Assembly: GCA_964458485.1 (NCBI GenBank)
Contig: CAYWJA010000004.1
Span: 2,231-66,230, forward strand
Direction: 5' to 3'
Length of the DNA: 64,000 nucleotides
From: an uncultured Candidatus Peribacteria bacterium
GTDB lineage: Bacteria > Patescibacteriota > Gracilibacteria > UM-FILTER-43-11
Shown here: positions 1 to 64,000 of the stretch, in pieces
Layout of the letters: each line of letters begins with the position of its first letter
How positions within the stretch are numbered: position 1 is the first letter of the stretch
Program-made: the position numbers and the translations under genes
Notes under the pieces: generated by a model
Database searches by the model: none
Seen by the model: only the letters and a program-made list of their open reading frames with translations
What the model was told of the DNA's origin: nothing

Positions 1-352
1 GTATCATAAAAACATCTGGTCCTTCACCTTCAGCTATTTCATTAATAATTAAATCTTCATATTCCTCAAGGTTCACAAACTTTTTAACCTTTACATTCAC
101 ATTGGCATTCTTACTGCGAAAAGCCTGAATTTGTTCCTGAAAAGAATCCGTATTGTCGTGAACAATATACATGGTTAGATCCTTGCTCTTGTTTGCATCC
201 TCTTTTTTATAAGGGCAGTCACTCCTATAAGTACTTGTGCCAGGTACGTTATCCTTAGCCTTAGGACATTTATCTTTACATCCACTTAAAAAAAGTGGGG
301 CTGAAAGGATGAGTGCCAAAAATAATATTTTTGTGAATCTTTTGATAATCAT
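1..352 (-). CDS. Partial CDS (N-terminal ~117 codons, runs off the left edge): lipoprotein, ABC-type solute-binding-protein-like
   Basis: My own minus-strand translation from the ATG at 352-350 gives MIIKRFTKILFLALILSAPLFLSGCKD... (signal peptide plus LSGC lipobox), then ...INEIAEGEGPDVFMI as in family-1 substrate-binding proteins. It is absent from the ORF track because the window edge truncates it. Confidence 0.5.
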   Translation of the reverse strand, partial: MIIKRFTKILFLALILSAPLFLSGCKDKCPKAKDNVPGTSTYRSDCPYKKEDANKSKDLTMYIVHDNTDSFQEQIQAFRSKNANVNVKVKKFVNLEEYEDLIINEIAEGEGPDVFMI

Positions 353-495
353 GTTTTTATTGTTTATTCAATCATTATTGTAAGGAAAAAAACCCCATAA
401 ATCAATCTCAAGCCAAAAGACTAAAATTGATTTTATTCATCTAAACTTATAGGTTTGAAAAAACTTATACATTAAAAGCATGTCGTTGGTCAAAC

Positions 496-1428
496 TTAAT
501 TTTTATCTACCCCAACAAAAAACTCCCTCCACGATGCGAACTTGTAGTAGGTTTGTTTGCCGAATATTTTAAATATCGGAAGTACCAGCGGATGTGTAAC
601 CAGGCGTAAAATTCGCCCTTTTAGCCCAGCAGGAATAACCCGTACTTCTGGCTGTAGGCGTTCAAAATGCACTGCGGATTTGCCAACTGCCTGCATTTTT
701 TTAGGCAAATTAGATTCCGGAATTTCGTGATGATGATATGCAACTGCCTTTGGTTCATAATAAATCTGCATATCATGGTTTTTCCACAATCTAAACCCAA
801 GTTCAATGTCTTCCCATCCATAACATTTAAAGTCTTCATTAAATTTTTCTTTCTCAAAAAAGGATTTTTTCATTGAAATGTTAGATGTATAGAAAAATTT
901 ATATGGCTCCGCCTGCCCGATCATCTTGGGTTTTAGAAATTTATAACCAAACTGCCAACCACTGTCTTCTAAAAATTCCATATAACTATTAGTTTTAAGC
1001 TGCGGGTCCCACGTTGTATAACCAAGCACAACCACATTCTCATCGGAATTTTCTGTATGACGATCCAAATGCATCTTCAAAAACCCAGGCTCAACAAAAA
1101 TATCATCTCCAATAAAAAGGATAATATCGCCAGTCGCCTTTTCGACCCCCCGGTTCCTCGCCACCCCCTGATGAGATGCGGATTGATGTATATAGTGTAT
1201 TTTTGGGATTTGTAATTTGAGATTTATTTTGGAATTTGGGCTTGAAATTTGGAATTTGGAGACAACATCTTTAGTGTTGTCGATAGATCCATCACTTACC
1301 ACAACAACCTCAAAATCCCATGGTGGTGAGCTTGCCGAACCAACACCCTGTTGTTGAGATAGTTTCTCCAAACAAATTTTAAGTATTTCAGCCCTATTAT
1401 GTGTTGGAATTACTACGGAAAGTTTCAT
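496..1428 (-). CDS. Family-2 (GT-A) glycosyltransferase
   Basis: 310-aa ORF with an ATG start. MKLSVVIPTHNR, VSDGSIDNT and FIGDDIF (DxD-like) motifs are typical of GT2 enzymes. Confidence 0.85.
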   Translation of the reverse strand: MKLSVVIPTHNRAEILKICLEKLSQQQGVGSASSPPWDFEVVVVSDGSIDNTKDVVSKFQISSPNSKINLKLQIPKIHYIHQSASHQGVARNRGVEKATGDIILFIGDDIFVEPGFLKMHLDRHTENSDENVVVLGYTTWDPQLKTNSYMEFLEDSGWQFGYKFLKPKMIGQAEPYKFFYTSNISMKKSFFEKEKFNEDFKCYGWEDIELGFRLWKNHDMQIYYEPKAVAYHHHEIPESNLPKKMQAVGKSAVHFERLQPEVRVIPAGLKGRILRLVTHPLVLPIFKIFGKQTYYKFASWREFFVGVDKN

Positions 1429-1527
1429 TTTAGGATTATTTTTTTACAAACCTACTCAGACTACGCTATTATAGCACTAAAGCACTACAGGACTAAAGCA
1501 CTACAGGACTAAAGCACTAATAAAAAA

Positions 1528-2202
1528 ATGAAAAAAGAAGAAATACTCCAAATCATAGAAACAAATAAATCAATGCCCTACAATGAGCTACGCACTCATG
1601 CCATGGCCGCCGGTGTTAGCATGGATGAATTTAACAATGCCTGGGATGAGCACATGGAGAACACGAGAAAGACGCCTGCTATGAAAATATGGGAAAAAAT
1701 TTATACAGCGCTTTTGGTAATTTATACCATTATTGGTGCAGATATTGGGTATTTCAATCTTATAATTACTCTACAGAACAAAATTCTTGCAGTAAATTTA
1801 GGTAAACTGGCAATTTTAACAGCCCTGATACTGATTCTTCATATAATATCACATTTTACAGGAAGTAAGGGGTCAATTTTCACAACATCAAAACTATCTG
1901 TTTTCATCGTAATAATGTTTTACTTAACGTTCCTGACAACAAAAATAAATACACCATTCGTACAAATATTTTTGTTATTTGGGGCTGTAATCCTGGGGTT
2001 CATAACTTTCTTTGTCATAATGAAGGTATGCCATATAAACATTTTACGCACCCTGATTCTAATTGTATTGAGCGTGCTCGCTATGGGGATAGTTTTACAG
2101 TTTACAATAGGATTAAAGACATTTAAGAACTATTATGTAGTTGACCCCAATGTTAAAAATTTAAAAATGAAGTCGGCAGTGGAGATTGCTGAATCTGAAT
2201 AG
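1528..2202 (+). CDS. Hypothetical multi-pass membrane protein
   Basis: 224-aa ORF with an ATG start. A soluble ~50-aa N-terminus is followed by about five hydrophobic helices. No family recognised. Confidence 0.6.
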   Translation: MKKEEILQIIETNKSMPYNELRTHAMAAGVSMDEFNNAWDEHMENTRKTPAMKIWEKIYTALLVIYTIIGADIGYFNLIITLQNKILAVNLGKLAILTALILILHIISHFTGSKGSIFTTSKLSVFIVIMFYLTFLTTKINTPFVQIFLLFGAVILGFITFFVIMKVCHINILRTLILIVLSVLAMGIVLQFTIGLKTFKNYYVVDPNVKNLKMKSAVEIAESE

Positions 2203-2311
2203 TAACCAAATAGTTTCCCGCCTTTCGACAAGCTCAAGGCGTTTCCAAATAGTTGCCAAATTGTTTACTATTAATAATTTGGAAACAATCTGGAAACAAT
2301 CTGGAAACAAT
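2203..2311 (+). promoter_or_regulatory. Conserved repeat-built leader, copy A (upstream of cysS)
   Basis: Layout is ccaaatagtttcc / GC hairpin cgcctt-tcgacaagctc-aaggcg / core gtttccaaatagttgccaaattgtttact (2241-2269) / ctggaaacaat x3 ending at the ATG. The same layout occurs at 16566-16688 and 50663-50755. Confidence 0.6.
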
Positions 2312-3733
2312 ATGAATAACATCCAACTATACAACACGGCAACACGACAAAAAATGCCCTTCGAACCGCTAGATCCAGCGGAGGTTAAGTTATATACATG
2401 CGGACCGACGGTTTACAACTATGCGCATATTGGTAATTTGCGAACTTATATTTTTGAAGATTTCCTACGTCGTACTCTTGAGTTTAACGGCTACCAAGTT
2501 AATCATGTAATGAACATTACAGATGTAGGACACTTAACATCCGATGCGGATGAAGGGGAGGATAAAATGCTTAAAGGTGCAAAAAGGGAGAAAAAAACTG
2601 TCTGGGAAATCGCGGAATTCTACACAAAAGCATTTATGAGCGACCTGGTTGCACTCAATCTTTTAGAGCCGCATATTAAATGTAAAGCGACTGACCATAT
2701 TCAGGAAATGATTGATCAGGTGCAACAATTAGAGAAAAACGGACTAACTTACGTTGCTGATGGTAATGTTTATTTTGATACCTCCAAATTTCCGGATTAT
2801 GGAAAACTTGCTCAATTGGAGAAGCAAGATCTGCAGGCTGGCGCACGTATTGAAGTAGATAAGAATAAAAAAAATCCACACGACTTTGTGCTCTGGTTTA
2901 CTAAAAGTAAGTTTGCAGATCAGGAAATGCAATGGGATAGCCCATGGGGCAAAGGTTACCCTGGTTGGCATATCGAGTGCAGTGCAATGTCGACGCGTTA
3001 TCTTGGTAATCAAATCGACATTCACTGTGGCGGCATCGACCACATTCCAGTTCATCATACAAACGAGCTTGCCCAGGCTGAGGGTGCAACAAATATAAAA
3101 CCATGGGTGCTTTATTGGATGCATGGAAATTTTTTGGTAATCAAAGATAAAGAAAAAATGTCTAAATCATCCGATAACTTTTTAAGAATACAAACCCTAA
3201 TCGACAAAGGCTACGATCCATTGGATTACCGATACTTCTGCCTCCAATCTCATTATCGCAAAGAACTGACATTTAGTTGGGAAGGTATGGATGCCGCAAG
3301 GACAGGCTTACGGCGCTTGAGAGAGAAGGTGTGTCGGTTATCACGCGAGCAAAGCAAGCTGGTCACGCGAGCAAAGCGAGCTGGTCACGCGAGCAAAGCG
3401 AGCTGGTCACGCGAAGAATTCGCAGGTGCCATAAACGACGACCTAAACATGCCCGAAGCCCTCGCAACAACCTGGAAGCTTATTGATGATCCAGATGTCG
3501 AGGATGCCGAAAAACTCGCCACAATTAAAGAATTCGACAAAGTGCTTGGCCTAAAATTGGACGAAAAAAAGGATGTTTGTATACCAGAAAGTATCCAGCA
3601 ACTGATAATTGAACGTAACGAAGCGCGCGAAAAAAAAGACTGGGGGAAATCTGACGACCTAAGGAATAAGATTGAGGAACAAGGATTTATAGTAAAAGAC
3701 GGCCCTGACGGGACAAAAGTGTTAAAAAAATGA
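2312..3733 (+). CDS. cysS: Cysteinyl-tRNA synthetase
   Basis: Class-I signatures are present: CGPTVYNYAHIGNLR (HIGH-type) and KMSKS. The track start at 2186 is a TTG that reads through the upstream repeat array. The ATG at 2312 (MNNIQLYNT) matches a canonical CysRS N-terminus. Confidence 0.95.
   Translation: MNNIQLYNTATRQKMPFEPLDPAEVKLYTCGPTVYNYAHIGNLRTYIFEDFLRRTLEFNGYQVNHVMNITDVGHLTSDADEGEDKMLKGAKREKKTVWEIAEFYTKAFMSDLVALNLLEPHIKCKATDHIQEMIDQVQQLEKNGLTYVADGNVYFDTSKFPDYGKLAQLEKQDLQAGARIEVDKNKKNPHDFVLWFTKSKFADQEMQWDSPWGKGYPGWHIECSAMSTRYLGNQIDIHCGGIDHIPVHHTNELAQAEGATNIKPWVLYWMHGNFLVIKDKEKMSKSSDNFLRIQTLIDKGYDPLDYRYFCLQSHYRKELTFSWEGMDAARTGLRRLREKVCRLSREQSKLVTRAKRAGHASKASWSREEFAGAINDDLNMPEALATTWKLIDDPDVEDAEKLATIKEFDKVLGLKLDEKKDVCIPESIQQLIIERNEAREKKDWGKSDDLRNKIEEQGFIVKDGPDGTKVLKK
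3342..3414 (+). repeat. 22-nt tandem repeat x3.3 inside the cysS reading frame
   Basis: The unit cacgcgagcaaagc(a/g)agctggt sits at 3342, 3364 and 3386, with a partial copy at 3408. Three units make 66 nt, so the frame is kept (SREQSKLVTRAKRAGHASKASWSRE). Confidence 0.9.
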
Positions 3734-3738
3734 ATCCC

Positions 3739-3802
3739 AACTCCACAAATTAATATAATTTTGTGGACTCTAACTCCACAAATTAATATAATTTTGTGGA
3801 CT
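3739..3802. repeat. Two tandem copies of a 31-nt hairpin unit between cysS and the AAA ATPase gene
   Basis: The unit aactccacaaattaatataattttgtggact occurs at 3739-3769 and 3772-3802. Each has the 8-bp stem tccacaaa/tttgtgga, and the second is followed by ctttta. It could be a cysS terminator and/or an operator. Confidence 0.8.
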
Positions 3803-3831
3803 TTTATTAAAAAGTAAGATATAATGTAAAC

Positions 3832-4959
3832 ATGATAAAAAGAATTTATGAACCACTGGATAAATTTCTGCAAAAAGGTAAGGCTCTAATAATTTATGGC
3901 CCTCGCCAAGTAGGCAAAACAACACTTTTACAAAAATTTCTTAAAACCACCAACAAAAAATATAAGCTTGATTCCGGAGATAATATAAAAACTCAAAATA
4001 TATTAAGCTCACAGGACTTTTCTCAAATTTTAAATTATGTGGAAGGATACGATCTGATTGCGATAGACGAAGCGCAAAATATACCAAATATTGGCATGGG
4101 GCTAAAAATAATTATAGACAACAAACCAAACATCAGCATAATTGCTACTGGATCATCCTCGTTTGATTTAGCCAATAAAGTAGGTGAACCTTTAACAGGT
4201 CGCAAAAAAACCATTACCCTATATCCAGTCTCACAGATCGAACTACTGGATACACATAATAAACATGAATTACAGGAGCGTTTGGAGGAATTTCTTATTT
4301 TTGGCTCATATCCGGAAGTTGTTACAGCGCGCACCCAAAAACAAAAAATTGAATTATTGAAAGAATTGGTAAATTCTTATTTGCTAAAAGATATTTTGGA
4401 TATGGAAAAAGTAAAAGGGTCTAAAGTTTTACTTGATATGCTAAAGCTATTGGCATTCCAGGTGGGTAATCAGGTTTCTTTGCATGAGTTAGCCACCCAG
4501 CTTTCCATAGATGTAAAAACTGTGGCCAGATATTTGGACTTACTGGAAAAGACCTTTGTAATAAAGCGATTAACCGGTTTCAGTCGCAACCTAAGAAACG
4601 AAATAACCAGTAAGCATAAATATTATTTTTTAGACAATGGCATAAGAAATGCTGTTATATCCCAGTTCAATAATATAGCAGATAGAGCAGATGTGGGAGC
4701 ACTGTTTGAAAACTTTGTTATGATGGAACGTGTGAAAAAACTGGAATACAAAAATGATTATTCTTTAATTTATTTTTGGAGGAATTATGCTGGCAATGAA
4801 ATAGATTTGGTTGAAGAAAAGGACGGCAAATTAAAAGCGTATGAATTCAAATGGAATCCCGGCAAAAAGATTAAAGCCCCCAATGAATGGACAAAGTCTT
4901 ATCCACAAGCTTCTTTTAAAACTGTGACCTCACAAGACTATTTGAAGTTTGTGACATAA
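3832..4959 (+). CDS. AAA+ ATPase of the COG1373/DUF4143 type
   Basis: 375-aa ORF with a Walker A motif (IYGPRQVGKTTLL) and Walker B (LIAIDEAQ). The C-terminal region is typical of DUF4143 proteins. Confidence 0.8.
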   Translation: MIKRIYEPLDKFLQKGKALIIYGPRQVGKTTLLQKFLKTTNKKYKLDSGDNIKTQNILSSQDFSQILNYVEGYDLIAIDEAQNIPNIGMGLKIIIDNKPNISIIATGSSSFDLANKVGEPLTGRKKTITLYPVSQIELLDTHNKHELQERLEEFLIFGSYPEVVTARTQKQKIELLKELVNSYLLKDILDMEKVKGSKVLLDMLKLLAFQVGNQVSLHELATQLSIDVKTVARYLDLLEKTFVIKRLTGFSRNLRNEITSKHKYYFLDNGIRNAVISQFNNIADRADVGALFENFVMMERVKKLEYKNDYSLIYFWRNYAGNEIDLVEEKDGKLKAYEFKWNPGKKIKAPNEWTKSYPQASFKTVTSQDYLKFVT

Positions 4960-5017
4960 AAATTCATAAAATTTGCTGGAGCGTATCTCTGGTGGGCTTC
5001 AACAAATTTTTACCCTA

Positions 5018-5734
5018 CTACTCATCATCTTCCCCCATCCCCAAAAAAGCCTCTTCATCTATTCTTGCAATAGGAAAATGTCCGTACTGTGCGGACACTA
5101 TTTTAAGGGGAAGGTGATTTATTTTACCTTCAACCAACCTTTCTCTAATTTTCATGGGCAATCTCCTAATATAATCATCTTCAAGTTCTGGTGATATAAG
5201 AGCATCTCTGTGCTCGTCGCCGCATCCCGGAAGTTGACTTAATAAAGCAAATTTAAACTTGGGCAGAAAGGTTATCATACCTATTCTCCCATCTGACCGA
5301 TAGCGGAACACTTTAACTGGTACAGTAATTGTATCCCCCAATTTCACAAGCTCCCTTTCTTCTAACGGCGTAATTCTTTCCTGTAGCGCAGCACGCACTT
5401 CTGCATAACATTCAGCAATAGGCTGCCAGAAGCGCTGTTTTTCTTCGTCGCTGAGCTCGCTAGATTTAATCGCCTCCTGGATTTTGACTAAATAATTAGA
5501 TATCAAATAAGCATAATTCATATCTCGTGGTATCCAGCCCAAAATACGATCTACTTCATCAGCAAGATCAATATCTACATCAATTAATTCTAATGCACTT
5601 TCGCGCACTTGTTTAATTGTAGTGTCAATTTTTTCTCCCAAATCTCTAAAATAATCAACACTTAACTTTTTACAGTCTCTTGAATGACCTTTTGTAAGAT
5701 CATCATCTAATGTTGGCAACTCTCTCTCTGACAT
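5018..5734 (-). CDS. Hypothetical acidic protein
   Basis: Open frame with no recognisable domain. The track start at 5803 is a GTG, so I prefer the first ATG (MSERELPTL) at 5734. Confidence 0.5.
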   Translation of the reverse strand: MSERELPTLDDDLTKGHSRDCKKLSVDYFRDLGEKIDTTIKQVRESALELIDVDIDLADEVDRILGWIPRDMNYAYLISNYLVKIQEAIKSSELSDEEKQRFWQPIAECYAEVRAALQERITPLEERELVKLGDTITVPVKVFRYRSDGRIGMITFLPKFKFALLSQLPGCGDEHRDALISPELEDDYIRRLPMKIRERLVEGKINHLPLKIVSAQYGHFPIARIDEEAFLGMGEDDE

Positions 5735-5855
5735 AAGCAAATTGGTTAATGTTAGGTTGTATACTGTATAAATAATTAGACAACCTGTCAACCCAAAACT
5801 CACTTTCTCATCAACCTAAATTTTCGTGTTTTTTAAGGGTATGGTATATTTTATT

Positions 5856-5947
5856 TAGGATGTAGGATGTAGGCCTTTAGGATGTAGGAATCTATGAAAT
5901 TCCGCAGTCCATAACCTACAAGCCTACAACCTACAAGCCTACAACCC
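5856..5947. repeat. Opposed word arrays (aggatgt)n ... (cctacaa/cctacaagc)n
   Basis: The left arm taggatgtaggatgtaggcctttaggatgtagga (5856-5889) faces the right arm cctacaagcctacaacctacaagcctacaaccc (5915-5947). The tgtagg and cctaca words are complementary. The same family occurs at 61958-62034. Confidence 0.8.
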
Positions 5948-5956
5948 TAAAAAATT

Positions 5957-6898
5957 ATGACAAAATATAGCATCTTCTCCGGCTCCTCCCACCCGGAGCT
6001 TGCGAAGGAAATCGCAAAAAAACTTAAAAAACCTCTCGGCAAAGTAAAACTGACGACATTTTCGTGCGGGGAAAAATATGTAGCTTATGAAGAAACAATG
6101 CGCGGCAGAGAAGTATTTATCATCCAAACATGTAGGGATGGATTGGTGAATGATGATTTTATGGAACTCTTCCTGATGATAGATGCAGCACGGCTTTCTT
6201 TCGCAACAAAAATTCATGTAATACTCCCTCACTTCGGCTATGCCAGACAAGACAAAGTACATGTACCACGGGAGCCGATTTCTGCAAAACTGATGGCTGA
6301 TCTTCTGGTTCAGGCTGGCGCTGATCATGTGATTACATTTGCACTTCATTCAGACCAAAACCAGGCATTTTTTGATGTTCCTGTAGATAATATTGATGTA
6401 CATAGGTTGTTTTCTGAATACTTTAAGAAAAAAAAGCTAAAGGATGTTGTTGTTGTCTCCCCAGATGCAGGTGGTGCAAAAAAAGCCAAGGCATTTGCAG
6501 ATGATATTGGTGCCCCAATAGCCATCCTCCACAAGGCAAGACCAAAACACAATGTAGCGAAAACAACCCATGTGGTTGGTGATGTAGATGGCAAAACCTG
6601 TATTATTTATGATGATATGATCGACACTGCAGGCAGTACAGCCGCAGCACACGATGCCTTAATTAAACATGGTGCAAAAAAAGATATTTACCTGGCTGCA
6701 ACCCATCCAATATTTTCCGGACCGGCAGCCAAAAGATTTAGAAAGGCTGGGTTTAAAGAGGTGGTTGTTACCAACTCAATGCCGATTCCAAAAGAGAAGA
6801 AATTTAAAGGCCTTAAGCAAATCTCCATCGCACCTTTAATTGCAGACATTATTGGAAGTGTGACGCATCAGAAGTCTGTTAGCTCTCTATTTTATTAA
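5957..6898 (+). CDS. prs: Ribose-phosphate pyrophosphokinase
   Basis: 313 aa. Full-length resemblance to PrsA, including the PRPP-binding loop (VVVSPDAGGAKKAKAFAD, IIYDDMIDTAGS). Confidence 0.95.
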   Translation: MTKYSIFSGSSHPELAKEIAKKLKKPLGKVKLTTFSCGEKYVAYEETMRGREVFIIQTCRDGLVNDDFMELFLMIDAARLSFATKIHVILPHFGYARQDKVHVPREPISAKLMADLLVQAGADHVITFALHSDQNQAFFDVPVDNIDVHRLFSEYFKKKKLKDVVVVSPDAGGAKKAKAFADDIGAPIAILHKARPKHNVAKTTHVVGDVDGKTCIIYDDMIDTAGSTAAAHDALIKHGAKKDIYLAATHPIFSGPAAKRFRKAGFKEVVVTNSMPIPKEKKFKGLKQISIAPLIADIIGSVTHQKSVSSLFY

Positions 6899-6906
6899 TC
6901 ATTTTT

Positions 6907-6935
6907 CTTGAGACTCGCACTTGAGACTTGAGACT
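6907..6935. repeat. Word array cttgagact x3 upstream of gap
   Basis: cttgagact starts at 6907, 6920 and 6927. The same word occurs at 12514-12543, 24621-24652 (reverse complement) and 55181-55232. Confidence 0.85.
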
Positions 6936-6958
6936 ATTAAATTTTAATTTAATTAATT

Positions 6959-7963
6959 ATGAAAGTAGCAATAAATGGCTTCGGCCGCATTGGCCGACAA
7001 ATTATGCATAGAATTATGCAAAAAAACAGCGACCTTGAGGTTGTCGCAATCAATGATCTTTCCGATAATAAAATGTTAGCACTCCTGTTTGGACATGACT
7101 CAACATTCGGTAAATATCCAGGCACTGTGGAATTAAAGGGTGAAGATGAAATTGTTATTGATGGAAAGGCTATCAAAATTTACGCTGAACCGGATCCAGA
7201 AAAACTTCCATGGGGCGAACTTGGTGTAGACACTATTTTTGAATGCACCGGAAGATTCCGTACGCACGAAGATGCCAGCAAGCACGTTACAGCTGGTGCA
7301 AAAAGGGTAATTCTCTCTGCTCCTGCAAAGGGCGATAAAGGTGCTGATGGCACCTTTGTAATGGGCGTGAATGAAGGTGATTTCGACCCAGAGAATCACA
7401 AAATCATTTCAAATGCCAGCTGCACAACAAACTGCCTCGCTCCTGTGGCAAAAGCAATTAACGATGCCTTTGGAATAAAGAGGGGAATCATGACAACTAT
7501 TCACGCTGTAACAACAAGTCAAAAAATTCTAGATATGGCATCTAAGGATGCAAGACGTGCAAGAAGCTGCATGCAAAATATGATCCCAACAACAACCGGT
7601 GCTGCAAAAGCTGTTTCCTTAGTTATCCCGGAGCTTAAAGGGAAACTTACCGGAATGGCTGTACGTGTACCAACTCCAACAGTATCACTTGTTGATTTAA
7701 CTGTAGAATTTGAAAAAGATGTCACCACCGATGAAATCCATGATGTTCTGAAAAAACGTGCACAGGAAATTCCAGAAATTATGCAGGTGGAAGAACGCCC
7801 ACTTGTTTCAAAAGACTTCCAAATGGATTCTCATTCCGCATCTGTTGATGCAATGAGTACCATGGTGATGGGCGGAAACTTAGTAAAAATACTAGTATGG
7901 TACGACAATGAATGGGGGTATTCTTGTAGGATGGTTGATTTGGCGGAACACATATCTAAATAA
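6959..7963 (+). CDS. gap: Glyceraldehyde-3-phosphate dehydrogenase, type I (copy 1)
   Basis: 334 aa with NGFGRIGR and the catalytic SNASCTTNCLAP motif. Confidence 0.95.
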   Translation: MKVAINGFGRIGRQIMHRIMQKNSDLEVVAINDLSDNKMLALLFGHDSTFGKYPGTVELKGEDEIVIDGKAIKIYAEPDPEKLPWGELGVDTIFECTGRFRTHEDASKHVTAGAKRVILSAPAKGDKGADGTFVMGVNEGDFDPENHKIISNASCTTNCLAPVAKAINDAFGIKRGIMTTIHAVTTSQKILDMASKDARRARSCMQNMIPTTTGAAKAVSLVIPELKGKLTGMAVRVPTPTVSLVDLTVEFEKDVTTDEIHDVLKKRAQEIPEIMQVEERPLVSKDFQMDSHSASVDAMSTMVMGGNLVKILVWYDNEWGYSCRMVDLAEHISK

Positions 7964-7966
7964 CAA

Positions 7967-8024
7967 CCTAATAGTGACCTGCTACGCGTGACCAGCTCAC
8001 TACGTTCGCGTGACCTAATAGTGA
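7967..8024. repeat. GC-rich insert flanked by the direct repeat cctaatagtga
   Basis: cctaatagtga occurs at 7967-7977 and 8014-8024, bracketing the GC-rich stretch between 7978 and 8013. Positions 7991-8012 match the reverse complement of the cysS internal 22-mer at 18/22. Confidence 0.75.
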
Positions 8025-8101
8025 TTATAATTATGCAATTAAATCACAATAGGTCACGTGAGCTTGAGCTTGTCGAAAGCGAACGGGTAACAATTGGAAT
8101 C

Positions 8102-9496
8102 ATGCAATTAACAAGCCACGGAGCCGCCCTAGAGGTAACCGGCTCCCAACATTTATTACAAGTAAACGGTAAAAAAATCCTACTTGATTGTGGATTATTC
8201 CAGGGTCGCAGAAAGGAAGCTGCGGAAAAAAACAGTATTTTTGGGTTTGATCCAGCAGAAATTGACGCTGTTGTTCTATCACACGCCCATATTGATCATT
8301 CAGGCAATATACCAACGCTCGTAAAAAAAGGATTTAAAGGTGTTATATATTGTACCGAAGCAACGGAAAATTTATGCGGAGCTTTGCTTTTAGACAGTGC
8401 ATATATACAGGAAAGTGATGCAGAATATATGAAGCGCAAGCATGCGGATACGGCTCTTGAGCCAATTGAACCACTTTATACGCAAGAAGATGCAAAATTG
8501 GCTTTATTGTCGTTCAAGGGTCAGGATTATAAAAAACAATTTGAAGTATGTGAAGGTGTGAAAGTAACTTTTAAAGAAGCCGGCCACATCCTTGGCGCTG
8601 CAATAGTAGTTTTAGATATTGATGATAGGGAAGATGGTAAGCATAAACGCCTTGTATTCACTGGTGATTTGGGCAGATACCATCTGCCAATAATCAGAGA
8701 TCCTGAGACAGTTGATGAGGCGGATTATTTAATATGCGAAAGTACTTATGGGAACAGAATGCACGACCCCGCAGAAGAAGGTATGCCTGCACTTTCCAGA
8801 GTAATAAACAGGACAATAAAACGTGGTGGCAAAATTATTATTCCTGCATTTGCGCTAGAGCGTAGTCAAGAATTACTTTATAGCCTACACGTTCTTATAC
8901 ACCATAAGAAAATACCAGATAATCTGCCAATATTTTTAGACAGCCCTCTTGCAAATGCTGTAACTAATATATTTAAACAGCATATCGAGCTCTACGATGA
9001 AGAAATTAAGGCCGAATTCAAAAGCCATAATCCATTTACAATGCGACAGTTAAAGCAAACTGCTTCTGCAGAAGAATCAAAAGAGCTTAATTACTTTATT
9101 GGGCCTTGTATAATCATTTCTGCGAGTGGAATGTGCGAAGCCGGTCGTATTCGTCATCATCTAAAAAACAACATTGAGGACCCGAAAAATACGATTGTTG
9201 TTGTTGGATATATGGCTGAAAATACACTCGGGCGCAGAATTGTAAATAAGGAGCCGCTGATAAAAATATTCGATAAAATGTATATGCTCAAATCAGAGGT
9301 TGTAGTGTTAGAAGCCTTTAGCGCCCATGCTGATATGAATGATTTGGACAACTATGTAAAATCGATTAAGGGGCTTAAAAAAGTACTGCTTGTACACGGT
9401 GAAGAAGATCAATCCAGCGCATTCGCAGAGAGAATTAAAGAATATTCCGATGCTGATGTTACAGTAATGATGCCACAGGTTACTGTTGATCTATAG
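8102..9496 (+). CDS. MBL-fold beta-CASP RNA-metabolising nuclease
   Basis: The HxHxDH motif (SHAHIDHSG) and overall layout fit bacterial CPSF/RNase J-like beta-CASP proteins. The track start at 7988 is a GTG reading through repeats, and the ATG at 8102 (MQLTSHGAA) fits better. Confidence 0.85.
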   Translation: MQLTSHGAALEVTGSQHLLQVNGKKILLDCGLFQGRRKEAAEKNSIFGFDPAEIDAVVLSHAHIDHSGNIPTLVKKGFKGVIYCTEATENLCGALLLDSAYIQESDAEYMKRKHADTALEPIEPLYTQEDAKLALLSFKGQDYKKQFEVCEGVKVTFKEAGHILGAAIVVLDIDDREDGKHKRLVFTGDLGRYHLPIIRDPETVDEADYLICESTYGNRMHDPAEEGMPALSRVINRTIKRGGKIIIPAFALERSQELLYSLHVLIHHKKIPDNLPIFLDSPLANAVTNIFKQHIELYDEEIKAEFKSHNPFTMRQLKQTASAEESKELNYFIGPCIIISASGMCEAGRIRHHLKNNIEDPKNTIVVVGYMAENTLGRRIVNKEPLIKIFDKMYMLKSEVVVLEAFSAHADMNDLDNYVKSIKGLKKVLLVHGEEDQSSAFAERIKEYSDADVTVMMPQVTVDL

Positions 9497-9569
9497 CAAT
9501 TTACTAGCTGAAGAATTCTTGCTCTGGACAAAATAATTGTTATCAGCTAAATTAACTACGCTTATTTGC

Positions 9570-9662
9570 GGAGAGATACCCAAGTGGCTGAAGGGGCGGC
9601 TTTGCTAAAGCTGTAGGGGGATTTTTATCCCCGCGAGGGTTCGAATCCCTCTCTCTCCGCCA
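9570..9662 (+). tRNA. tRNA-Ser (anticodon GCT, reads AGY), CCA encoded
   Basis: Hand-folded. Acceptor ggagaga/tctctcc, D arm ccc-aagtggctgaa-ggg, anticodon stem cggct/agctg with loop ttGCTaa. There is a long variable arm (tagggggatttttatccccgc) and T arm gaggg-ttcgaat-ccctc, then discriminator g and CCA. Confidence 0.9.
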
Positions 9663-9864
9663 CAATTAATTAAGGGTTATATATCTTATTTACCGTAGAT
9701 GAGAACCCACCGATACAATTTTAATATAAATTTAATACTGGGTGTTCGCCGCGAAAAAGAAGCAAAGTCCCGACAAAGTCGGGACGTAAGCGACTATTTG
9801 AGCGCTCGACCTCGGACGGTATGCCTGAGCGTTAGCGAATGGTATACCGGAGAATGTAAGAATA

Positions 9865-9881
9865 TCCCTCTCTCTCCGCCA
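9865..9881 (+). repeat. Duplicate of the tRNA-Ser 3' end (att-like direct repeat 2)
   Basis: tccctctctctccgcca at 9865-9881 is identical (17/17) to 9646-9662 inside the tRNA. Confidence 0.9.
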
Positions 9882-9895
9882 TTTTAAACATAATT

Positions 9896-10234
9896 ATGAC
9901 AAAAAAAATCATCCTCATAATAATTCTCTTCATCCTACTACTTCATGCAGTAACCTTTTTTATAGATAAATCACGCATAAATAACAATAAAAAACCCATA
10001 TTCATTATTTCGACTACATTTTTAAAAGATGGTGGTACAACTATCAGTCACGGAATGGGGTATAAGATAATTTATTGGCATTTCCTTACCTCTAAAAAAA
10101 TTGGCGATAAAAAAATAGACGGATATAATGTCGGATATGAAATATTCCATATAACGAACTCAAAATACTTTAAAGATTTTAGAAGCCTTGAAAGGTCAAC
10201 AGACGCAAAATTGGAATTCTTGCCCATAAAATAG
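9896..10234 (+). CDS. Small membrane-anchored hypothetical protein
   Basis: 112 aa with an ATG start and an N-terminal hydrophobic helix (IILIIILFILLLHAVTFF). It is bracketed by the repeats at 9873-9886 and 10243-10256. Confidence 0.5.
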   Translation: MTKKIILIIILFILLLHAVTFFIDKSRINNNKKPIFIISTTFLKDGGTTISHGMGYKIIYWHFLTSKKIGDKKIDGYNVGYEIFHITNSKYFKDFRSLERSTDAKLEFLPIK

Positions 10235-10242
10235 AAATATTT

Positions 10243-10256
10243 TCTCCGCCATTTTA
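10243..10256 (+). repeat. Third partial copy of the tRNA-Ser 3' end plus flank
   Basis: tctccgccatttta at 10243-10256 is identical to 9873-9886. Confidence 0.8.
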
Positions 10257-10258
10257 TA

Positions 10259-10837
10259 CTAGCGACTTCTCGACCAAAAACGACTCTTGCTCACTACACT
10301 TTTCCAGGTAAGCTTATTTGCCTTAAAACCGAATCTCCTTAAAATCTTACGCACTTCAACCTCCTGATGTGAAGTGAGTAATTTCTTTTTATGAAAAGGA
10401 AAATAACTAGAGCGGCTAATCAACCCTCTTGAAGTATCAGAATGGACCTTCGGAATGTCAAAAATAGTCTTATTTAAATAGAAGGGTAACAAATCTCCTA
10501 TCACAGGTTCTCTGTCTATTCCTGCGGCATTCTTAATTAATTCCACCGTTAATCTACCAAATGTTCTTATATCAATTAATGGATAATTACATGCATCAGG
10601 ATTTGCCTTAATCGCCTCTACTAATTGGACTCTTGCAAGGTCTTTGGCGCTCATAACAGCCTCAGCTTTGGACGTAGTGTGAGTCTTTATAATACCATCT
10701 GCCTTAGCACGCACAGTCTTCATGTTAGCAATATCATTGTCATCCACAGGCCCAGTCTCCAGCTCAGACAAAAGAGCATGTATTCTATCAATAATACTTA
10801 AAGTTTCTGTGGGTTTATTTGTATCAGAATCTGTCAT
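10259..10837 (-). CDS. Hypothetical protein, tandem paralogue 1
   Basis: 192 aa with an ATG start. It shares blocks with the next ORF: LVEAIKANPDACNYPLIDIRTFG, IGDLLPFY and EVEVRKILRRFGF. Confidence 0.6.
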   Translation of the reverse strand: MTDSDTNKPTETLSIIDRIHALLSELETGPVDDNDIANMKTVRAKADGIIKTHTTSKAEAVMSAKDLARVQLVEAIKANPDACNYPLIDIRTFGRLTVELIKNAAGIDREPVIGDLLPFYLNKTIFDIPKVHSDTSRGLISRSSYFPFHKKKLLTSHQEVEVRKILRRFGFKANKLTWKSVVSKSRFWSRSR

Positions 10838-10872
10838 AAAAAATATTTAGTTAAAATTATATAAACAATAAA

Positions 10873-11466
10873 TCAATCCTCATCCTTCCAATTCTCTGGA
10901 TCTAATTCCATATACTCAATATATTCCCAGTCTAAATCATTGAGAAGGCAGACCCTATTTGTTGGCAATGTGCCGGCTTCTCCGACTATCCTTTTTAGTG
11001 CCTTTTTATCTAATCCACTAGGATTAAATCTATGCCTCTTTCCTAATCCGCCTATGTACATTGGTAAGTCCAAAATTAGTTCACGAGGATCAAATCCAAA
11101 TTGTCTTCTTAAAACTTTACGTACCTCAACTTCCTGTCGTGCATTTAGGCGGTCATAAATATCTCCGTCTTTATAATAAGGCAATAAATCTCCAATTGTA
11201 CTATGTGGTAAAGTTTTTTCGCCAAACCCATATATATCACTCAATGGATAATCTCGGGCTCCTGGATTTGCCTTAATTGCTTCTATTAACCGCTCTTTTG
11301 ACATACCCTCAGGTGCCCCAGTGGCCTCATGTGATTTAATTAATGCATTAATCCTATCACGTTGTGCCCTAAGCTTAGCAATATCGCCAATAGGGATATT
11401 TCCTGATTCTGCCTGAGATAAAACTCTGCCTATTTTTACTTCCGCGTTAAGTCTACGTCCACCCAT
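10873..11466 (-). CDS. Hypothetical protein, tandem paralogue 2
   Basis: 197 aa with an ATG start. It carries the matching blocks LIEAIKANPGARDYPLSDIYGFG, IGDLLPYY and EVEVRKVLRRQFGF. Confidence 0.6.
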   Translation of the reverse strand: MGGRRLNAEVKIGRVLSQAESGNIPIGDIAKLRAQRDRINALIKSHEATGAPEGMSKERLIEAIKANPGARDYPLSDIYGFGEKTLPHSTIGDLLPYYKDGDIYDRLNARQEVEVRKVLRRQFGFDPRELILDLPMYIGGLGKRHRFNPSGLDKKALKRIVGEAGTLPTNRVCLLNDLDWEYIEYMELDPENWKDED

Positions 11467-11535
11467 AAAAAATAAAGATTATATAAATAAGGTTACTATT
11501 AAACCAAAGTTCATATAATTTGTCAAGCCTAAAGC

Positions 11536-12531
11536 CTATAAATCAATCTTCAGCCCTTTTTTTATTTTCTTTTTCGATTTATAAACAATCAACTCATCCA
11601 CCAACCCCTGTTTTTTGAGTGATTGATAAAGTGTAGGGCCTGGTTCAACTAAAACTGATCCAATTTTTTGTTTTGCAAGATGGGCAAAAAGTTTTTTCAA
11701 GCTAACTTGTTTTTTGGTTGGGCTACGCCAGATTTTCGATTTTCGACCTTGCCTACCGGCAGGCAGGTTGTCGATTTTCGATTTTTTCATTGTTGTCGCA
11801 ATCAAATAATTCCCATCCTTCAAAACCCTTGCCTCTTTCGGAACTCTCAACTTCGAATCCAAAACAATTCGCAAAGGATCTTTGCCTTTAACTAATCTGA
11901 CATTTAACCTCGGATCATCATCCAAAACCGTATTTATCCCCACCATAATGGCTTGATGATCAGCACGTAGCTGATGAACCTCTTTATCCTGCTTTTTTGT
12001 CGTAAAATAGACAGGCTGACCATTCTCACCCGCCACAAAGCCATCTGCTGACATTGCAATTTTAACTGTTATGTAAGGTCTGTTCTTTGTAACCCGTGTA
12101 TAAAAAAATTTATTGAGCTCCTTGCATTGCCTGGAGCTTCTCCCAGATAAAAATTGAATCTGCAATCGGGGGTCTGCAATCGGGAATCGATTTTGAAATG
12201 GATCCCTTGCATCACAAATAATACGAGTAATCCCAACCTTCTTAATCAAATCCAGACAAGGTGGAGTTTTGCCAAAGTGCCGGCACGGTTCTAATGTTAC
12301 ATAAATAGTCGCTCCTTTCAGATCATCCTTGTTCTTAGCTGATTTAATCGCATTTACCTCCGCATGCGACCCACCAAATTTTTTATGATAACCTTTTCCA
12401 ATCACCTTCTTATTTTTAACAATCACAGCCCCAACCATTGGGTTCGGCGCAACCGCACGACCACCCAATTGTGCTAACTTGAGAGCCTGTAACATGTATT
12501 TTTGATCATTAGACCTTGAGGCTTGAGACAT
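11536..12531 (-). CDS. ribD: Bifunctional riboflavin biosynthesis deaminase/reductase
   Basis: The deaminase motifs HAEVNAI and TLEPCRHFGKTPPC are followed by a reductase domain. The track start at 12558 is a TTG inside a word array, and the ATG at 12531 (MSQASRSNDQKYMLQAL) fits the RibD N-terminus. Confidence 0.9.
   Translation of the reverse strand: MSQASRSNDQKYMLQALKLAQLGGRAVAPNPMVGAVIVKNKKVIGKGYHKKFGGSHAEVNAIKSAKNKDDLKGATIYVTLEPCRHFGKTPPCLDLIKKVGITRIICDARDPFQNRFPIADPRLQIQFLSGRSSRQCKELNKFFYTRVTKNRPYITVKIAMSADGFVAGENGQPVYFTTKKQDKEVHQLRADHQAIMVGINTVLDDDPRLNVRLVKGKDPLRIVLDSKLRVPKEARVLKDGNYLIATTMKKSKIDNLPAGRQGRKSKIWRSPTKKQVSLKKLFAHLAKQKIGSVLVEPGPTLYQSLKKQGLVDELIVYKSKKKIKKGLKIDL
11731..11787. 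repeat. Word-array / GC-hairpin / word-array element inside the ribD frame
   Basis: The plus strand reads gattttcgattttcga-ccttgcctaccggcaggcagg-ttgtcgattttcgatttt. On the gene strand this translates as KSKIDNLPAGRQGRKSKI. Confidence 0.8.
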
Positions 12532-12757
12532 GCACTTGAGACTAAATAATATTGACAATCACAATTTTTACATGATATACAGATATTCTCAATGTGAATT
12601 ATGGAAATTAAATGAACTATTTTGTATTTTAATGAATATTTTGTATGAAACATCGCAGTATTGAACGCAAACGTCTCCGATCATCCGGACACGATTATTC
12701 ATCGGACGGATTACACGCCATCACAATCACTGAAACATGTGAAGGAATTTTTAGGTA

Positions 12758-12820
12758 AATGCGAAATGCCAAATGATCCCGATGAAATCGGGACGAAATC
12801 AGAAATGCGAAATGCGAAAT
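12758..12820. repeat. Word array / hairpin / word array composite between ribD and comM
   Basis: aaatgcgaaatgccaaatga, then the hairpin tcccgatgaaatcggga (12777-12793), then cgaaatcagaaatgcgaaatgcgaaat. Positions 12794-12815 are identical to 59387-59408. Confidence 0.85.
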
Positions 12821-12848
12821 AAATATTTTATCCCATAAAATTTATAAC

Positions 12849-14366
12849 ATGCCATCAAAATTACAGAGCATAGAACTACACGGCCTAGACGGGTACCTGG
12901 TTGAAATAGAGGTTGATCGCCGTGCAAGTAACCAAAAATTTATTATCGTCGGCCTGCCAGATAAAGCTGTGCAGGAGGCCTGTGAACGCGTAACCAGTGC
13001 TGTAAAAAATTCTGATTTTGATTTCCCACGAGGAAAGGTAATTGTCAGCTTAGCCCCCGCGGATCTGAGGAAGGCAGGACCACGCTACGATCTACCAATC
13101 GCATTAGGCATCGTTGCACTAATGAAACAGGTATCTGTTAAAACATTTAAAAATACAGCTATTATCGGCGAACTTGCTTTAGATGGAACAGTGAGGCCTA
13201 TAAACGGAATTTTATCGAGTGTCGAATTTGCAAAAAAACAAAATTTTGAAAAAATTATTCTCCCAAAAGAAAATGCAAAAGAAGCAGCTCTGATCCCAGA
13301 TATTCAAATAATACCTGTGGCAAATTTACGGGAAGCTGTAATGCATTTAAAGAAAAAATTATTCGCATTGCCGATCGATCCGCCTAAATTCAAATCTAGT
13401 AGCAATAATGCAATTGATATGTCTATGGTCAAAGGACAGTCACAAGCAAAACGAGCACTTGAGATTGCAGCATCCGGCGGACATAATATTTTATTATATG
13501 GAGCGCCGGGGTCGGGAAAAACCTTAATGGCAAAAGCTTTAGCTGGAATATTGCCATCGATGTGCATTGAAGAAATGCTTGAAGTTTCAAAAATTTATTC
13601 CATTGCGGGCTTATTGCCCAAAAAACAGCCATTAATTACAACCAGACCCTTCCGCCCAATCCATCATACTGCATCAGCCGTGAGTATCGTGGGCGGTGGA
13701 AACATACCAGGGCCTGGAGAAATATCATTAGCACACAGGGGTGTTCTTTTTATGGATGAAATTGCCGAATTTCCAAGAAGTGTACTTGAGGTATTAAGGC
13801 AGCCAATGGAAGATCGAATTGTCACTGTATCCAGAGCGAAGGGAACATGCACATATCCTTGTCAATTTACATTAGTAGCGGCCATGAACCCATGCCCGTG
13901 CGGATATAAAAATGTAGAGAACATACATGAGGAGTGTAACTGTTCTGCCCTAGAAATACAGAGGTACGAAAAAAAATTGTCAGGCCCGTTGCTAGATCGA
14001 ATTGATATGTTTATTAATGTAAATCCTGTAGATTTTTCAAAACTTACAGACCAAAAAAAATCTGAAACGTCCAAAACAATATGCAGGCGTATCGAAAAAG
14101 CCAATAAACGACAGCGGAAAAGATATAAAAAAACCAACATCAAATGTAATGCAGAAATGGAAAATAAAGATATTGAAAAATATTGCCCACTGGATGATCA
14201 ATCAAAAAACCTGCTCGCCACAGCAATGAGCCAAATGAATTTATCAGCAAGGGGGTATTTTAGGATCATAAAGCTCGCCCGCACAATTGCGGACCTCGAT
14301 CGCTCACCTGCGATTACGCCAGCACATATTGCGGAAGCTCTGCAATATAGGAAGAAATTTTTTTAA
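12849..14366 (+). CDS. comM: YifB/ComM family Mg-chelatase-like AAA ATPase
   Basis: 505 aa with a Lon-like N-terminal domain, Walker A (GAPGSGKT) and the typical ComM C-terminal region. Confidence 0.9.
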   Translation: MPSKLQSIELHGLDGYLVEIEVDRRASNQKFIIVGLPDKAVQEACERVTSAVKNSDFDFPRGKVIVSLAPADLRKAGPRYDLPIALGIVALMKQVSVKTFKNTAIIGELALDGTVRPINGILSSVEFAKKQNFEKIILPKENAKEAALIPDIQIIPVANLREAVMHLKKKLFALPIDPPKFKSSSNNAIDMSMVKGQSQAKRALEIAASGGHNILLYGAPGSGKTLMAKALAGILPSMCIEEMLEVSKIYSIAGLLPKKQPLITTRPFRPIHHTASAVSIVGGGNIPGPGEISLAHRGVLFMDEIAEFPRSVLEVLRQPMEDRIVTVSRAKGTCTYPCQFTLVAAMNPCPCGYKNVENIHEECNCSALEIQRYEKKLSGPLLDRIDMFINVNPVDFSKLTDQKKSETSKTICRRIEKANKRQRKRYKKTNIKCNAEMENKDIEKYCPLDDQSKNLLATAMSQMNLSARGYFRIIKLARTIADLDRSPAITPAHIAEALQYRKKFF

Positions 14367-14580
14367 GTTTCAAGCTGAAGGTTTCCAATAATAAAAAAAT
14401 GACTTAAATAAGCCAAAAAATAGATATACCCCAGAAAAAGAGATTGCTATTTTTCAACATAAATGATACAATGATACAAACACCCGAATGAACAAAGATG
14501 ACAAAGTTGCAAATTAGGGAATTAATAATAAATGGTCTCACCTGCTCATATGCTCAATACAATAAAAGATGTTAAGAAAT

Positions 14581-14613
14581 AGCACTTTGAGCACTTGAGC
14601 ACTTGAGCACCTG
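14581..14613. repeat. Word array gcacttgag x3 just upstream of rnj
   Basis: agcactttgagcacttgagcacttgagcacctg ends 8 nt before the ATG at 14622. Confidence 0.85.
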
Positions 14614-14621
14614 AAAAAATA

Positions 14622-16559
14622 ATGAATAAATTAGATGAGTGGTTAAACAAAAAAACCCGTCCGGGCAGGCACGGGCAGACACAACCACAAACAAAAAAAA
14701 CAAATACAGCAACGACATCTGGAAATGCTGTAGGAACAAGCCATAGCGCATCCCAAAAAGATCATGGAGCCAAGCCTACACAAACAGACAACACAAAGCC
14801 TGTAAGACATCAACACAAACCTGCACACCAGCATCACAAGAAACCATATAAACATGGTAAAAAACCACATGGGCACAGTAAAAAGTCTACCGATAAAATG
14901 CGCATAATCCCACTAGGTGGGCTTGAGGAGGTTGGTAAAAACATCACAGCCATAGAATATGGCAATGATATCATTTTGATAGATTGCGGCATGTCTTTTG
15001 CGGGGCCCGAAATGCTCGGAGTAGATTATATTGTGCCCGATGTTACATATCTGCAAAAAAGAAAGAATAAGGTCAGAGGTATCATTTTCACACATGGGCA
15101 TCTGGATCACATCGGTGCAGCACAATACGTGGTACCAAAGCTTGGTAACCCACCATTGTATGCAACCAAATTAACAGCCGGCCTTCTTAAAAACAGATTG
15201 CGAGAATTCGCACTAGACAAAAGTGTGCATTTAAATGAATATAATGAAACCACAAAATTAAAATTAGGTGCATTTGAGATAGAATTCTTTCGTGTTAACC
15301 ATAGTATTCCAGATGGAATGGGAGTATTTATAAAATCCCCTGCGGGTACAATCGTACACAGTGGAGATTTTAAATTTGACCATGCACCAGCTATTGATAA
15401 ACCGGCTGACATGCAGCGCATAGCGGAACTCGGAAAAAGAGGGATTGATGTTTTAATGATCGATAGCACTAATGCAATTAAGCCTGGCTTCTGCAAATCG
15501 GAAAAAGAAATAGCAGGTAACATAGAAGATGTTGTCGCAAAAGCCAAGGGACGCCTGATTATTGCATCCTTCTCTTCATTAATCGGACGTATTAATCAAA
15601 TTTGTAATATTGCAGCGCAGTACAACCGAAAAGTATTTTTATCCGGTCGTTCAATGGTAGATAATATGAAATTAGCCGAAAGGCTCGACTATACGACTTA
15701 CCCCAAAGGGACTGTGCGCAAAATTAACCCTTCTATAAACAAATTACCACCAAGCCAGACAATTATCCTTACAACCGGTGCACAAGGAGAAACTCTAAGT
15801 GCATTAACCAGAATGGGAATTGGTGAACATGCACAAATTAAAATACGTGAGGGTGACACTGTTGTAATCTCCGCAAGTCCGATACCCGGCAATGAACTAG
15901 CTATTGTAAGTGTAATAAACAATCTTTATTCACTAGGGGCCAGAGTGATTACAAACGGTGAAATGGATGTTCATGTATCCGGCCACGCACATGCAGAAGA
16001 GGTAAAATTAATGCGGTCTTTAATAAAACCCCAATGCTATGTTCCGATTCATGGAGAGCTATTTATGCGCATGGGGCATGCAGAAATGATCAGAAAAATA
16101 GCCGATCCAGATATGTCTATAACAATGTTGGAAAACAATGGGGACATTCTAGAAATAGGTAGACAAGGTATACGAAAGTCCAAACAAAAAATACCTGCAA
16201 ATGATATTCTTGTGGACGGACTTGGCTTTGGTGATATTGGCTCTAAAGTTATACAAGACAGAAAAATAATGTCTACCGATGGAATCCTTTTAATACTTTT
16301 TCATGCATATGAAAAAACCAAGCGCTTAATCGGAGAACCTGATATAATTTCGCGCGGGTTTGTATATGTAAAAGAATCACAAACTATTGCAGCTGAGACA
16401 AAGCAGGTTGCAAAAAAAGCCTTTGAACAGATAGTTGCAGAGAATCGGGAAATCGGCATGAAAGATTTAAAACAAGAAATAGCTCGGCGTGTTAACCAAT
16501 TTATACGCAAGCGACTAGGCAGAGAGCCTATGATTATACCGATACTTATGTATATTTAA
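14622..16559 (+). CDS. rnj: Ribonuclease J with a ~92-aa basic His/Lys/Pro/Thr-rich N-terminal extension
   Basis: The canonical RNase J core starts at MRIIPLGGLEEVGKN (ATG at 14898) with HGHLDHIG and beta-CASP regions. The extension frame is open from 14622, and the word array abuts that ATG. A start at 14898 cannot be excluded. Confidence 0.9.
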   Translation: MNKLDEWLNKKTRPGRHGQTQPQTKKTNTATTSGNAVGTSHSASQKDHGAKPTQTDNTKPVRHQHKPAHQHHKKPYKHGKKPHGHSKKSTDKMRIIPLGGLEEVGKNITAIEYGNDIILIDCGMSFAGPEMLGVDYIVPDVTYLQKRKNKVRGIIFTHGHLDHIGAAQYVVPKLGNPPLYATKLTAGLLKNRLREFALDKSVHLNEYNETTKLKLGAFEIEFFRVNHSIPDGMGVFIKSPAGTIVHSGDFKFDHAPAIDKPADMQRIAELGKRGIDVLMIDSTNAIKPGFCKSEKEIAGNIEDVVAKAKGRLIIASFSSLIGRINQICNIAAQYNRKVFLSGRSMVDNMKLAERLDYTTYPKGTVRKINPSINKLPPSQTIILTTGAQGETLSALTRMGIGEHAQIKIREGDTVVISASPIPGNELAIVSVINNLYSLGARVITNGEMDVHVSGHAHAEEVKLMRSLIKPQCYVPIHGELFMRMGHAEMIRKIADPDMSITMLENNGDILEIGRQGIRKSKQKIPANDILVDGLGFGDIGSKVIQDRKIMSTDGILLILFHAYEKTKRLIGEPDIISRGFVYVKESQTIAAETKQVAKKAFEQIVAENREIGMKDLKQEIARRVNQFIRKRLGREPMIIPILMYI

Positions 16560-16565
16560 CATATC

Positions 16566-16688
16566 GTTACCAAATAGTTTCCTGGCCTTCGGCTCACTAA
16601 GTTCGCTCAGGCCGTTTCCAAATAGTTACCAAATGGTTTACTGTCTGGAAACAATATGGAAACAATATGGAAACAATATGGAAACAAT
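16566..16688 (+). promoter_or_regulatory. Conserved repeat-built leader, copy B (upstream of the prepilin peptidase gene)
   Basis: gttaccaaatagtttcc, a GC hairpin, the core gtttccaaatagttaccaaatggtttact (16614-16642), then atggaaacaat x4 (16645-16688) ending at the ATG. Confidence 0.6.
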
Positions 16689-17450
16689 ATGAAATTAGCC
16701 CACATAATAATCCCCCTCATCGGCCTTGGTTTCGGCAGTTTCGCCAGTGTCATAATCCATCGCATACACTCAGAAGAGGGTGGAATTTTATTTGGCAGGT
16801 CGAAATGCCCAAAGTGCAAAAAAACACTAGGGGCAATTGATCTTATCCCAATCGCCGGTTATATGATAAATAAATTCAAATGCAGATTCTGCAAAGACTC
16901 TATTTCGATTAGATACCCAATTTTGGAAATAGTGATGGGGTTAGGATTTTTATCAACATCATTGCTTGTCGGATTTAATAACTACTGGCTACTCGCCTAC
17001 TATTTATTAATTACATTTATCTTTGTACTTCTCTCTTTTTATGACATATTCTTCCAGGAAATCCCCGATCGAATCTCACTACCAACCATTATATTAACAG
17101 GTTTAGTTGGTTTTATCGCACATTTGCACAGCCCGAAACATTTAGTTATTGGATTTATAATCCCTGTAGTCTTTTTCGGCGCCCTTTTTCTTGGTTCACG
17201 TGGCCGTTGGCTCGGCGGTGGAGATGTACGAATTGGTGCCATAATGGGCTTCATACTCGGCTGGCCCAATATAATCATTGGATTATTTTTAGCCTACCTG
17301 TTCGGATCAATTTATAGCATTATTGGCCTGCTCAGCGGCAAACTTACCCGAAAAACTCCGATCCCATTTGGACCCTTTCTGTTCATTGGAACTTACATCG
17401 CACTATTTTGGGGAAAAAATATTGTAGGTTGGTATTTGGGGATGATATAA
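16689..17450 (+). CDS. pilD: Prepilin (type IV) leader peptidase, A24 family
   Basis: An N-terminal CxxC...CxxC (CPKCKKTL...CRFCKDSI), multiple TM helices and a GGGDVRIGA motif are present. The ATG at 16689 is preferred over the repeat-encoded ATG at 16656. Confidence 0.85.
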   Translation: MKLAHIIIPLIGLGFGSFASVIIHRIHSEEGGILFGRSKCPKCKKTLGAIDLIPIAGYMINKFKCRFCKDSISIRYPILEIVMGLGFLSTSLLVGFNNYWLLAYYLLITFIFVLLSFYDIFFQEIPDRISLPTIILTGLVGFIAHLHSPKHLVIGFIIPVVFFGALFLGSRGRWLGGGDVRIGAIMGFILGWPNIIIGLFLAYLFGSIYSIIGLLSGKLTRKTPIPFGPFLFIGTYIALFWGKNIVGWYLGMI

Positions 17451-17557
17451 AAAATTCATTTTATAATATACAGATTTGCTTATATACTTGTGATTCCTTT
17501 TTTGTCTTACACCCCTTCATTGCTATTGCAATATTTCTTTATTTTTGTTATAATAAT

Positions 17558-17968
17558 ATGATTTATGATTTAACCAATAATAATATGTCATTAAATACTA
17601 TGTCACATGATGATACTGAGTCTGCACACGAATGCCCCCAGGCAATTCCATCAGGTTTTAGTTCAGTTGCAGAAATGAATAGGGTCTACGGCCAAAACCA
17701 CCCCACAACAATACAAGAATACGCAGCACAAGGTCTCTCCGTACCACAGCCCGGAGAATATGCAGACAATAATGGAGAAAGCGGATCAATAGTACTTGCT
17801 GACTACACAGGGGCAATGCATGTAATGGTTCCCACTTCAAATACTGAAACAAACAAGACCAGGTACCAACAGGCGACTGCTAAGTTAGAACAATTGGGGT
17901 ATAAAAAATCTGATTTCTTTGTGCCATTTTCTAACCCTGCATATGAGGATAGGGCTAATTCAGATTAG
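17558..17968 (+). CDS. Hypothetical protein
   Basis: The track ORF starts at a TTG (17408) overlapping pilD, and the first ATG is at 17558. No recognisable domain. Confidence 0.4.
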   Translation: MIYDLTNNNMSLNTMSHDDTESAHECPQAIPSGFSSVAEMNRVYGQNHPTTIQEYAAQGLSVPQPGEYADNNGESGSIVLADYTGAMHVMVPTSNTETNKTRYQQATAKLEQLGYKKSDFFVPFSNPAYEDRANSD

Positions 17969-17974
17969 GCATTA

Positions 17975-20900
17975 TTACCTCACCACCACAGGGACCCTTT
18001 CGCTAAACCTCATTTTTCCATCTTTTAATACTGTTTTAAACTGCAGATCATAAGTGCCAGCATGAACCTTATTCCATATAAATGTATATGCAGATGCACT
18101 ACTTTTTGTTTCTGCAACCTTAATAATCTTCCCCTTCTTCCTTGCTGTTACAATAAGTTCTTTAAGATTAGCCCTGTCTTTTTTATTAAGCGCAACCTGT
18201 ATCAAAATATTCTTACCTGCGTTAAATGATTGATTTTTATAAGGCTCTATAATGCGCGAGTTACCACTTTGGGCTGTAGGGCTGGGCTCTTTAGCGTTGA
18301 GGATGATTGTTGATTGTGTTTTATTATTTGCATAATCATATGCAGTTGCATGTATAGTGTAGACCCCAGGTGTTTGAGGAACTATAAATTGCCATATATA
18401 TGGCGTGACTCTGTCTGTATACTTTAACTTTCCATCTATATAAAATTCTACTCTTGAGATATCGCCATTCGTATCATAGGCATCTGCATGTATTGGGATA
18501 GAACTGCCAACGCTTACACCAATTCCATCACCTGGATAAATAAATTTCATAATTGGTGCAATTGTGTCCTTGTCGACCTTAACGCTGATTGAAGATTGAT
18601 TAGTGTTATAAACTGCATCATATACAATTGCTTTTATTGTATGCTCAGAACCATTTTTGGTACCTTTAGGAATATTAATTACCCCCTTGTATGGTGATAG
18701 TCTACTTGTATCAATAAGTGCACCATCCCAATAATATTCAACATAATTAATGCCCGATTTTGATGACACATCCACCAAAATTCCAACACTTGGAGGGCTT
18801 ACAATTGAAAGGTTTGTAGGTGTTTTTATTATAACGCTGGGTTTTTCTTTATTAGTTGCAGCCGTATGTACATCATCGTATTCTGTAGGTGCAATATCAT
18901 CTTCGTTGTTTTCTTCTGCCCACTTGCGAACTGCGTCTTCCCAGTTGGCGTTATTTGGCAGTATAGCGTGATGTTCAAAAAAGGCCTTTTCTTCAATCGC
19001 AGCTTCCGGGGTATATTCTGTGGCAAGTTTTTTGGATACCTTGTCTATTTTTACCATTTTATAAGAATTATCATATTCCGTTGGTGTGGCAAAACTTGCA
19101 AATACCTCTGTTTTTAAATCTTTTGGGGGAGTGTGTTTAGATGGCAATTTACCAGCTTTTTTAGAGACTTGAATAAATTTAATTTTTGAGGGTTTATCAA
19201 AAGCTTCCTGCTTAGCCCCCTTTGTCGCCATTGTCATAAAATGACTCCATATGCGTCCTGCAGTATCCAATCCACTAGCTTTAAGACTAAGGTGAGTACC
19301 ATCATTGTTTCCAGCCCAAACACCTGCTGCAAGGCGTTTTGTATAGCCGATTGTCCAGGTGTCAAAAGGAAAATTAATTTCACCTTTCTTCTTGTTCGAT
19401 GTTCCTGTCTTGGCTGCATTTATTTGGCCTGGAATACTCAGTGTATTACGCCACCATCCTTCCGGCCGAGCATTTATATCACTTAATACATTGTTTATGA
19501 GATATGCAATTTGCGGATCAAGAACTTGTGTTTTATTTTTCGGCTTCTGATATTCCTCTAATATATTTCCATTACGATCAATCACTTTTAAGATCGCCAC
19601 AGGATCCATTTTATAACCTCCATTGGCAAAAATACTATATGCACCCACCATATCAAGTAAGCGTGCTTCTCCGGCACCCAGTGCAAGCGAGAGACCGTAC
19701 CAATCATTTGGTTGATTAAGCTTAATCCCCATTTTACGTGCAAGATCAAGAATATTCATGGTTCCTGCCAAAGCACCCGACTTAACTGCGGGTACATTCA
19801 AAGAATGTGCTAACGCCTGACGCATACTTACCGGCCCACGATATTTGCCATCATAATTTTCAGGCTCATACCATGCGCCAAATTTCGTTCTTACATCATA
19901 AAGAATTGTACTTGGTGAATAGCCTTGTAAAAATGCAGCTGCGTAAACGATTGGCTTAAAAGATGAGCCTGGTAAACGTGACCTTAGTGCTACATTGACC
20001 TTCCCATCAATCTCATCATCAAAATAGTCGACAGAACCAACCATCGCAAGCACCTGACCATTGTTTGGGTCGAGTGCTACCAAGCTTGCGTTATTTGCCC
20101 TGTACTTATCCAAATTCATTTTGGCATACTTTTCCACTGCCGCTTCCGCCGCAGATTGCATTTCGCCATCAAGTGTAGTTGTTATTTTTAAACCCCCTTT
20201 CTCAATTTGATCCTTGCCATATTTCTCCTCTAATAATTGGCGTACATGCATAACAAAATGAGGTGCTTTTATTGATGCCTTGAATGGTTTAAATTGAATT
20301 TTCTCTGCCTCCTGAATTGCCCCTAAATATTCCGTATCAGAAATATATTTTAGACCCCTCATTCTTCCCAATACAAAATCAACACGCCCTTTTATGTAAA
20401 TTTTAACTTCTTTTACAGCCTTTTTAGGTTTTTTTACAGCTTTTTTGCCTTTATCCTTTTTATCTTTTTCCTCTTTATTGCCACCAAATTTATAAGTTTT
20501 ACCCAATAACCCTTTACTGATCAGGCTTGGGCTGATATTAACTAACTCCTGCTCGGAAGATACTCCCATTTTAAGTATATCGCTTTCATCCAGATTAATA
20601 GAGGCATACTTATTATGACCATAGGGGCTATAAAAAGTTGGCGCCTTGGGGATCGCGGCAAGAATTGCCCCCTCTGCTATCGTGAGGTCTCTGGCGGATT
20701 TGCCAAAAAGAGTATTGGAAGCTCTTTCAATCCCATAAACACTTGACCCATAAGGAATGCGATTCAAATACATTGCTAATATTTGGTCTTTGTCAAATTT
20801 GCCTTCTAGCTGTACAGCCAAAATCATTTCTCTTAACTTTCTTGTATATGTCCTTTCCGGACTTAAAAATGCGTTCTTTATATATTGCTGAGTAATGGTT

Positions 20901-21373
20901 GATCCTCCTCGCGCCTTACATATACCAATTTCCGCGCAGACCGCTTTCAAAACACCTGGTATGTCAATACCTGGATGGCTATAGAATTGATCATCCTCTA
21001 TGGCTAACACTGCCTTGACGGCATGTTGTGAAATTTTGTCTAACTTCACAATTTCACGATTCTCTTCTCCGTGCACCGTATATAAAAGATTCCCATCCTT
21101 ATCATAAATAACACTTGATTGTGCCGCTATTAAATTCTGAATACTACTAACATCCGGCAAGGATGGAACTATAAAAACCAGTATGAGAAATATAATACCT
21201 GTAATAAATATAATACCTGTAAATATAAACCACTTTATTATTTTATATAATCTTCTGGGGTTCTTCCTTACGGATTCCAATTGTTTATGTTTGGCAGTCA
21301 GCCATTCTGAAAAAAAAGTTTTTTTATTAAACTTTTTATTAGATGCGCCTATTTTATGAGTACTGAATTTCAT
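17975..21373 (-). CDS. Class-A penicillin-binding protein (GT51 transglycosylase + transpeptidase) with C-terminal Ig-like repeats
   Basis: 1132 aa with an N-terminal TM helix, the GT51 motifs EDDQFYSHPGID and RGGSTITQQ, and the transpeptidase motifs SSFKP and KTGT. About 300 aa of repeated beta-rich modules follow (YVEYYWDG..., RVEFYIDG...). Confidence 0.9.
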   Translation of the reverse strand: MKFSTHKIGASNKKFNKKTFFSEWLTAKHKQLESVRKNPRRLYKIIKWFIFTGIIFITGIIFLILVFIVPSLPDVSSIQNLIAAQSSVIYDKDGNLLYTVHGEENREIVKLDKISQHAVKAVLAIEDDQFYSHPGIDIPGVLKAVCAEIGICKARGGSTITQQYIKNAFLSPERTYTRKLREMILAVQLEGKFDKDQILAMYLNRIPYGSSVYGIERASNTLFGKSARDLTIAEGAILAAIPKAPTFYSPYGHNKYASINLDESDILKMGVSSEQELVNISPSLISKGLLGKTYKFGGNKEEKDKKDKGKKAVKKPKKAVKEVKIYIKGRVDFVLGRMRGLKYISDTEYLGAIQEAEKIQFKPFKASIKAPHFVMHVRQLLEEKYGKDQIEKGGLKITTTLDGEMQSAAEAAVEKYAKMNLDKYRANNASLVALDPNNGQVLAMVGSVDYFDDEIDGKVNVALRSRLPGSSFKPIVYAAAFLQGYSPSTILYDVRTKFGAWYEPENYDGKYRGPVSMRQALAHSLNVPAVKSGALAGTMNILDLARKMGIKLNQPNDWYGLSLALGAGEARLLDMVGAYSIFANGGYKMDPVAILKVIDRNGNILEEYQKPKNKTQVLDPQIAYLINNVLSDINARPEGWWRNTLSIPGQINAAKTGTSNKKKGEINFPFDTWTIGYTKRLAAGVWAGNNDGTHLSLKASGLDTAGRIWSHFMTMATKGAKQEAFDKPSKIKFIQVSKKAGKLPSKHTPPKDLKTEVFASFATPTEYDNSYKMVKIDKVSKKLATEYTPEAAIEEKAFFEHHAILPNNANWEDAVRKWAEENNEDDIAPTEYDDVHTAATNKEKPSVIIKTPTNLSIVSPPSVGILVDVSSKSGINYVEYYWDGALIDTSRLSPYKGVINIPKGTKNGSEHTIKAIVYDAVYNTNQSSISVKVDKDTIAPIMKFIYPGDGIGVSVGSSIPIHADAYDTNGDISRVEFYIDGKLKYTDRVTPYIWQFIVPQTPGVYTIHATAYDYANNKTQSTIILNAKEPSPTAQSGNSRIIEPYKNQSFNAGKNILIQVALNKKDRANLKELIVTARKKGKIIKVAETKSSASAYTFIWNKVHAGTYDLQFKTVLKDGKMRFSERVPVVVR

Positions 21374-21422
21374 GATTCCGATTGGTGATCCGATTGGTGA
21401 TCCGATTGGTGATCCGATTGGG
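21374..21422. repeat. 12-nt word gatccgattggt x4 abutting the PBP start codon
   Basis: Units sit at 21374 (13 nt), 21387, 21399 and 21411. The array starts 1 nt beyond the ATG (21371-21373, minus strand). Confidence 0.9.
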
Positions 21423-21453
21423 GCTAATTCGGTTACAACCCCTATTGGATCTC

Positions 21454-24400
21454 CTATTGAATTAAATGCTTAATGCTCTCCTTCAGTCCTTCCGTCCAGT
21501 TAAAGCCAAGTTGTTTTATGTCAATCTTTAGCTTCTCCCCACTAATAACCCAGGATGGATTATGTTTTAAAAGCTTAACTATCGGCTCAGCTGTAACAGA
21601 GGGCCCAAGATGCAGAGCAACCTGTTTACCGGCATTCCCCATAGTTATTGCCCTTACATTAATTATGCCAGCCATTTTGGATAAAATCTTGATCTGTAAA
21701 ATCTGGAATAAATTACTGACTTGTTTAGAAAAATGGCCATATTCTGCAATGAGATCTTCCCTGAATTCTTCAAGTAGCTCCAAGCTATCCACAGACGAAA
21801 GCTTCTGATAAACATTAATCTTATCTTTAGTGTCAGGTATATATTTGTCCGGTATATAAGACTCTAATGGTAATTCTATCGATACATCTGCCTCTGTCTC
21901 TTTGGTAGAATCAGCTTTGCCCGCCTTCATCTCCTCAATGGTTTTATTTAACATTCTAAGAAAATGATTGGTACCTACTACCCTAATAGAACCATGTTGA
22001 TTTATACCAAGTACATCACCGGCGCCTCTAATTTCCAAGTCACGCATGGCTATTTGAAAACCAGACCCGAGCTCGCTCGCATCTACAATGGCACGTAATC
22101 GCTTTTTTGCATCAAGGCGTAATTGTCTTGATTGGTATAAAAAGAAGGCATATGCCTGAGTTTTACTTCTCCCAATTCGCCCACGTAATTGGTATAACTG
22201 CGCCAATCCAAAATTTTCTGCATCATCAACAAGGAGTGTATTTGCGTTAGGTAGGTCGATACCATTTTCGATGATAGTGGATGAGACCAATACCTGGGCT
22301 CGACCCTCCTTAAACTCAACTATCCTCCGCTCTAATTCAGCAGGATTGAGCTGGCCATGCGCAACAATAAAGGAAATGCCAGGCATCAGTTTTCGTAATT
22401 TTTCAGCTATACTTTCAATTGTCTCAACACGATTGTGTAAAAAATAAACTTGTCCACCACGATCCACCTCTTTGGTTATAGCCTCTATTACTAAATTGTC
22501 ACTATAGCGACGCACCTCTGTAATAATAGGCAGTCTCCCGGGTGGCGGTGTTGTAATTGTGGATATATCGCGTAGTTTATTCAAGCTAAGATTCAAAGTA
22601 CGGGGGATTGGGGTAGCTGTTAACGTCAAAATATCAACCTGACTTCTCATCTCTTTGAATTTTTCTTTTTGTTTTACCCCAAAGCGTTGCTCTTCATCTA
22701 CAATTACCAACCCCAGATCAAAAAACTTAACATCTGGCTGAAAAAGCCTATGTGTTCCTATTACAATGTCTACATCACCCTTTCTTAGTTTTTCCAGGAC
22801 AACACGTTGCTCTTTTGGGCTTTTAAAGCGGCTGAGCATTTCAATACGTGTATTAAACCTCTTTGCACGTCTTGTAAAAGTTTTATAATGCTGATCCGCT
22901 AAAATTGTTATCGGAGAAACAAATGCTACCTGTTTACCAGATTGTATTGCTTTGAATGCTGCCCTCATGGCAACTTCTGTTTTACCAAATCCCACATCAC
23001 CACACACTAACCTATCCATAGGCTCATCTGTCTCCATGTCAGCCTTTATGTCTTGAATTGCCTTCATCTGACCAGGTGTTTCTTCATAGGGAAAATCCGA
23101 TTCAAATTGCCCCAACTCTTCTGTGTCCGGACCATAATTATGTCCTTTTGCTTGGGATCTTTTTGCATATAATTTTAATAAGCTTTTTGCGATTCTCTGT
23201 GTTTCTTTTTTAACCTTTTGACTTACGTTTTTCCACTCGACTGAGCCAAGTCTTGTCAGGTTCGGTTCATTATCCTCCCCTCCAACATATTTGCTAACCT
23301 TATCTGCCTGGTCTACCGGAACAAAAAGCCTATCGTTTTCAGCATAAGCAATCTCTAAATATTCTCGGTTAATATCATCAATAGCCCTTGTTACAACACC
23401 AATAAACCTTCCAATACCATGATCCAAATGTACTATTAAATCACCAACTCGTAAGCCTGTTAAAAAGTCTAAATTAATTTTTTGTCCCGCCCTGCTTCTC
23501 ACAGATTTCTTTAAATTAAATATTTCCTTATCTGTAAGGAGTTGAATCTTTAATTCTGGGTTCTGAAAAGATGATGGAACGTTCTCAAGATCTTCCGCGT
23601 CAATTATTACAATCTTGGCGTCTTTAGAATTTTTTGTAGAATACTGAATCTTCTCTTCATCAAAAATATTGATGAGTTCTTCCGTTCGCTTAGTAAGGAT
23701 GTTGATGCGCCAGTCTCGTTGAATTTTATCCCTGAGATCATTTAATAAATCAAATACATTATAATATTTTAAAACAGATAAATATCGTAAATGAAAATAT
23801 TTTTCCTCATTTTTAGGGAAAGATGTAAAATACACCTTACTAGCTTCGCTTTCACCAACAATCTCATTAAATTTATTATCTTGTTCATCAACATCATCTA
23901 CTACTATTAAATCTTTACTTGTTAAATGATTTAATATTGCCACATCACCATCTACTACATTCACAGGCAAAAAATCTACCCTATCTAGTTTGTCCGTTAA
24001 TTGTTTGTTTTCCTGGTCATATGCCCAAATACCCTCAACCTTTTCATAATCAACCTCTATTTTTATTGGCTCTTCATAGTTGGGGGGGAACACATTTACC
24101 ACACCTCCAGACCTTCTGTACTCCCCTTTATTTAACATAGTGTCAGCACTCGGCTGATACCCCATCTGAATCAATTGATTAAACAATTCTACAATATGGA
24201 CATCCTGACCACTTGTTACAACAACCCCCTGTTCCACAAGATTTTGATAGGTTGGTAATGTCAGGTGGGCATCTTTATGATTTAATAAGTAAACCTTCGG
24301 TTTTTCATCATGTAAACCAATAATTGTTTCTGTAATACGATAATCATCCTGATTACCTTCCAATAAAGAGTCCAGACCCACAATTGGGTCATCAGCCCAA

Positions 24401-24612
24401 AAGGGTAAATTGTTTTTTAGCTCATATATATCTTTATTGTCATTCACAATCCAAAAAATATTTCTAAAACTATTCCTACTCACATAATCACTAATCACAT
24501 AACTTTTAGCACTAATACTACCAACACCAGAAAGAACCAGTGCATCTTCTTTTACACAAGCATCAAAAATATTACTATGAATTTTTTTGGGAAAATAAGA
24601 ATAAATATTCAT
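21454..24612 (-). CDS. mfd: Transcription-repair coupling factor
   Basis: 1052 aa with a CarD-like block (DLIVHLDHGIGRF), the SF2 helicase motifs GDVGFGKTEV and DEEQRFG, and a TRCF C-terminal domain. Confidence 0.95.
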   Translation of the reverse strand: MNIYSYFPKKIHSNIFDACVKEDALVLSGVGSISAKSYVISDYVSRNSFRNIFWIVNDNKDIYELKNNLPFWADDPIVGLDSLLEGNQDDYRITETIIGLHDEKPKVYLLNHKDAHLTLPTYQNLVEQGVVVTSGQDVHIVELFNQLIQMGYQPSADTMLNKGEYRRSGGVVNVFPPNYEEPIKIEVDYEKVEGIWAYDQENKQLTDKLDRVDFLPVNVVDGDVAILNHLTSKDLIVVDDVDEQDNKFNEIVGESEASKVYFTSFPKNEEKYFHLRYLSVLKYYNVFDLLNDLRDKIQRDWRINILTKRTEELINIFDEEKIQYSTKNSKDAKIVIIDAEDLENVPSSFQNPELKIQLLTDKEIFNLKKSVRSRAGQKINLDFLTGLRVGDLIVHLDHGIGRFIGVVTRAIDDINREYLEIAYAENDRLFVPVDQADKVSKYVGGEDNEPNLTRLGSVEWKNVSQKVKKETQRIAKSLLKLYAKRSQAKGHNYGPDTEELGQFESDFPYEETPGQMKAIQDIKADMETDEPMDRLVCGDVGFGKTEVAMRAAFKAIQSGKQVAFVSPITILADQHYKTFTRRAKRFNTRIEMLSRFKSPKEQRVVLEKLRKGDVDIVIGTHRLFQPDVKFFDLGLVIVDEEQRFGVKQKEKFKEMRSQVDILTLTATPIPRTLNLSLNKLRDISTITTPPPGRLPIITEVRRYSDNLVIEAITKEVDRGGQVYFLHNRVETIESIAEKLRKLMPGISFIVAHGQLNPAELERRIVEFKEGRAQVLVSSTIIENGIDLPNANTLLVDDAENFGLAQLYQLRGRIGRSKTQAYAFFLYQSRQLRLDAKKRLRAIVDASELGSGFQIAMRDLEIRGAGDVLGINQHGSIRVVGTNHFLRMLNKTIEEMKAGKADSTKETEADVSIELPLESYIPDKYIPDTKDKINVYQKLSSVDSLELLEEFREDLIAEYGHFSKQVSNLFQILQIKILSKMAGIINVRAITMGNAGKQVALHLGPSVTAEPIVKLLKHNPSWVISGEKLKIDIKQLGFNWTEGLKESIKHLIQ

Positions 24613-24620
24613 TACTAAGA

Positions 24621-24652
24621 AGTCTCAGGTCTCAAGTCTTAAGTCTTAAGTG
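24621..24652. repeat. Word array agtctca(a/g)g / agtcttaag upstream of mfd
   Basis: agtctcaggtctcaagtcttaagtcttaagtg is the reverse complement of the cttgagact word family. Confidence 0.8.
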
Positions 24653-24688
24653 TTTAACATAAAACTTATATACTTGGTTATAAAAAAT

Positions 24689-25792
24689 TTAAATCTTAAG
24701 TGGCATAATAATGTGTATATAGTCATCTTTACCACTGGGTCGTACAATGGCCGGCATTGTTTTTTCTCCTAATTCAAAAACCACACTATCAGTACCGATA
24801 TTAGAAAGTACATCTAGTGTAAATTGTGAGTTCAGAGCAATCTCTCCCTCGCCTCCTGTGGTCTTTGTTTTTATCTCAATTTCACCAACACCATATTGCG
24901 TAGTGTCTGTTGTTATATTTAGCCCACCTGATGAAACCTTAAATAAAACTTTATTATTATTTTCTTTAGCAAAAAGATTTATTCGCTTTAAAACCAAGCT
25001 TAATTCAGAAACACTAAGATCAGCTTTAATACTAGTATTTTGTGGTATAACTTGTTGATAATTGGGGAATTGACCCTCAATCAATCGGGATGTTATTTTG
25101 ATTTTATCAATACTAAAAAATATTTGATTTTTAGATACAACCACTTTTATATCTGTGTCATCTTTAGAAAATCCTAAAATTGCCCCCAGTTCTAAAATTG
25201 TTTTACTCGGAACAATGCAAGATATATCACCTGATACATCTCGTGCCTTTAGTGTTTTTTCAGCAAGGCGGTAACTATCGGTCGCGACCATTTTTAGCTC
25301 ATTATTATTAATAGAAAAATAAACACCTGTTAATATTGGTCGTGTTGTGTTTAGTGCAGCGGCAAAGGCAACCTGATTAATTGCAACACCTAAGTCTTTA
25401 TTGGAAATTGTAAACCCGCCGTCTTTTTCAACCGTTGGAATAGATGGGAACTCTGTTGATGCTATGCCTTTAATTTTTGTTTTTGAGTCATCTGTTTTAA
25501 TTAAAACACTATCTCCGTCTTCTACATTTATGTCTACATTTTCATCTTTTAAATAACCAATATAATTTGTTAATAACTTGGATGGAATTGTAATTTCTCC
25601 TTCATTTTTAACATCAGCATCAATCCAATAATTAATGGCAATTTCTAAGTTGGTCGTTGTAAAATACAATTTTTTACCTTCAGCTTTAACCAACACATTA
25701 TTCAAAACAGGTAGTGTATTGTTTGTACTTACCGCTTTATTGGTAATGCTTAAGGCGCTGGCTAAATCTTTTTGTGAACAAGTTAAACGCAT
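24689..25792 (-). CDS. dnaN: DNA polymerase III beta sliding clamp
   Basis: 367 aa with a typical DnaN N-terminus (MRLTCSQKDLASALSITNKAVSTNNTLPVLNNVLV) and three-domain length. Confidence 0.95.
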   Translation of the reverse strand: MRLTCSQKDLASALSITNKAVSTNNTLPVLNNVLVKAEGKKLYFTTTNLEIAINYWIDADVKNEGEITIPSKLLTNYIGYLKDENVDINVEDGDSVLIKTDDSKTKIKGIASTEFPSIPTVEKDGGFTISNKDLGVAINQVAFAAALNTTRPILTGVYFSINNNELKMVATDSYRLAEKTLKARDVSGDISCIVPSKTILELGAILGFSKDDTDIKVVVSKNQIFFSIDKIKITSRLIEGQFPNYQQVIPQNTSIKADLSVSELSLVLKRINLFAKENNNKVLFKVSSGGLNITTDTTQYGVGEIEIKTKTTGGEGEIALNSQFTLDVLSNIGTDSVVFELGEKTMPAIVRPSGKDDYIHIIMPLKI

Positions 25793-26485
25793 TGTCTATA
25801 TTAAGTTAGACAAAAAACAAAATGAGTTTTTTGAAAGATTTTTTATAACATATATATTTTATTGTTTTTTTTCTCTGAATGCAACCACTTTTTTTCTTTT
25901 ATTGTTTATGGGTTTTGAACATTGTTTTATTAATCTAATATATTTTTATTTTAATATATATTTAACTAGTAGAAGTATTAGGGTATTGATAAAAAAGGAA
26001 TAAGTTGGTTAGTATTGTTTGTAAGTGTTTTTGGCTTTATTCGGCTCTGAATCCTGTTTTTGAATATTAATTTTATTCATATAAATAGTGTATTGTTTGT
26101 CTAAGATAAGCCAGATTAGTCACATTTTTAAATTTATTTTAATATATCAAAGCAAGACGCACTGTCGAATTAATAAATAATGATGAATAATAAATAAATA
26201 ATAAATGAAGCTTTGTCCAACATTAAGCCAAATAAGCCGGATAAAAAAATTAGACAACAAAATAGACAAAAATGTGTATAAAATGTGTATAACTTGTGGA
26301 TAAGATGTTAACAAAAAAATAAAAACCGCATTAGTATAACAATACTAAAAAAGCGCTTAAATAAAACATAATTACTTATACATGTGTATAACCAATATAA
26401 CTTTTTATAAACATATACACATAGTTATGAACAGTGACAGATTTAAAATTGTATATGTTGAAAAACAGACAAAACCCAGGCGGTT
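25793..26485. other. Candidate replication origin (AT-rich region with a DnaA-box cluster) upstream of dnaN
   Basis: This is a 693-nt non-coding, very AT-rich spacer, the longest in the window. It holds a perfect DnaA box and several 1-mismatch boxes, plus long A/T runs at 25800-26000 and 26170-26210. Confidence 0.55.
26273..26303. promoter_or_regulatory. Three DnaA-box-like 9-mers in 11-nt register
   Basis: tgtgtataa sits at 26273-26281 and 26284-26292. tgtggataa at 26295-26303 is the exact reverse complement of TTATCCACA. Another tgtgtataa sits at 26383-26391. Confidence 0.7.
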
Positions 26486-34787: not shown

Positions 34788-36725
34788 ATGCCAAAACAAA
34801 AAAAAGTAACAAAATCCAAAGTTCTTAACAGAGAAACCACAGTCGTTTTAATGGAAGAGAAAAAATGGTACAAGCCATCTACAAAAGTCATTAAAAAAGC
34901 TATAATCAAAGACTGGAAAAAAGTCCACGCTGCAGCCAAACGTAACCCGATCAAATATTGGGAAGAGGCAGCGCGTGAACTGGAATGGTATAGGGAATGG
35001 AAAATTCCTTTTAAAGAAGCTAAAAAGAATTTTTTCCAATGGTTCTTAGGCGCCAAATGCAACATCGTCCACAATTGTCTGGATCGCCATATGGGAACTC
35101 CAACAGAAAAAAGGACAGCAATTATTTGGGAAAATGACAAAGGCGACCATTGTAAAATGACCTACAAAGAGCTCAATAAATCTGTTTGCAAAATGGCCAA
35201 TGGTCTTAAATCTCTCGGCGTTAGAAAGGGCGACGTAGTCGCGATTTATATTCAAAATACTCCGGAAGCAGCCATTTCTATGTTGGCTTGTGCAAAAATT
35301 GGCGCAGTCCACTCCGTCGTTTATGCCGGCTTTTCTGCACATGCCTTAAAAGATCGAATTGATGATGGGAAAGCAAAGGTTTTAATAACATCCGATGTCG
35401 GCTACCGTGCTGGCAAAACAATCGACATGTATTCTTTGTGTGCAGATGCTGTTAAAGGTTCAAAAACCATCAAAAAAATGATTGTAGTTAAGCGTAAGCC
35501 ATCCAGTAAAAAGAAAAATAAACGCCGGGATGTCTGGTTTGGTGAATTAATGCGCAAGCAGTCTGCAAAATGTGAAACAGAAGTAATGAGTTCGGAAGAT
35601 CCTCTGTTTATTTTGTATACATCCGGCACTACATCAAAACCAAAAGGCGTGGTTCATGTGCATGGCGGTTATATGGTTGGTGTTAATCGGACATTCAGAT
35701 GGGTAATGGACGTAAAAGATGATGATATTTATTGGTGCACTGCGGATCCCGGATGGATAACTGGTCATAGTTATATAGTCTACGCACCTTTGATGTCCGG
35801 CATTACTACTTTAATGTTTGAAGGTGCACCAAATTACCCAAAGCCGGATAAATTATGGCGTGTTGTTAAAAAACACAAAGTCACAATTTTTTATACTGCC
35901 CCAACCCTCATACGCGCACTTATGGGCTATGGTGACAAGTGGGTTAAAAAACACAATATGCCATCACTCCGATTACTCGGATCAGTCGGCGAACCTATTA
36001 ATCCGGAGGCGTGGCGGTGGTATTGGAAAGTTGTAGGAAGAAAAAAATGCCCCATCATGGATACCTGGTGGCAAACTGAGACTGGCATGTTTATAATTAC
36101 CCCCCTTCCATCTATGCCACTCAAGGCTGGCTCTGCCACATTACCATTTCCGGGGATAATCGCTGATGTCGTTGACAAAAAGGGCAAATCCGTCAAAGTT
36201 GGCGAAGGCGGTTATTTGATTATTAAAAACCAATGGCCATCTATGCTGCGTACAGTATTTAAAAACCCAAAACGTTACATCGAAACATACTGGAAGGACG
36301 TTCCTGGTTCATATTTTACAGGGGATCTAGCCCGTAAAGACAAAGACGGATATTTTTGGGTACAAGGAAGGTGCGATGATGTCCTTTCCATTGCCGGCCA
36401 TCGTATTAGTAATGCTGAAATTGAGAGTGCAATTGTATCCCATAAAGCAGCCGCCGAAGCCGCAGTTATTGGCAAACCACATCCTGTAAAAGGTGAATCT
36501 GCAAAGGCTTTTGTAATACTAAAAAGGGGCATAAAACCATCTGATAAATTAATTGTGGAACTCAAAAAACAAATCCGCAAAGAGCTCGGTCCAATTGCTG
36601 TTACGGATGAAATTGAATTCGTTAAAAAATTACCAAAAACCCGTAGCGGTAAAATCATGAGGCGAGTTCTAAAAGCAAAAGAGCTTGGCAAGGAGTTGGG
36701 TGACACTAGCGCGTTGGCGGATTAA
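34788..36725 (+). CDS. acs: Acetyl-CoA synthetase (AMP-forming)
   Basis: AMP-binding motif (ILYTSGTTSKPKG), full-length Acs-like layout and the C-terminal PKTRSGKIMRR. The ATG at 34788 is preferred because the track start at 34674 reads through the palindrome. Confidence 0.95.
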   Translation: MPKQKKVTKSKVLNRETTVVLMEEKKWYKPSTKVIKKAIIKDWKKVHAAAKRNPIKYWEEAARELEWYREWKIPFKEAKKNFFQWFLGAKCNIVHNCLDRHMGTPTEKRTAIIWENDKGDHCKMTYKELNKSVCKMANGLKSLGVRKGDVVAIYIQNTPEAAISMLACAKIGAVHSVVYAGFSAHALKDRIDDGKAKVLITSDVGYRAGKTIDMYSLCADAVKGSKTIKKMIVVKRKPSSKKKNKRRDVWFGELMRKQSAKCETEVMSSEDPLFILYTSGTTSKPKGVVHVHGGYMVGVNRTFRWVMDVKDDDIYWCTADPGWITGHSYIVYAPLMSGITTLMFEGAPNYPKPDKLWRVVKKHKVTIFYTAPTLIRALMGYGDKWVKKHNMPSLRLLGSVGEPINPEAWRWYWKVVGRKKCPIMDTWWQTETGMFIITPLPSMPLKAGSATLPFPGIIADVVDKKGKSVKVGEGGYLIIKNQWPSMLRTVFKNPKRYIETYWKDVPGSYFTGDLARKDKDGYFWVQGRCDDVLSIAGHRISNAEIESAIVSHKAAAEAAVIGKPHPVKGESAKAFVILKRGIKPSDKLIVELKKQIRKELGPIAVTDEIEFVKKLPKTRSGKIMRRVLKAKELGKELGDTSALAD

Positions 36726-37402
36726 TCTCGTGTTAGTCTTTTTACTGCCTCATCAATCATTCTCTGTCTGGTGGGCTCATCAAATGATTCATCTGCCGAG
36801 AGTTCTTTATCCTCCTGCATCTGCCTTAGATCCTCTTCCAATCCCTCCAAACCTCTTTCTCTAAGAATTGTTGTTGCCTCTCTAAAATCTTTAGGTATAT
36901 CATTCCAATTTTCCGCTATTTTATCACATAGGGCAAGAGCTCTCATGGCCTGTTCTTCACTCAAACAATATTGTTCTACTGCGAATAAGATGTCGGCCAT
37001 AACCCCAATTTCATTAAAATCACCTCCATTATTTTTAAGTTGTCTATATTTTTGTTCCATCTGTGCACGGAATTTAGCACCAACGTTTTCCAGTGCCTGT
37101 AGAAAATGAATATTGCACATAACATCCATAATCCCCAATACCGAGCCACCATATTGCTGGTCAATATCAGTTCCCTCAGGTACGTGTTCGAAAAAAGCAT
37201 CTATCATCGTATCCATTTGGTCTGATGGCATGGGTGGTTGTAATTTTGCAAATAGATTAGAAATATCCGATCTAATTTCTGTAGCTATCAGTTTTTCATC
37301 ATTCTTATGGTATCCAGAGACTTCAGAAAAACAATATTTGCCCATTAAAGCATCTGCAAAGCTTTCCTCAGTCCATTTTGGTTGTTTTTGTATCGTAGAC
37401 AT
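36722..37402 (-). CDS. Hypothetical acidic protein
   Basis: 226 aa with an ATG start. Its stop overlaps the acs stop. No domain recognised. Confidence 0.55.
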   Translation of the reverse strand: MSTIQKQPKWTEESFADALMGKYCFSEVSGYHKNDEKLIATEIRSDISNLFAKLQPPMPSDQMDTMIDAFFEHVPEGTDIDQQYGGSVLGIMDVMCNIHFLQALENVGAKFRAQMEQKYRQLKNNGGDFNEIGVMADILFAVEQYCLSEEQAMRALALCDKIAENWNDIPKDFREATTILRERGLEGLEEDLRQMQEDKELSADESFDEPTRQRMIDEAVKRLTRD

Positions 37403-37513
37403 TTTATATATAAATTATTAAATAAATTTGGCAATAACTATAACATATTTTTAAAAAAATAGCAAGCATAAAAAATTAACTCGATTTAACACGAAAATAC
37501 TTTTTATCAAAGG

Positions 37514-37555
37514 CTTGGTAAAGAATTAGGCGATACTAGCGCTCTTGCTGACTAG
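37514..37555 (+). pseudogene. Orphan copy of the last 13 codons plus stop of an acs-type gene
   Basis: It translates to LGKELGDTSALAD*, identical to the acs C-terminus (36684-36725). Ten of the 13 sense codons differ, all synonymously. No upstream reading frame continues it. Confidence 0.6.
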
Positions 37556-38009
37556 TTTTATCTATATTATCCAATGCTCCATTTACCATCTTTTCAATCA
37601 CAGGTCGTATTTTTTCAACAAATTCTTCGACATCCTCCGGAGGCATATTTTTTTCACTGTGGCATGTGACACATAATCCTATCGTAGAGTATATAGATTC
37701 TTTTGCATCCTCCAGTACACCAGTAGTAATGGTACCCCTAGATATAACTTTGCCAACCTTAGAATGGGCATGTGTACATTCAGCATCACTTCTTATTTGT
37801 AGAATTAATTGTTTTAGATCTGCCTCTTTATCCATTAGTGCTTTTGCTACACAATCCACTTCTTCCCACTCCGTTCCACGTACTGGCGTTTCTCCAAAGA
37901 TTCCAGACTTAGAAACCACAGCAGGTGGCCACTTAACATCAAAGCTTATAATAGAACCATCCTCATTTGAAACATCTATTTCTATATCTCTTTCTGCAGC
38001 TTCAGACAT
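37536..38009 (-). CDS. Hypothetical acidic protein
   Basis: 157 aa with an ATG start. Its last six codons overlap the acs-tail relic. No domain recognised. Confidence 0.5.
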   Translation of the reverse strand: MSEAAERDIEIDVSNEDGSIISFDVKWPPAVVSKSGIFGETPVRGTEWEEVDCVAKALMDKEADLKQLILQIRSDAECTHAHSKVGKVISRGTITTGVLEDAKESIYSTIGLCVTCHSEKNMPPEDVEEFVEKIRPVIEKMVNGALDNIDKTSQQER

Positions 38010-38068
38010 AATTTTATTTGTTAAAGGAGGTTAATATAAATGCTCATTTATTTTTAGTCAATTAAAAA

Positions 38069-38130
38069 GCTAATTCGTAATTCGTCTCTCGCCCGCCCGG
38101 ATGACCGGGTCGGACGGGTAATTCGTAATT
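38069..38130. repeat. Word array / GC hairpin / word array composite downstream of lysS
   Basis: gctaattcgtaattcgt, then ctctcgcccgcccggatgaccgggtcggacggg, then taattcgtaatt. The direct repeat taattcgtaatt flanks the GC insert. Confidence 0.85.
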
Positions 38131-38135
38131 AAAAA

Positions 38136-40286
38136 TTATAGCCCAATTTCGTCAGATATTTCTTTCATTGCTTCAAGAGCTATTTCAAAGAATTCACCAA
38201 GCTCCAATCCACATTTCTCAACTTCGCGGATAACATCACGATTTACCTTGGCGGCAAAAGACTTGTCTTTAAATTTCTTTTTAATAGATTTGACCTTAGC
38301 ACCTTCAAGTTTTTTGTCCGGGCGCATTAGGGCATATGCGAATATTAACCCCGTAACAGTTTCGCCTGCAGCAAGTGCATGTTGAAATTTGGTAGTACGT
38401 TCTTTGTCTTTATATTCAGGAATTTCATCCATTCCATATCCGTGTGATGCGATAACCTCAATGAGTTCATCCGAAACACCTGCATTTTTTAAAATTTCGA
38501 CAGATTTTACACAATGATTTTCAACATCTTCACATGTTTCCTCCCAATCAATGTCATGCAAAAGTCCAGCAATACCCCAAACTTCCTCATCTTCACCAAG
38601 TCGTTTTGCAAGAGCGCGCATTACAACTTCTGATTCGCGGCAGTGATTACGATTCATTGGATCTTTGATGTGTTTATCAAACAATTCTTTTGCCTGTTCA
38701 TAAGTTATGCCGGCGGTTATGTTTTCGTTGTTGTTTTCGGGACGCAGGTCTGCGCCCCCTACAGGATGGTCCGATACCTTCCCACCCTTCGGTCTCATCA
38801 ACGGAAACATAACAACGTCACGCAAATTATCCTGTTGGGTTAAAAGAGTTACAAGGCGGTCGATACCCATCCCCCATCCACTCATTGGTGGCATACCATG
38901 TTCCATAGCTTCCAAATATTCTTCATTCATACTCATTGCTTCTTCATCCCCGCCAGCCTTTGCCTTTGCCTGCCCCTCCAGCCTTTTCCTTTGGTCTGCC
39001 GGGTCAACAAGTTCGCTATATGCATTTATAACTTCCCATGTGTTTACTAAGAGCTGGAATGTATCGCATACTTTGTCACTTTCATCATTTCTTCTCGCAA
39101 GCGGTTTTGTGTCTGCTGGATGATGGATTACAAAACACGGCTGAATCAATTTTGGTCTACTTACCTTTTTGTATAAATGATCAACCAAATTTCCATAACC
39201 CATATTTTCAGCATCTTCTATTTCTATTTCTTTTTCTTTTATAGCTTTTAAAAGATCTTTTTCGTTGTCATATTCCAGAATATCGATTCCGCAGTCTTCT
39301 TTTATCATTTCCCGATAATCCCTGCGTGGCCATGGAGTTTTAAAATCAATTTCAGCCTCTTTGCCTTCCTGATCTTTAATCATAACTTTCGTTGTGCCCA
39401 TTACCTCTTTCATCAAATATTCAAACATTTCTTCGGTAAACTTCATATTATCTTCAAAGTTCCAATATGCAGCATAGTGCTCGATCATTGTAAACTCTTG
39501 TAAGTGGCTTGGGTCCATGCCTTCGTTACGGAAACATCTTGCAACTTCAAAAGTTTTTTCAAAACCACCCACAACCGCTGTTTTTTGCCACAACTCCCCT
39601 GCTGCTATGCGTAAATAAACATCAATATCCAATGCATTATGATGTGTCGAGAAAGGTTTAGCCGCAGCACCGGATGAAATATTTTCAAGAACAGGCGTTT
39701 CAATTTCAGTAAACCCCTTACTCCAATAAAATTCACGTAATTTACGAACGACTTTTGATCGGAATTCAAATCGCGCACGCGCTTCTTTGCTCATCACCAA
39801 ATCAAGATGCCTTTGGCGATATTTTGTTTCTTGGTCTTGAAGCCCGTGCCATTTTTCTGGCAATGGACGGATCGCTTTACCCAAAAAAACCAAATCACTA
39901 ACCAGCAAAGTTGTTTCACCATGTTTGGTTTTAAAAAGCTCACCAGTTACACCAATAAAATCCCCAATGTCCAAAAGTTTCATGAGTTTTTCCTGTTTTT
40001 CATCCAAAACACCTTTCATCAGGCAGATTTGGATTTTACCTTTATCATCTTGAAGATGTGCGAAATTAAGTTTCCCAAAATCACGAAAAGACATCATTCG
40101 TCCACATAACGTGACATCATTTTTATTGTCTTTTTGAATTTCTTCAACGTCGCGTAATTTTTCTTGGCCAAGCTTCAATGCCTCATCAGAATAATGCGTA
40201 CGTTCAAACCGTGCTGGGTAGGGGTTGATACCAAGTGCACGAATTTTTTCGATCTTATCAAATCTTTCTTTTGATATTCTATCCAT
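38136..40286 (-). CDS. lysS: Lysyl-tRNA synthetase (class II) fused to a C-terminal HD-domain hydrolase
   Basis: Residues 1 to ~500 are a complete LysRS ending ...RDVVMFPLMRP. A ~20-aa linker encoded by a palindromic repeat follows, then ~195 aa with HD-superfamily motifs (LLHDIDWE, ASHGYG). Confidence 0.9.
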   Translation of the reverse strand: MDRISKERFDKIEKIRALGINPYPARFERTHYSDEALKLGQEKLRDVEEIQKDNKNDVTLCGRMMSFRDFGKLNFAHLQDDKGKIQICLMKGVLDEKQEKLMKLLDIGDFIGVTGELFKTKHGETTLLVSDLVFLGKAIRPLPEKWHGLQDQETKYRQRHLDLVMSKEARARFEFRSKVVRKLREFYWSKGFTEIETPVLENISSGAAAKPFSTHHNALDIDVYLRIAAGELWQKTAVVGGFEKTFEVARCFRNEGMDPSHLQEFTMIEHYAAYWNFEDNMKFTEEMFEYLMKEVMGTTKVMIKDQEGKEAEIDFKTPWPRRDYREMIKEDCGIDILEYDNEKDLLKAIKEKEIEIEDAENMGYGNLVDHLYKKVSRPKLIQPCFVIHHPADTKPLARRNDESDKVCDTFQLLVNTWEVINAYSELVDPADQRKRLEGQAKAKAGGDEEAMSMNEEYLEAMEHGMPPMSGWGMGIDRLVTLLTQQDNLRDVVMFPLMRPKGGKVSDHPVGGADLRPENNNENITAGITYEQAKELFDKHIKDPMNRNHCRESEVVMRALAKRLGEDEEVWGIAGLLHDIDWEETCEDVENHCVKSVEILKNAGVSDELIEVIASHGYGMDEIPEYKDKERTTKFQHALAAGETVTGLIFAYALMRPDKKLEGAKVKSIKKKFKDKSFAAKVNRDVIREVEKCGLELGEFFEIALEAMKEISDEIGL
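38739..38762. repeat. 28-nt palindrome family, copy 3, inside the lysS-HD linker
   Basis: The reverse complement of gggacgcaggtctgcgccccctac matches copy 1 (34722-34749) with one mismatch over 24 nt. It encodes VGGADLRP. Confidence 0.85.
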
Positions 40287-40317
40287 ATTAAATAATTAAT
40301 ATTTAAAAAACATTTAT

Positions 40318-40352
40318 CATTGTTAATTGTTAAATGTTAAATGTCAAATGTG
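40318..40352. repeat. Word array (t)gttaa(a)t x4-5 upstream of lysS
   Basis: cattgttaattgttaaatgttaaatgtcaaatgtg. Related aaatg(c/t)(c/t)aaat words occur at 52995-53025 and 59350-59380. Confidence 0.75.
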
Positions 40353-40400
40353 TATGAGTATTGTAGCGGAAATAATTTAATTTTTAAATCCAATACTTCA

Positions 40401-40706
40401 TTAACCAGCTGATGCAACAGCTATTACAGCTTCATCAGGTACGATTATATATTTTTTATATTCGCGTGTTAGTGCAGCCACTACTTCTTTGCGTACTCCC
40501 CGCATACTACCGTGTAATAATTCATATATATGATTCTTTTTGTCGGTCATAAGGAGGATGCTAACACGAGTGGGGTGTTTTTCTAATTCCGCGACAGCCT
40601 TACGTCTAGCTTCAATAAAATCGTCACTTGTATCGTGAAACTCATAACCACCACCCCAACCATATGCAACCACTTCAAATCTTTTGCCAAAATAATCTTT
40701 AGCCAT
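40401..40706 (-). CDS. Hypothetical protein (101 aa)
   Basis: Open frame with an ATG start. No domain recognised. Confidence 0.5.
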   Translation of the reverse strand: MAKDYFGKRFEVVAYGWGGGYEFHDTSDDFIEARRKAVAELEKHPTRVSILLMTDKKNHIYELLHGSMRGVRKEVVAALTREYKKYIIVPDEAVIAVASAG

Positions 40707-40767
40707 AATTTGTTTTTTTAAGGCAGTGTATTTTGTGTCATATAATTAGGAATGTCAAGTATCAATC

Positions 40768-41457
40768 ATTAGAAACTAAAGTGGTGAAGCGGTGTATACG
40801 CGAAGCTTCAGCCACCCTCCTCAGTCTACTTCATGAACTTACCGAGAAGATATAAAGGGAGGATTGATATCAGGCTATATCTGTCCGCGCCGAGGCCGGG
40901 AAGGTTCTCACAGGCCAATTCTGGCGGGAACTTGCCGCCGACAGCCTCAGGCGTCACGCAGAGCTTGGGTTTGCGCCCATCGACCTCCAGCCTGACACCG
41001 TTCTCTACCTGATAGATCTTGTCCCCTACCTTTTTGAGGGTGATCTTGGAGGTTGAGAGCCTTATCTGACCATTCGCCATAGCCTCGAGTGCCGAAGGTG
41101 TGAAGACATCGACCTTCACCTTGTCGTTGAATCCCGACATCGCTCCGTTGGGAATGTGGAATTCGTACTTCGACGCAATCTTCATGAAAGCATCTACGAA
41201 CTCTTCCTCCGTGAGCGTCTTCATGGGCTTTGCTTTCGGCTTCTTCACCGCCACTGCCCTTGGGCTGGGCGTGGGTTCGGGGTTTTTTGATACCGTTATC
41301 ACTGCGGGCTGGGGCTCCTGCACCTGCACCTGGGGCGCAGCACAGGAAGCCATCAGCATCGTGATGATGAGTAATCTTTTCATCTGTTTGTTACCTTTTC
41401 TTTCCGGGCACAAGGCCCGTAGTATGCGTATACACCGCTTCCACTTTAATCTCTAAT
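40768..41457. mobile_element. GC-rich cassette bounded by imperfect inverted repeats (no transposase)
   Basis: The left end attagaaactaaagtggtgaagcggtgtatacgc (40768-40801) is inverted relative to the right end gcgtatacaccgcttccactttaatctctaat (41426-41457). The 22/23-nt core differs by one indel. Interior lines count 40/60 (40921-40980) and 38/60 (41221-41280) G+C, against 21/60 in a neighbouring coding line. Confidence 0.5.
40826..41383 (-). CDS. Lipoprotein of unknown function, foreign (high-GC) codon usage
   Basis: MKRLLIITMLMASCAAPQ gives a signal peptide and lipobox Cys. A Pro-rich linker and a ~130-aa domain follow. The ATG at 41383 is preferred over the track start. Confidence 0.65.
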   Translation of the reverse strand: MKRLLIITMLMASCAAPQVQVQEPQPAVITVSKNPEPTPSPRAVAVKKPKAKPMKTLTEEEFVDAFMKIASKYEFHIPNGAMSGFNDKVKVDVFTPSALEAMANGQIRLSTSKITLKKVGDKIYQVENGVRLEVDGRKPKLCVTPEAVGGKFPPELACENLPGLGADRYSLISILPLYLLGKFMK

Positions 41458-41506
41458 TTAAAGAACAGATTGTAGAGTGTTATATTAAGTAATAATCTTA
41501 TTTATG

Positions 41507-41533
41507 TCAAAAAGTGTTGTCGAAATCGACAAC
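41507..41533 (-). terminator. Candidate intrinsic terminator downstream of the PFK gene
   Basis: The minus strand reads gttgtcgatttcgacaac (8-bp perfect stem), then ac and ttttt. It lies 57 nt after the stop codon. Confidence 0.45.
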
Positions 41534-41589
41534 ATCCTTGATTTTATTAAATATAGCAAATTCGTAATAGTAATAAAAACGATATTGTG

Positions 41590-42816
41590 TCAGTCCGTTG
41601 CCAAAATTTTCTCTAAATCATAATCCTCCGGATGTGGCACAATTTTGCCTATTTCTTTATAATTTTCCGGCTTTACATAATGCAAATTGGAAAAAGCTAA
41701 TTTATAATCCTGAGCATCCACATCTACAAGTCTTGTTTTGATTTTGCCGGTTTTTCTATCTTCAATGTCTCTTAGATATAATGGCGAAATTTCTCCATTA
41801 GCTTTTGCTATCACAATACAGCCTGTGCGTCCTTCATCATACAGCTTTTTAACCCCCATACCCAGCATGGTGCAGTAATTCATATCAAAGGCAATAGGGC
41901 TGCAAGCACGTGTTTCATAGCCTAGTTCAACAGGGCGGCTTTTAACCTTTATTCCTATCTCTTTTAATTTTTTCTGTAATAGTACGTTAAAGATATGCGA
42001 TTTAGACACTGTTCCAAGCTCGGGATGGCCATGTTCATCGAATGTAAGATTAATTCCGCAATTAGCAATTTCTGAATCACTCATAAAATGGAAGACTCCT
42101 TCACTTATAATTATGGCGCCATGATCTAGCCCATACATCTTTCGTTTTAAAATCGAAGAAATCATCATATGAATGATTTTGTCGAAAGTGATTTTTTTGC
42201 CCTTAAACATTTCTGGAATAATTACCATTGGGTAATGACATGCTGTGCCTATACCAAAGGCAAGATGTCCTGCCTCTCTGCCCATAGCTGCAACCACAAA
42301 CCAATTTCCACTACTTCTGGCATCCTCATAAATAGTTTGTGCTATACGAGACCCCTCATTTTTTGCTGTTTCATAACCGAATGTAGGCAACCTATCCGGA
42401 AGTGGTAAATCATTATCAATTGTTTTTGGAACATGAATATTTTGAATATCTACTTTTTGCGTTTTTAAATATTTTGTCAGCCGATTGGCCGTTGAAGCAG
42501 TATCGTCACCACCTATTGTAACTAAAAGTTTTACATTATTTTTAGTAAAAAATTCCGTACTGAATTCAGAATCTTTAGGTTTATAACGGCTCATAGTAAG
42601 AACACTGCCTCCTCTATCATAAATATAATCTGCAAGCTCAAAATCAAATTCAACGATTTTTGGTTTACCGGAAAAAATTGTCTTGGTGCCTTCGTTTAGC
42701 CCAATAACCCGCCATCCTTCATTTAAAAAAGATTTAGCAAGAGAGCTGATTACGGAATTGATCCCTGCGGCTGGTCCACCGCTACATAAAATTGCGACTG
42801 TGTTTTTTTCTTTCAT
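41590..42816 (-). CDS. pfp: Phosphofructokinase, pyrophosphate-dependent type
   Basis: PFK-A family. GGDDT (Asp where ATP-PFKs have Gly) and PKTIDND (Lys where ATP-PFKs have Gly) are the classical PPi-specificity residues. Confidence 0.85.
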   Translation of the reverse strand: MKEKNTVAILCSGGPAAGINSVISSLAKSFLNEGWRVIGLNEGTKTIFSGKPKIVEFDFELADYIYDRGGSVLTMSRYKPKDSEFSTEFFTKNNVKLLVTIGGDDTASTANRLTKYLKTQKVDIQNIHVPKTIDNDLPLPDRLPTFGYETAKNEGSRIAQTIYEDARSSGNWFVVAAMGREAGHLAFGIGTACHYPMVIIPEMFKGKKITFDKIIHMMISSILKRKMYGLDHGAIIISEGVFHFMSDSEIANCGINLTFDEHGHPELGTVSKSHIFNVLLQKKLKEIGIKVKSRPVELGYETRACSPIAFDMNYCTMLGMGVKKLYDEGRTGCIVIAKANGEISPLYLRDIEDRKTGKIKTRLVDVDAQDYKLAFSNLHYVKPENYKEIGKIVPHPEDYDLEKILATD

Positions 42817-42822
42817 GATTTC

Positions 42823-42893
42823 GGGTTGTGGCTAGGGTTGTGGATAGGGTTGTGGCTACCATTCTAGCCACTATTCTAGCCACCACTCGACCA
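42823..42893. repeat. Opposed word arrays gggttgtggcta x3 / attctagccac x2
   Basis: The 12-mers at 42823, 42835 and 42847 are followed by ccattctagccac tattctagccac cactcgaccact. gtggctag and ctagccac are complementary. Confidence 0.85.
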
Positions 42894-43904
42894 CTATTCG
42901 TTAATTGATTTAGATAAAAGCTCCATCATATCCACAAGCCTACAAGCATACCCCCACTCATTATCGTACCAGGTAATTAGCTTAACATAGCGGTCATCCA
43001 AAACCTTAGTTAATTGTGTGTCTATAATGCTGGAATGGGGATTGGTCTTGAAGTCAATTGATACCAATGGATCATCGCAGTAGTCAATAATAGGTTCATA
43101 GTATTCTTCTCTGCATTTTTTCCTAAAAAAATCATTAAGCTCATCTTCGCTTACACTATTTTCCAGATGAAGTACAATATCGCAAACTGAACTAGTCGCT
43201 ATTGGTACTCTGTAAGCCATACCATCTAACTTTCCCTTTAGTGCAGGAATTATTTTTGCAGTAGCCTTAATAGCACCAGTAGTTGTTGGGATTACAGACT
43301 GAACAGCACTGCGGCATCGACGCAAATCTCTGCCAGAATTATCTAGAAGATTCTGAGAATGTGTAAATGAATGAATGGAAGAAACAGAGGCATTTAAAAT
43401 ACCCCATTTTTCATGCACTAGTTTAATAGGCGGAGCAATACAGTTGGTCGTACAACTTGCATTAGAAATTACTTTATATTCTGATTTTAAATCTTTTTCA
43501 TTTACCCCAATAACGAAAGTTGGTGTGTCATCTTTCATTGGTGCAGAAACGAGAACTTTTTTTACACCACCTTCCAGATGTCGGCTGGCTATGTCGTAAG
43601 TTTTTGCTTTACCGGTACACTCCAAGACAATATCCACATCATAATCGCTCCATGGAATTTCACGTGCGTCTTTGATTGCAAAACAATGTACATTTTTACC
43701 ATCCACTAGAATCCCTTCACCATTTTTCTTAACTTCATTTTTAATATTGCCATGCAGAGAGTCATATTTTAAAAGATGTGCCCGCATTTTTCTGTCTTCT
43801 GACCTAGCATTAATTGCAACCACTTCCATATCTGGACGGTTTAGGAGTATGCGATGGACAATACGTCCGATTCGGCCGTAGCCGTTTAGGCCTACTTTGA
43901 TCAT
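42894..43904 (-). CDS. gap: Glyceraldehyde-3-phosphate dehydrogenase, type I (copy 2)
   Basis: 336 aa with NGYGRIGR and SNASCTTNCIAP. It is clearly diverged from the copy at 6959-7963. Confidence 0.9.
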   Translation of the reverse strand: MIKVGLNGYGRIGRIVHRILLNRPDMEVVAINARSEDRKMRAHLLKYDSLHGNIKNEVKKNGEGILVDGKNVHCFAIKDAREIPWSDYDVDIVLECTGKAKTYDIASRHLEGGVKKVLVSAPMKDDTPTFVIGVNEKDLKSEYKVISNASCTTNCIAPPIKLVHEKWGILNASVSSIHSFTHSQNLLDNSGRDLRRCRSAVQSVIPTTTGAIKATAKIIPALKGKLDGMAYRVPIATSSVCDIVLHLENSVSEDELNDFFRKKCREEYYEPIIDYCDDPLVSIDFKTNPHSSIIDTQLTKVLDDRYVKLITWYDNEWGYACRLVDMMELLSKSINE

Positions 43905-43934
43905 GTTTTAGAGGATTAAATTATATTTTTTACA

Positions 43935-44012
43935 AGTGCTGTCGTCCTTTCGTCCTTTAGTGCTTTCGTCCTAAAATAGGAGAGCACGACAGGACGATAG
44001 CACGATAGCACT
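43935..44012. repeat. Imperfect long hairpin made of 8-nt words (tcgtcctt / agtgct versus aggacga / agcac)
   Basis: The left arm agtgctgtcgtcctttcgtcctttagtgctttcgtcct faces the right arm aggagagcacgacaggacgatagcacgatagcact across the loop aaaat. Confidence 0.8.
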
Positions 44013-44047
44013 AAGGCACTTATAAAAAGTGTTAGTGCAGCAACAAG

Positions 44048-44980
44048 CTAAGACAATGTATTTACGTTACCTAATACGTCAAGCTTATGCATCACCATAT
44101 CCTGAATAGCAGTTCTTGCAGGCCCTAAGTACTTGCGTGGATCGAAATTAGAAGGATTGTCCTTTAGTGCCTTTCGGATAGTGCCGGTAAGAGCAAGTCT
44201 TAAGTCTGTATCAATATTCACTTTGCAAACTCCCATTTTGGCAGCCTTGCTGATCATATCTTCTGGTACACCTTTTGCACCTGGGATATCGCCACCATAT
44301 TGATTACAGAGTTCTACAAATTCAGGAATTACAGTCGATGCCCCATGTAACACAAGTGGATACCCATCAGGTAATTTACTGCTAATTGTTTCGAGCCTTT
44401 CAAAATCTAACTGAGGATCCCCTGTAAATTTAAAAGCGCCATGACTGGTCCCGATCGCAATAGCTAATGAATCTACACCAGTTTTTTCTACGAACTCAGC
44501 TGCTTGATCCGGATCTGTATAAGAGCCTTCTCCTGCAGCAACCTTTACATCATCTTCAACACCCTCCAGTTTACCGAGCTCTGCCTCAACAACTACACCA
44601 TGTTCATGGGCATAGTCGACGACCTGTTTGGTAAGCGCTATATTTCCTTCAAAATCATGATGTGAGCCATCTATCATTACAGATGTAAACCCGCCATCTA
44701 CACATTGTTTACATATTTCAAAATCCGCCCCATGATCTAAATGCATTGCAATTGGAATTTCCGGACATTCCTCTACAGCAGCTTCGATCAACTTACGTAA
44801 ATAAATCGGATTTGCATAATTACGAGCTCCTTTAGAAACCTGTAAAATTACAGCACATTTCTTATCCGCCACTCCGGCTATAATGCCCTGTATAAGCTCC
44901 ATATTATTTACATTAAAAGCACCGATGGCATAACCGCCCTCGCATGCTTTTTTGAACATTTCAGTTGTTGTTACTAGCAT
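44048..44980 (-). CDS. fba: Fructose-bisphosphate aldolase, class II
   Basis: 310 aa. GAFNVNN, HLDHG and the overall class-II FBA layout are present. Confidence 0.95.
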   Translation of the reverse strand: MLVTTTEMFKKACEGGYAIGAFNVNNMELIQGIIAGVADKKCAVILQVSKGARNYANPIYLRKLIEAAVEECPEIPIAMHLDHGADFEICKQCVDGGFTSVMIDGSHHDFEGNIALTKQVVDYAHEHGVVVEAELGKLEGVEDDVKVAAGEGSYTDPDQAAEFVEKTGVDSLAIAIGTSHGAFKFTGDPQLDFERLETISSKLPDGYPLVLHGASTVIPEFVELCNQYGGDIPGAKGVPEDMISKAAKMGVCKVNIDTDLRLALTGTIRKALKDNPSNFDPRKYLGPARTAIQDMVMHKLDVLGNVNTLS

Positions 44981-45074
44981 AATCGTAATTTTAAATTTTA
45001 AGTTTTCAATTTTAAATTACAAAACCCACCACAAAATTAAAATTTGTTATTTATAATTTAAAATTTGTAATTTA

Positions 45075-46127
45075 TCAAAGATTCATTTTTGGTTGATCAT
45101 CATTTACTTCTTCTTTTTTTTCTTCAGGTTTTGCCTCTTCTGCAGGTTCCTCCTCCTTTTTTTCCTCAACAGGAGCTGCTTCAGGTGTAGGAGTTTCCTC
45201 AGTTTTCGGCTCCTCAGCAGGTTCTGCTGGCTTCTCCTCAGCGACAGGTTCCTCTTCCTTCTTTTCTTCTTCAGCCGGTGTTTCCTCTGCCTTTGGCTCT
45301 TCAGTCGGAGTCTCAGCCGGGGCTGTTTCCTCGGCAGGCTTCTCTTCTGCAGGAGCTTCAGCTGGTTTTTCTTCAGCTGGCGGAGCTTCTTCAGTCTTTG
45401 GCTCTTCAGCGGGAGGCTCAGCAGGAGCTTCAGGGGCAGGAGTTTCTTCTATAGGTTTTTCTTCCTCCTTCGGTTCCTCGGCTGATGCAGCAGGTTTTTC
45501 CTCAGCCGGTGGGGTCTCTTCAGCAGGTTTTTCCTCCACCTTTTCAGCAGAAGGAGTTTTTTCTGCTGGCTCCTTATCCTTATCAAAATCAACTTTTACA
45601 TTTTCCTTTTCTTCTTCTTTCTCTATTTCAAAAAATTCTTCAGGCATAAATTTGGCCACTTGAGCTACAAATTTTGCAGGAATTTGTTGGACTTTAGTAT
45701 TGTAATCCTTAACAACGCTATTATAAAAACGGCGTGCTGATTGTATCTTGTCTTCAGTATCAACTAGCTCATTTTGTAATTGTAAGAAATTTTCATTAGC
45801 CTTTAGATCAGGGTAGTTTTCCGCTACCGCAAATAAGGATTTTAAAGCGCCAGCAAGCATATTTTCTGCAGACCCCTGATCCTTAATATTGGTTGCGTTA
45901 ATAGCGTTAGCCCTTGCCTCTGTTACCTTTGTGAATACTTGATCTTCATGAGACGCATAGCCTTTTACAGACTCAACTAAATTTGGTATTAAATTATACC
46001 TGCGCTTTAATTGAACATCTATGTCAGCCCAGGCTTCTTTGACCTGGTTGCGCATTTTTACCATACCGTTGTATGTCCAAAATATATACACAAAAATAGC
46101 TAGTATAATTGCAATGAATAGTGCCAT
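45075..46127 (-). CDS. lemA: LemA family protein with ~170-aa Glu/Pro/Ala/Lys-rich C-terminal tail
   Basis: An N-terminal TM helix and LemA domain (YNGMVKMRNQVKEAWADIDVQLKRRYNLIPNLV) are followed by EEKPAEE-type repeats. Confidence 0.85.
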   Translation of the reverse strand: MALFIAIILAIFVYIFWTYNGMVKMRNQVKEAWADIDVQLKRRYNLIPNLVESVKGYASHEDQVFTKVTEARANAINATNIKDQGSAENMLAGALKSLFAVAENYPDLKANENFLQLQNELVDTEDKIQSARRFYNSVVKDYNTKVQQIPAKFVAQVAKFMPEEFFEIEKEEEKENVKVDFDKDKEPAEKTPSAEKVEEKPAEETPPAEEKPAASAEEPKEEEKPIEETPAPEAPAEPPAEEPKTEEAPPAEEKPAEAPAEEKPAEETAPAETPTEEPKAEETPAEEEKKEEEPVAEEKPAEPAEEPKTEETPTPEAAPVEEKKEEEPAEEAKPEEKKEEVNDDQPKMNL

Positions 46128-46295
46128 ATTATTTTTTGTTAATTATTAATAATTCCATATTAGAATTTGCAGTATTTAATTTACCAAAAAACCACCAAAT
46201 AGACAACATAACTAACTGGCATATAAACAATAAGTCTACTTTTTATAATTTATCTGCTATATTTATTATAGAAATAATACTTAACATTTAAAATT

Positions 46296-47084
46296 ATGGA
46301 TCAAGTAAATTCACTACTATCAATAGTACCATTTGTACCATTTGTAATTGTTTTATTGGTTTTTGTTATTAAACAAATTAATGAATATGAAAGAGGAGTT
46401 ATGTTTACATTGGGTAAGTTCAGTGGACTGAAAGATCCTGGCTGGCGCATAGTTATTCCTGTTTTTCAAAGAATGCACAAAGTAGACCTTCGTGTTAAGG
46501 CTGTAGATGTACCAGATCAGGATGCTATTACAAAAGACAATATTTCAATCCGTATTAACGCAGTAATTTATTATAAAGTAAGTGATGCTGGCAAGGCTAT
46601 CATCCAAGTAGAACATTTTTCCTATGCAGTGAGTCAACTTGCTCAAACTACAATGCGTAATGCAGTTGGTGAAGTCACCTTAGATGAGCTTCTAAAGAAT
46701 CGTGATGAAGTTGCTACTCGTATTTCTACTATCGTAGATAAGGCAACAGATCCATGGGGTATTAAAGTAGATACAGTAGAGTTGAAAGATATTGGATTGC
46801 CAGAAAATATGAAACGTACAATGGCTAAAGAGGCTGAAGCAGAACGTGAAAAACGAGCAGTCATAATAAAAGCGGAAGGAGAGGTCGCAGCTGCTGCGAA
46901 TATGAGTAAAGCTGCAAATATGCTTCATGCAGCTCCAGGCGCATTGCATCTTAGAACCCTACAGTCTGTGAACGACTTATCATCGGATCAGTCCAATACA
47001 ACCATCTGGATGCTACCTGTGGAAATTTTAAGGGCAATGGAAAAGGTAGGGGGTTATATGGAGAAGAAGAGTAAGACTCCTTAA
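46296..47084 (+). CDS. SPFH/band-7 (stomatin-like) protein
   Basis: 262 aa with an N-terminal TM helix and an SPFH domain (INEYERGVMFTLGKF...DLRVKAVDVPDQDAITKDN). Confidence 0.9.
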   Translation: MDQVNSLLSIVPFVPFVIVLLVFVIKQINEYERGVMFTLGKFSGLKDPGWRIVIPVFQRMHKVDLRVKAVDVPDQDAITKDNISIRINAVIYYKVSDAGKAIIQVEHFSYAVSQLAQTTMRNAVGEVTLDELLKNRDEVATRISTIVDKATDPWGIKVDTVELKDIGLPENMKRTMAKEAEAEREKRAVIIKAEGEVAAAANMSKAANMLHAAPGALHLRTLQSVNDLSSDQSNTTIWMLPVEILRAMEKVGGYMEKKSKTP

Positions 47085-47158
47085 TTTCAGATCTCAGATC
47101 TCAGATTCACATTTAGCATTCTGATATTTTTCATTTATAAAGTGTTGTATTATTCATT

Positions 47159-47235
47159 GTCATCCTGAACTTGATGAAATGAAGGGTGTTATACCCTTTG
47201 TCATCCTGCCCCGATTCTATCGGGATCAGAATGAC
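47159..47235. repeat. Nested hairpin element (gtcatcctg repeats)
   Basis: gtcatcctg occurs twice (47159 and 47200). Positions 47200-47235, gtcatcctgccccgattctatcgggatcagaatgac, form a two-tier hairpin (gtcatcctg/cagaatgac outer, cccgat/atcggg inner). Confidence 0.75.
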
Positions 47236-47391
47236 AAACAGAGGATTACTCCTTCTCTATATACAAAATGATAAATGCAGAAATGTAAGATGAAGAATCG
47301 AATCTGAAATCTGAAATATGTAAAAAGTTTTTGACTTTTCACAGTGGGTATGCTATTATTATCTGAATTATTTTTTAGATTTTTTAAAAAT

Positions 47392-47718
47392 ATGAGCACA
47401 ACAACACAATATCCACTTGTAATTGCGAAAACAGCAAAAAATACAATAAAAACAGATATCAAGGTATCGGCTGAGGATATCGAAAAAGCATTACTGTCTG
47501 CAGTAAGAGGATCCGGCAGAGCTTATATTGCAAAAACAACCCTAATAACTGCCATAGTTGATAAAATTAAAGATAGGCTGGGTGGCCGCATAAGAAAAAA
47601 CATTAGAAAATGTTTATCTAATAATGATGGTATAAATATGAATGAGTGGGGAATAGCAAAAGACTCAAGGCTTGCAAAAGCGATAATAAGAGCTGTTAAT
47701 AAATATTTAAAGGATTAA
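47392..47718 (+). CDS. Hypothetical basic protein (108 aa)
   Basis: The first ATG (MSTTTQYPL) follows an A/T-rich context like other starts here. No domain recognised. Confidence 0.45.
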   Translation: MSTTTQYPLVIAKTAKNTIKTDIKVSAEDIEKALLSAVRGSGRAYIAKTTLITAIVDKIKDRLGGRIRKNIRKCLSNNDGINMNEWGIAKDSRLAKAIIRAVNKYLKD

Positions 47719-47719
47719 T

Positions 47720-48682
47720 CTATCTAAACTGATCAGAGCTTGTTTCTCGAATTTTATCTACCTTAAGATTCTCCACCTGCTCCCTAATCCCATCCTCCAA
47801 TCTAACAGTAGGTTTGTAATCAAGTACTTCAGATATTTTTGTTATATCCGCATACTGGCCTTGTACATAATTTTCTTTTACAGGATTTTCAATATGTTCG
47901 GACTCAATGTCTTTGCCAAATGCATCATTTAGCGCATCAACAATCTCTTTAACAGCAGTTCCTTTACCAGTGCCAATATTAAATACATCTGCCCCCAGTT
48001 TTTTATCAGATTCAATAGCAAGCGTAAGTCCTTGTACTACATCGCGCACATTAGTAAAATCGCGAGTTTGTGTTCCGTCACCATAGATCACAGGTGCAAG
48101 GTTACGTGCCATATCCCAGCAGAATTGTGAAATCAAATTGGCATAAATGCCCTTAGCCTCTTCGTTGGGTCCATAAACACTCATAAAACGGAATCCGATT
48201 ATATCCATTTCCGGATATACTTTGTTATAACATTGCGCACAATATTCGTAAGTTCGCTTTGTTACAGAATAATGGTTTATGGGCGTTACATGCTGATCCT
48301 CCAAAAGCGGTAACGGATTATTTCCATAAAGCGACGAAGTTGATGCATAAACTACCTTTTTAGTCCCATTTTTCCGTGCCCAATCAAGCACTGTCACGAA
48401 CGATTGGATAGAGTTAACATATCCATCTACAAATCCATCATCCATGAACATCGGCGCTGATGATGTGCCTGCAAGATGTACTACGAAGTCAACTTTTCCG
48501 ACCTTGTCTAAATCGTCTTTGCTGCATGCATCCCCCTTTATAAATTGGATGTCTGCGTCTAAATTGTTTTTATCACCTAAAAATAAATTATCTAAAGCAA
48601 TAACTTTAAATTTATTTTTATTAATGTTGCAGAAGTTGGAGCCTATAAACCCGGCACCACCTGTTATTAAAACTGTTTGCAT
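47720..48682 (-). CDS. NAD-dependent sugar-nucleotide epimerase/dehydratase (SDR family)
   Basis: TGGAGFIGS Rossmann motif and the YxxxK catalytic pair (YSVTK). 320 aa. Confidence 0.9.
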   Translation of the reverse strand: MQTVLITGGAGFIGSNFCNINKNKFKVIALDNLFLGDKNNLDADIQFIKGDACSKDDLDKVGKVDFVVHLAGTSSAPMFMDDGFVDGYVNSIQSFVTVLDWARKNGTKKVVYASTSSLYGNNPLPLLEDQHVTPINHYSVTKRTYEYCAQCYNKVYPEMDIIGFRFMSVYGPNEEAKGIYANLISQFCWDMARNLAPVIYGDGTQTRDFTNVRDVVQGLTLAIESDKKLGADVFNIGTGKGTAVKEIVDALNDAFGKDIESEHIENPVKENYVQGQYADITKISEVLDYKPTVRLEDGIREQVENLKVDKIRETSSDQFR

Positions 48683-48709
48683 TTTTTATTGTTTAATTAT
48701 GTATATTGG

Positions 48710-48737
48710 GTAGGGGACGCAGATCTGCGTCCCCTAC
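48710..48737. repeat. 28-nt palindrome family, copy 2 (upstream of the epimerase gene)
   Basis: gtaggggacgcagatctgcgtcccctac is a perfect 28-nt palindrome. It begins 27 nt beyond the epimerase ATG (minus strand). Confidence 0.9.
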
Positions 48738-48832
48738 ATTATTACATAACAACAACATGAACCAAAACAATAAAAAACTTTGACATTCAAAATTATTCTT
48801 GTATTCTAGCGCGGCCCTTTAATTAAAAATAT

Positions 48833-49069
48833 ATGAAGAAAAGCCCCTCCAATAACGTAGTACCACCAACAGCTACAACAATAAGCATGCCCATTTCCCT
48901 CGCTTCGGCAGGTTTGGCACAACAAATAGCAAGTGAACTTGGCGGAGAATTATCCATTGTCGATTTGCATTTAAATATTACAACAGGTAAACCTGTTGAA
49001 CTAGCCAATGGCACCAGAACGCATTTAGAGGGTTTATTGGAAGAAGGGTTTAATATAAAATTCCAATAA
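48833..49069 (+). CDS. Possible small hypothetical protein (78 aa)
   Basis: ATG in an A/T-rich context (aaaaatatATG). It is preferred over the overlapping minus-strand ORF 48823-49014. No homology recognised. Confidence 0.35.
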   Translation: MKKSPSNNVVPPTATTISMPISLASAGLAQQIASELGGELSIVDLHLNITTGKPVELANGTRTHLEGLLEEGFNIKFQ

Positions 49070-49091
49070 ATTTACAAAATTATACAAAAGC

Positions 49092-49427
49092 CTACAACCT
49101 TATGATTAATCGTGTCTTTCGCCTACAATCAATACATAATGGAACATATCCAGCTTTTACTAATATCTTATCTACTTCATCCATAACTTCTTCTATTGGT
49201 CCTTTGGCGCCCTGTGTGCGACCAGGTGCTCTGAACCACCAGCTAATTCCTTTTAGGCCATCATTTTTAGGGTATATAGTAGCCACTTCCTCATCTTTTT
49301 CCCCATGTCTTACATAATATACATTTTCTTCTCCATCTCTACACTCCGTCCATGCACCCAAAGTACATGATAAATTCACATCTTCGGAATTCGCTTTATG
49401 TTGATCGGGTTTAGCAGAGAGGGGCAT
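49092..49427 (-). CDS. Hypothetical protein (111 aa)
   Basis: Open frame with an ATG start. No domain recognised. Confidence 0.45.
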   Translation of the reverse strand: MPLSAKPDQHKANSEDVNLSCTLGAWTECRDGEENVYYVRHGEKDEEVATIYPKNDGLKGISWWFRAPGRTQGAKGPIEEVMDEVDKILVKAGYVPLCIDCRRKTRLIIRL

Positions 49428-49552
49428 TTAGTAAGTGTCAAAGGAAGATTTATATTATATATTTTTTACATTTAGTCAAGCAAAGAACATATTGGATAAT
49501 AGCCATAAAATGCATTGATTTGATATAGTCATATTGTAATTACTCAATTTTG

Positions 49553-49588
49553 AATTGAGAAATCGAGTAATTGAGAAATCGAGTAATT
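49553..49588. repeat. 16-nt word aattgagaaatcgagt x2.25 upstream of the ftsQ-like gene
   Basis: Units sit at 49553 and 49569, then aatt. The array is preceded by the small inverted pair ctcaatt/aattgag. Confidence 0.85.
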
Positions 49589-49595
49589 AATATAA

Positions 49596-50660
49596 ATGTT
49601 TTTCAAAAAAAAGAAACCACGTCGGCTTTATTACCCTGCTAAATCCAAATGGTATACACGTCCGCGTAGACGTAAACCTTCCGTTAGGCGTTCAAATAAA
49701 TTATTAAAAAATAGTCTTGGAGGTATTAATAAGGTTCTTAAAAGATTGCCCTACCTCATAGCAGTAGCCGTTGGCCTTTTCCTTTTGGTAATTTCATTAA
49801 TATTTTCTTCATATTTTGCAATCAAAAATATTCAAGTAGTAAGAGAAAACCTTACAATAAATAGTGCAGCTATTGAGAATAAATTAAATAAATATATTGG
49901 AAAAAACATTGTTTTTTTCCCAAGAAGTAAGATTTTTACAACTATTCAAAAAGAATTTCCGGAATTTTCTTCAGTTAAAGTTGGCAAAACTCTCCCGTCT
50001 ACAATAAAAATTCAATTAAAAAGTCATCCTATAGTAGCTAACCTCCGGGCATATCATATTCCTGTTGTGGAAGAAGTTACAAAAGAACAAACAGAGTTTA
50101 ATAAGGCGGTAACAGATTTATTGAATCCACAGGCAACAAAAGAACCCATCCAAAAGGAAAACAAACTTAATACAAAACAGCCTAGTGGTATTTTTGATTT
50201 AACAAAAACAAAGGAGGACGCGAAACCAAAATCAATAGAGCAAAAATCCCTTTTAAATAGTATTGGGCAAGCCATTTTTGATCGCGAAGAAAGCTTGGAG
50301 TATATAACAATTATCATTCGCAATCTACAGATGCCAGTTAAAGATCGAGAGCAAGTGATAAAAAAAAGTCATATGAATTATGTGCTTGATGCGATCAAAT
50401 ATTTTAAGAATACTATGAAATTAGAGGTAGTTGGGGCAGAATATTTAGGGATAGCACGGGAAGTTCACTTGAAAACCAAAAAGAATTTGGTAGTCTGGAT
50501 TAGTATTGAACATGATTATAAAATACAAATAGATAAATTACATACAATATATGAAGCGGCAGAGCTCAATAAAGAAAATTTGAGTTATATTGATTTGCGC
50601 ATTCGTAATAAATTAATTTATTGCCCTCGTGGATTGCGTTGCTCTGTCCTATCCAAGTAG
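49596..50660 (+). CDS. FtsQ/DivIB-like cell-division protein (POTRA-containing)
   Basis: A basic N-terminus and single TM helix are followed by FAIKNIQVVRENLTINSAAIENKLNKYIGKNIVFF...LPSTIKIQLKSH, resembling the FtsQ POTRA domain. The gene neighbours cell-wall genes. Confidence 0.6.
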   Translation: MFFKKKKPRRLYYPAKSKWYTRPRRRKPSVRRSNKLLKNSLGGINKVLKRLPYLIAVAVGLFLLVISLIFSSYFAIKNIQVVRENLTINSAAIENKLNKYIGKNIVFFPRSKIFTTIQKEFPEFSSVKVGKTLPSTIKIQLKSHPIVANLRAYHIPVVEEVTKEQTEFNKAVTDLLNPQATKEPIQKENKLNTKQPSGIFDLTKTKEDAKPKSIEQKSLLNSIGQAIFDREESLEYITIIIRNLQMPVKDREQVIKKSHMNYVLDAIKYFKNTMKLEVVGAEYLGIAREVHLKTKKNLVVWISIEHDYKIQIDKLHTIYEAAELNKENLSYIDLRIRNKLIYCPRGLRCSVLSK

Positions 50661-50662
50661 TT

Positions 50663-50755
50663 ACCAGCTCGCTCCGCTCGCGTTTCCAAATAGTTGCCAA
50701 GTTGCTTACTTGCCACAACAATCTGGTAACAATCTGGTAACAATCTGGTAACAAT
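50663..50755 (+). promoter_or_regulatory. Conserved repeat-built leader, copy C (upstream of the DD-carboxypeptidase gene)
   Basis: accagctcgctccgctcgcgtt matches the reverse complement of the cysS 22-mer at 19/22. The core gtttccaaatagttgccaagttgcttact (50682-50710) follows, then ctggtaacaat x3 (50723-50755) ending at the ATG. Confidence 0.6.
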
Positions 50756-51652
50756 ATGTTAAGAAGCCTAATAAGCCTACTACTCATCGCCGGTATAAAT
50801 ACAGCCCCTATGCAAACAGCTTCAACAGCTGATCAATTTAATATGGAAACACTTTTAGGGGTACAGGCCATACCAATGGCAAAAAGCACATCATCCCAGA
50901 TACAGAGTGACGCAAGAGCAGTGCTTTTAATGGATGCTGGGACAGGAATAGTATTGTATGAAAAAAATGGTTATCAGAGCATGCCAATGGCTAGTCTTAC
51001 GAAAATAATGACTGCGATTTTAATTTTAGAGTCCCACAAGCTTAATGAAGTTGTAACAATATCAGATAACTATGCCAGTATGCCGGAAGGTCAGATAGGC
51101 GTAAGGATATGGCTGCGCAAATATGAAAAAATTACAGTTGAGAACCTGCTAATAGGCTTGCTAGTCCGATCTGGAGGAGATGCTGCATTAGCATTGGCAA
51201 AACATCATAGCGGATCAACAGACGCATTTGTTAAAGAGATGAACACAAGGGCTAAGATACTCAATCTGCAGAATACTAATTTTACAAATCCAATTGGTCT
51301 GGATCATAAAAATCATTATGCGAGTGCATATGATCTATCGATTCTTACAAAATATGCACTGCACAATCCAGCCTTTCGACGCATTGTTAAGATGCCAAGC
51401 GCATCTATTTCATCCACGGATGGTAAAATAACGCATAAATTTGAAGGTACAAATTACCTTCTGTATAACAATGATGGACTGGATATCCAGGGTGTAAAGA
51501 CAGGTACAACTCTTGCGGCCGGTCAATGCCTGATTAATTTGGTGCGTGACGATAATGGGAAGGAGGTCATTGTTGTTGTCTTGGATAGTAAGGCTAGATT
51601 TACCGAAAGTAAGTATCTTATTAAGTGGGTATTAAATAATTTTATTTGGTAA
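50756..51652 (+). CDS. D-alanyl-D-alanine carboxypeptidase (S11, PBP5-like)
   Basis: Signal peptide, SxxK (ASLTK), the SGGDAA region and KTGT. Confidence 0.9.
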   Translation: MLRSLISLLLIAGINTAPMQTASTADQFNMETLLGVQAIPMAKSTSSQIQSDARAVLLMDAGTGIVLYEKNGYQSMPMASLTKIMTAILILESHKLNEVVTISDNYASMPEGQIGVRIWLRKYEKITVENLLIGLLVRSGGDAALALAKHHSGSTDAFVKEMNTRAKILNLQNTNFTNPIGLDHKNHYASAYDLSILTKYALHNPAFRRIVKMPSASISSTDGKITHKFEGTNYLLYNNDGLDIQGVKTGTTLAAGQCLINLVRDDNGKEVIVVVLDSKARFTESKYLIKWVLNNFIW

Positions 51653-51800
51653 TTGTCAATAAAATTATCTTAAAAGAGGTGGTATCATTAACTTTTAGGC
51701 ATTAACTTACAAAACTGCTGAATTCATATTATTTTGCAGTGCTTAAGCACTTATAAAAAGAGTAAAAGCAACTACAACACCTGATAACATCAATTAATCC

Positions 51801-52937
51801 ATGGTAAACATCAACGCTCGTAATGAGCGCCATGCAAAATTAAAACAAGAAAACGTTGAATTAAAAAAACATTCACTTAATCCAGTGAATGCAACTGCTA
51901 CAACATTAAAAGATAGCATTAAAAAAATCTGTAAGGATCAAAATAATAGCCCTTTAATATCACAATTGCTTCGCAAGGTAGCAGTGCTTATTGCAGTTTT
52001 TTTAATTGCAGCACCATTAATGTCTACATATCAACTAACGCATGGTTCTTTTGTAGGTCAGTTTGGCTATGACGATCTAGGTGTTTTTGAATTTACCGAA
52101 CAAGATGCAGAACATACTATTGCAGATGTAATGACTGAGGATGGATTCCTTCTAAAGCCAGCTATTAATTCTACAGAAGGTGATCGTAGCGGATTTAGTG
52201 ACATTTTTATGTATACGGTTGAATCTGGCGATACACTATCTTCAATAGCAGCGAGTTTTAATCTAAAAAAAGAAACCATAATGGCAGAGAATAATTTATG
52301 GAATCCAAATAGATTAAGGGTAGGTTCAAAACTTAAAATATTACCGGTAGACGGCCTTTCTCATAAGGTTAAGAAAGGAGAAACAGTGGCTAAGCTTGCG
52401 AAGAAATATAAAGTAGAAAAAGAAGCGATCACCAAGCAAAACCAAATTGAGAATGATACACTTGTGGCTAATGCGACTATAATTATTCCAGGGGCTAAAA
52501 AATCAGCTCCGGTATATCGAAGAACTAATGCACCAACCAGTATTGCTGGATACAAAGGGCCAAAAGCAAATGGTAGGTTAATTTGGCCAACCGTGGGGAA
52601 GACAACACAAAAATATCACAGCAGGCATAGGGCTATAGATATTGCCGACAGCTCAAAAGGACCTATTTATGCAGCAGCCAGTGGTAAAGTTATAAAGGCA
52701 GCCAAAGGTTGGAATGGCGGGTATGGAAATATGATTATTATAGACCATGGCGATGGTATGCAGACACTTTATGCACATAATGAAAAATTATATGTAACTA
52801 AGGGGCAATATGTTGAACAAGGTCAGACCATTGCATGGATGGGGAGGACTGGTAGAGTTTATGGTAGGACAGGTATTCATCTGCATTTTGAGGTTCGTAT
52901 AAAGGGGGTCAAATATAATCCGATGAACTTTTTTTGA
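51801..52937 (+). CDS. LysM-domain M23 metallopeptidase
   Basis: A TM anchor and two LysM repeats (GDTLSSIAASFN..., GETVAKLAKKY...) are followed by the M23 motifs HRAIDIA and IHLHFEV. Confidence 0.9.
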   Translation: MVNINARNERHAKLKQENVELKKHSLNPVNATATTLKDSIKKICKDQNNSPLISQLLRKVAVLIAVFLIAAPLMSTYQLTHGSFVGQFGYDDLGVFEFTEQDAEHTIADVMTEDGFLLKPAINSTEGDRSGFSDIFMYTVESGDTLSSIAASFNLKKETIMAENNLWNPNRLRVGSKLKILPVDGLSHKVKKGETVAKLAKKYKVEKEAITKQNQIENDTLVANATIIIPGAKKSAPVYRRTNAPTSIAGYKGPKANGRLIWPTVGKTTQKYHSRHRAIDIADSSKGPIYAAASGKVIKAAKGWNGGYGNMIIIDHGDGMQTLYAHNEKLYVTKGQYVEQGQTIAWMGRTGRVYGRTGIHLHFEVRIKGVKYNPMNFF

Positions 52938-53025
52938 TTCTGAACAACTTATTGTCTGAACCCCGATTTGCATGATTTAAGGATTTTCTTGATGGATCAC
53001 AAAATGTTTAAATGTTAAATACCAA

Positions 53026-53310
53026 ATGACAATCCGAAATTTGAGATCTGAGATCCGAAATATTGTATGGCATCTCCCTCGAAATTGCACTATTTTACTA
53101 GTCATTTTTTACCAAAAAACCCTCTCTCCAGATCACAGTAAGCTAATGAGGCCGCTTTTTCCGAATGGGCATTGTAAATACACCCCAACTTGTTCGGATT
53201 ATGCAAAATTGGCACTTAAAAAATATGGCTTTATTCGTGGCACGTTTAAATCTGTATGGCGGGTTTTTCGGTGTAATCCATGGAGTAAGGGGGGTCACAA
53301 TTTACCTTAG
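53026..53310 (+). CDS. yidD: Membrane protein insertion efficiency factor YidD
   Basis: FYQKTLSP...CKYTPTCSDYAKLALKKYG...RCNPW signature. The first ~10 codons run through a word array, so the exact start is uncertain. Confidence 0.85.
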   Translation: MTIRNLRSEIRNIVWHLPRNCTILLVIFYQKTLSPDHSKLMRPLFPNGHCKYTPTCSDYAKLALKKYGFIRGTFKSVWRVFRCNPWSKGGHNLP

Positions 53311-53681
53311 GATAAAGCAATAGCCTCAACCTCCACCTTCGCCCCTTTCGGTAAACCAGCAACCTGAACAGTGGCACGGGCTGGCGGGTTTTTTTTAAAG
53401 TAGCTGCCATAAACTTCGTTCACTGTTACAAAGTCATCTAAGTCAGTCAGATATATAGTTGTTTTTACAACTTTACTAAAATCCGATCCAGCAGCTTTTA
53501 AAACAGCATCCAGATTTTGCATAACCTGCCTTGTTTGTTCTCTGATTCCACCCTTTACCATCTCGCCATCCGGTTTTAGCGGAATCTGACCAGAGCAGAA
53601 TATCAAATTATCTGTTTTAACAGCCTGACTGTACGGACCGATTGCCTGAGGGGCTTTTGTTGTGCTTATTACTTCTCTCAT
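53307..53681 (-). CDS. ridA: RidA/YjgF-family enamine/imine deaminase
   Basis: 124 aa with TKAPQAIGPYSQAV and the C-terminal PARATVQVAGLPKGAKVEVE. Confidence 0.9.
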   Translation of the reverse strand: MREVISTTKAPQAIGPYSQAVKTDNLIFCSGQIPLKPDGEMVKGGIREQTRQVMQNLDAVLKAAGSDFSKVVKTTIYLTDLDDFVTVNEVYGSYFKKNPPARATVQVAGLPKGAKVEVEAIALS

Positions 53682-53747
53682 AATTTTCTTGATATTAAGT
53701 CTACTCTAATATAATATTTAATGTAAATACATAAAAATTATAAAGCT

Positions 53748-54080
53748 ATGCCCCCACTTAAAAATAGTAAAATTGATAAAGTTGAAATAGACTTATCTGA
53801 TGCAAGGCCTACATCAGAAGAAATGGCAGGTTATTTGTTAAGGGATCATTTTCCGGATCCATATTTTAATGCACAAAAAGAGGGCTCTGTACTTACCATT
53901 ACACCTGGTAATGGATCAGGCTCTGGCATTGCCGAGGGGATGCAGCGAGGACCTGGCGTAATATCAAAAAAGTTATTAGCCCTTGAAGCTTTTAATACAC
54001 GATTAGGTGTTATTGTAAGAGTCTTTCCAGAGGGAGATCAGCAAGGTGTAACTTTGGAAAAAAAGAGGCAAGTAACTTAA
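53748..54080 (+). CDS. Hypothetical protein (110 aa)
   Basis: Open frame with an ATG start. It overlaps the ilvC stop by 4 nt. No domain recognised. Confidence 0.45.
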   Translation: MPPLKNSKIDKVEIDLSDARPTSEEMAGYLLRDHFPDPYFNAQKEGSVLTITPGNGSGSGIAEGMQRGPGVISKKLLALEAFNTRLGVIVRVFPEGDQQGVTLEKKRQVT

Positions 54081-55126
54081 TTTTTATTGTCTGGCCTTAA
54101 CTTCCTCACTTCCGCACCAGCCTGCCACATTTCAGAATTGCGCATTTCCTTCAGTTCCGCGTCTAATTTTTGGCGGTAATCAGGATCGCTATTAGCATCC
54201 AATGTTATCTGTGTTTCAGTTCCATCTTTTACACTTTCATAAAGTTCTTCAAAAATCGGTTCAACAGCTTTTTTGAATCTATCCTTCCAATCAAGTGCTC
54301 CTCTTTGTGCAGTTGTGGAGCAATTAGCAAACATCCAATCCATACCCTTCTCGCCAATCAGCGGGATAAGGCTTTGGGTGGCCTCTTCCACTGTTTCGTT
54401 AAACGCTTCAGATGGGCTGTGACCTTTTTTGCGGAAAAGTTCATATTGTGCCTCCATAAGCCCTGCAATTGCACCCATCAATACTCCCCTTTCGCCCGTT
54501 AAATCACTCCATACCTCCTTTTCAAAAGTAGTCGGAAACAAAAAGCCGGAGCCAACTGCTATGCCAAGCGCCCTAACACGATTTTGCGCTTTACCAGTCG
54601 CATCTTGGTGTACTGCAAAGCTTGAGTTAACACCCTCCCCTTTTAAAAATAATTCTCTTACTTTCGCACCTGGGCCTTTTGGTCCAACCAAAATTACATC
54701 CACAGCCTCTGGTGGTACTACGCCGGTTCTGTCTTTATAAGTTACAGAAAATCCATGGGAAAAATACAAGGCTTTACCAGCAGTCAAATGAGGCTTAATT
54801 ACTGGCCATTGTTCCTTTTGTCCTGCATCAGAAAGTAAATAACAAATTATTGTTCCTTTTTCACAAGCTTCCTCAATTTCAAAAAGGGTTTCACCCTCTA
54901 CCCAGCCATCAGATAAAGCTTTCTCCCAGCTTTTACCACCTTTTCGCTGGCCGACAATAACATTAACACCATTATCTTTTAAATTAAGAGCCTGCCCCGG
55001 CCCTTGTACTCCGTAGCCAATCACAGCCACAGTTTCATCTTTCAGAACTTCCTGCGCTTTACTTAGCGGGAATTCTTCACGGGTTACTACCTCCTCTTCG
55101 GTGCCTCCAAAGTTTATTCGGGTCAT
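54077..55126 (-). CDS. ilvC: Ketol-acid reductoisomerase
   Basis: 349 aa with IGYGVQGPGQALNLKDNG and a class-I KARI layout. Confidence 0.95.
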   Translation of the reverse strand: MTRINFGGTEEEVVTREEFPLSKAQEVLKDETVAVIGYGVQGPGQALNLKDNGVNVIVGQRKGGKSWEKALSDGWVEGETLFEIEEACEKGTIICYLLSDAGQKEQWPVIKPHLTAGKALYFSHGFSVTYKDRTGVVPPEAVDVILVGPKGPGAKVRELFLKGEGVNSSFAVHQDATGKAQNRVRALGIAVGSGFLFPTTFEKEVWSDLTGERGVLMGAIAGLMEAQYELFRKKGHSPSEAFNETVEEATQSLIPLIGEKGMDWMFANCSTTAQRGALDWKDRFKKAVEPIFEELYESVKDGTETQITLDANSDPDYRQKLDAELKEMRNSEMWQAGAEVRKLRPDNKN

Positions 55127-55180
55127 GATTTTATATGCTATATGGTAAAATTCTAAAATTTATGATTTAGGTTTTTAATA

Positions 55181-55232
55181 GCTTGAGACTTGAGACCCGC
55201 GCCCTTGGCGGGGCAGGCATGCACTTGAGACT
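55181..55232. repeat. cttgagact word array interrupted by a GC-rich insert
   Basis: gcttgagacttgagac, then ccgcgcccttggcggggcaggcatg, then cacttgagact. Confidence 0.85.
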
Positions 55233-55569
55233 ATTGCTTTATTATACACAAAAACTCAAACACTTTATCATACGGATTAGTAAATTGATGTAACTCATCT
55301 GCTGGCACAAATGCACTCATGCCCTCAGTAAGATCATGCTCATTGCCATCCGCATCTACCATCTTACCTTTCCCTTTTTCCACCTTAATCACATGTTCAA
55401 AATCATGAGTATGCCTTGGCGTATGCCCTCCAGGTGCCACTTTAAATTTACGCATCACAATACTTTGCGATCCATCATCCGGCCCGATTAATATTTGCAT
55501 AGTTACGTCTTTTGTACCTTCCATTATAACTATATCTTCAGAGATTTGTATATTTTGGTTTATTCTCAT
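55231..55569 (-). CDS. Cupin-domain protein
   Basis: GGHTPRHTHDFEHVIKVEKGKG is the cupin motif. The track start at 55575 is a TTG, and the ATG at 55569 lies 2 nt after the upstream gene's TGA. Confidence 0.75.
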   Translation of the reverse strand: MRINQNIQISEDIVIMEGTKDVTMQILIGPDDGSQSIVMRKFKVAPGGHTPRHTHDFEHVIKVEKGKGKMVDADGNEHDLTEGMSAFVPADELHQFTNPYDKVFEFLCIIKQ

Positions 55570-55571
55570 AA

Positions 55572-56156
55572 TCAACTTGCTAACTCGTAATCATAATATT
55601 TTTCTGTGCCATGATGTCCCCATCCACAACTTTTTATATAAAGAAATACTTCATCTATTTCCCTTTGTATATCAGGGCCAATTTCCCCATCATTATTCTG
55701 CATATCTCTCAATGCCCACCTTACAATAGAATAAGAAAACCAAAGAAAATTTCTACGATCAAAGTCTTCAGCGTCATCGGGAAGTGGCTCAAACCAATGA
55801 TCTTTAAATATTTGTAATACCTCTTGAGCATCATAAGTTATACCAGAAAATTGACTAAGTCTTTGGAATTTGCTTAACCAAATTAGTATATCTGGCATAT
55901 TATTTGATAATTTCCTAAAATTTGGACCCCTAGAATCTTCAATCATTATATTCAACATTCTTTGTTTACCTGCACGTTCCATATGCCTAAGTAGTGCACG
56001 TACATCCCTTACTTGATCTTCATTATCTTTATCAACAAGTTCTACGCCCTGTGGAGATAATATGATTGTCAAATCTGCAATATCTAACAGTTCATCAGCT
56101 GCATGATGATCGTGTGGATTATCTGCCTCAGCGCTTTTGTCGAATCTTCTGCCCAT
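55572..56156 (-). CDS. Hypothetical acidic protein inside the ilv block
   Basis: 194 aa with an ATG start. No domain recognised. Confidence 0.5.
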   Translation of the reverse strand: MGRRFDKSAEADNPHDHHAADELLDIADLTIILSPQGVELVDKDNEDQVRDVRALLRHMERAGKQRMLNIMIEDSRGPNFRKLSNNMPDILIWLSKFQRLSQFSGITYDAQEVLQIFKDHWFEPLPDDAEDFDRRNFLWFSYSIVRWALRDMQNNDGEIGPDIQREIDEVFLYIKSCGWGHHGTEKYYDYELAS

Positions 56157-56247
56157 TTGAATTATGTTATTTTATAAGACTGCATTATACCACATTCACT
56201 TCAACCACCTCTTCCCTGATTTGGGAATTTTGATTTATTTGCATAGT

Positions 56248-57036
56248 CTATATTATTAAAGATCGCAGCTTGCTTTCAGCAGCTTCACGAATTAATGCAC
56301 GTGCTAAGATCAATACAGGGTCGATCAATGGTATATTTTCAAATTTTTGTTCTGGCAAAGCAAGTGGTATCTCTGTGCATCCCAAAATGATTGCTTCAGC
56401 ATCCTGATTATTAAGCACTCCTGAAAATTTAAGAAAATTATCACGGGCTTTCTTGCTGACAGGGCTAACTGCCTTAATCCCCCATTTTTGGTTATATATA
56501 GTGTCATGAAGTTCTTCCTGCATTTCATCCGGAACCTCAATAATCTCAAGCCCTAATGGCTCAAAAATCTTATTATAAATTTTAACTTTTCTCGTACCCG
56601 TTGTTGACATGAGCCCCAGTTTTTTTACACCGGGAAAGAAATCCTTTATAAACTGAACTGTTTCTTCCAACATATTTACAACCTGTATATTTAAATTATT
56701 TTTCTTTAATAAGCCTAAAAAGTGATTAAATATTTCAGGGGCATGAAATGTATTGCACGGAATACCCAATACAAGCTCTTTTTCTGTTTCATCAGCGACT
56801 GAAGTCAGCGCTTGTGCTGTATTGAACATGCCCTCTGCCGGATTATTATCTACATGTTTCAGCAAAAATTCTGTTCTATCCGCAATATCATGAGAACGAG
56901 ACAAATGATACACTTCTATATGTCCCTGATCTGTTCCACCAGAGTCAGTTTGTTCAATGATTTTTTTATGAAGCCCAATCCCGGCCTCTGGCCCAACACC
57001 ACCACCTATGCCTATAATTTTTTCTTCTTTTTTCAT
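56248..57036 (-). CDS. Asp/Glu/hydantoin racemase family protein (aspartate-racemase-like)
   Basis: IGIGGGVGPEAG near the N-terminus and a second catalytic-Cys block, ILGCTEIPL. Confidence 0.8.
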   Translation of the reverse strand: MKKEEKIIGIGGGVGPEAGIGLHKKIIEQTDSGGTDQGHIEVYHLSRSHDIADRTEFLLKHVDNNPAEGMFNTAQALTSVADETEKELVLGIPCNTFHAPEIFNHFLGLLKKNNLNIQVVNMLEETVQFIKDFFPGVKKLGLMSTTGTRKVKIYNKIFEPLGLEIIEVPDEMQEELHDTIYNQKWGIKAVSPVSKKARDNFLKFSGVLNNQDAEAIILGCTEIPLALPEQKFENIPLIDPVLILARALIREAAESKLRSLII

Positions 57037-57050
57037 TACAATAATTGTAT

Positions 57051-57542
57051 CTAAACCTTCAAAGCCACCAAACCGCTCCTGGCCATTTTTAGTACATCTT
57101 TTTCCATATCAAGGCTCTCCAGAATATGTTCAATTTCTATCCCCTCACCTACGATTTCAAGTACAGGATGGCCGTCGACAGTATTAATAGTTTTTACACT
57201 GGCATTATGAATCAAGGCTGTTACTTTATTTAATTTTTTTGCAGCATCTTCATTTTTCATTATTAAAAGCACTATTTCCTTACCAACAACATCCTTAGAA
57301 TAAACATGTTCAACTTTAATAACCTCTATAATTTTTTTTATTTGGTTCATAACTTGCTGTATTCGCTCAATATCTTCAACAATAACTATTGTCATATGAG
57401 ACAGCCCAGGATCATTTGATGTTCCCACGGTTAGACTTTGGATATTATATTGCTTACGCCTACACAGGGAGGCAATTTTATTCAATACGCCAGGTTTATT
57501 TTCAACTTCCAGTATTATAATGTGCTTTTTTTTATTCATCAT
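57051..57542 (-). CDS. ilvN: Acetolactate synthase small (regulatory) subunit
   Basis: 163 aa with an ACT domain (IIILEVENKPGVLNKIASLCRRKQYNIQSLTVG). It lies next to ilvB. Confidence 0.9.
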   Translation of the reverse strand: MMNKKKHIIILEVENKPGVLNKIASLCRRKQYNIQSLTVGTSNDPGLSHMTIVIVEDIERIQQVMNQIKKIIEVIKVEHVYSKDVVGKEIVLLIMKNEDAAKKLNKVTALIHNASVKTINTVDGHPVLEIVGEGIEIEHILESLDMEKDVLKMARSGLVALKV

Positions 57543-57575
57543 ATTTTGTAATTTAAAACTTAAAATTTAAAATTA

Positions 57576-59273
57576 TTAATCAAGATCCTCTTTCCTAATT
57601 ATAGTTTGGTCTAAAGTACTGTCCTTTGGCATCATTGGGAATACATTATCTTCATCGCCTACAATAAATTCGAGTAGCACAGATTCATCGCTTTCAGAAA
57701 CTTCTTTAATCGCCTCCTTTGCCTCATCAGCTGTTGTAATCCTTTTGGCTTTTATGCCATAAGCTTCTCCTATTTTAACAAAATCTGGATTAGTAAGAGG
57801 TGTTGCCATATAGTTTTTATTATAAAACAAATCCTGCCATTGACGCACCATACCAAGGTAGCCATTATGAAAAATCATAATTTTAATCGGTAGTTTGTAG
57901 GTCATAACCGTTCCAAGCTCCTGAATATTCATTTGGCAGCCCCCATCACCCATGAGTGCCCATACCTGTTTTTTTGGCTCTGCAACTTGTGCGCCAACGG
58001 CTGCGGGCAAACTATACCCCATAGAGCCCAGCCCACCTGAATTTAAGATTTGACCAGGATATTGGGATTCAAAAAATTGTGCAGTCCACATCTGATTCTG
58101 CCCTACATCTGCAGTTACAATACAGTCCTTGTCTGCCGTCTTACTGATTTCTGCAACAACATCAGCAACTAAAAGCGCATCATCATCTTTTGCTTTTACA
58201 TGTTTTTTTACCTTATCTATATGCATTTCTTCAGCCCATTTGTCTAACTGAAGCACCCATTCCTTATGAGACAAATTATCCACCTTGTCGTTTAATTGTT
58301 TTAGTACTTTTGTACAATCACCCACAAGCTGCACATCAGTTTCTACATTCTTATTTATCTCACTGTCATCAATTTCAATGTGTATTACTTTTGCACCCTT
58401 TGCAAATTCACTTAATTTGCCTGTTATACGATCATCAAAACGCATTCCCAGACCAATGATCAAATCAGCATTATGAACTGCCATATTAGCGTATTTCATA
58501 CCATGCATACCAAGCATCCCAAAGTTTAATTTATGATCATGAGGCAAACATCCGAGCCCCAGTAAAGTAGTCACAACGGGAATATTTGTTTTTTTAATAA
58601 AATTTTCTAATTCTTTTTCAGATCTAGAAATTATAGCCCCATGCCCGGCAATTATTATTGGGCGGGCGGATTTTTTAATTATATCTATTGCATCATTTAT
58701 ACAATTTTTATCTGCCTCCTCAGGTATATTGTAACCGCGTAGGTCAACTTCTTTTGGGTATTCAAATTTATCCACATGAGCATTTAAAATATCTACAGGA
58801 ATATCAATATGAACAGGCCCAGGTCTGCCTGTAGATGCAAGATGGAATGCTTCTTTGATTATACGCGGCAAATCTGCCACATTTTTTACTATGTAGTTTT
58901 GTTTTGTAATCGATTGTGTAACACCAGTCACATCTATTTCTTGAAACGCATCTGAACCCATTGCAGTGGTAGCAACCTGGCAGGTTATTGCAACTATGCC
59001 AATGGAATCCATAAATGAATTAGCTATTCCGGTTATCAGATTGGTTGCACCTGGCCCGGAAGTCGTCAAACATACCCCAGGCTTGCCAGTTACCCTATAA
59101 TAAGCATCAGCAGCAAAAGCACCGCCTTGTTCATTCTTTGGAAGAACATGCTTAATTTCCGGGTAATCCGGCATGCGGTTATGCAAAGGTAGGGTAACAC
59201 CACCCGGATAACCGAATATATCGGTTGCACCCTCTTTGATTAGTGATTTTAGTAGTATGTCTGCTCCGATCAT
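57576..59273 (-). CDS. ilvB: Acetolactate synthase large subunit
   Basis: ThDP enzyme layout with GYPGG and GDGGCQMNIQELGT motifs. The ATG at 59273 (MIGADILLKSL) is preferred because the longer track ORF reads through the inverted repeat. Confidence 0.95.
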   Translation of the reverse strand: MIGADILLKSLIKEGATDIFGYPGGVTLPLHNRMPDYPEIKHVLPKNEQGGAFAADAYYRVTGKPGVCLTTSGPGATNLITGIANSFMDSIGIVAITCQVATTAMGSDAFQEIDVTGVTQSITKQNYIVKNVADLPRIIKEAFHLASTGRPGPVHIDIPVDILNAHVDKFEYPKEVDLRGYNIPEEADKNCINDAIDIIKKSARPIIIAGHGAIISRSEKELENFIKKTNIPVVTTLLGLGCLPHDHKLNFGMLGMHGMKYANMAVHNADLIIGLGMRFDDRITGKLSEFAKGAKVIHIEIDDSEINKNVETDVQLVGDCTKVLKQLNDKVDNLSHKEWVLQLDKWAEEMHIDKVKKHVKAKDDDALLVADVVAEISKTADKDCIVTADVGQNQMWTAQFFESQYPGQILNSGGLGSMGYSLPAAVGAQVAEPKKQVWALMGDGGCQMNIQELGTVMTYKLPIKIMIFHNGYLGMVRQWQDLFYNKNYMATPLTNPDFVKIGEAYGIKAKRITTADEAKEAIKEVSESDESVLLEFIVGDEDNVFPMMPKDSTLDQTIIRKEDLD

Positions 59274-59284
59274 AATATAATTTC

Positions 59285-59310
59285 GCATTTCGCATTTCTG
59301 ATTTCGCATT
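59285..59310. repeat. Left arm of a perfect 26-nt inverted repeat in the ilvD-ilvB spacer
   Basis: gcatttcgcatttctgatttcgcatt; its exact reverse complement lies at 59383-59408. Confidence 0.9.
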
Positions 59311-59382
59311 GTCATGTACCATTTTGCAATTAGCAATTACTAATTAATTAGTTAAATGCCAAATGAGTGAATGCCAATTGTG

Positions 59383-59408
59383 AATGCGAAATCAGAAATG
59401 CGAAATGC
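59383..59408. repeat. Right arm of the perfect 26-nt inverted repeat
   Basis: aatgcgaaatcagaaatgcgaaatgc. It overlaps the first base of the ilvD stop codon, and 22 nt recur at 12794-12815. Confidence 0.9.
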
Positions 59409-61030
59409 TAAGTTAAAAAGTATTCCTTCCTATATCTCTCCAACGCAGGTGTAAGCTTGCGCTTAGGTTTTTTCATGGTTTTTAATCTCCTTTTAATTTC
59501 TCTGTCACTCAATTTTACATTAAGTTTACGTTTTGGGATATCGATTTCAATTATATCACCATTTTTAATAGCCCCAATTGGCCCACCATTGTAAGCCTCT
59601 GGCTCAATATGGCCAATGCAGGCACCGCGGGTTCCTCCACTAAATCGCCCATCCGTTAGTAGCGCTACTTTAAGCCCGGCTCCAGCTATCACAGCTGTTG
59701 GCGTCAGCATTTCCGGCATTCCCGGTGCTCCTGCTGCGCCCATAAAATTGAGCACAACCACATCACCATTTTTAATTTTCTTTTTTTCAACAGCCTTAAG
59801 TACAGCATCTTCCGATGAAAATACTTTTGCAGACCCGGTAAATTTGAGCATATCCGGCTCAACTGCAGTCTGTTTTATAACAGAACTAGTCGCAATATTA
59901 CCTTTTAATATGGCAATTCCTCCCTCTTTATAATACGGCTTGCTGAGAGGGCGGATCACATTGTCATTTTTTACCTTACTCTTATTCGCAATTTCTTTAA
60001 TATCTTTACCATTTATCGTTGGGGATTTTTTAATAAACTTTTTCAATCGATTTAATACCGCAGAAATACCTCCGGCTTTATATAAATCTTCCATATCATG
60101 CACGCCTGCCGGCCTTAAATGGCAGATATTTGGAGTGTTTTTAGACACTTTGTCAAAAGTAGTCAGAGTTAGTTTAATACCAGCTTCTTTTGCAATTGCA
60201 GGCAGATGCAATGCTACATTTGTTGATCCGCCAATTGCCATATCTACCCTCACTGCATTCTCGAATGCTTGTTTTGTCATAATATCTCGAGCCTTGATAT
60301 CTTTTTTTACAAGCTGAACAATTCTTTTGCCGGTTTCGTAAGCTTGCTTCTTCTTTTTCGGGTCTAGCGCAAGTGTCGCAGCACATCCTGTAACAGACAT
60401 ACCTAAAACTTCTGTCATACATGCCATAGAATTTGCCGTAAATAATCCAGAGCAGCTACCGGCACTTGGGCAGGATGCACATTCAATTTTTAAGCCTTCT
60501 TTTTTAGTCATTTGCCCAGCCTTTATCTTTCCAACAGCTTCAAATGCACCAGATACAAGGTCGATTTTTTTGCCATGTAACTTTCCGGATTTCATTGGTC
60601 CACCTGTTATAATTGCAGCTGGTAAATTTACCCTTGCAGCACCCATTAGCATACCTGGTGTAATTTTATCGCAATTTGTAACACCAACCCATCCATCTAA
60701 CGAATGAGATAGCGTCATTATTTCAATATTATCCGCAATATGATCACGCGATGGAAGCGAAAGACGCATTTCCACATACATCGCAATACCATCACACACA
60801 GCAGGCACCCCCCATTCTAACGGCACACCACCAGCATCACGTATGCCTTTTTTTACCCATTTTGTAAGTACATTTAAGTGGACATGACCGGGTACAATAT
60901 CTGTAAACGCATTAGCAACCCCAATGAATGGTTTTTTAAAATCACTATCTTTCATCCCACCTGCACGCAGGAGTGATCGGTGGGGGATAGTTTCTATACC
61001 TTTTTTGAGTTTGTTTGATGGTAATTTCAT
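59408..61030 (-). CDS. ilvD: Dihydroxy-acid dehydratase
   Basis: 540 aa with an IlvD/Edd family layout ([18 protein letters not shown]). Confidence 0.95.
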
Positions 61031-61050
61031 ATTTATTCACTATTTGGTTA

Positions 61051-61953
61051 CTATTTGGCTAAAAAAGTTAACCACTTAAAATATTCAGGATTTTTACCAC
61101 TAACTATATCCATAAATTCCTCTTTAAGCTGTTTAGTTATTGGGCCAATGTTGGTTTTTAATTTTTTATTATCAATTTGCCCAACCGGCGATACTTCTGC
61201 GGCAGTTCCTGTTAAAAAACATTCATCAGCCTCATGAATATCATCCAGTTTCATCTTTTTTTCTTTCACTTTATATCCTAAATTTTTAGCCAATTCCATA
61301 ATAGATTCACGAGTGATTCCAGCCAAAATTGTACCTAGTTCAGGGGTATAAATAACACCATCCTTAACAATAAAAAGATTTTCCGCGGAGCCTTCGGCAA
61401 CATATCCTTTGTAGTCCAACATAAGAGCTTCTCCATAGCCATCTTTTACAGCATCTTTAACAGCAAGCATTGCATTAACATAATGGCCGGAAATTTTTGC
61501 ATCTGCATAAGTAGATTTTGGATGAATTCTTACAAAAGGGGAAACCTTCATTTTTATTGCTTCATCACCCAAGTACGACCCCCATGGCCAGCATGCTATT
61601 GCAACATCAATAGGTAAATCAATTGGATTAACTCGCAAGGGTCCGTATCCATAAAAAGCAATTGGGCGAATATAACCGGATTTAACCTTATTAACTTTTA
61701 CAGTTTTAATTATTGCTTTTTCAAGCTCATCCTGCGTGTATGGAATTTTCATATCCAAGCATTCCATAGAGTAAACCCACCTTTCAACATGTCTTTTTAA
61801 TTGAAAAATCGCAGGGCCTTTTTCTGTTTTATAAAATCTTACACCCTCAAACGCACCGGTGCCATAATGAAGAGCATGACTCATTACATGGATTTTTGCA
61901 TCGGCCCATTTTACGAGCTTGCCATTTAGCCAGATGTGTTTAGTTTTATTCAT
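61051..61953 (-). CDS. ilvE: Branched-chain amino-acid aminotransferase (fold type IV)
   Basis: 300 aa. The class-IV aminotransferase layout and ilv context support the call. Confidence 0.9.
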   Translation of the reverse strand: MNKTKHIWLNGKLVKWADAKIHVMSHALHYGTGAFEGVRFYKTEKGPAIFQLKRHVERWVYSMECLDMKIPYTQDELEKAIIKTVKVNKVKSGYIRPIAFYGYGPLRVNPIDLPIDVAIACWPWGSYLGDEAIKMKVSPFVRIHPKSTYADAKISGHYVNAMLAVKDAVKDGYGEALMLDYKGYVAEGSAENLFIVKDGVIYTPELGTILAGITRESIMELAKNLGYKVKEKKMKLDDIHEADECFLTGTAAEVSPVGQIDNKKLKTNIGPITKQLKEEFMDIVSGKNPEYFKWLTFLAK

Positions 61954-61957
61954 AATT

Positions 61958-62034
61958 AGGATGTAGGATTGTAGGATGTAGGATTGTAGGAATTTATAGT
62001 AGGCCTACATCCTACATGCCTACTACCTACAACC
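61958..62034. repeat. Opposed word arrays (aggatgt/aggattgt)n ... (cctaca)n
   Basis: The left arm aggatgtaggattgtaggatgtaggattgtagga faces the right arm aggcctacatcctacatgcctactacctacaacc. It belongs to the same family as 5856-5947. Confidence 0.85.
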
Positions 62035-63861
62035 TTAGTTTTTATTATACAAAATATTGTACCCTCGCTCAAATGCCTCAATAGAAGCCGCAATTACATC
62101 GGGAGAGGTGGCAGTTGCAATAACTTTATTGTCCCTTTCATCTTTTAAGCTCATAGAAACCTCTACAGTTGCATCTGTACCACGTTGATCGATTTTTACA
62201 TCATAATCAGTAAGCCAGTATTTCATCAATTTTTCCCTTACGATGGTTTTCCGAACAGCTTTCATAATTGCATCAACAGGCCCTACTCCGGCTGCACTGG
62301 TTTCACATATTCCATTGTCTTTTATTTTTACCTTTACGCTGGCACAAGCTTGATCATTTTTAGATGTACTAACACTAAAATCCATCACTTTTATAAGTTT
62401 TTTAGAATCAGGCACAGTTTTTAAAATATCTTCAATAACATGCTGAAGATCCGACTTTACCATTTCCTTACCTTTCTTAAAGAATTGTCCAACTTCTTTA
62501 TATAAAGCATTCGCATATCTTGCAGATAAATTCAATTTGAACTTCTTTTTAACTACATCAGATAGCTGCCTTTTTGTTGGCTGCTTATTCCATAAAATTT
62601 CAATTTTGTCTTTTTCCAAAGTAGATTGAATGTTATAAAGCTTCATCCTTAAATATCTATCCACCTCATCAACATTCGGTTCAATAGAAGGAGGGGATGG
62701 CAGGGTTTTGAGTACGGTTAGCGGATCCTTTAGGCCATTTCCCGTAGCTATGCAAACCACAACATCATCTTTTTTTATTTTTTTAGATTTCACAAGTTTT
62801 TTTAGCCCGGCAAGTGCAAGAGCCGCAGAAGGTTCAACAAAAATAGATTCTTTCTTGGCCAATTCTTTTTCAGCCTCCAAAGTTTCTCCGTCACTCACTT
62901 CGATAGCCATACCTTTAGTTTTATAAATTGCATTAAGCACCTTTAATCCATCAAGCGGATAACTTACAGCAACAGCAGAAGATAGGGTTTTAGGTTTTTC
63001 AATAGATTTTAATTTGCGGGTTTTCTTTTTAAAAGATTCCACTACAACATTAGCCCCCTTTGGTTGTACGCCCACAATTTTAGGCATTTTATCTATAAAA
63101 CCAAGTTCATAAAATTCTCTTATTCCCTTATATATTGCGGTCAAATTAGTACCACATCCAATAGGAGCAATAACAAAATCCGGTGCCTTCCAAAAAAGCT
63201 GTTCCACAATTTCATAACCCTGAGATTTTTGACCTTCGCCCCTAAAAACATAGTCTCCAGCCAAATAAAATCCATGTTTTTTGGCGATTTTTTCCGCAAG
63301 CTTCGCACATTCACTATAAGTAGCACGAACCTGAATTACGCGCGCACCATAAGCAAGGGTCTGAGAAAGTTTACCAAGTGGTGTCCCTTCCGGGACTATA
63401 ATGTAGGCTGGTATTTCAGCGCGTGATGAATAAGCTGCAATAGAGGCTGCCATATTACCTGTTGATGCAACCACTATTGCCTTTGCGCCCATTTCCATAG
63501 CCTTAGTTACCTCTACCATACTTCCTCTGTCTTTAAATCCTCCAGTTGGATTAGATGTTTCATCTTTAAAATATAATTTTTTTAAACCAAGCTCTTTAGC
63601 TATTTTTTTACTCTTCTTTAATGCGGTACCTCCTTCATCTAAGCTAACGAGCTTGTTTAAATTAGCTATTGGGTAAAAATCCAAATATTTTGTAGCCGCA
63701 ATTGGAGCATTTTTTAAAGCATAAAAATTAAGATGACTTTTTATATAGCCATAGTCATATTCAGCATCCAGCGGGCCTTCACACTTAAGGCAATGGCTGG
63801 ATGTCTTTTTTTCATCCCAATATTTCCCGCAGGAAACGCATTTTAATTTGTAGAATTTCAT
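62035..63861 (-). CDS. Threonine-synthase-like PLP enzyme with N-terminal zinc ribbon, fused to a C-terminal LeuA/CimA-type regulatory (LeuA_dimer) domain
   Basis: CVSCG...CLKCEG ribbon and the PLP-lysine motif NPTGGFKDRG (ThrC-like, fold type II). The last ~130 aa match the allosteric domain of isopropylmalate/citramalate synthases: AAGVGPVDAIMKAV...LTDYDVKIDQRGTDATVEVSMSL...SPDVIAASIEAFERGYN. Confidence 0.85.
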   Translation of the reverse strand: MKFYKLKCVSCGKYWDEKKTSSHCLKCEGPLDAEYDYGYIKSHLNFYALKNAPIAATKYLDFYPIANLNKLVSLDEGGTALKKSKKIAKELGLKKLYFKDETSNPTGGFKDRGSMVEVTKAMEMGAKAIVVASTGNMAASIAAYSSRAEIPAYIIVPEGTPLGKLSQTLAYGARVIQVRATYSECAKLAEKIAKKHGFYLAGDYVFRGEGQKSQGYEIVEQLFWKAPDFVIAPIGCGTNLTAIYKGIREFYELGFIDKMPKIVGVQPKGANVVVESFKKKTRKLKSIEKPKTLSSAVAVSYPLDGLKVLNAIYKTKGMAIEVSDGETLEAEKELAKKESIFVEPSAALALAGLKKLVKSKKIKKDDVVVCIATGNGLKDPLTVLKTLPSPPSIEPNVDEVDRYLRMKLYNIQSTLEKDKIEILWNKQPTKRQLSDVVKKKFKLNLSARYANALYKEVGQFFKKGKEMVKSDLQHVIEDILKTVPDSKKLIKVMDFSVSTSKNDQACASVKVKIKDNGICETSAAGVGPVDAIMKAVRKTIVREKLMKYWLTDYDVKIDQRGTDATVEVSMSLKDERDNKVIATATSPDVIAASIEAFERGYNILYNKN

Positions 63862-63880
63862 GAGTAGTTTTTAATTTATA

Positions 63881-63942
63881 GTTTTTAATTTTTAATTATA
63901 CTACTAGATTCGCTGATTAAATAACAATTAAAAATTAAAAAA
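63881..63942. repeat. Hairpin built from tttttaattt words upstream of the ThrC-like gene
   Basis: In gtttttaatttttaatt (63881-63897), 16 of 17 nt are complementary to aattaaaaattaaaaaa (63926-63942). The word family matches the 31404/31828 inverted repeat. Confidence 0.8.
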
Positions 63943-64000
63943 TCCACCTTCCTGGCGGATCCAATTTACTTAATTATTTCTATTCTCAGCAAATTATCCG

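Follow-up and report, generated by a model that had tools for sequence, protein, structure and literature searches.

Tandem word arrays and stop-anchored hairpins in the intergenic spacers of a Peregrinibacteria-related CPR bacterium

Short tandem repeats of intergenic DNA form a described class of bacterial sequence, known as LSSRs and as the STRRs of cyanobacteria (PMC4679880, PMC4692102, PMC2670836). Cyanobacterial STRR heptamers form hairpins between hupS and hupL, which have been suggested to contribute to transcript stability or to translational coupling (PMC2670836); TAACTGA heptamer repeats lie a few nucleotides from start codons, with SD motifs being rare (PMC4679880), and intergenic heptamer SSRs are lineage-specific, differ in length between close relatives and sometimes occur as inverted pairs (PMC4692102). 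The units of LSSRs measure 5–11 nt, according to the summary of Mrazek et al. 2007 given in PMC4679880.

Arrays of this class are described here from a 64-kb stretch of DNA (the window, to which all coordinates refer) of a CPR bacterium related to Peregrinibacteria. A first-pass annotation had not recognised in them a described element class, a view overturned by the literature above; it was correct in regarding them as non-coding and as neither CRISPR nor IS elements.

Inventory and non-randomness of the arrays

Tandem arrays in the window were detected by TRF, and nearly all of those listed by the first-pass annotation were recovered at, or a few bases off, the positions it had given, including those at 24620-24651, 33043-33087, 40321-40351, 43942-44011, 47087-47106, 59280-59408, 61957-62035 and 63865-63941. 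Some details changed: the array at 14581-14614 stands (x4.1), but its unit is 8 nt, not 9; at 6907-6935 three copies of CTTGAGACT are present, but CGCA breaks the array, which has a weak TRF score of 37; 55182-55196 is weak as well, scoring only 30; and 12514-12543 is a loose CTTGAGG/CTTGAGA/CTTGAGA cluster, absent from the TRF output, which contains the ribD ATG as claimed if the start is the ATG at 12531, but not if it is the ATG at 12495. The features are given below with coordinates, strand and description (z, folding z-score); all except 7964..8032 and 12514..12543 rest on TRF.

1473..1520 (TRF 1476-1519), +, 16-nt word ACTAAAGCACTACAGG, x2.8, 100% matches; the entire 5′ leader of gene 1528-2202, beginning just past a conserved -10 box, GCTATTATA.
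2203..2311, +, composite element copy 1, cysS leader (z = -4.77), in the order (GTTnCCAAATA)n, GC stem-loop, (GTTnCCAAATA)2, loop, (CTGGAAACAAT)3; the 11-mer (x3.3, 2276-2311) abuts the cysS ATG at 2312.
3341..3414, +, 22-nt x3.4 array TCACGCGAGCAAAGCGAGCTGG inside cysS, in frame (66 nt = 22 aa) and in a hypervariable linker.
5856..5949, +, opposed (TAGGATG)n, loop, (CCTACAAG)n, upstream of prs (z = -4.11); the 3′ arm stops 7 nt short of the ATG.
6907..6935, +, CTTGAGACT x3, interrupted by CGCA, in the prs-gap spacer.
7964..8032, +, direct repeat CCTAATAGTGA around a stem-loop, in the spacer between gap and a beta-CASP gene; kin of the composite element family.
12514..12543, -, loose CTTGAGG/CTTGAGA cluster at or near the ribD start.
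12757..12820, +, (AAATGCS)n, small hairpin TCCCGATGAAATCGGGA, (GAAATGC)n, upstream of a yifB-like gene (also by folding).
14581..14614, +, (AGCACTTG) x4.1, with 7 nt between its end and the RNase J ATG.
16560..16691, +, composite element copy 2 (z = -5.07), ending in (ATGGAAACAAT)4, which includes the pilD-like start region; 11-mer at 16646-16691, x4.2, 100% matches.
21374..21453, -, sense-oriented (TCACCAATCGGA) x3.8, next to the PBP1A ATG; the 12-mer at 21377-21421 (x3.8, 100% matches) lies 3 nt from the ATG, and a partly complementary partner lies near the stop codon.
24620..24651, -, sense-oriented (CTTRAGA)n, separated by 7 nt from the mfd ATG downstream.
33043..33087, +, 24-nt x1.9 repeat CCCAATGGACGATCCAATTGGGAA at the start of an fn3 gene.
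38071..38130, -, (TAATTCG)2, GC-rich stem-loop, (TAATTCG)2 (z = -3.91), immediately past a stop codon with a U-run behind; terminator-like.
40321..40351, -, (TGTTAAA) x4.4.
42817..42899, -, opposed 12-mers (42823-42858 and 42861-42899) in the gap2-pfp spacer (z = -3.49); the hairpin covers the entire spacer, with stop and start codons at the stem base (distances -1, -2).
43942..44011, -, opposed 8-mers TCGTCCTT and AGCACGAT in the fba-gap2 spacer (z = -5.84).
44987..45075, -, AT-rich opposed heptamer arrays AATTTTA and TTATAAT.
47085..47343, +, inverted (TCAGATC)2.9 and (AATCTGA)2.4 arrays bounding a highly structured spacer of 259 nt, -80.6 kcal/mol (also by folding).
49553..49588, +, 16-mer AATTGAGAAATCGAGT x2.2, ending 7 nt before an ATG.
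50661..50755, +, composite element copy 3 (also by folding), ending in (CTGGTAACAAT)3.5 abutting a dacA-like ATG; 11-mer at 50717-50755, x3.5.
55181..55230, -, (CTTGAGA)2, GC stem-loop, CTTGAGA, immediately past a stop codon (also by folding).
59280..59408, -, opposed (ATTTCGC)4.4 and (AATGCGA)3.7.
61954..62035, -, opposed (GTAGGAT)/(CCTACAT), filling the spacer upstream of an ilvE-like gene (z = -6.22).
63865..63941, -, AT-rich opposed arrays TTTTTAA and TAAAAAT.

The arrays are real, and they are not random. TRF reports 24 of them in the actual spacers, whereas 30 dinucleotide shuffles gave 1.07 on average and never more than 3, a roughly 23-fold excess; exact arrays (at least 2.5 copies, period 6–16) occupy 275 of 7,262 intergenic nt versus 115 of 56,738 coding nt, and first-order Markov simulations of the intergenic DNA yielded a mean of 1.2 nt, which puts the real excess at roughly 200-fold. 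That almost every spacer is built in this way was overstated; a clear array is present in 21 of the 41 spacers of at least 40 nt, a count that rises to roughly 27 if weak arrays are added by eye. The same words do recur, with 166 GC-containing 9-mers found in two or more spacers versus 86 ± 12 after shuffling, and CTTGAGAC words occupy five loci. Short-read assemblers may collapse or expand tandem repeats, and some arrays are AT-only low-complexity sequence (e.g., 63865-63941 and 44987-45075), which could be taken to mean that the arrays arose by chance or in assembly; however, such an origin is refuted by the shuffles, the simulations and the independent assemblies, in which the arrays are identical base for base on contigs from at least seven samples. 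Four related species also show the same habit, and we regard chance or artefact as virtually out of the question.

Hairpin geometry and anchoring to the stop codon

The arrays are laid out either as opposed pairs or on both sides of a small GC stem-loop, and many pairs do fold into long imperfect hairpins, as had been anticipated (z = -3.5 to -6.2); z lies below -2 in 25 of 46 co-directional spacers. These hairpins had been placed over the translation start, but their anchor is the upstream stop codon: among the 30 co-directional spacers in which positions were counted, 21 hairpins begin 6 nt or less from the stop, 13 cover at least 84% of the spacer, and 16 end 20–70 nt before the start. Part-span hairpins are stop-proximal in 14 of 16 cases (p = 0.004); since only 4 of the 16 carry a T-rich tail, most of them are not canonical intrinsic terminators. 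The arms follow a rule of orientation, the start-proximal one being A/C-rich and G-poor in 7 of 7 cases, and their complementarity survives a change of words: compensatory changes were found in two pairs of arms and, by eye, in a third, that of the dacA copy.

It could be supposed that the hairpins are sense-RNA structures which occlude the start, so that translation would need their melting by an upstream ribosome or a trans-acting factor. The stem base lies within a few nucleotides of the ATG, or includes it, in 13 of the 30 spacers, and the 5′ arm begins at the stop codon, within reach of a terminating ribosome that could open the hairpin. However, the 16 hairpins that end short of the start do not fit this idea, the genes concerned have housekeeping roles, which do not obviously call for control of this kind, and folding is no stronger in sense than in antisense (z of -4.50 and -4.51), the sense RNA being poor in G.U pairs (51 versus 100). 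Because the z-scores are equal and the sense G.U pairs fewer, there is no positive signature of selection on sense RNA structure; the control of initiation by RNA structure suggested by the first-pass annotation finds no specific support in these values, and we consider occlusion of the start very improbable. The palindromy could be purely the result of DNA-level processes.

Relatives, leaders and the origin of the arrays

The arrays are lineage-specific. Every 10 kb holds 4.3–9.0 of them in the window and its relatives with 79–89% identical prs, and 1.3–1.4 in L004 and L005 (L numbers are our handles for the compared sequences); syntenic spacers of the more distant L005 are 0–31 nt long and array-free, their window counterparts hold 71–81 nt of arrays, and the L005 junction orthologous to 59280..59408 is a gene overlap with zero spacer. 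Orthologous spacers among the relatives share the layout but not the words: the prs-gap spacer consists of other words there, and the leader of gene 1528-2202 has different arrays in L048 and L051 and none in L045. L050 shares the word vocabulary at non-orthologous loci, and unrelated high-GC contigs contain the same heptamers in the same layout.

That the genome lacks SD motifs was borne out, none being present in the 54 genes, of which 36 have an A at -3; the G-poor start-proximal arms match the G-depleted leaders of the genome. Contact with start codons is indeed frequent, as 15 of 27 non-coding arrays end 10 nt or less from a start, and start-proximal arrays are the most perfect class (100% matches in TRF). 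All this, together with the same positional pattern in TAACTGA repeats (PMC4679880), would suit arrays that serve as multivalent binding sites in mRNA leaders, replacing the SD interaction or regulating initiation, as MacGregor put forward for the TAACTGA repeats (PMC4679880); the binder could be ribosomal protein S1, a cold-shock protein or a CsrA-like protein. Yet such sites, like the protein-binding arrays proposed in the first-pass annotation, are difficult to square with the presence of over ten unrelated words in 64 kb and with complete word turnover at orthologous leaders of close species (prs proteins ~89% identical); an orthologous leader in one close relative is entirely devoid of arrays, and roughly one array in two is either a stop-proximal 5′ arm or remote from all start codons. 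As the words are unrelated, turn over or vanish, a sequence-specific binder is implausible and only a preference at the level of composition is possible, which makes a binding-site function quite improbable in our estimation.

Arrays are polymorphic by whole units. In a sample that is tiny (two indels, two array SNPs), both indels between near-clonal assemblies, of 16 and 14 nt, comprise whole units: the array at about 61954-62035 differs by a 16-nt two-unit indel and one SNP, and L048 and L049 differ by a 14-nt indel in a (CTTCGATTTTCGTG)3-4 array inside ribD, which splits the gene. Such indels point to replication slippage as the origin of the arrays; as one lies within ribD, the process appears to be active genome-wide, with selection purging its products from genes. 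Slippage alone is insufficient, and some dispersal or gene conversion must also operate, because homologous composite elements of ~100 nt occupy three non-orthologous loci of the window and because species have word vocabulary in common at non-orthologous loci.

At five loci there are modules of the CTTGAGA type, some enclosing a central GC stem-loop and others not; the one at 55181-55230 has a “filled” appearance, those at 6907-6935 and 12514-12543 an “empty” one. A fourth composite copy, with altered words, is present at a different locus in L046, and in L048 and L049 a RAYT-like Y1_Tnp gene, whose score exceeds the Pfam cut-off, adjoins ribD. Dispersed composites, filled and empty modules, the vocabulary of L050, the RAYT-like gene and the high-GC contigs would all be in line with miniature mobile DNA of the REP/REPIN, MITE or cyanobacterial SDR type, in which GC hairpins and array-hairpin-array modules are moved, perhaps by a Y1/HUH (RAYT-like) transposase, the arrays being target or footprint sequences. 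We nevertheless think this unlikely: neither a transposase nor a RAYT gene is present in the 64-kb window, its three composite copies are bounded by neither terminal inverted repeats nor target-site duplications and extend exactly from stop codon to ATG, the more than ten unrelated words include no single conserved palindrome as in REP families, and the observed indels reflect whole-unit slippage and not insertion or excision of an element. As a contributing process, the mobile hairpin suggested in the first-pass annotation may still have a part, given the dispersed homologous copies and the RAYT-like gene.

On balance it is probable, if only just, that slippage seeds the arrays and selection filters them into stop-anchored hairpin spacers. 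A clade-wide high rate of tandem duplication and replication slippage with units of 7–22 nt, to which template switching between arms may add, would keep seeding arrays, and selection would clear them from coding sequence. In spacers they would be kept if the spacer folds back, by opposed arrays or arrays flanking a GC stem-loop, into a hairpin from the upstream stop, and if the start-side arm is A/C-rich and G-poor like all other leaders of the genome. The outcome would be intercistronic and 5′-leader DNA made almost wholly of arrays, whose words turn over fast and whose architecture persists. As to the function of the hairpins, every step is one that we infer: by analogy to REP and STRR elements they may act on the transcript as 3′-end or intercistronic stem-loops, lending stability to the message upstream, and may keep stop and start codons adjacent; the start-proximal arm would simply be an SD-less leader.

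Comparison with described repeat classes

LSSRs and the GGGAATC/GGGGAYT heptamers of Xanthomonas and Nostoc, as far as the accounts in PMC4679880 and PMC4692102 go, resemble the arrays described here in their sporadic, lineage-specific intergenic excess, in slippage as proposed origin and in differing in length and sequence between close relatives at a conserved locus; inverted pairs are also found among the Xanthomonas repeats (PMC4692102). Those of Xanthomonas and Nostoc are G-rich and G-quadruplex-capable, whereas the sense strand here is G-poor near starts. The density of arrays, in about half of the spacers of a compact CPR genome, looks high. TAACTGA repeats of marine Beggiatoaceae, cyanobacteria and a few Bacteroidetes (MacGregor 2015, PMC4679880) are likewise short direct repeats in 2–6 copies, mostly intergenic and a few nucleotides upstream of starts. 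However, one word dominates in those genomes and more than ten word families are present here, with no tandem TAACTGA in the window; further, the repeats of the BOGUAY genome are essentially direct, with one indirect case reported (PMC4679880), whereas most arrays here are paired into hairpins.

REP/BIME elements and REPINs are, like the hairpins of the window, extragenic palindromes in operon spacers directly past stop codons with many dispersed copies, and a RAYT-like gene in a relative adds to the likeness. REPs are thought to stabilise the upstream mRNA. They are single conserved palindromes of 20–40 nt, in contrast to tandem word arrays, and no conserved REP consensus is present in the window. 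The SDRs of Nostoc, from Elhai et al. in 2008, are reportedly small hairpin-forming units inserted within tandem heptamer repeats, which would resemble the array-hairpin-array order at 12757-12820, 38071-38130 and 55181-55230, but the GC stem-loops here have no obvious common consensus.

STRRs, too, are tandem units of the 7-nt class, intergenic only, lineage-specific and present at many loci per genome, with hairpins in intercistronic spacers and promoter regions. Their hosts are heterocystous cyanobacteria and not a CPR/Peregrinibacteria relative, and the units here range from 7 to 22 nt, many being words of 11–12 nt. To our knowledge, the words here are unrelated to STRR consensus heptamers; nor did we find stop anchoring, word turnover at orthologous spacers or a G-poor start-side arm described for STRRs. 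The arrays are best placed within the known class of short tandem repeats between genes, of which they are an unusually dense case, with STRR hairpins such as that between hupS and hupL, together with the TAACTGA repeats upstream of starts, as their closest precedent.

Extent of the arrays and nature of the host

Tandem arrays of short words are a real and highly significant property of the window, yet one that holds for about half of its spacers and not for almost all of them, as the first-pass annotation had claimed; a clear array is present in 21 of the 41 spacers of at least 40 nt, or in some 27 if weak ones are included by eye. Essentially all arrays listed in that annotation were recovered by Tandem Repeats Finder (TRF) to within a few bases, perfect ones being given below, while the one placed at 12514–12543 by ribD does hold CTTGAGA-type words but is only a loose cluster.

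Perfect arrays in the window (Tandem Repeats Finder)
1476–1519: 16-mer, 2.8 copies
16646–16691: 11-mer, 4.2 copies
21377–21421: 12-mer, 3.8 copies
50717–50755: 11-mer, 3.5 copies

Exact arrays, that is, at least 2.5 copies at a period of 6–16, occupy 275 of 7,262 intergenic nt versus 115 of 56,738 coding nt in the window; first-order Markov simulations of the intergenic sequence lead to an expected mean of 1.2 nt. The TRF census of the spacers (score at least 40, period 6–24) yields 24 arrays, whereas dinucleotide shuffles average 1.07 and never exceed 3; the periods are mainly 7–8, 11–12, and 16 nt. Two further claims made from the sequence alone were borne out: 15 of 27 noncoding arrays come to within 10 nt of a start codon, and words do recur at distant loci, since 166 GC-containing 9-mers occur in at least two spacers versus 86 ± 12 in shuffles, with CTTGAGAC-type words found at five loci. 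Contigs from at least seven independent samples and assemblies match the window at 99.9–100% identity and cover positions 1–10,261, 32,894–45,185, and 60,516–64,000; because they reproduce every array in these regions, an assembly artefact is excluded there.

The genes between the arrays are ordinary housekeeping genes (cysS, prs, two gap, those for RNase J and a second beta-CASP nuclease, ribD, mfd, dnaN, those for PBP1A and PPi-PFK, fba, and the ilv operon). Homologs of prs with 72–78% identity are labelled Candidatus Peregrinibacteria or Patescibacteria, and the host is therefore a CPR bacterium; a Bacteroidota origin, an idea derived from the absence of Shine-Dalgarno (SD) motifs, is ruled out by these labels together with the promoter type, which by eye is TTGACA-N16-17-TAAAAT. 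The lack of SD motifs itself, already noted at first reading, is complete in the window (0 of 54 starts); leaders are A/T-rich and depleted of G, and 36 of the 54 starts have A at −3. Loss of bS21 is reported for the Peregrinibacteria (PMC9297842). The genes at 3832 and 12849 have a −10-like box 6–7 nt 5′ of the ATG and so are candidates for leaderless mRNAs. A generic scan for sigma-70 promoters and terminators gave counts not above those in shuffles, terminator-like sites not being enriched overall, and Rfam at gathering thresholds found tRNA-Ser alone, so that the spacers are covered by no known RNA family. Two beta-CASP ribonucleases are encoded, one aCPSF1/Cas14-like (8033–9496), the other an RNase J with an N-terminal extension of ~90 aa (14622–16559), as is a homolog of the 23S rRNA intervening-sequence protein (31414–31821); these would be relevant if the spacer hairpins are processed.

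Some other loci deserve mention. The 3′ end of tRNA-Ser(GCU), CCCTCTCTCTCCGCCA (region 9570–9895), is repeated ~210 nt downstream (~9871–9888) and in part again near 10240, which resembles an att-site scar; in two closer relatives, L048 (12188–12514) and L051 (14920–15237), the same tRNA lies beside a hairpin flanked by GGCGGAG. The 693-nt AT-rich spacer upstream of dnaN (25793–26485), with DnaA-box-like repeats (TGTGGATAA, TGTGTATAA), looks like an oriC; against this reading, there is no inversion of GC skew at this spacer, and its neighbor is not dnaA but a gene for an SLH-sortase protein. The strand bias of the genes changes near 17.97 kb.

Layouts and hairpin geometry

Most arrays are not isolated, and three layouts are seen, in which opposed arrays are complementary pairs forming the arms of a hairpin.

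Layouts of arrays in the window
Layout (a), two opposed arrays around a loop: 5856–5949 and 61954–62035 (GTAGGAT / CCTACAT), 42817–42899, 43942–44011, 59280–59408
Layout (b), direct arrays on either side of a small GC stem-loop: 12757–12820, 38071–38130, 55181–55230
Layout (c), composite of both: 2203–2311 (upstream of cysS), 16560–16691 (upstream of a pilD-like gene), 50661–50755 (upstream of a dacA-like gene)

The composite element fills three stop-to-start spacers with homologous copies of ~100 nt, in the order (GTTnCCAAATA)n, GC stem-loop, (GTTnCCAAATA)2-3, GTTTACT, (cTGGwAACAAT)3-4, ATG. As RNA, array spacers fold far better than shuffles (z = −3.5 to −6.2); over 46 co-directional spacers from the window and its relatives, z has a median of −2.2 and is below −2 in 25. 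In 21 of 30 co-directional spacers with arrays, the dominant hairpin starts no further than 6 nt from the stop codon of the upstream gene, and in 13 of the 30 it spans at least 84% of the spacer, which places stop and start codons at the base of one stem. Such full-span hairpins reach up to the ATG. Of the 16 hairpins that span only part of the spacer, 14 lie near the stop codon (binomial p = 0.004); an AT-rich leader of 20–70 nt, often with a −10-like box, follows the part-span hairpins. In intrinsic (Rho-independent) terminators a U-tract comes directly after a GC-rich stem-loop; of the 16 part-span hairpins, only 4 have at least six T within the next 10 nt (for example 38010–38135 and 3734–3831). 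Seven spacers have opposed arrays that abut the start codon; in each of them the sense strand of the start-proximal arm is rich in A and C and poor in G (A109 C67 T50 G31), and the stop-proximal arm is G/T-rich. Three convergent spacers are at least 40 nt long, and no clear array is present in any of them.

Two spacers are of more elaborate build. The 259-nt spacer at 47085–47343 folds to −80.6 kcal/mol and is bounded by inverted TCAGATC / AATCTGA arrays; its interior holds repeated GTCATCCTG... hairpins and a CCCGAT...ATCGGG stem resembling that at 12775–12795. At 3739–3825 a 33-nt unit is present 2.6 times, and every copy forms a hairpin of its own (CTCCACAAA...TTTGTGGAC); a T-run comes after the last copy and precedes the −10-like box, which is 6 nt from the ATG of gene 3832.

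Turnover among relatives, origin, and possible roles

Array density is 4.3–9.0 per 10 kb in the clade of the window, that is, also in its closer relatives (contigs L045–L047, L048/L049, L050, and L051/L052; prs 79–89% identical), which are syntenic and equally array-rich; two more distant contigs (L004 and L005; IlvE-like protein ~68% identical) have 1.3–1.4 per 10 kb. L005 is syntenic over the ilv operon, where its spacers are 0–31 nt long and array-free versus 71–81 nt of arrays in the window; thus sister lineages have near-zero spacers, and the clade has filled those same spacers with arrays. Spacers several-fold larger than those of relatives, together with initiation without SD motifs, are unexpected in a member of the CPR, a group of small genomes. 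Orthologous spacers keep their architecture and not their words:

Words and layouts in two orthologous spacers
prs-to-gap, window: CTTGAGACT
prs-to-gap, L045: GTGCTTCA opposed to GAAGCACT
prs-to-gap, L048: TTCATAA
prs-to-gap, L051: AACGAnAT opposed to ATCGTTAC
gap-to-beta-CASP, window: array, GC stem-loop, array; no opposed arm
gap-to-beta-CASP, L046: array, GC stem-loop, array, loop, opposed array, ATG; species-specific words
gap-to-beta-CASP, L048 and L051: layout of L046, each with its own words

Likewise, the leader of the 224-aa gene begins at a conserved −10 box; three species have an array there, each with different words, and a fourth has a repeat-free leader of 17 nt. Part of the vocabulary is common to species at nonorthologous loci (for example CGCACTTGAGAC and AATGCGAAAT). 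Arm complementarity keeps pace with the changes in words: among four homologous composite copies, RNAalifold reports two pairs changed on both sides, and a third compensatory change is visible by eye in the dacA copy (GTTTCC to GTTACC with GGAAAC to GGTAAC). The architecture, a stop-anchored hairpin with complementary arms and a G-poor start arm, is thus conserved while words turn over, a contrast which sets the constrained properties (geometry and composition) apart from the free one (sequence) and makes hypotheses of stability, coupling, or tuning testable in principle.

Near-clonal assemblies show very few differences and most arrays are invariant across samples; in this small sample both indels are whole-unit array changes. 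One affects the near-clonal contigs L002 and L003, whose start-proximal arm has two additional units (16 nt) at 61961. The other concerns a 14-nt unit, (CTTCGATTTTCGTG)n, inside ribD: four copies leave the gene intact in L049 (11700–11800), whereas three copies leave it frameshifted and split in L048 (16690–16750), the two contigs being 99.8% identical apart from this array. The cysS gene of the window holds an in-frame array at 3341–3414 (22 nt, 3.4 copies; 66 nt encode 22 aa, 'SREQSKLVTRAKRAGHASKASWSREE') in a linker that is hypervariable among relatives. A coding array is thus either a multiple of three in total (22 nt ×3, cysS) or breaks its gene (14 nt, ribD of L048). The whole-unit indels and the arrays inside ribD and cysS point to tandem duplication and slippage that act everywhere, and to selection that leaves surviving arrays in spacers. 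Among all arrays, the start-proximal ones are the most perfect (100% matches), which suggests that they are the youngest or most active. As to cysS, a word resembling the reverse complement of its array unit occurs at 50664 in a composite spacer element; in relatives the protein has 554–595 aa versus 473 aa in the window (L048 6282–8069; L051 2532–4196), the extra length being due to two large insertions with CxxC pairs, zinc-ribbon-like in look.

Sense and antisense strands have the same folding z (−4.50 and −4.51). G·U pairs are half as many in the sense strand as in the antisense strand (51 versus 100) because the former is A/C-rich; structure selected specifically in the sense RNA, as implied by the control of initiation proposed in the first-pass annotation, therefore has no positive signature. 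A seemingly better fold of the antisense strand (p = 0.0016 at first) proved purely compositional with per-strand shuffles and is not evidence for antisense function. The palindromy could stem from DNA-level slippage and template switching between arms. That transcription and translation constrain which arrays persist is shown by the stop-codon anchoring, the G-poor arm by the start, and the absence of arrays from convergent spacers. We favor the reading that the arrays arise as mutational products which would be tolerated in operon spacers only if self-complementary, because the hairpin may hold stop and start close together and may serve the upstream message as a 3′-end or intercistronic stem-loop; the start-proximal arm would in addition have to resemble an SD-less leader.

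It is also conceivable, though we consider it improbable, that the array hairpins are not passengers but the means by which internal cistrons are translated without SD motifs in this CPR clade, by hand-over from stop to start or by cleavage of the stem. In the first case the stem would join the upstream stop and the downstream start, and the terminating ribosome would reinitiate, shunt-like, across the spacer of 70–130 nt; in the second a nuclease (RNase III, RNase J, or a beta-CASP enzyme of the window, for instance) would cut it and leave mRNA 5′ ends at or near the AUG, which might be likened to the tRNA punctuation of mitochondria. Coupling efficiency would then be rapidly tunable through slippage in the arms. 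If hairpins do couple or punctuate cistrons in SD-less CPR operons, the importance of the arrays would be high, otherwise moderate; even as tolerated by-products of slippage only, they would reflect a mode of mutation that is peculiar to this lineage and affects coding regions (cysS, ribD) as well.

Relation to known repeat systems

A few lineages have for decades been known to carry intergenic tandem repeats of the heptamer class, with no function established, and the initial statement that the arrays belong to no described element class cannot be maintained, precedents being long simple sequence repeats (LSSRs), cyanobacterial short tandemly repeated repetitive sequences (STRRs), and the TAACTGA and Xanthomonas heptamer repeats. 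LSSRs, as relayed from Mrazek (2007) in PMC4679880 and PMC4692102, have units of 5–11 nt with a lineage-specific excess of heptamers; STRRs are an intercistronic precedent (PMC2670836), TAACTGA repeats lie a few nt from start codons where SD motifs are rare (PMC4679880), and the Xanthomonas repeats vary in length between close relatives and can form inverted pairs (PMC4692102). The arrays of the window have in common with the LSSR/STRR type head-to-tail units longer than chance, although some units exceed the 11-nt limit of LSSRs; a preference for noncoding sequence where the unit is not a multiple of three; sporadic, lineage-specific abundance (the clade versus L004/L005); and whole-unit copy-number variation between close strains, here two indels (16 and 14 nt) in a small sample. 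The host differs, heterocystous cyanobacteria for STRRs in the strict sense as opposed to a Peregrinibacteria-like one, and so do the words, which do not appear to match the STRR heptamer consensus; hairpin formation in intercistronic or promoter regions is common to both (PMC2670836). The position just 5′ of starts, the forward orientation, and the rarity of SD motifs in the TAACTGA system (MacGregor 2015) are also found in the window (15 of 27 arrays; 0 of 54 starts with SD), whose 64 kb, however, contain no tandem TAACTGA and three single copies. Accordingly, the arrays behave like STRRs but are members of neither system by sequence or host. The array class reaches beyond the clade: unrelated high-GC IMG/VR contigs (L056, L067, L071, L079, and L081; GC 0.59–0.63) have heptamer arrays densely packed between their genes (up to 14 per 10 kb), some with words of the window (CTTGAGA, GAAATGT), and L056 shows the array-hairpin-array layout with (GAAATGT)3, the GC hairpin TCCGCCGGAGGCGGA, and (CTTGAGA)n.

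Other classes fit less well. That the arrays are not CRISPR holds, as their units of 7–22 nt are contiguous and lack spacers, CRISPR having 23–47-nt repeats and unique spacers. The first interpretation stands in part, as to this point, the hairpins, and the missing SD motifs, and not as to the unrecognized class; control of initiation by RNA structure gains no specific support. REP/REPIN elements consist of one conserved palindrome of 20–40 nt, whereas the 64 kb and flanking contigs hold many unrelated words and GC stem-loops with no shared consensus; without a conserved palindrome among these, the arrays do not qualify as REPs. No gene for a RAYT (Y1/HUH transposase) is present in the window, and no remnant of the RAYT-like gene of L048 was found there. 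That gene, seen in the relatives L048 (17228–17884) and L049 (12283–12939), adjoins ribD and encodes a 218-aa Y1_Tnp/IS200-like, RAYT-like protein (29.6 bits, cut-off 23) with the HUH motif 'HIHLL'; the protein has an internal 'SPGGDI' repeat. MITEs were rejected because the composite copies span stop codon to ATG and have neither TIR nor TSD, and because no presence/absence variants were seen. In contingency loci, expression is switched by the copy number of an SSR in the ORF or promoter of a surface or virulence gene; the copy number of the 14-nt array does switch the ribD frame (L048 versus L049), but the genes flanking arrays are housekeeping genes and most arrays do not vary across samples. 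A metagenome scan with the core of the composite element, GTTTCCAAATAGTTRCCAA, gave 32 matches, mostly chance ones in unrelated contigs, and no further copies from the window's genome, whose source is outside the collection scanned. It also surfaced ORF-poor contigs with a GC of ~0.43 (Ga0056114-129 and Ga0209680; L008, L009, L014, L016, L023, L027, L032, and L034), which carry long palindromic elements of 11-nt words (CTAGTTGGAAA / CTAGTTGCCAA / CCCGGGTTGCCAA; outer arms AAAGGCCGCAACCCACTAGGCGAA...); this 'word hairpin' build is similar to that in the window, the organism is different, and the elements are unrelated.

No account of arrays of this kind in CPR or Peregrinibacteria emerged from a literature search. 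The arrays of the window are an addition to a known, functionally unexplained repeat class, of the same kind by behavior, and the Peregrinibacteria-like clade offers a compact comparative system for repeats of the STRR, LSSR, and TAACTGA types. Besides the host, what is new with respect to these is the density in a compact CPR genome, the words of 11–16 nt and the composite dispersed element, the anchoring at stop codons, and a conserved architecture which is clearly separate from the free sequence.

Follow-up and report, generated by a model that had tools for sequence, protein, structure and literature searches.

A synonymously recoded second copy of the acs 3' end in a Candidatus Peregrinibacteria genome, a plausible scar of 3'-end displacement

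In a window of 64,000 nt (the whole stretch of DNA analysed here), the acetate-CoA ligase gene acs is followed by a second copy of its own last 13 codons and stop, which spells the same peptide in largely different codons. We regard this copy, hereafter the relic, as a recombination scar, in which the resident 3' end of acs was displaced by DNA from a diverged relative, and we put the probability of this reading at roughly 55%. The argument rests on the character of the divergence between the two ends, on the single small gene that separates them, on the overlap of the relic with a neighbouring gene, and on further acs tails found in series in a related lineage. The features discussed are collected in Table 1.

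Table 1. Features of the acs-lysS interval and its borders (window positions)
Feature	Position	Strand	Remarks
acs, acetate-CoA ligase	34788..36725	+	645 aa from ATG 34788; Pfam ACAS_N, AMP-binding, AMP-binding_C
Functional acs tail, 13 codons + TAA	36684..36725	+	GC3-rich; candidate donor-derived tail
ORF226, putative cargo gene	36722..37402	-	convergent with acs; stops overlap by 4 nt (TTAA)
AT-rich spacer, right-hand end of putative inserted unit	37403..37513	-	GC 0.171; ORF226 promoter-like site
Relic (candidate displaced acs tail), 13 codons + TAG	37514..37555	+	untranslatable in acs frame
ORF157, lineage-specific	37536..38009	-	last six codons (TSQQER) + stop within relic
Strong hairpin, TAATTCGTAATT repeats on both sides, then U-run	38060..38135	-	direct-repeat family D9
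lysS-HD, class II lysyl-tRNA synthetase + HD domain	38136..40286	-	Pfam tRNA-synt_2, tRNA_anti-codon, HD; syntenic with relatives' lysS

Results

Two acs ends that differ only at synonymous sites

The acs product is 77-86% identical to other Peregrinibacteria Acs proteins, all of which, among those compared, end in ...LGxxLGDTSALAD*. A longer acs ORF (683 aa, from 34674) reads through an upstream palindrome, and its start is probably not the one in use. The final ~75 nt of the gene are strongly conserved at the protein level in the Peregrinibacteria clade, the final 26 aa score about 60 bits against the Acs tail profile in all lineages, and the exact tail peptide LGKELGDTSALAD was found in several of them (P0005, P0007, P0049).

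The functional end reads CTT GGC AAG GAG TTG GGT GAC ACT AGC GCG TTG GCG GAT TAA, and the relic CTT GGT AAA GAA TTA GGC GAT ACT AGC GCT CTT GCT GAC TAG; both translate as LGKELGDTSALAD*, and the letters, coordinates and shared peptide are as an earlier note on this DNA, made from the letters alone, had described them. The copies agree at 30/42 nt (71%) with an identical run of 8 nt at most. That note's codon count was also reproduced: 10 of the 13 sense codons differ, all synonymously, as does the stop codon, three codons are the same, and no residue is changed. All 11 substitutions in sense codons are synonymous, whereas not one of 200,000 randomly drawn sets of 11 substitutions was so throughout (p < 5e-6), and a degenerate back-translation pattern of the tail matched exactly two sites, the two copies themselves, with 0 expected from 100 shuffles. 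Neutral drift would not yield such purely synonymous divergence, which implies that each copy has a past as the end of a working acs and that the two came together only recently. Since the share of common codons (3/13) is at or below the level seen against the closest relatives, one copy must have come from another lineage.

When matched to a profile of Acs C-termini, the relic reaches 23.2 bits, for a background of at most 8.7 bits. Its frame is shut upstream by a TAA at 37487-37489 with no in-frame start codon between this stop and the relic, in agreement with the earlier claim that nothing upstream continues the frame. Once two GAPDH paralogues and two matches involving tandem or dispersed repeats had been set aside, the acs tail copy was the only stray terminal fragment in a survey that covered both ends of the proteins of 50 window genes. 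The same acs-ORF226-relic arrangement was recovered in nine contigs assembled independently from several JGI and ENA samples, and both junctions are spanned by Logan contigs; the arrangement is therefore not an assembly artefact. The back-translation pattern gave 0 matches in the metagenome and viral contig collections, a negative of little weight, since the metagenome set evidently lacks the window's own contigs.

The repeated end might also be an in-situ tandem duplication that later drifted, or a match due to chance or artefact, and a tandem copy of an acs end does occur in L077 (Acidobacteriota), over ~126 nt and at the nucleotide level. The L077 copies, however, are nearly identical in DNA, whereas those of the window differ by synonymous changes throughout and are separated by 830 nt of unrelated DNA. 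With the shuffles, the synonymous test and the nine assemblies all against it, this account is effectively refuted. Two other candidates were also dropped: a riboregulator or terminator role for the tail copies, because RNA folding of the relic and of the acs tail, on both strands, gave no structure beyond that of shuffles; and the antisense peptide ALVSPNSLPS, identical in both copies, which is a by-product of coinciding wobble positions.

One small gene between the copies, and another ending inside the relic

The copies are separated by 788 nt (830 nt for the unit with one tail) containing a single ORF, ORF226. The earlier note had called it an orphan and the only ORF of this stretch; it is the only one, but an exhaustive HMMER search found seven relatives, i.e. 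P0124 at 38% identity and the distant P0125-P0130 at about 25%, so that it is not a strict orphan. The motif PxGTD[IL]D..YG is conserved in this family. A word-based homologue search with ORF226 returned only the self-match and an identical 132-aa fragment, and a related-locus search with the two closest family members found nothing. Structure prediction gives a confident all-alpha fold (pLDDT 85.6), the model had no match to the PDB below E = 0.2, there was no Pfam match, and the product is non-enzymatic-looking. A promoter-like site for ORF226 (TTGCTA-17-TATAGT for -35/-10, with an upstream TG) is present at 37465-37437 on the minus strand. None of the metatranscriptomes searched for the region contain it.

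ORF157, on the far side, terminates inside the relic, as the earlier note had it; its end is encoded opposite the last 20 nt of the relic (37536-37555), and a promoter-like site lies at 38061-38033. A search of 5.8 billion proteins returned only the self-match, ORF157 was not found in viral contigs, and its structure model is poor (pLDDT 40). Neither ORF226 nor ORF157 matched in PADLOC, and in PHROGs the two gave two matches only, at E of about 0.02-0.03 and thus above the 0.001 default, the one for ORF226 (E 0.022) being to a family of unknown function. By their codon usage, both genes look typical of the window and give no sign of foreign origin.

Neither the 830-nt unit nor the DNA up to about 8 kb away encodes an integrase, excisionase or transposase, no recombinase domain was found in the genes called on L001 (window 28033-45185), and no inverted repeats bracket 36726-37513. 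Insertion of a transposon, IS or MITE was rejected on this lack of inverted repeats and on the flanking direct repeat, which is 42 nt long with 74% identity.

A variable slot between acs and lysS

The host of the window is a marine member of Candidatus Peregrinibacteria (CPR). In at least eight related lineages the flanks are syntenic, with an NTP-transferase, lactamase_B, an fn3 protein and acs on one side and lysS, PFK and GAPDH on the other, and the contents of the slot between acs and lysS are different in every lineage and unrelated. The slot is filled with unrelated ORFs in the window, L093, L096, L097, L098, L101 and L102 (in L098, GIY-YIG endonuclease genes stand beside lysS), and it is empty in L099 and L100, L099 having acs, 120 nt and lysS. 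No toxin, immunity or defence family matches were found among the slot cargoes. The interval is a slot of accessory-gene turnover, akin to a minimal mobile element. Its right border is marked by the hairpin next to lysS-HD in Table 1, which is the probable terminator of that gene (MFE -26.5 kcal/mol, z = -3.9, with 0/200 shuffles equally stable). The accessory genes of the slot include ankyrin- and LRR-type genes, which look like host-interaction factors.

The comparison of acs with its flank in relatives, which the earlier note had proposed as a check, came out in favour of a variable slot with an empty state in L099; a pre-insertion join of acs to ORF157 was not found.

Serial relics in L101

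In L101, whose acs is 77% identical to that of the window, two more acs tails lie in series downstream of acs on the same strand, with lengths of ~18 and ~23 codons and scores of 23.6 and 13.5 bits against the Acs C-terminus profile (noise at most 8.7). Same-strand 3' fragments downstream of an intact acs gene were found, in total, once in the window and twice in L101. The L101 tails are recoded relative to each other. The middle relic is decayed by G-to-A changes and indels, and the outer one adjoins lysS, a core gene, and has become the C-terminal end of ORF188. Serial displacement would be expected to leave such a pattern. The left edges of the relics vary (13, ~18 and ~23 codons in the window and L101), and the 8-nt run common to the window tails is missing from the L101 tails; differing edges and the lack of a shared identical core fit illegitimate joins.

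These edges also bear on the suggestion of the earlier note that an element inserted into the 3' end of acs, bringing a replacement tail that displaced the original. A site-specific element of the type of e14 or phage 21 in icd, or a cassette mobilised in trans, would carry such a tail in its att site. The geometry is indeed that of e14 in icd, where a metabolic gene likewise keeps its frame through a supplied 3' end and the original end lies at the far side of the insert, and displacement recurs at acs in two lineages. However, e14, a prophage of 15 kb, encodes an integrase and an excisionase of its own (intE, xisE) and has a site-specific att, whereas the window insert amounts to one small ORF with no mobility gene nearby and no terminal inverted repeats. 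In E. coli K-12, e14 supplies the last 165 nt of icd, and these are identical at 153 positions (93%) to the displaced icdC, with nine synonymous and two non-synonymous codon differences and a 29-nt identical run, against 71% and 8 nt for the window tails. The acs relics vary in length from event to event, each cargo is a single gene with no relation to the others, and on the contig of the closest ORF226 homologue there is no acs tail within 200 nt. We consider such an element very improbable; of the earlier suggestion, the outline of displacement is favoured by the variable slot and the serial relics of L101, and the element, having no integrase, no terminal inverted repeats, no identical att core and no constant relic length, is not supported.

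The other possibility raised by the earlier note was that the relic is the last remnant of a second acs homologue. A complete xenologous paralogue would once have stood between ORF226 and ORF157 and then been lost by deletion, save for the stretch that the overlap with ORF157 protected. Synonymous-only divergence does require that the relic once belonged to a working acs, and the protected overlap would explain why the very end survived; yet no tandem pair of intact acs genes was found at about 100 loci, about 14 from Peregrinibacteria included, L101 would require three acs genes, the deletion must have ended only 22 nt beyond the protected overlap, and in three separate relics, and there is no more acs-like sequence upstream of the relic. 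This account is less economical than displacement, and we give it little credence.

The resident tail

The GC3 of the functional tail is 0.69, which ranks it among the 11 highest values for the 633 thirteen-codon windows in acs (top 1.7%), and that of the relic is 0.23 and genome-typical, a contrast that we count in favour of the relic as the resident tail. In a codon identity table of 13 tails, the functional tail is nearest to that of L090 (35/39 nt, 9/13 codons) and the relic to that of L101 (33/39 nt). The window acs and the nearest relatives known share about 0.5 of third positions at 86% amino acid identity. No breakpoint within acs upstream of the tail, compositional or phylogenetic, is visible, which speaks against the proposed displacement. 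The tests for a native tail (GC3, sliding-window identity and the codon table against 13 tails) are each weak or non-significant.

L090 is the closest relative of the acs body as well as of the functional tail, which gives that tail a native look, in a signal that is not significant.

The direction of displacement might accordingly be read the other way round. ORF157 would then be the newcomer, anchored on the lysS side and derived from a relative with overlapping acs and ORF157 genes, a foreign 42-nt acs tail would have hitch-hiked as the left end of the fragment, and the functional tail and ORF226 would be resident. The relic is physically bound to ORF157 by their 20-nt overlap, the nearest matches of the two tails suit this direction, and lysS-HD is a mosaic, its HD domain being 84% identical to that of L096 and 67% to that of L101, so that recombination does occur on the lysS side. 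Against this, no known relic of the three exceeds a short tail (13-23 codons), where a donor fragment ending at random could have stopped anywhere in acs, the outermost relic of L101 stands beside the core gene lysS, as expected of a resident tail pushed outwards, it is the functional tail that is atypical in GC3, and, with multiple comparisons taken into account, the similarities in codons are not significant. We judge this reversed direction possible but unlikely.

Discussion

Displacement of a resident acs end could have proceeded as follows. DNA from a relative whose synonymous sites had diverged to saturation, comprising that relative's acs end, the convergent ORF226 with its 4-nt stop overlap, and the ORF226 promoter region, would have entered the cell and paired by homology with the resident acs. 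Its non-homologous far end would then have been joined illegitimately within the resident tail, 42 nt before the stop, as in homology-facilitated illegitimate recombination (HFIR), equivalent here to 'C-terminal displacement'. The product would be an intact acs with the incoming tail, followed by ORF226 and the old tail. At the right junction, a microhomology of only about 6 nt (GCTTGG) is common to the left edges of both copies. We infer the direction (i.e., which tail was resident), the HFIR mechanism and the route of DNA entry. A pre-insertion genome, with an acs ending in the relic-type codons CTTGGTAAAGAATTAGGCGATACTAGCGCTCTTGCTGACTAG and overlapping ORF157, was not found, nor was an empty-site joint in the contigs of four DNA runs over 36300-38100 (depth about 4x).

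On this model the resident ORF157 would have overlapped the resident acs by 20 nt before the insertion, and the old tail would persist because ORF157 has its last six codons and its stop there; when two overlapping genes are both to be kept intact, an insertion between them must duplicate the overlap. With 71% identity and a longest identical run of 8 nt, the two tails are poor substrates for deletion by recombination between repeats, which should make the insertion stable.

HFIR is described for naturally transformable bacteria (de Vries & Wackernagel 2002, Prudhomme et al. 2002 and Meier & Wackernagel 2003, all as cited in PMC5361080; also PMC3240628). The event proposed for acs would share with it a one-sided anchor (the acs 3' region), an illegitimate far join and the capture of foreign DNA; consistent with such an anchor, acs is conserved, and ORF226 and ORF157 are absent from the slot of every relative. 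The acs case differs in that its mechanism is read from sequence and its parental sequences were not found, and we assume that the join fell inside the anchor, part of which the product would then duplicate.

A model of C-terminal displacement has been published for rhs tips (Jackson et al. 2009, PMC2935791), and HFIR has been invoked for the T6SS effector-immunity modules of V. cholerae, where the effector 3' end is 'shifted back' (Kirchberger et al. 2017, PMC5361080). In rhs, cdiA and T6SS loci, as in the window, a conserved upstream part is shared, a new 3' end arrives with a neighbour gene and no mobility gene, and the old 3' end remains downstream as an orphan fragment, repeated events producing a series as in L101. 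The mechanism proposed for those loci is HFIR or recombination within the conserved part. The rhs, CDI and T6SS tips, however, code for distinct toxins, each with its cognate immunity gene, and so alter the protein, whereas the window tails encode an identical 13-aa end; acs is a housekeeping gene, its relics are only 13-23 codons long, and its product is unchanged. The acs scar is a by-product of gaining a neighbouring gene.

The minimal mobile elements of Neisseria are slots between two conserved genes that hold different cassettes (PMC3082526, PMC3787668). The acs-lysS slot resembles them in its unrelated, lineage-specific cassettes, its empty state and its lack of associated mobility genes. 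Cassette exchange in minimal mobile elements is attributed to homologous recombination in the two flanks, which leaves no scar, whereas the acs-lysS slot appears to have at least one illegitimate junction and retains a duplicated gene end, and the lineages compared here are far more diverged (acs 77-86% aa).

A more far-reaching possibility, which we hold to be quite improbable, is that the acs 3' end is a dedicated landing pad in Peregrinibacteria, at which single-gene cassettes, some of them for secreted ankyrin- or LRR-type proteins, would arrive with a recoded acs tail. Trans-acting machinery or an undescribed form of targeted recombination, integron-like without an adjacent integrase, may then be at work, and displaced tails may occasionally be recruited as C-termini (ORF188 of L101, ORF157 of the window).

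The acs scar reveals no new molecular machine. CPR bacteria are uncultivated, so gene gain in them is readable only from scars of this kind. A displaced end that differs at synonymous sites alone is direct sequence evidence of recombination between lineages saturated at silent sites, and the end of a conserved housekeeping gene can serve as a homology anchor for accessory-gene capture. The case also illustrates a rule, that a gene cannot be inserted between overlapping convergent genes without the overlap being duplicated. It further shows how a displaced tail can be taken over as the C-terminal end of a different gene. Matches to a C-terminus profile just downstream of an intact gene are searchable, and would let such events be counted across genomes.

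The duplicated end of acs

Both 42-nt stretches read exactly as first noted: the second, displaced copy (the relic) encodes the same 13 residues and a stop as the functional tail of acs, with 10 sense codons and the stop codon differing and no amino-acid change, and its frame is not continued upstream, where a TAA closes it at a distance of 27 nt. Only 30 of 42 bases and 3 of 13 codons are identical between the two. A degenerate pattern of the peptide matches these two acs-tail sites and no others (none expected from shuffles), and in simulation random sets of 11 substitutions were never fully synonymous (0 of 200,000). The identical arrangement of both copies is present in nine independent contigs from several samples, and both junctions of the insert are bridged by Logan contigs. 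In a search for other duplicated gene ends, which took the first and last 25 residues of each of 50 genes of the window, the acs tail was the sole stray terminal fragment, besides two repeat-derived matches and two GAPDH paralogues (terminal 25 residues 56-71% identical), of which the second sits in a PFK-GAPDH-aldolase cluster downstream of lysS.

A copy that has been non-coding from its origin is expected to accumulate replacement changes and indels. The 22 nt of the relic outside its overlap with ORF157 hold neither, and, judging from their codons, both copies must have been working acs ends for practically the whole time over which they diverged. Several lineages (P0005, P0007, P0049) have exactly this peptide, with K and E at its two variable positions, so that the lack of replacement changes across 13 mostly invariant residues is unremarkable; one antisense frame yields an identical peptide from both copies, because the wobble positions of both strands coincide in that frame. 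When the window acs is compared with its nearest known relative (86% amino-acid identity), about half of the third positions at conserved residues agree; with 3 identical codons of 13, one copy must come from a lineage at least that distant, and the two were brought together recently. In-situ duplication is exemplified by an Acidobacteriota MAG (L077), where the end of acs, as a unit of ~126 nt with a REP-like GC-rich palindrome, is repeated in tandem with near-identical nucleotide sequence; the window copies differ in being recoded. In-situ duplication, chance and artefact were excluded as origins of the second copy. A remnant of a second complete acs would be uneconomical, and we regard it as very improbable.

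Features of the window and of loci (L numbers) from related or comparison lineages
Locus	Feature	Position	Strand	Description
Window	Functional tail of acs	36684-36725	+	end of a 645-aa acetate-CoA ligase with Pfam ACAS_N, AMP-binding, AMP-binding_C
Window	ORF226	36722-37402	-	cargo gene
Window	Spacer, ORF226 to relic			111 nt, 17% GC; promoter-like site for ORF226
Window	Relic	37514-37555		second, displaced acs tail
Window	ORF157	37536-38009	-	
Window	Terminator-like hairpin	38060-38135		U-run after it on minus strand; -26.5 kcal/mol, z = -3.9
Window	lysS-HD	38136-40286	-	
Window	Palindrome-related stretch	about 38739-38762		within lysS-HD
Window	Palindromes, 28 nt	34722-34749; 48710-48737		first just upstream of acs start
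Window	Lipoprotein-like ORF	40826-41383	-	185 aa; GC 0.54, GC3 0.70
Window	GAPDH paralogues	6959-7963; 42894-43904	+; -	
Window	Short tandem repeat arrays	1470-1520; 2240-2313; 3341-3415; 12794-12832; 16645-16694; 50660-50756; 59280-59412		intergenic or at gene starts
L077	Tandem acs end	7900-8200		
L090	Convergent gene	1972-2355		
L091	Convergent gene	1993-3123		
L093	Slot			two small ORFs
L096	Slot			two LRR-like ORFs, related to that in L091
L097	Slot			an IVP gene
L098	Slot			one ORF, plus GIY-YIG endonuclease gene beside lysS
L098	GIY-YIG genes	9926-10216; 13230-13547		either side of lysS
L099/L100	Slot			empty: acs, 120 nt, lysS
L101	acs-lysS locus	2166-4191		JGI 3300031707 Ga0315291_10000481; acs (tail T2), ankyrin gene with promoter region, T1, ORF188 ending in T0, lysS-HD
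L101	Relic T1	~3320-3373		..RISQTLRDTSALAD and stop; decayed
L101	Relic T0	~3950-4012		..LKVQELDQALGDTSTLAD and stop; last ~20-23 codons and stop of ORF188 (188 aa)
L102	Slot			one ORF and an IVP gene

Genes and signals around the insert

The acs genes nearest to that of the window come from Candidatus Peregrinibacteria MAGs, and the runs containing the region are marine or seawater metagenomes. From acs, the order is ORF226, spacer, relic, ORF157, hairpin and lysS-HD; the stop of ORF226 overlaps that of acs by 4 nt, and ORF157, as had been noted, ends inside the relic, which contains its stop and final six codons. ORF226 is a genuine gene and, contrary to the earlier note, not strictly an orphan: it belongs to a small uncharacterised family (P0124-P0130, 38% and about 25% identical to it) whose proteins have about 200 aa and conserve the motif PxGTD[IL]D..YG; the window member adds a C-terminal extension of ~30 aa reaching the acs stop. 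Its predicted fold is all-alpha and confident (pLDDT 85.6), with no counterpart found in the PDB. The homologue search with ORF157 found none; it is an open frame of 157 codons with typical codon usage in a genome of 38% GC. Neither ORF matches Pfam or PADLOC, and the PHROGs matches were all below threshold (E about 0.02-0.03). The hairpin is probably the lysS-HD terminator, and is flanked by exact TAATTCGTAATT direct repeats, which are unusual.

Three unrelated convergent genes in three lineages (L090, L091 and, at 36722-36725, the window) all end with the same 4 nt overlapping the acs stop. Read antisense, ..GAT TAA or ..GAT TAG yields a TAA stop, and ACT AGC yields the stop that ORF157 uses; genes that arrive on the other strand thus find stop codons already present in the conserved acs tail.

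A gene-turnover slot between acs and lysS

In relatives with acs 77-86% identical the flanks are syntenic (NTP-transferase, lactamase_B, fn3 protein and acs on the left; HD/lysS, PFK and GAPDH on the right), and the genes between acs and lysS are different in every lineage. This interval is a slot of gene turnover, one that can also be observed empty. The two GIY-YIG genes around the L098 lysS are related (58% identical), and recombination here could be helped by such free-standing homing-type endonucleases.

LysRS is of class II and fused to HD in the window, L097 and L101; it is of class I (PF01921) in L093, L096 and L098, where HD is a separate gene, and of class I in L099 and L102, where no HD gene was called next to it. 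The window HD domain is closest to the stand-alone HD of L096 (84%), the fused domains of L101 and L097 reaching only 67% and 58%. These assignments indicate non-orthologous displacement of lysyl-tRNA synthetase at one syntenic position, and a mosaic locus. The GC-rich perfect or near-perfect palindrome GTAGGGG(G/A)CGCAGATCTGCGTCCCCTAC occurs twice in the window, and the related stretch in lysS-HD encodes 'VGGADLRP' within the linker between synthetase body and HD domain, where a repeat element may have been incorporated at the fusion point. Between lysS and PFK, the lipoprotein-like ORF has no Pfam match and a codon-usage score well beyond the range of all 48 others; it resembles a gene recently gained from a foreign source, in a second variable slot. 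Some of the tandem repeat arrays are related to one another across the window (e.g. 2240-2313, 16645-16694 and 50680-50756; 12794-12832 and 59280-59412).

Two more displaced tails in L101

All loci and the window were translated in six frames and searched with a profile of the Acs C-terminus (last 26 residues, 117 Acs proteins), noise reaching at most 8.7 bits. Besides intact acs ends, only three sites exceeded noise, namely the window relic (23.2 bits) and two in L101 (23.6 and 13.5 bits), a separate Peregrinibacteria lineage. The L101 cargo between T2 and T1 is an ankyrin-repeat protein that carries a signal peptide; its GC is 0.59, whereas the locus has 0.45. The three L101 tails are mutually recoded; T1 carries three G-to-A replacements and indels, and T0 adjoins the core gene lysS, the position of the acs end in the empty state. 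This order is the picture that would be expected from successive incoming segments, each with a new acs end, pushing the previous one outwards, and in T0 a displaced gene end is recruited by another reading frame as the C-terminus of ORF188. The L101 events are independent of that in the window, given their different relic sequences and cargoes and a window relic preserved too well to go back to a common ancestor.

Proposed direction and mechanism of displacement

We favor, with a probability of about 0.55, displacement of the resident tail (now the relic) by an incoming tail together with ORF226. GC3 is 0.23 in the relic, which is genome-typical, and 0.69 in the functional tail (top 1.7% of acs windows), a contrast that counts against the reverse direction, in which the functional tail and ORF226 were resident and which we consider rather unlikely. 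All relics are short, as is natural if an illegitimate join falls near the end of the anchor but unexpected for random left ends of lysS-anchored fragments, and the position of T0 beside lysS also favors the relic as resident; on the other side, the functional tail is most similar to that of L090, the lineage nearest in the acs body (9 of 13 codons), and the relic to the functional tail of L101 (8 of 11), neither similarity being significant allowing for 13 comparisons. No breakpoint is visible inside acs, and the codon usage of ORF226 and ORF157 is native-like.

Under displacement of the resident tail, the conserved 3' region of acs would let a fragment from a diverged relative pair with the resident gene, and an illegitimate join would link the heterologous end of the fragment to a point some tens of bases into the resident tail; we infer both how the DNA entered and this step of homology-facilitated illegitimate recombination (HFIR). 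Such anchored recombination would account for the intact acs, for the short and variable relics (13, ~18 and ~23 codons in the window and L101), and for the lack of an identical core common to the acs tails of the window and L101. It would equally account for unrelated single-gene cargoes and for the lack of an integrase in the unit or among the genes of window 28033-45185 (contig L001) and of inverted repeats bracketing the insert. ORF157 would have overlapped the resident acs by 20 nt, so that insertion of any gene between them would have to duplicate the overlap, and the relic would be the price of keeping both. As direct repeats of 71% identity with a longest identical run of 8 nt, the two tails are poor substrates for deletion, and such insertions would persist.

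An insert between recoded duplicates of a gene end is known classically from E. coli icd, with prophage e14 (and phage 21). In MG1655, as checked here, e14 starts 165 nt before the icd end, and on the other side of the prophage is the displaced pseudogene icdC. Of the 165 nt, 153 are identical in the two copies, with one run of 29 nt; 9 codons differ synonymously and 2 non-synonymously. The prophage encodes intE and xisE, whereas the window unit has no recombinase and an 8-nt run. A site-specific element of this type, including one with a recombinase acting in trans from beyond the 64-kb window, matches the geometry, but recombinase, identical core and fixed junction are all lacking and the closest ORF226 homologue has no acs tail next to it, making such an element very improbable. 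The earlier suggestion of inserted DNA carrying its own replacement tail is favored in outline, as displacement by an incoming tail, not as an e14-type integrative element. A dedicated, trans-acting cassette-acquisition system targeting the acs end we likewise consider improbable.

The same displacement model has been published for rhs C-terminal tips (PMC2935791) and for T6SS effector-immunity modules of V. cholerae, where HFIR is named explicitly and the effector 3' end is 'shifted back' (PMC5361080). The window feature works like such C-terminal displacement at polymorphic-toxin loci but is outside the toxin-tip class, as both tails encode the same peptide of a housekeeping enzyme and genes for toxin or immunity are absent. 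In its behavior the slot resembles the minimal mobile elements of Neisseria. The scar left by recombination is of a known kind and is new in its setting, a metabolic gene of uncultivated CPR bacteria, in two lineages. Rather than pointing to a new molecular machine, the acs-tail scar is evidence of inter-lineage recombination and provides a searchable signature of it.

Follow-up and report, generated by a model that had tools for sequence, protein, structure and literature searches.

The lysS gene, on the minus strand of the window (the whole 64,000-nt stretch that was analysed), is followed by a GC-rich hairpin, H1, set between copies of the AT-rich word TAATTCG, and the longer repeat TAATTCGTAATT at 38071-38082 and 38119-38130 encloses it. 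The host is an ultra-small CPR bacterium of the Peregrinibacteria/Gracilibacteria type. In species-representative genomes, the best lysS relative lies in a Candidatus Gracilibacteria MAG (74%), followed by Peregrinibacteria-type MAGs at about 60%, and a large protein collection contained no LysRS homologues between 100% and 75% identity. Genetic code 25 was rejected; under Table 11 the ORFs are long and intact, coding density is 90% and TGA serves only rarely as a stop. Nine contigs, assembled separately from three JGI and six ENA samples, agree at 99.96-100% identity over 37-41 kb including the primary site, and the site is therefore not an assembly artefact. That metagenomic assembly or chimerism produced the wider pattern we regard as close to impossible: the metagenomic origin of the sequence is the sole point in favour, and it is set against the agreement of nine assemblies and the reading frames left open by the in-frame copies described below. 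There was no polymorphism among the nine same-population contigs, so recent movement is not seen in the sampled population.

Several further features mark the window. A 693-nt AT-rich spacer (GC 0.23) upstream of dnaN, at 25793-26485, is probably the replication origin; it holds four DnaA-box-like 9-mers (26273-26303 and 26383), of which three fall within a tandem array of 11-nt units. The last 16 nt of tRNA-Ser(GCT) at 9570-9662, CCCTCTCTCTCCGCCA, are exactly repeated at 9866-9881 with about 200 nt containing GC-rich hairpins between, and from its sequence this 9570-9881 repeat resembles an att-type scar left by an element that had integrated. A 135-aa 23S-rRNA-intervening-sequence/Avd-like protein is encoded at 31414-31821; a homologue lies near yifB in a related locus (L131), and some members of the family accompany diversity-generating retroelements. 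There are two GAPDH paralogues (6959-7963 and 42894-43904), the second in a PFK-GAPDH-FBA-LemA cluster syntenic with two relatives, L122 and L125.

The spacers are dominated by short tandem words. Tandem Repeats Finder gave 107 rows in the window, mostly intergenic and many with a 7-12 nt period. Inverted arrays of a single word fill many spacers, including TAGGATG/CATCCTA at 61957-62035 and 5856-5949 and others at 42823-42899 and 43942-44011, and whole spacers folded as RNA are far more stable than shuffles (z -2.7 to -8), with inverted arrays of this kind at z -3 to -8. In this bacterium spacers consist of tandem AT-rich words of 7-12 nt, often inverted to give long hairpins. Relatives at about 72-75% LysRS identity have dense arrays as well, with GC hairpins at the apex of word hairpins or nested in them, and their words are different. 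Tandems of an 11-mer (GGAAACAATMT or GGTAACAATCT) reach start codons at 2276-2311, 16646-16691 and 50717-50755; the array at 16646-16691 contains several ATGs spaced 11 nt apart in different frames, and translation starts could become length-variable there. Between cysS and an AAA ATPase/DUF4143 gene, a 33-nt unit is repeated 2.6 times (3739-3825), each unit carrying the palindrome CTCCACAAATTAATATAATTTTGTGGAC and a promoter-like TGGACT-17-TATAAT.

The sequence-only reading had described seven or more loci sharing one layout, an AT-rich word, a GC-rich hairpin and the word again, and all seven cited loci were verified. We scanned the window for such sandwiches, defined as an exact direct repeat of at least 9 nt (GC <=0.5) around 14-60 nt with GC >=0.55 and a fold of -6 kcal/mol or lower, and found 8 loci, whereas shuffled sequence yielded on average 0.21 (dinucleotide shuffling) or 0.08 (block shuffling). 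The match at 14645 is new, beyond the loci listed before. Another, at 895, was rejected as an element; it is a conserved coding feature also present in the orthologue of a relative (L133). The features of the window are:

38071-38084: left word array, TAATTCG x2, directly 3' of the lysS stop codon (38136-38138, minus strand)
38092-38118: hairpin of family H1, CCCGCCCGGATGACCGGGTCGGACGGG, the primary finding; DNA fold -10.5 kcal/mol, z -1.96
38119-38130: right word array, TAATTCG x1.7, a near-palindromic word whose pairing with the left array extends the stem
11731-11787, minus strand: in-frame unit of ribD, AAAATCG x2, hairpin H2, AAAATCG x2; encodes KSKIDNLPAGRQGRKSKI
11747-11763: H2 core CCTGCCGGTAGGCAAGG, 17 nt
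55182-55232: CTTGAGA x2, a 28-nt GC insert (55196-55223) and CTTGAGA, between the stop of a cupin gene and the ilvC start
12756-12820: AAATGCG-type heptamer array with hairpin TCCCGATGAAATCGGGA (12777-12793) inside, in the divergent ribD/yifB region; z -2.6
7967-8098, plus strand: gap/beta-CASP intergenic module, one long hairpin; RNA fold -56.1 kcal/mol, z -7.95
2206-2311, plus strand: cassette 1, CCAAATAGTT, F2 insert (2216-2241, core CTTTCGACAAGCTCAAG), CCAAATAGTT-like x2, loop, inverted 11-mer array x3.3 up to the cysS ATG
16570-16691, plus strand: cassette 2, flanks as in cassette 1; the insert (16580-16613) differs, and its core GCTCACTAAGTTCGC resembles the 22-mer family
50648-50755, plus strand: cassette 3, CCAAGTAGTTACC, a 22-mer family copy (50663-50684), TTTCCAAATAGTTGCC, 11-mer array x3.5 ahead of an ATG
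3341-3414, plus strand: 22-mer TCACGCGAGCAAAGCGAGCTGG x3.4 in frame in cysS, its three frames read in turn, in a hypervariable linker
14645-14699, plus strand: AAACAAAAAAA x2 around CCCGTCCGGGCAGGCACGGG..., an in-frame part of RNase J, within its disordered N-terminal extension
48710-48737: family H3, 28-nt perfect palindrome GTAGGGGACGCAGATCTGCGTCCCCTAC starting with GTAG; DNA fold -14.8 kcal/mol, z -8
34722-34749: H3 copy 2, upstream of acs, in a repeat of about 100 nt common to 48650-48810
38738-38759, minus strand: H3 copy 3 (19/22), in frame, in the hypervariable linker of LysRS-HD (PVGGADLRPEN)

Among the enclosing repeats, GATTTTCGATTTT occurs twice within ribD (11731 and 11773), CTTGAGAC at 55182 and 55224, CCTAATAGTGA at 7967 and 8014, and CCAAATAGTT in pairs at 2206/2245 and 16570/16618. 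The gap module runs in the order CCTAATAGTGA, 1.4 units of the 22-mer family (7985-8013), CCTAATAGTGA, loop, inverted word and a second GC segment, the last containing F2 in reverse (8063-8079). Cassettes 1-3 are copies of one cassette (CCAAATAGTT, insert, CCAAATAGTT x2, loop, inverted 11-mer array, ATG) and have three different inserts at the same position. The words around the GC inserts are units of tandem arrays, and the flanks are mostly arrays of at least two units rather than single duplicated words. They had been called locus-specific, which is right in that they differ among many loci and wrong for CTTGAGA, AAATGCG, TAGGATG, AGCACT and CCAAATAGTT, each of which appears at two or three loci. 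Likewise, the term GC-rich hairpin suits about half of the inserts: those at 38092, 11747, 48713, 12777, 14656 and 2216 give DNA-fold z values of -1.9 to -8, while members of the 22-mer family fold no better than shuffles (z -0.75 to +0.76). This non-hairpin family may have a separate origin or mechanism.

That the inserts fall into families was borne out both within the window and between genomes. The 22-mer family comprises the 3.4 tandem copies in cysS, the copies at 7985-8013 and 50663-50684 and part of 16592-16606; of the matches reported to the reverse complement of the cysS 22-mer, 7992-8013 has the 18/22 claimed, and 50664-50685 has 18/22 instead of 19/22. F2 is an exact 17-mer at 2222-2238 that recurs reversed at 8063-8079, the hairpin at 12777-12793 resembles one at 47209-47227, and H3 is present three times. 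Each family has 1-4 copies in the 64-kb window, a low number that weighs against the reading favoured below. Rfam matched nothing in the window other than tRNA.

We compared these families with loci from other genomes (L numbers) that encode RibD and CysRS homologues and had been picked by protein similarity, not by repeats. H1 lies inside ribD of L147 (25/27) and L129 (24/27) between different words, with GGACTAAGGACTA on either side in L147. L127 has an exact copy of the H2 17-mer at another codon position of its ribD, between TTCAAGATTAAAGA repeats, and identity extends over 23 nt in L141, an unrelated AT-rich contig from the viral-contig scan below, where H2 sits inside a TTCTTAC array; it is read as PAGRQG in the window, L127 and L141. 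F2 matches at 16/17 in L129 and L147. Shuffled queries against the same 1.6 Mb of loci gave matches in 0/60 cases for H1, 1/2000 for H2 and 1/60 for F2. The same hairpins thus recur at non-orthologous sites in other genomes, and together with presence and absence at orthologous sites this upholds the earlier view of them as small inserted, dispersed elements.

A scan of viral contigs had no match to H1 or H3, and with H2 gave about 11 chance matches in GC-rich contigs, a single meaningful one (L141) and an uncertain one outside an array (L135). The L141 copy (11411-11899; IMG/VR, classed as viral) is in frame (LLLPAGRQGLIS) in the signal-peptide-like N-terminus of a 163-aa ORF, with TTCTTAC flanks. 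A metagenome scan with the cassette 19-mer returned only chance matches and ORF-free, probably eukaryotic repeats, in a collection that excludes the window's own genome. Contigs of this ORF-free kind (L091, L092, L097, L099, L106, L110, L115 and L117, from Ga0056xxx / Ga0209680) carry GTTTCCAACTAGTT-type words around CCCGGGTTGCCAACCCGGG hairpins, and L091-type repeats resemble the window cassettes only superficially. Finally, a MITE-like palindrome about 180 nt long, whose ends read TTTGTCATTCAGA / TCTGAATGACAAA, is found in L122 (12163-12342, 12760-12960 and 21555-21734) and L125 (12160-12327), with one copy directly after lysS in both. A 47-nt mini version lies at 47197-47243 of the window, its core hairpin resembling 12777-12793.

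The sequence-only reading explained the layout by miniature transposons that duplicate 8-13 nt of target and whose cycles of insertion and excision leave duplications behind and build the arrays. Its attraction is that the same word stands on both sides of each insert and that words differ among many loci. Filled and empty orthologous sites, predicted by that reading, do exist, in three comparisons: two in ribD, where L127 is filled and L131 empty, and L129 filled and L130 empty, and one in cysS, where L133 is filled and the window empty. At ribD site A, the empty locus (L131) reads TTTAAGATTAAAGATTTAGGATTAAAGATT, and the filled one (L127) has a 21-nt hairpin exactly between heptamer pairs one and two. 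At ribD site B, the empty locus (L130) reads ATTCCCAATGACCA x2, and L129 carries a 45-nt nested hairpin within the second unit. In cysS, L133 (protein 85% identical) has a 24-nt GC hairpin, CATGCCCCGACCGAGGCGGGGGGG, between GATAAAG and AAAAAATG, which is absent in the window. The direction of change follows by parsimony: PAGRQG at site A is found in just 1/24 RibD sequences (with the H1 insert there in only two related ones) and KACPDRGG in just 1/18 CysRS sequences, so the inserts are gains. The nearest relatives in these comparisons are at genus level or further away. For the primary locus there was no orthologous empty site, as gene order around lysS has diverged too far in relatives.

It is the content of the empty sites that speaks against duplication. 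A single word copy was expected there, and both ribD empty sites carry both copies; the cysS hairpin of L133 was inserted outside an array and has no direct repeat around it. The flanks therefore pre-exist and insertion makes no duplication. In addition, the flanks are usually arrays whose words are found insert-free elsewhere (CTTGAGA at 6907-6935, AAATGCG at 59337-59407, and TAGGATG), and we found no terminal inverted repeats beyond the hairpin itself, the inserts being single stem-loops or non-palindromic 22-mers. Insertion and excision as the source of array growth found no support either, with insert-free arrays present in the window and in relatives. With all three orthologous comparisons contradicting it, we consider the duplication model very improbable.

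Four copies in the window lie within coding sequence: KSKIDNLPAGRQGRKSKI in ribD, the 22-mer in all three frames in cysS, the H3 copy PVGGADLRPEN in the lysS linker and TRPGRHGQT in the RNase J extension. In protein alignments, all four are located in segments of variable length among relatives. Word arrays can themselves occupy such segments: at RibD alignment columns ~163-181, L128 has AAATTCC x3 and AAATCCC x2 in frame, giving KFQIPNSKLQTNPK, and L130 RibD has a 20-aa insert rich in K/S/Q/I. From these in-frame heptamer arrays, word arrays expand inside genes in three-unit steps. Annotators should take peptides like PAGRQG and ARPDDxVGR in these proteins to be products of repeat elements. 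Genomes as streamlined as those of CPR bacteria, at about 1 Mb, tolerate repeats of a selfish or structural kind, aminoacyl-tRNA synthetase genes included.

An alternative is that the GC stem-loops have an ordinary function as RNA or DNA, for instance as terminators, as hairpins that stabilise mRNA or as sites of processing, and that they were selected in place and do not move. At the 3' end of lysS the words and H1 form an extended stem, with H1 at its apex, followed by GCUUUUU (z -3.8), and in relatives a different palindromic element occupies the same place after lysS. The stability of whole spacers against shuffles points the same way, as does the conservation of spacer architecture: in orthologous L133 spacers the layout (word, insert, word, loop, inverted words) is kept and the words have changed, which argues, from sequence comparison, that overall spacer structure may be under selection. 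At the L133 site orthologous to the spacer downstream of gap, a shorter insert of the same family lies between CCAAATAGACG words, and some copies are therefore old and vertically inherited. Selection in place would not, however, account for 17-27-mers that are identical or nearly so at non-orthologous sites, some of them inside coding sequence, where termination would do harm, when the RibD proteins of the genomes concerned share only 62-67% identity. Matches to canonical terminators show no enrichment (19 with 15.8 expected, and 16 with 15.3 expected) and do not include most of the sites, and the hairpin at 12777 lies in a divergent promoter region. A simple scan of the window for intrinsic terminators flagged 14670-14655 and 11757-11773, both on the opposite strand of the genes containing them, and the word-extended lysS stem is the only one trailed by GCUUUUU. 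We judge immobile functional structures an unlikely explanation of the whole pattern. A structural role and mobility may be compatible, by analogy with REPs.

Copying between arrays by recombination, gene conversion or template switching during replication would dispense with an element-specific enzyme. Arrays are prone to slippage, nested inserts occur (L129 site B), and the heptamer register is kept, with 35, 42 and 35 nt between equivalent words around H2 in three genomes and 42 nt for the insert upstream of ilvC. Against this, copies of one family stand between unrelated words, which leaves no flanking homology to guide conversion, and the same sequences are present in different genomes. 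This route seems to us a little less probable again than immobile structures.

We favour insertion, and searched for an enzyme that could mediate it. As the sequence-only reading had stated, the window has no transposase: no transposase or Y1/RAYT gene was detected by tblastn, by a six-frame search with a RAYT profile, or by Pfam scans of nearly all predicted proteins with NCBIfam on the rest. The mobilising enzyme that it proposed to look for has a candidate in three relatives and none in the window. In these, a single gene for an IS200-like Y1/HUH protein of 211-219 aa, similar to RAYTs, adjoins ribD (L127 558-1193, L129 9185-9829 and L147 6302-6961). It lies between yifB and ribD in L129 and L147, where the window has a 290-nt spacer (12559-12848) that contains no RAYT remnant. 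The L127 and L129 proteins are 59% identical and match the NCBIfam model REP_Tyr_transpos (REP-associated tyrosine transposase) with E values of 1e-20 and 1e-18, at scores just below the curated cut-off; the L127 protein scores 27.7 bits against Pfam Y1_Tnp (cut-off 23). A profile of the two finds the L147 protein at E 7e-123, and the sole PDB match of the latter is E. coli TnpA-REP (4ER8), in an alignment spanning the HUH and tyrosine motifs. The flanks of the three genes are AT-rich and hold none of the window's hairpins. DNA hairpins are the substrate of IS200/IS605- and RAYT-type enzymes, which leave no duplication, and we infer that the RAYT-like enzyme may be tied to the elements.

Together our results make it likely that dispersed elements of about 20-35 nt have been inserted into pre-existing word arrays and in-frame linkers without target-site duplication. 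The GC segments would represent several very small families, the palindromic H1, H2 and H3 and the non-palindromic 22-mer family, which would enter existing arrays and also, in frame, protein linkers that tolerate changes in length. What looks like a duplication would be the array on either side of the insert. Spread could proceed through a single-strand cut- or copy-and-paste reaction of the IS200/IS605 or RAYT type, and arrays might be favoured as sites either as neutral DNA or as DNA that is slippage-prone or single-stranded. Intergenic copies would act as a GC clamp on word hairpins and may influence transcript 3' ends, and the word-built hairpins of the spacers may be a lineage-specific form of transcript punctuation.

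Among known systems, the closest analogues are the SDRs of Nostocaceae, together with REPs. SDR1-8 are reportedly small dispersed repeats nested in heptamers or in other repeats. We know of no enzyme for them, and to our knowledge nobody has explained, since SDRs were described in 2008, how elements of 20-30 nt come to lie precisely within tandem heptamers. Their families are about 21-27 nt long, some form hairpins, they are nested precisely in other repeats including tandem heptamers, and some orthologous sites lack them. The window elements show the same pattern, as families of 21-27 nt that sit within heptamers or other repeats and are missing at orthologous positions. They differ in their CPR host, in the in-frame copies in essential genes and in families common to genomes of different genera. 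Tandem heptamers in the spacers had at first pointed to a Nostocaceae genome with true SDRs. That origin and true membership among the SDRs we reject; the host is a CPR bacterium whose lysS relatives are Gracilibacteria and Peregrinibacteria MAGs, and the likeness is an analogy by description. According to papers citing Elhai et al. 2008 (Genome Res 18:1484), SDRs have not been found outside Nostocaceae.

REPs and REPINs, associated with RAYTs, are GC-rich imperfect palindromes of 20-40 nt that make no target duplication and have occasional intragenic copies (Nunvar 2010; Bertels & Rainey 2011 PMC3116915; Di Nocera 2013 PMC3733652). This description of 20-40-nt palindromes fits H1, H2, H3 and the hairpins at 12777 and 14656, and does not fit the 22-mer family. 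GTAG stands at the start of H3. The reverse strand of H1 and the 14656 hairpin open with CCCGTCCG, a sequence that includes CGTC, although copies are too few for a consensus; H2 has GTAG in its loop only. A single-copy RAYT-like gene at a conserved position in relatives is a further likeness. In contrast, the strong tie of the window elements to tandem word arrays is not a feature of REPs. No RAYT flanked by its own REPs was found in the window, and the RAYT-like genes of relatives are without these hairpins alongside. REP families run to tens to hundreds of copies per genome, mostly extragenic, and the 64 kb analysed here hold 1-4 copies per family. On this footing the window elements are not assigned to REP/RAYT systems. 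There is no clear REPIN doublet, the sole candidate being the module downstream of gap with its two related, inverted and mutually pairing GC segments. A review of GTAG/CGTC repeats names Proteobacteria, Cyanobacteria, Chloroflexi and PVC, and CPR is not among its phyla. In our literature search there was no report of SDR- or REP-like elements, or of RAYT/REPIN systems, in CPR bacteria.

Two other classes share single traits with the window elements. MITEs are also small, non-autonomous repeats in spacers, but the window elements make no duplication and are without separate terminal repeats. Rickettsia palindromic elements (RPEs), which are about 100-150 bp long, resemble them as in-frame palindromic inserts, whereas the window elements measure 21-45 nt and are mostly intergenic. 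RPEs are reported as palindromic repeats in frame in protein genes, tolerated in surface or linker segments (Ogata et al. 2000, via PMC3733652).

A broader interpretation, which we put forward tentatively and hold somewhat less probable than its negation, is that this CPR lineage keeps a REP/SDR-like system of its own. Its families would be conserved across genera and would home to heptamer arrays without duplication, also in frame in lysS, cysS, ribD and the RNase J gene; a vertically inherited RAYT-like enzyme would probably serve them, and with the words they would make up the modular long hairpins of nearly every spacer. If true, the unexplained association between SDRs and heptamers, known only from Nostocaceae, would gain a second case that is independent of the first. 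A second, unrelated lineage with that association allows comparison, and it offers both a RAYT-like candidate enzyme and clean pairs of filled and empty sites.

Follow-up and report, generated by a model that had tools for sequence, protein, structure and literature searches.

The extra domains that aminoacyl-tRNA synthetases acquire bring to light otherwise unseen steps in signalling and in the quality control of translation, and several described systems resemble parts of the gene analysed here. LysX joins a class II lysyl-tRNA synthetase (LysRS) to an MprF-type lysyl-phosphatidylglycerol synthase, a further catalytic unit that works with what LysRS makes. HD-fold modules are carried by the GlyRS beta subunit and by the bacterial CCA-adding enzyme, both of which work at the acceptor end of tRNA; the HD domain of GlyRS beta has lost its catalytic His-Asp doublet and has been modelled near the tRNA acceptor arm (PMC8464048). 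YqeK, a symmetrical Ap4A hydrolase of Gram-positive bacteria, is an all-helical HD protein of about 190 amino acids with the ligands H...HD...H...H...D, and is physically linked, by fusion or adjacency in many cases, to the adenylyl-transferring enzyme NadD. Related organisms use either a class I or a class II LysRS, and the two classes are patchily distributed. This distribution is credited to Terada et al. 2002, taken here at second hand as cited in PMC8464048. Also relevant are the GTAG-tagged REPs that accompany RAYT/Y1 transposases (PMC3733652, PMC2817692), and the Rickettsia palindromic elements (RPEs), which are tolerated in frame at linkers and loops (PMC3733652, PMC2817692, PMC10969869).

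We analysed a 64-kb stretch of DNA, referred to as the window, in which a single open frame joins a class II LysRS (aa 1-500) through a 22-aa linker to a 194-aa HDIG-type HD domain. The features of this locus are as follows.

38136..40286, minus strand: LysRS-HD fusion gene, a single open frame of 716 aa, with stop codon TAA at 38136-38138.
38787..40286, minus strand: class II LysRS module, aa 1-500, matched end to end by NF001756 and TIGR00499.
39891..40115, minus strand: N-terminal OB-fold anticodon-binding domain (tRNA_anti-codon), aa 58-132, PF01336 at 55 bits.
38796..39836, minus strand: class II catalytic core (tRNA-synt_2), aa 151-497, PF00152 at 268 bits over model positions 1-307 of 308.
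38721..38786, minus strand: interdomain linker, aa 501-522 (GGKVSDHPVGGADLRPENNNEN), predicted by AlphaFold2 to be disordered.
38139..38720, minus strand: HDIG-type HD metal-dependent phosphohydrolase domain, aa 523-716, above the cut-offs of PF01966 and TIGR00277.
41590..43904, minus strand: PFK and GAPDH genes, upstream syntenic anchors, 75-83% identical in amino acids to those of relatives' loci.
34788..36725, plus strand: acetyl-CoA synthetase gene, downstream syntenic anchor, 76-81% amino acid identity, in the same relative position and orientation.

Over aa 4-500 the LysRS module scored 588.2 bits with NF001756 (cut-off 468) and 528.4 bits with TIGR00499 (cut-off 427.6), and the AlphaFold2 model is confident across both the OB-fold domain and the catalytic core. 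As judged by these curated models and domains, the predicted gene product carries a complete class II LysRS. The initial annotation had placed the end of the LysRS part where free-standing LysRS proteins end, and had the frame running on into an HD domain of about 195 aa with the motifs HDIDWE and SHGYG. Both points held: free-standing relatives stop at query residues ~498-506, and the frame passes via KGGKVSDHPVGGADLRPENNNEN into an HD domain that contains both motifs and scored 31.5 bits with PF01966 within the whole protein and 34.1 bits when scanned alone (cut-off 22), with 45.5 bits for TIGR00277 (HDIG) when scanned alone (cut-off 27.6). Residues 494-521 have a pLDDT below 50 in the AlphaFold2 model, with confident domains on both sides, and VSDHPVGGADLRPENNNENITAGITYEQAK is an example of a peptide spanning the linker. 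Residue Ile523 is encoded by ATA (38718..38720, minus strand) at the point where the free-standing HD genes of close relatives start with ATG, based on DNA and protein alignments, and from Met497 to the HD core the frame contains no ATG, GTG or TTG codon. No class I LysRS was found in the 64-kb window and no tRNA(Lys) gene near the fusion, the sole tRNA gene being tRNA-Ser at 9570-9662. The window protein resembles LysX in combining a class II LysRS with a second catalytic module, and a LysRS-LPG_synthase_C protein is found among its relatives (P0207). It differs in that its add-on is predicted to be a soluble C-terminal HD phosphohydrolase, one of several C-terminal add-ons specific to CPR bacteria.

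The database search for a LysRS+HD architecture supports an old and widespread fusion. At least 30 of the best 150 clusters at 50% identity are LysRS...HD fusions (21 full-length single-stretch matches and 9 two-stretch proteins), with many more partial fusions beyond those clusters, and 11 in-frame fusions occur among 80 species-representative genome loci, Lachnospiraceae included. Some fusions carry modules between the two domains, giving the architectures LysRS-NUDIX-HD, LysRS-HAD-HD, LysRS-tRNA_bind-B3_4-HD, LysRS-B3_4-HD and LysRS-DUF2000-HD. The same HD family also occurs as a separate and often overlapping gene directly downstream of lysS in other CPR bacteria and in DPANN archaea. In 23 of the 80 loci a LysRS gene is found at most 5 kb from HD. 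Almost always it is the gene directly upstream, in the same orientation, and the spacing ranges from some 60 nt to an overlap of 4 nt. These data show that the LysRS-HD fusion is an old, widespread architecture of CPR/Patescibacteria-like organisms. The earlier caveat that the fusion might be common and already annotated proved right as to its frequency but not as to its annotation: the NCBI name is only 'lysine--tRNA ligase', the HD family has no established role, and our literature search found no description of the LysRS-HD architecture or of the CPR-specific LysRS C-terminal add-ons (DUF2000, B3_4, tRNA_bind, NUDIX, HAD). The pairing is thus old and common in the tiny-genome microbes of CPR and DPANN, in an architecture as yet undescribed.

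The neighbours recurring in the 80 HD loci were LysRS, GreA and SerRS, no other neighbour cluster being present in more than 3 loci; apart from these three, neighbour clustering revealed no conserved context for the HD gene outside CPR/DPANN, where most family members are not adjacent to lysS. A fusion of ribosomal protein S3 to HD exists (P0316), and in Woesearchaeota the HD gene has ribosomal protein neighbours. The HD domain is dispensable in some sister lineages, being deleted in L151 and frameshifted or truncated in L152.

A further feature of the locus is the exchange of the synthetase itself. At this position the window's closest relatives encode a class I LysRS instead of the class II module and have kept the adjoining HD gene: proteins above the TIGR00467 (class I LysRS) cut-off are encoded next to HD in L001, L003, L005, L009, L019 and L052, and these loci share with the window the flanking order GAPDH-PFK ... 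acetyl-CoA synthetase. Non-orthologous displacement of one LysRS class by the other is known in general terms; here the swap is visible in situ, at one syntenic locus with flanking genes about 80% identical, and unlike in generic displacement the HD partner gene stays beside whichever class is present. The locus provides a clear natural case of one LysRS class displacing the other in situ. As a fusion to HD, class I LysRS was seen only in one partial protein (P0005) on a 1.6-kb contig, and for this reason we do not lean on it as a second Rosetta stone. The HD family is tied to LysRS by dozens of independent fusion clusters, by paired genes that abut or overlap in both bacteria and archaea, and by its retention through the class swap, which together constitute unusually strong genomic-context evidence for a LysRS-specific function and bear out the earlier suggestion that the pairing is functionally meaningful.

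We examined the HD domain for clues to its activity. Residues H548, H577, D578, D580, H591 and H615 do not vary in alignments covering 35 free-standing members and 18 fusions, the family conserves an acidic residue at 641/642, and a Lys-rich motif (SIKKKFKDKSFAAKVNRD, aa 667-684) is invariant in the family. The ligand set H...HD...H...H...D/E is complete, which argues that the domain is very probably a catalytically active metal-dependent phosphohydrolase. With 81-84% identity to free-standing homologues and all family-invariant residues in place, the window HD domain is under selection and must be translated. AlphaFold2 predicts an all-helical HD fold with a pLDDT of 95. All 35 family members matched PF01966 and TIGR00277. 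All of them also gave hits to RNase Y, and 34 of the 35 to PRK12703, the HD part of a Trm56-HD fusion model (best 7.9e-9). Sequence searches of the PDB, made both with the isolated HD domain and with a profile of 35 sequences, returned no significant match; the top one, caspase-4 (E ~0.09), is a chance hit. Foldseek with the HD model gave as best match the HD domain of E. coli GlyRS beta (7eiv; E 5e-3, TMq 0.56-0.58), a weak similarity at 14% identity; all matches had E of at least 5e-3 and TM of at most 0.58, with PgpH and HD-GYP scoring equally well. These matches reflect the generic HD fold, so no specific enzyme family can be assigned.

The window HD resembles YqeK in its size of about 190 aa, its all-helical fold, its ligands and its physical link to an adenylyl-transferring enzyme, and the initial annotation had raised YqeK as a model for it. 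Neither HMM nor fold comparison bore out this assignment. The YqeK model (TIGR00488, which we take to be YqeK's own NCBIfam model) did not appear in the match lists at E up to 1 for any of the 35 family members, and PRK07152 (NadD-YqeK) was weakly matched by 11 of the 35, with a best E of 5e-4 and scores far under the cut-off of 315. The YqeK structures 8jja and 2ogi gave E values of 0.35-0.9 in the PDB sequence search. In the Foldseek search, 8jk9, 8jja, 2ogi and 3ccg had TM values of 0.47-0.49, ranking under GlyRS beta and PgpH, which amounts to generic HD-fold similarity no better than that to other HD proteins. The partner gene of the window family is lysS where that of YqeK is often nadD, and no nadD linkage was seen among the recurrent neighbours in the 80 loci, as judged by eye from cluster representatives. 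Unlike YqeK, the window family has its own Lys-rich signature, SxKKKFKxKxFAA.

Our overall account is of a bifunctional LysRS-HD gene, an old fusion that received an inserted REP and whose HD domain has a LysRS-linked substrate; we consider it slightly better than an even bet, a grade that blends near-certainty on anatomy and evolution with low certainty on the substrate. The HD domain would work beside LysRS on a LysRS-linked phosphoester, clearing at its source an adenylate-derived by-product. An Ap4A/Ap3A-type dinucleoside polyphosphate or released aminoacyl-AMP is our leading guess for this substrate, held at somewhat less than an even chance. LysRS enzymes are major Ap4A producers, and Ap4A is hydrolysed by the HD protein YqeK (see also PMC10148737, PMC11857287). 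Since LysRS makes Ap4A, a YqeK-like activity would explain why LysRS is the partner. Ap4A is a poorer fit where the LysRS is of class I, an enzyme that requires tRNA to form Lys-AMP and is not known as a source of Ap4A. The architectures with NUDIX and HAD modules can be counted as a nucleotide theme in support of a by-product. Counted against the overall account are the sister lineages that dispense with the HD domain and the many members outside CPR/DPANN that do not lie beside lysS.

The main rival, which we consider somewhat less likely than an adenylate-derived by-product, takes tRNA(Lys) or some other RNA as the substrate of the HD domain, and not free nucleotides. In that case the domain might repair the 3' ends of tRNA as a 2',3'-cyclic phosphodiesterase or 3'-phosphatase, as does its counterpart in the bacterial CCA-adding enzyme, or it might be an RNase Y-like nuclease or a module that binds the tRNA acceptor arm, like the HD domain of GlyRS beta. 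Consistent with this are the GlyRS beta HD domain as top Foldseek match and the HMM affinity of the family to RNase Y and to the HD part of the Trm56 fusion. The fusions with B3_4, tRNA_bind and DUF2000 modules, the S3-HD fusion and the ribosomal protein neighbours in Woesearchaeota point in the same direction, to tRNA or the ribosome, as does the invariant Lys-rich motif. HD also pairs with both structurally unrelated classes of LysRS, and these share nothing but lysine, tRNA(Lys) and Lys-AMP. For an enzyme that repairs tRNA ends in general, however, there would be no obvious reason to accompany LysRS alone among 20 synthetases. The structural matches are all weak, with PgpH and HD-GYP equal to GlyRS beta, and the window family keeps all its ligands whereas the GlyRS beta HD domain lacks the HD doublet (PMC8464048). 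The NUDIX and HAD co-fusions point instead to small-molecule nucleotides. A reading that spans both possibilities, which we offer tentatively and place well short of even, is that the family may be a dedicated, hitherto unrecognised LysRS partner in CPR/DPANN, coupled physically or genetically with both LysRS classes, that either destroys a by-product (an Ap4A-type alarmone or lysyl/aminoacyl-adenylate) or repairs or processes tRNA(Lys). If true, this would be the first aminoacyl-tRNA synthetase with a built-in phosphohydrolase of such kind, and would identify how minimal organisms handle a LysRS by-product or tRNA damage, in groups (CPR and DPANN) whose nucleotide-alarmone and tRNA-repair biology is essentially uncharted.

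The linker contains a copy of a palindrome that was located by pattern search, the general repeat search of the window having missed it. Its three sites in the window, against 0.00 expected from shuffles for the palindrome core, are as follows.

34722..34749, unstranded: full 28-nt palindrome (GTAGGGGGCGCAGATCTGCGTCCCCTAC) in the spacer between divergent genes; the acetyl-CoA synthetase ATG (34788) follows after 38 nt.
48710..48737, unstranded: full 28-nt palindrome, likewise in a spacer between divergent genes; the epimerase ATG (48682, minus strand) follows after 27 nt on its strand.
38739..38762, minus strand: in-frame REP-like palindrome copy in the linker, 24 of 28 nt (GTAGGGGGCGCAGACCTGCGTCCC), forming codons 509-516 (VGGADLRP).

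These positions agree with the initial annotation, both for the linker copy and for the distances of 27-38 nt between the other copies and the start codons. The full copies are predicted to fold into hairpins of -23.1 kcal/mol (z -6.3) at 34722 and -23.7 kcal/mol (z -7.0) at 48710, and share about 90 nt of flanking similarity; the linker copy, in which one end and all flanking similarity are gone, gives an RNA hairpin of -16.3 kcal/mol (z -2.1).

By its sequence the palindrome is a GTAG-tagged REP-type element, being within 20-40 nt in length, terminally tagged and present in multiple copies. Like those REPs it is a GC-rich perfect palindrome, with 5' GTAG and 3' CTAC (REP-like element GTAGGGGRCGCAGATCTGCGYCCCCTAC, ends GTAG...CTAC), and its copies have unrelated flanks. 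Metagenome contigs of low GC content yielded about 40 full copies. A link to Y1_Tnp (IS200-like) genes is possible: three ORFs that match Y1_Tnp contain the palindrome (L101, L118 and L142), and in L146 a homologous ORF, itself without a Pfam match, has it at the 5' end of its stop-to-stop frame. In the window the only such match is a weak one, a Y1_Tnp fragment at 12654-12878 (E 0.002), and an intact RAYT gene is absent. The element is not confined to extragenic DNA: the linker copy is coding and other copies are in frame in genes for HisRS, RecJ, a SpoU methylase and an aminotransferase, similar to the RPEs, which are much longer. In relation to known REPs and RPEs it is a type found in low-GC CPR-like contigs, with putative mobility. 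An origin of the palindrome as an adapter artefact was rejected in view of the variable flanks, the syntenic contexts, the occurrence in assemblies of many projects and the sequence variants.

Comparison with relatives bears on the order in which fusion and palindrome arose. The linkers of related fusions are of similar length and unrelated sequence, and lack the palindrome. Such palindrome-free fusions include P0121 (73% identical; L089, syntenic) and P0122 (62% identical; L091, a contig so short that synteny could be checked for the acetyl-CoA synthetase gene only); L152 and the linker stub in L151 likewise record a fused state without palindrome, these lineages being about equidistant from the window. 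We infer from this comparison that the fusion is older than the palindrome in its linker. Most likely the palindrome landed in an already-coding disordered linker: a GTAG-tagged REP-type mobile palindrome with two stop-free reading frames could have inserted in frame into this tolerant stretch, and so would not be the origin of the fusion.

The initial annotation had favoured the opposite order, in which lysS and HD were separate genes in this lineage and a palindrome-bearing spacer became the linker, which would have come about through loss of the lysS stop and the HD start. We consider this improbable. REPs are normally extragenic, as are the other two window copies; a single transition turns the ATG of the free-standing genes into ATA; abutting lysS-HD gene pairs exist in other lineages; and the window HD is closer to free-standing HD (81-84%) than to that of the fused P0121 (67%), all of which would fit a spacer turned coding. 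The fused relatives without the palindrome, however, of which L089 and L152 have the fusion in the syntenic position, are related to the window just as closely as the class I lineages, so that a spacer origin would need fission followed by re-fusion. In addition, the nearest free-standing HD genes adjoin class I and not class II LysRS, and only 24 nt (8 codons) of the palindrome are left, in a linker no longer than those of relatives. The in-frame copies in HisRS, RecJ, SpoU and Y1_Tnp genes demonstrate that direct insertion into coding DNA is tolerated. With insertion into a pre-existing linker as the preferred order of events, the locus shows a REP-type selfish palindrome surviving within protein-coding linkers.

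We give very little credence to a function of the palindrome at the junction, either as an mRNA hairpin that sets the ratio of LysRS to LysRS-HD by slowing ribosomes or blocking 3' exonucleases, or as an operator in the DNA that the promoters of the acetyl-CoA synthetase and epimerase genes also carry. The two intergenic copies do have their flanking similarity, the same orientation and a position just before starts in divergent promoter regions, and the linker copy still folds. The linker copy has nevertheless lost one end and its flanks, its hairpin has a z of only -2.1, fused relatives work without it, and the element is scattered over many contexts in other organisms like selfish DNA. Promoter-like matches near the junction were at chance level, and the search for an internal terminator there gave 1 match, on the opposite strand, against 2.0 expected by chance. 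That lysS and HD are really two genes, with a stop or frameshift at 38721-38786 missed through assembly or sequencing error, is suggested by the frameshift or deletion at the equivalent junction of L152 but is effectively refuted by the dozens of clusters that conserve the fusion, by the missing start codon of a separate HD gene, and by the identical DNA of the 716-aa ORF, junction included, on contigs from three other samples and assemblers (L006, L007 and L008), which indicates that the junction is no assembly artefact.

A further hairpin lies downstream of the gene.

38089..38118, minus strand: GC-rich hairpin, 18-50 nt past the stop, with direct repeats AATTACGAATTA on both sides and then CUUUUU.

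This hairpin (-23.5 kcal/mol, z -2.6) occurs once in the window and is likely a transcription terminator.

The open reading frame at 38136-40286 on the minus strand of the window comprises 716 codons in one unbroken frame. Residues 4-500 match two lysine--tRNA ligase models over their full length, NF001756 at 588 bits (cut-off 468) and TIGR00499 at 528 bits (cut-off 428). Free-standing LysRS relatives stop at query residues ~498-506, in agreement with the end of the LysRS part given in the initial annotation. Past this point the frame crosses GGKVSDHPVGGADLRPENNNEN and enters a 194-residue HD domain, which on its own exceeds the thresholds of PF01966 (HD; 34.1 bits) and TIGR00277 (HDIG; 45.5 bits). 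The proposed fusion of LysRS to an HD-domain hydrolase is thus borne out, with a single frame and both domains above model cut-offs. AlphaFold2 predicts the full-length fusion (pTM 0.50) as two confident domains connected through residues 494-521, whose pLDDT is below 50, so that the linker would serve as a flexible tether.

Features of the LysRS-HD fusion (38136-40286, minus strand)
aa 58-132: OB-fold anticodon-binding domain (Pfam)
aa 151-497: class II core (Pfam)
38721-38786: interdomain linker, which includes the octapeptide encoded by a REP-like palindrome; predicted tryptic peptide across the linker, VSDHPVGGADLRPENNNENITAGITYEQAK

The same protein and the same DNA were found on contigs of three further samples or assemblies (JGI 3300009374, ERZ23499057 and ERZ23499079), which answers the concern that the junction hides a missed stop or frameshift. 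In addition, the ATG of close free-standing HD homologues is ATA in the window, in both the DNA and the protein alignments. Two separate genes joined by an assembly artefact are effectively ruled out. From Met497 of LysRS up to the conserved HD core, no ATG, GTG or TTG is in frame; the HD part would be translatable solely within the fusion or, at most, with Met497 as its start. It is under selection, given an identity of 81-84% to free-standing homologues and the presence of all family-invariant residues. Directly after the stop codon of the fusion, at 38062-38135, lies a GC-rich hairpin, CCCGTCCGACCCGG-TCAT-CCGGGCGGGCG, with a single occurrence in the window. Direct repeats AATTACGAATTA flank it, and CUUUUU comes next. 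This is probably a terminator, for which the repeat flanks are odd.

The distribution of the architecture was determined by searching the fusion protein against 1.84 billion cluster representatives. The best 150 clusters include 21 proteins of 671-735 aa that match the query in a single stretch over both domains, and nine longer proteins with an extra module between LysRS and HD, giving the architectures LysRS-NUDIX-HD, LysRS-HAD-HD, LysRS-B3_4-HD, LysRS-tRNA_bind-B3_4-HD and LysRS-DUF2000-HD. Related LysRS proteins with a lone DUF2000, B3_4, tRNA_bind or LPG-synthase module also exist, and the last protein search has dozens more partial fusions among the matches listed. In 80 species-representative genome loci with an HD relative, LysRS lies within 5 kb in 23, nearly always on the same strand and directly upstream of HD. 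Eleven of the 80 are in-frame fusions, from Patescibacteria, Gottesman-, Buchanan-, Pacei- and Parcubacteria, Peribacteria and two Lachnospiraceae. The remaining LysRS-linked loci have separate genes, most of them abutting lysS, with spacings that range between ~60 nt and an overlap of 4 nt; many such pairs come from DPANN archaea. Outside CPR/DPANN, most members of the HD family are without linkage to lysS. The LysRS-HD fusion itself is old and common. NCBI labels the fusions "lysine--tRNA ligase" and nothing more, and we found no description of the architecture in the published literature. The architecture is therefore frequent in public data, yet it carries no annotation there and, within the reach of our literature search, is undescribed. 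The initial annotation had allowed that the fusion might prove both common and already annotated; the first holds, the second does not. It is a synthetase with an appended hydrolase module.

Other C-terminal extensions were seen on CPR-like class II LysRS proteins (P0126, P0130, P0135, P0137, P0149-P0184, P0168, P0180 and P0213). The add-ons are DUF2000, B3_4 (the PheRS-beta editing-domain fold), tRNA_bind, B3_4+DUF2000, NUDIX+HD, HAD+HD, B3_4+HD, tRNA_bind+B3_4+HD and DUF2000+HD. The class II LysRS of CPR-like organisms is a hub for such add-ons, for which we found no literature. Separately, a 419-aa protein (P0316) fuses archaeal ribosomal protein S3 (KH_2 + S3_C) to the same HD family, and in two Woesearchaeota loci (L026:1602-2958 and L033:4237-5573) the HD gene directly follows apparent ribosomal protein genes, such as an S19e-like ORF, as judged by eye. 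This fusion and these neighbors would be a further tie of the HD family to translation.

The locus itself is conserved among relatives, with FBA-GAPDH-PFK on one side, acetyl-CoA synthetase and an fn3 protein on the other, and 75-83% identity among the flanking proteins. Within this frame, four arrangements of LysRS and HD were found, in lineages approximately equidistant from the window.

Arrangements of LysRS and HD at the locus
Window and relative L089 (protein P0121, on ten contigs): class II LysRS-HD fusion
L152 (7040-7710): the same fusion, interrupted close to the HD N-terminus through a deletion or frameshift; the HD frame contains a TAG stop
L151 (7440-7560): class II LysRS with an 18-residue linker stub, HD absent
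L001:2417-4000, L003:3773-5356 (L003/L004), L005:4407-5990 and L009:2773-4353: class I LysRS with a separate HD gene

In the last arrangement, the class I LysRS (362 bits against TIGR00467, cut-off 148) occupies the position of the window class II LysRS, 38787-40286, and the HD gene of 193-194 aa follows after 10 nt or after one inserted ORF. The fused state is also found in more distant relatives (P0122, 62% identical; P0124, 45%) and in many other CPR. On the most parsimonious reading of these sequences, the fusion would be ancestral to the window's clade; in one lineage a class I LysRS would have taken the place of the class II module, with HD surviving as a gene of its own that gained an ATG at the position of the window's ATA; and the HD gene would have been lost or be decaying in the two lineages represented by L151 and L152. 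The locus records non-orthologous displacement of LysRS in situ, with the HD gene retained beside either class. The states of L151 and L152 indicate that the HD domain is not indispensable; in some relatives it would be dispensable or encoded elsewhere. Linkage of HD to a class I LysRS recurs in one Woesearchaeota genome (L019, where stop and start overlap) and one Treponema genome (L052). One class I LysRS-HD fusion (P0005) was given little weight because its source is a single 1.6-kb contig.

The HD domain is predicted to adopt an all-helical HD fold (AlphaFold2, pLDDT 95). Across 35 free-standing and 18 fused members, H548, H577-D578, D580, H591 and H615 are invariant, an acidic residue is conserved at 641/642, and there is a family-specific Lys-rich motif, SxKKKFKxKxFAAxVxR. 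The ligand set is that of the binuclear HD phosphodiesterases, which makes catalysis likely. The domain passes only the generic HD and HDIG models, with sub-threshold matches in the family to RNase Y, the HD half of the Trm56-HD fusion model PRK12703, and TIGR00295. PDB sequence searches found nothing significant, and the best Foldseek matches, the GlyRS beta HD domain and PgpH, are weak (TM 0.56-0.58). Taken together, these results point to a distinct, uncharacterised HD family. The YqeK-type identity raised in the initial annotation is not supported: the YqeK model is absent from the family's HMM match lists, only a minority of members reach the NadD-YqeK model (PRK07152), below threshold, and YqeK structures gave a TM of 0.47-0.49.

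The pairing itself is meaningful, as had been suggested, since HD is tethered to LysRS or translationally coupled with it in many lineages and keeps its place next to LysRS across a change of synthetase class. HD is always the most C-terminal module. The domain may act on something specific to LysRS chemistry; common to both LysRS classes are only lysine, ATP/Lys-AMP and tRNA(Lys). Tentatively, HD could hydrolyse an adenylate-derived by-product, either an Ap4A-type dinucleoside polyphosphate or released aminoacyl-AMP. LysRS is a classical Ap4A source, Ap4A hydrolysis by an HD enzyme has precedent, and co-fusion with NUDIX or HAD is in keeping with a nucleotide theme; however, the family is not YqeK, and class I LysRS is not a known producer of Ap4A. 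The main alternative, somewhat less likely still, is that HD could be a phosphoesterase directed at tRNA(Lys) or other RNA, or a tRNA-handling module. The tRNA_bind, B3_4 and DUF2000 co-fusions, the S3-HD fusion and DPANN ribosomal neighbors, the affinity to RNase Y and Trm56-HD, and the GlyRS beta match would agree with such a role, but it gives no clear reason for LysRS specificity and the similarities are weak throughout.

The linker carries a copy of a 28-nt palindrome, whose two full copies in the window lie shortly before start codons, both as originally noted; shuffled sequence is expected to contain none.

Copies of the palindrome in the window
34722-34749: full copy, GTAGGGGRCGCAGATCTGCGTCCCCTAC, 38 nt upstream of the acetyl-CoA synthetase ATG at 34788
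38739-38762: linker copy, 24 of 28 nt kept, codons 509-516 (VGGADLRP)
48710-48737: full copy of the same sequence, 27 nt upstream of the epimerase start at 48682 (minus strand)

One REP super-family, tied to RAYT/Y1 transposases, is recognised by palindromes of 20-40 nt that end in a GTAG tag (PMC3733652, PMC2817692). A metagenome scan found the palindrome core in 57 stretches, about 40 of which have the full GTAG...CTAC unit in unrelated flanks, on low-GC contigs from many projects; some copies are extended outward by further complementary bases. Of the palindrome's three reading frames, two contain no stop, encoding V-G-[GD]-A-D-L-R-P and R-G-R-R-S-A-[SP]-P. In-frame copies occur in other organisms (L114:5270, L129:752, L134:3160, L125:2471, L101:518, L118:389 and L142:1445), the last three inside Y1_Tnp-matching (IS200-like) ORFs; a fourth, homologous ORF without a Pfam match has the palindrome at the 5' end of its frame. 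The other four copies are in bona fide genes: in a HisRS where the catalytic domain joins the anticodon-binding domain, in a RecJ on the N-terminal side of the DHH domain, inside a SpoU methylase, and at the C-terminus of a class III aminotransferase. This resembles the behaviour of Rickettsia palindromic elements (RPEs; PMC10969869), and the palindrome appears to be selfish DNA of the RPE kind within genes of uncultured, low-GC microbes.

The palindrome pattern is absent from all loci of the fused relatives, whose linkers are similar in length but unrelated in sequence. In the linker copy one end is missing, as is all of the ~90-nt flank similarity that the two intergenic copies have in common. 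From these palindrome-free linkers, the GTAG tag, the in-frame copies elsewhere and the lost end and flanks, we infer that a selfish REP-type element would have inserted into an already-coding disordered linker and then been trimmed to eight codons. The scenario of the initial annotation, in which a palindrome-bearing intergenic spacer became coding, accommodates the two copies upstream of start codons but is quite improbable, as it needs fission followed by re-fusion and the fused relatives are without the palindrome.

The shared flanks of the intergenic copies (34680-34775 and 48690-48790, on opposite strands) read TTTTGGTTCAT..GTTGTT.TGTAATAAT-palindrome-CCAATATA.A.AA. Relative to the start codon that follows, the two copies are oriented alike, and each sits in a divergent promoter region; the shared module could be a duplicated promoter/5'-UTR unit or a larger mobile unit. 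The mechanically called acetyl-CoA synthetase ORF (683 aa, start 34674) over-extends upstream through the palindrome, producing a VGGADLRP peptide; homologues of 638-639 aa and one gene call of 645 aa place the true start at ATG 34788. Finally, 12654-12878 (plus strand), in the intergenic gap upstream of a 505-aa ORF (12849-14366, ComM/Mg-chelatase-type by eye), has a weak tblastn match (E 0.002-0.016) to the N-terminal 25-70 residues of the palindrome-carrying Y1_Tnp-like proteins and may be a RAYT remnant.
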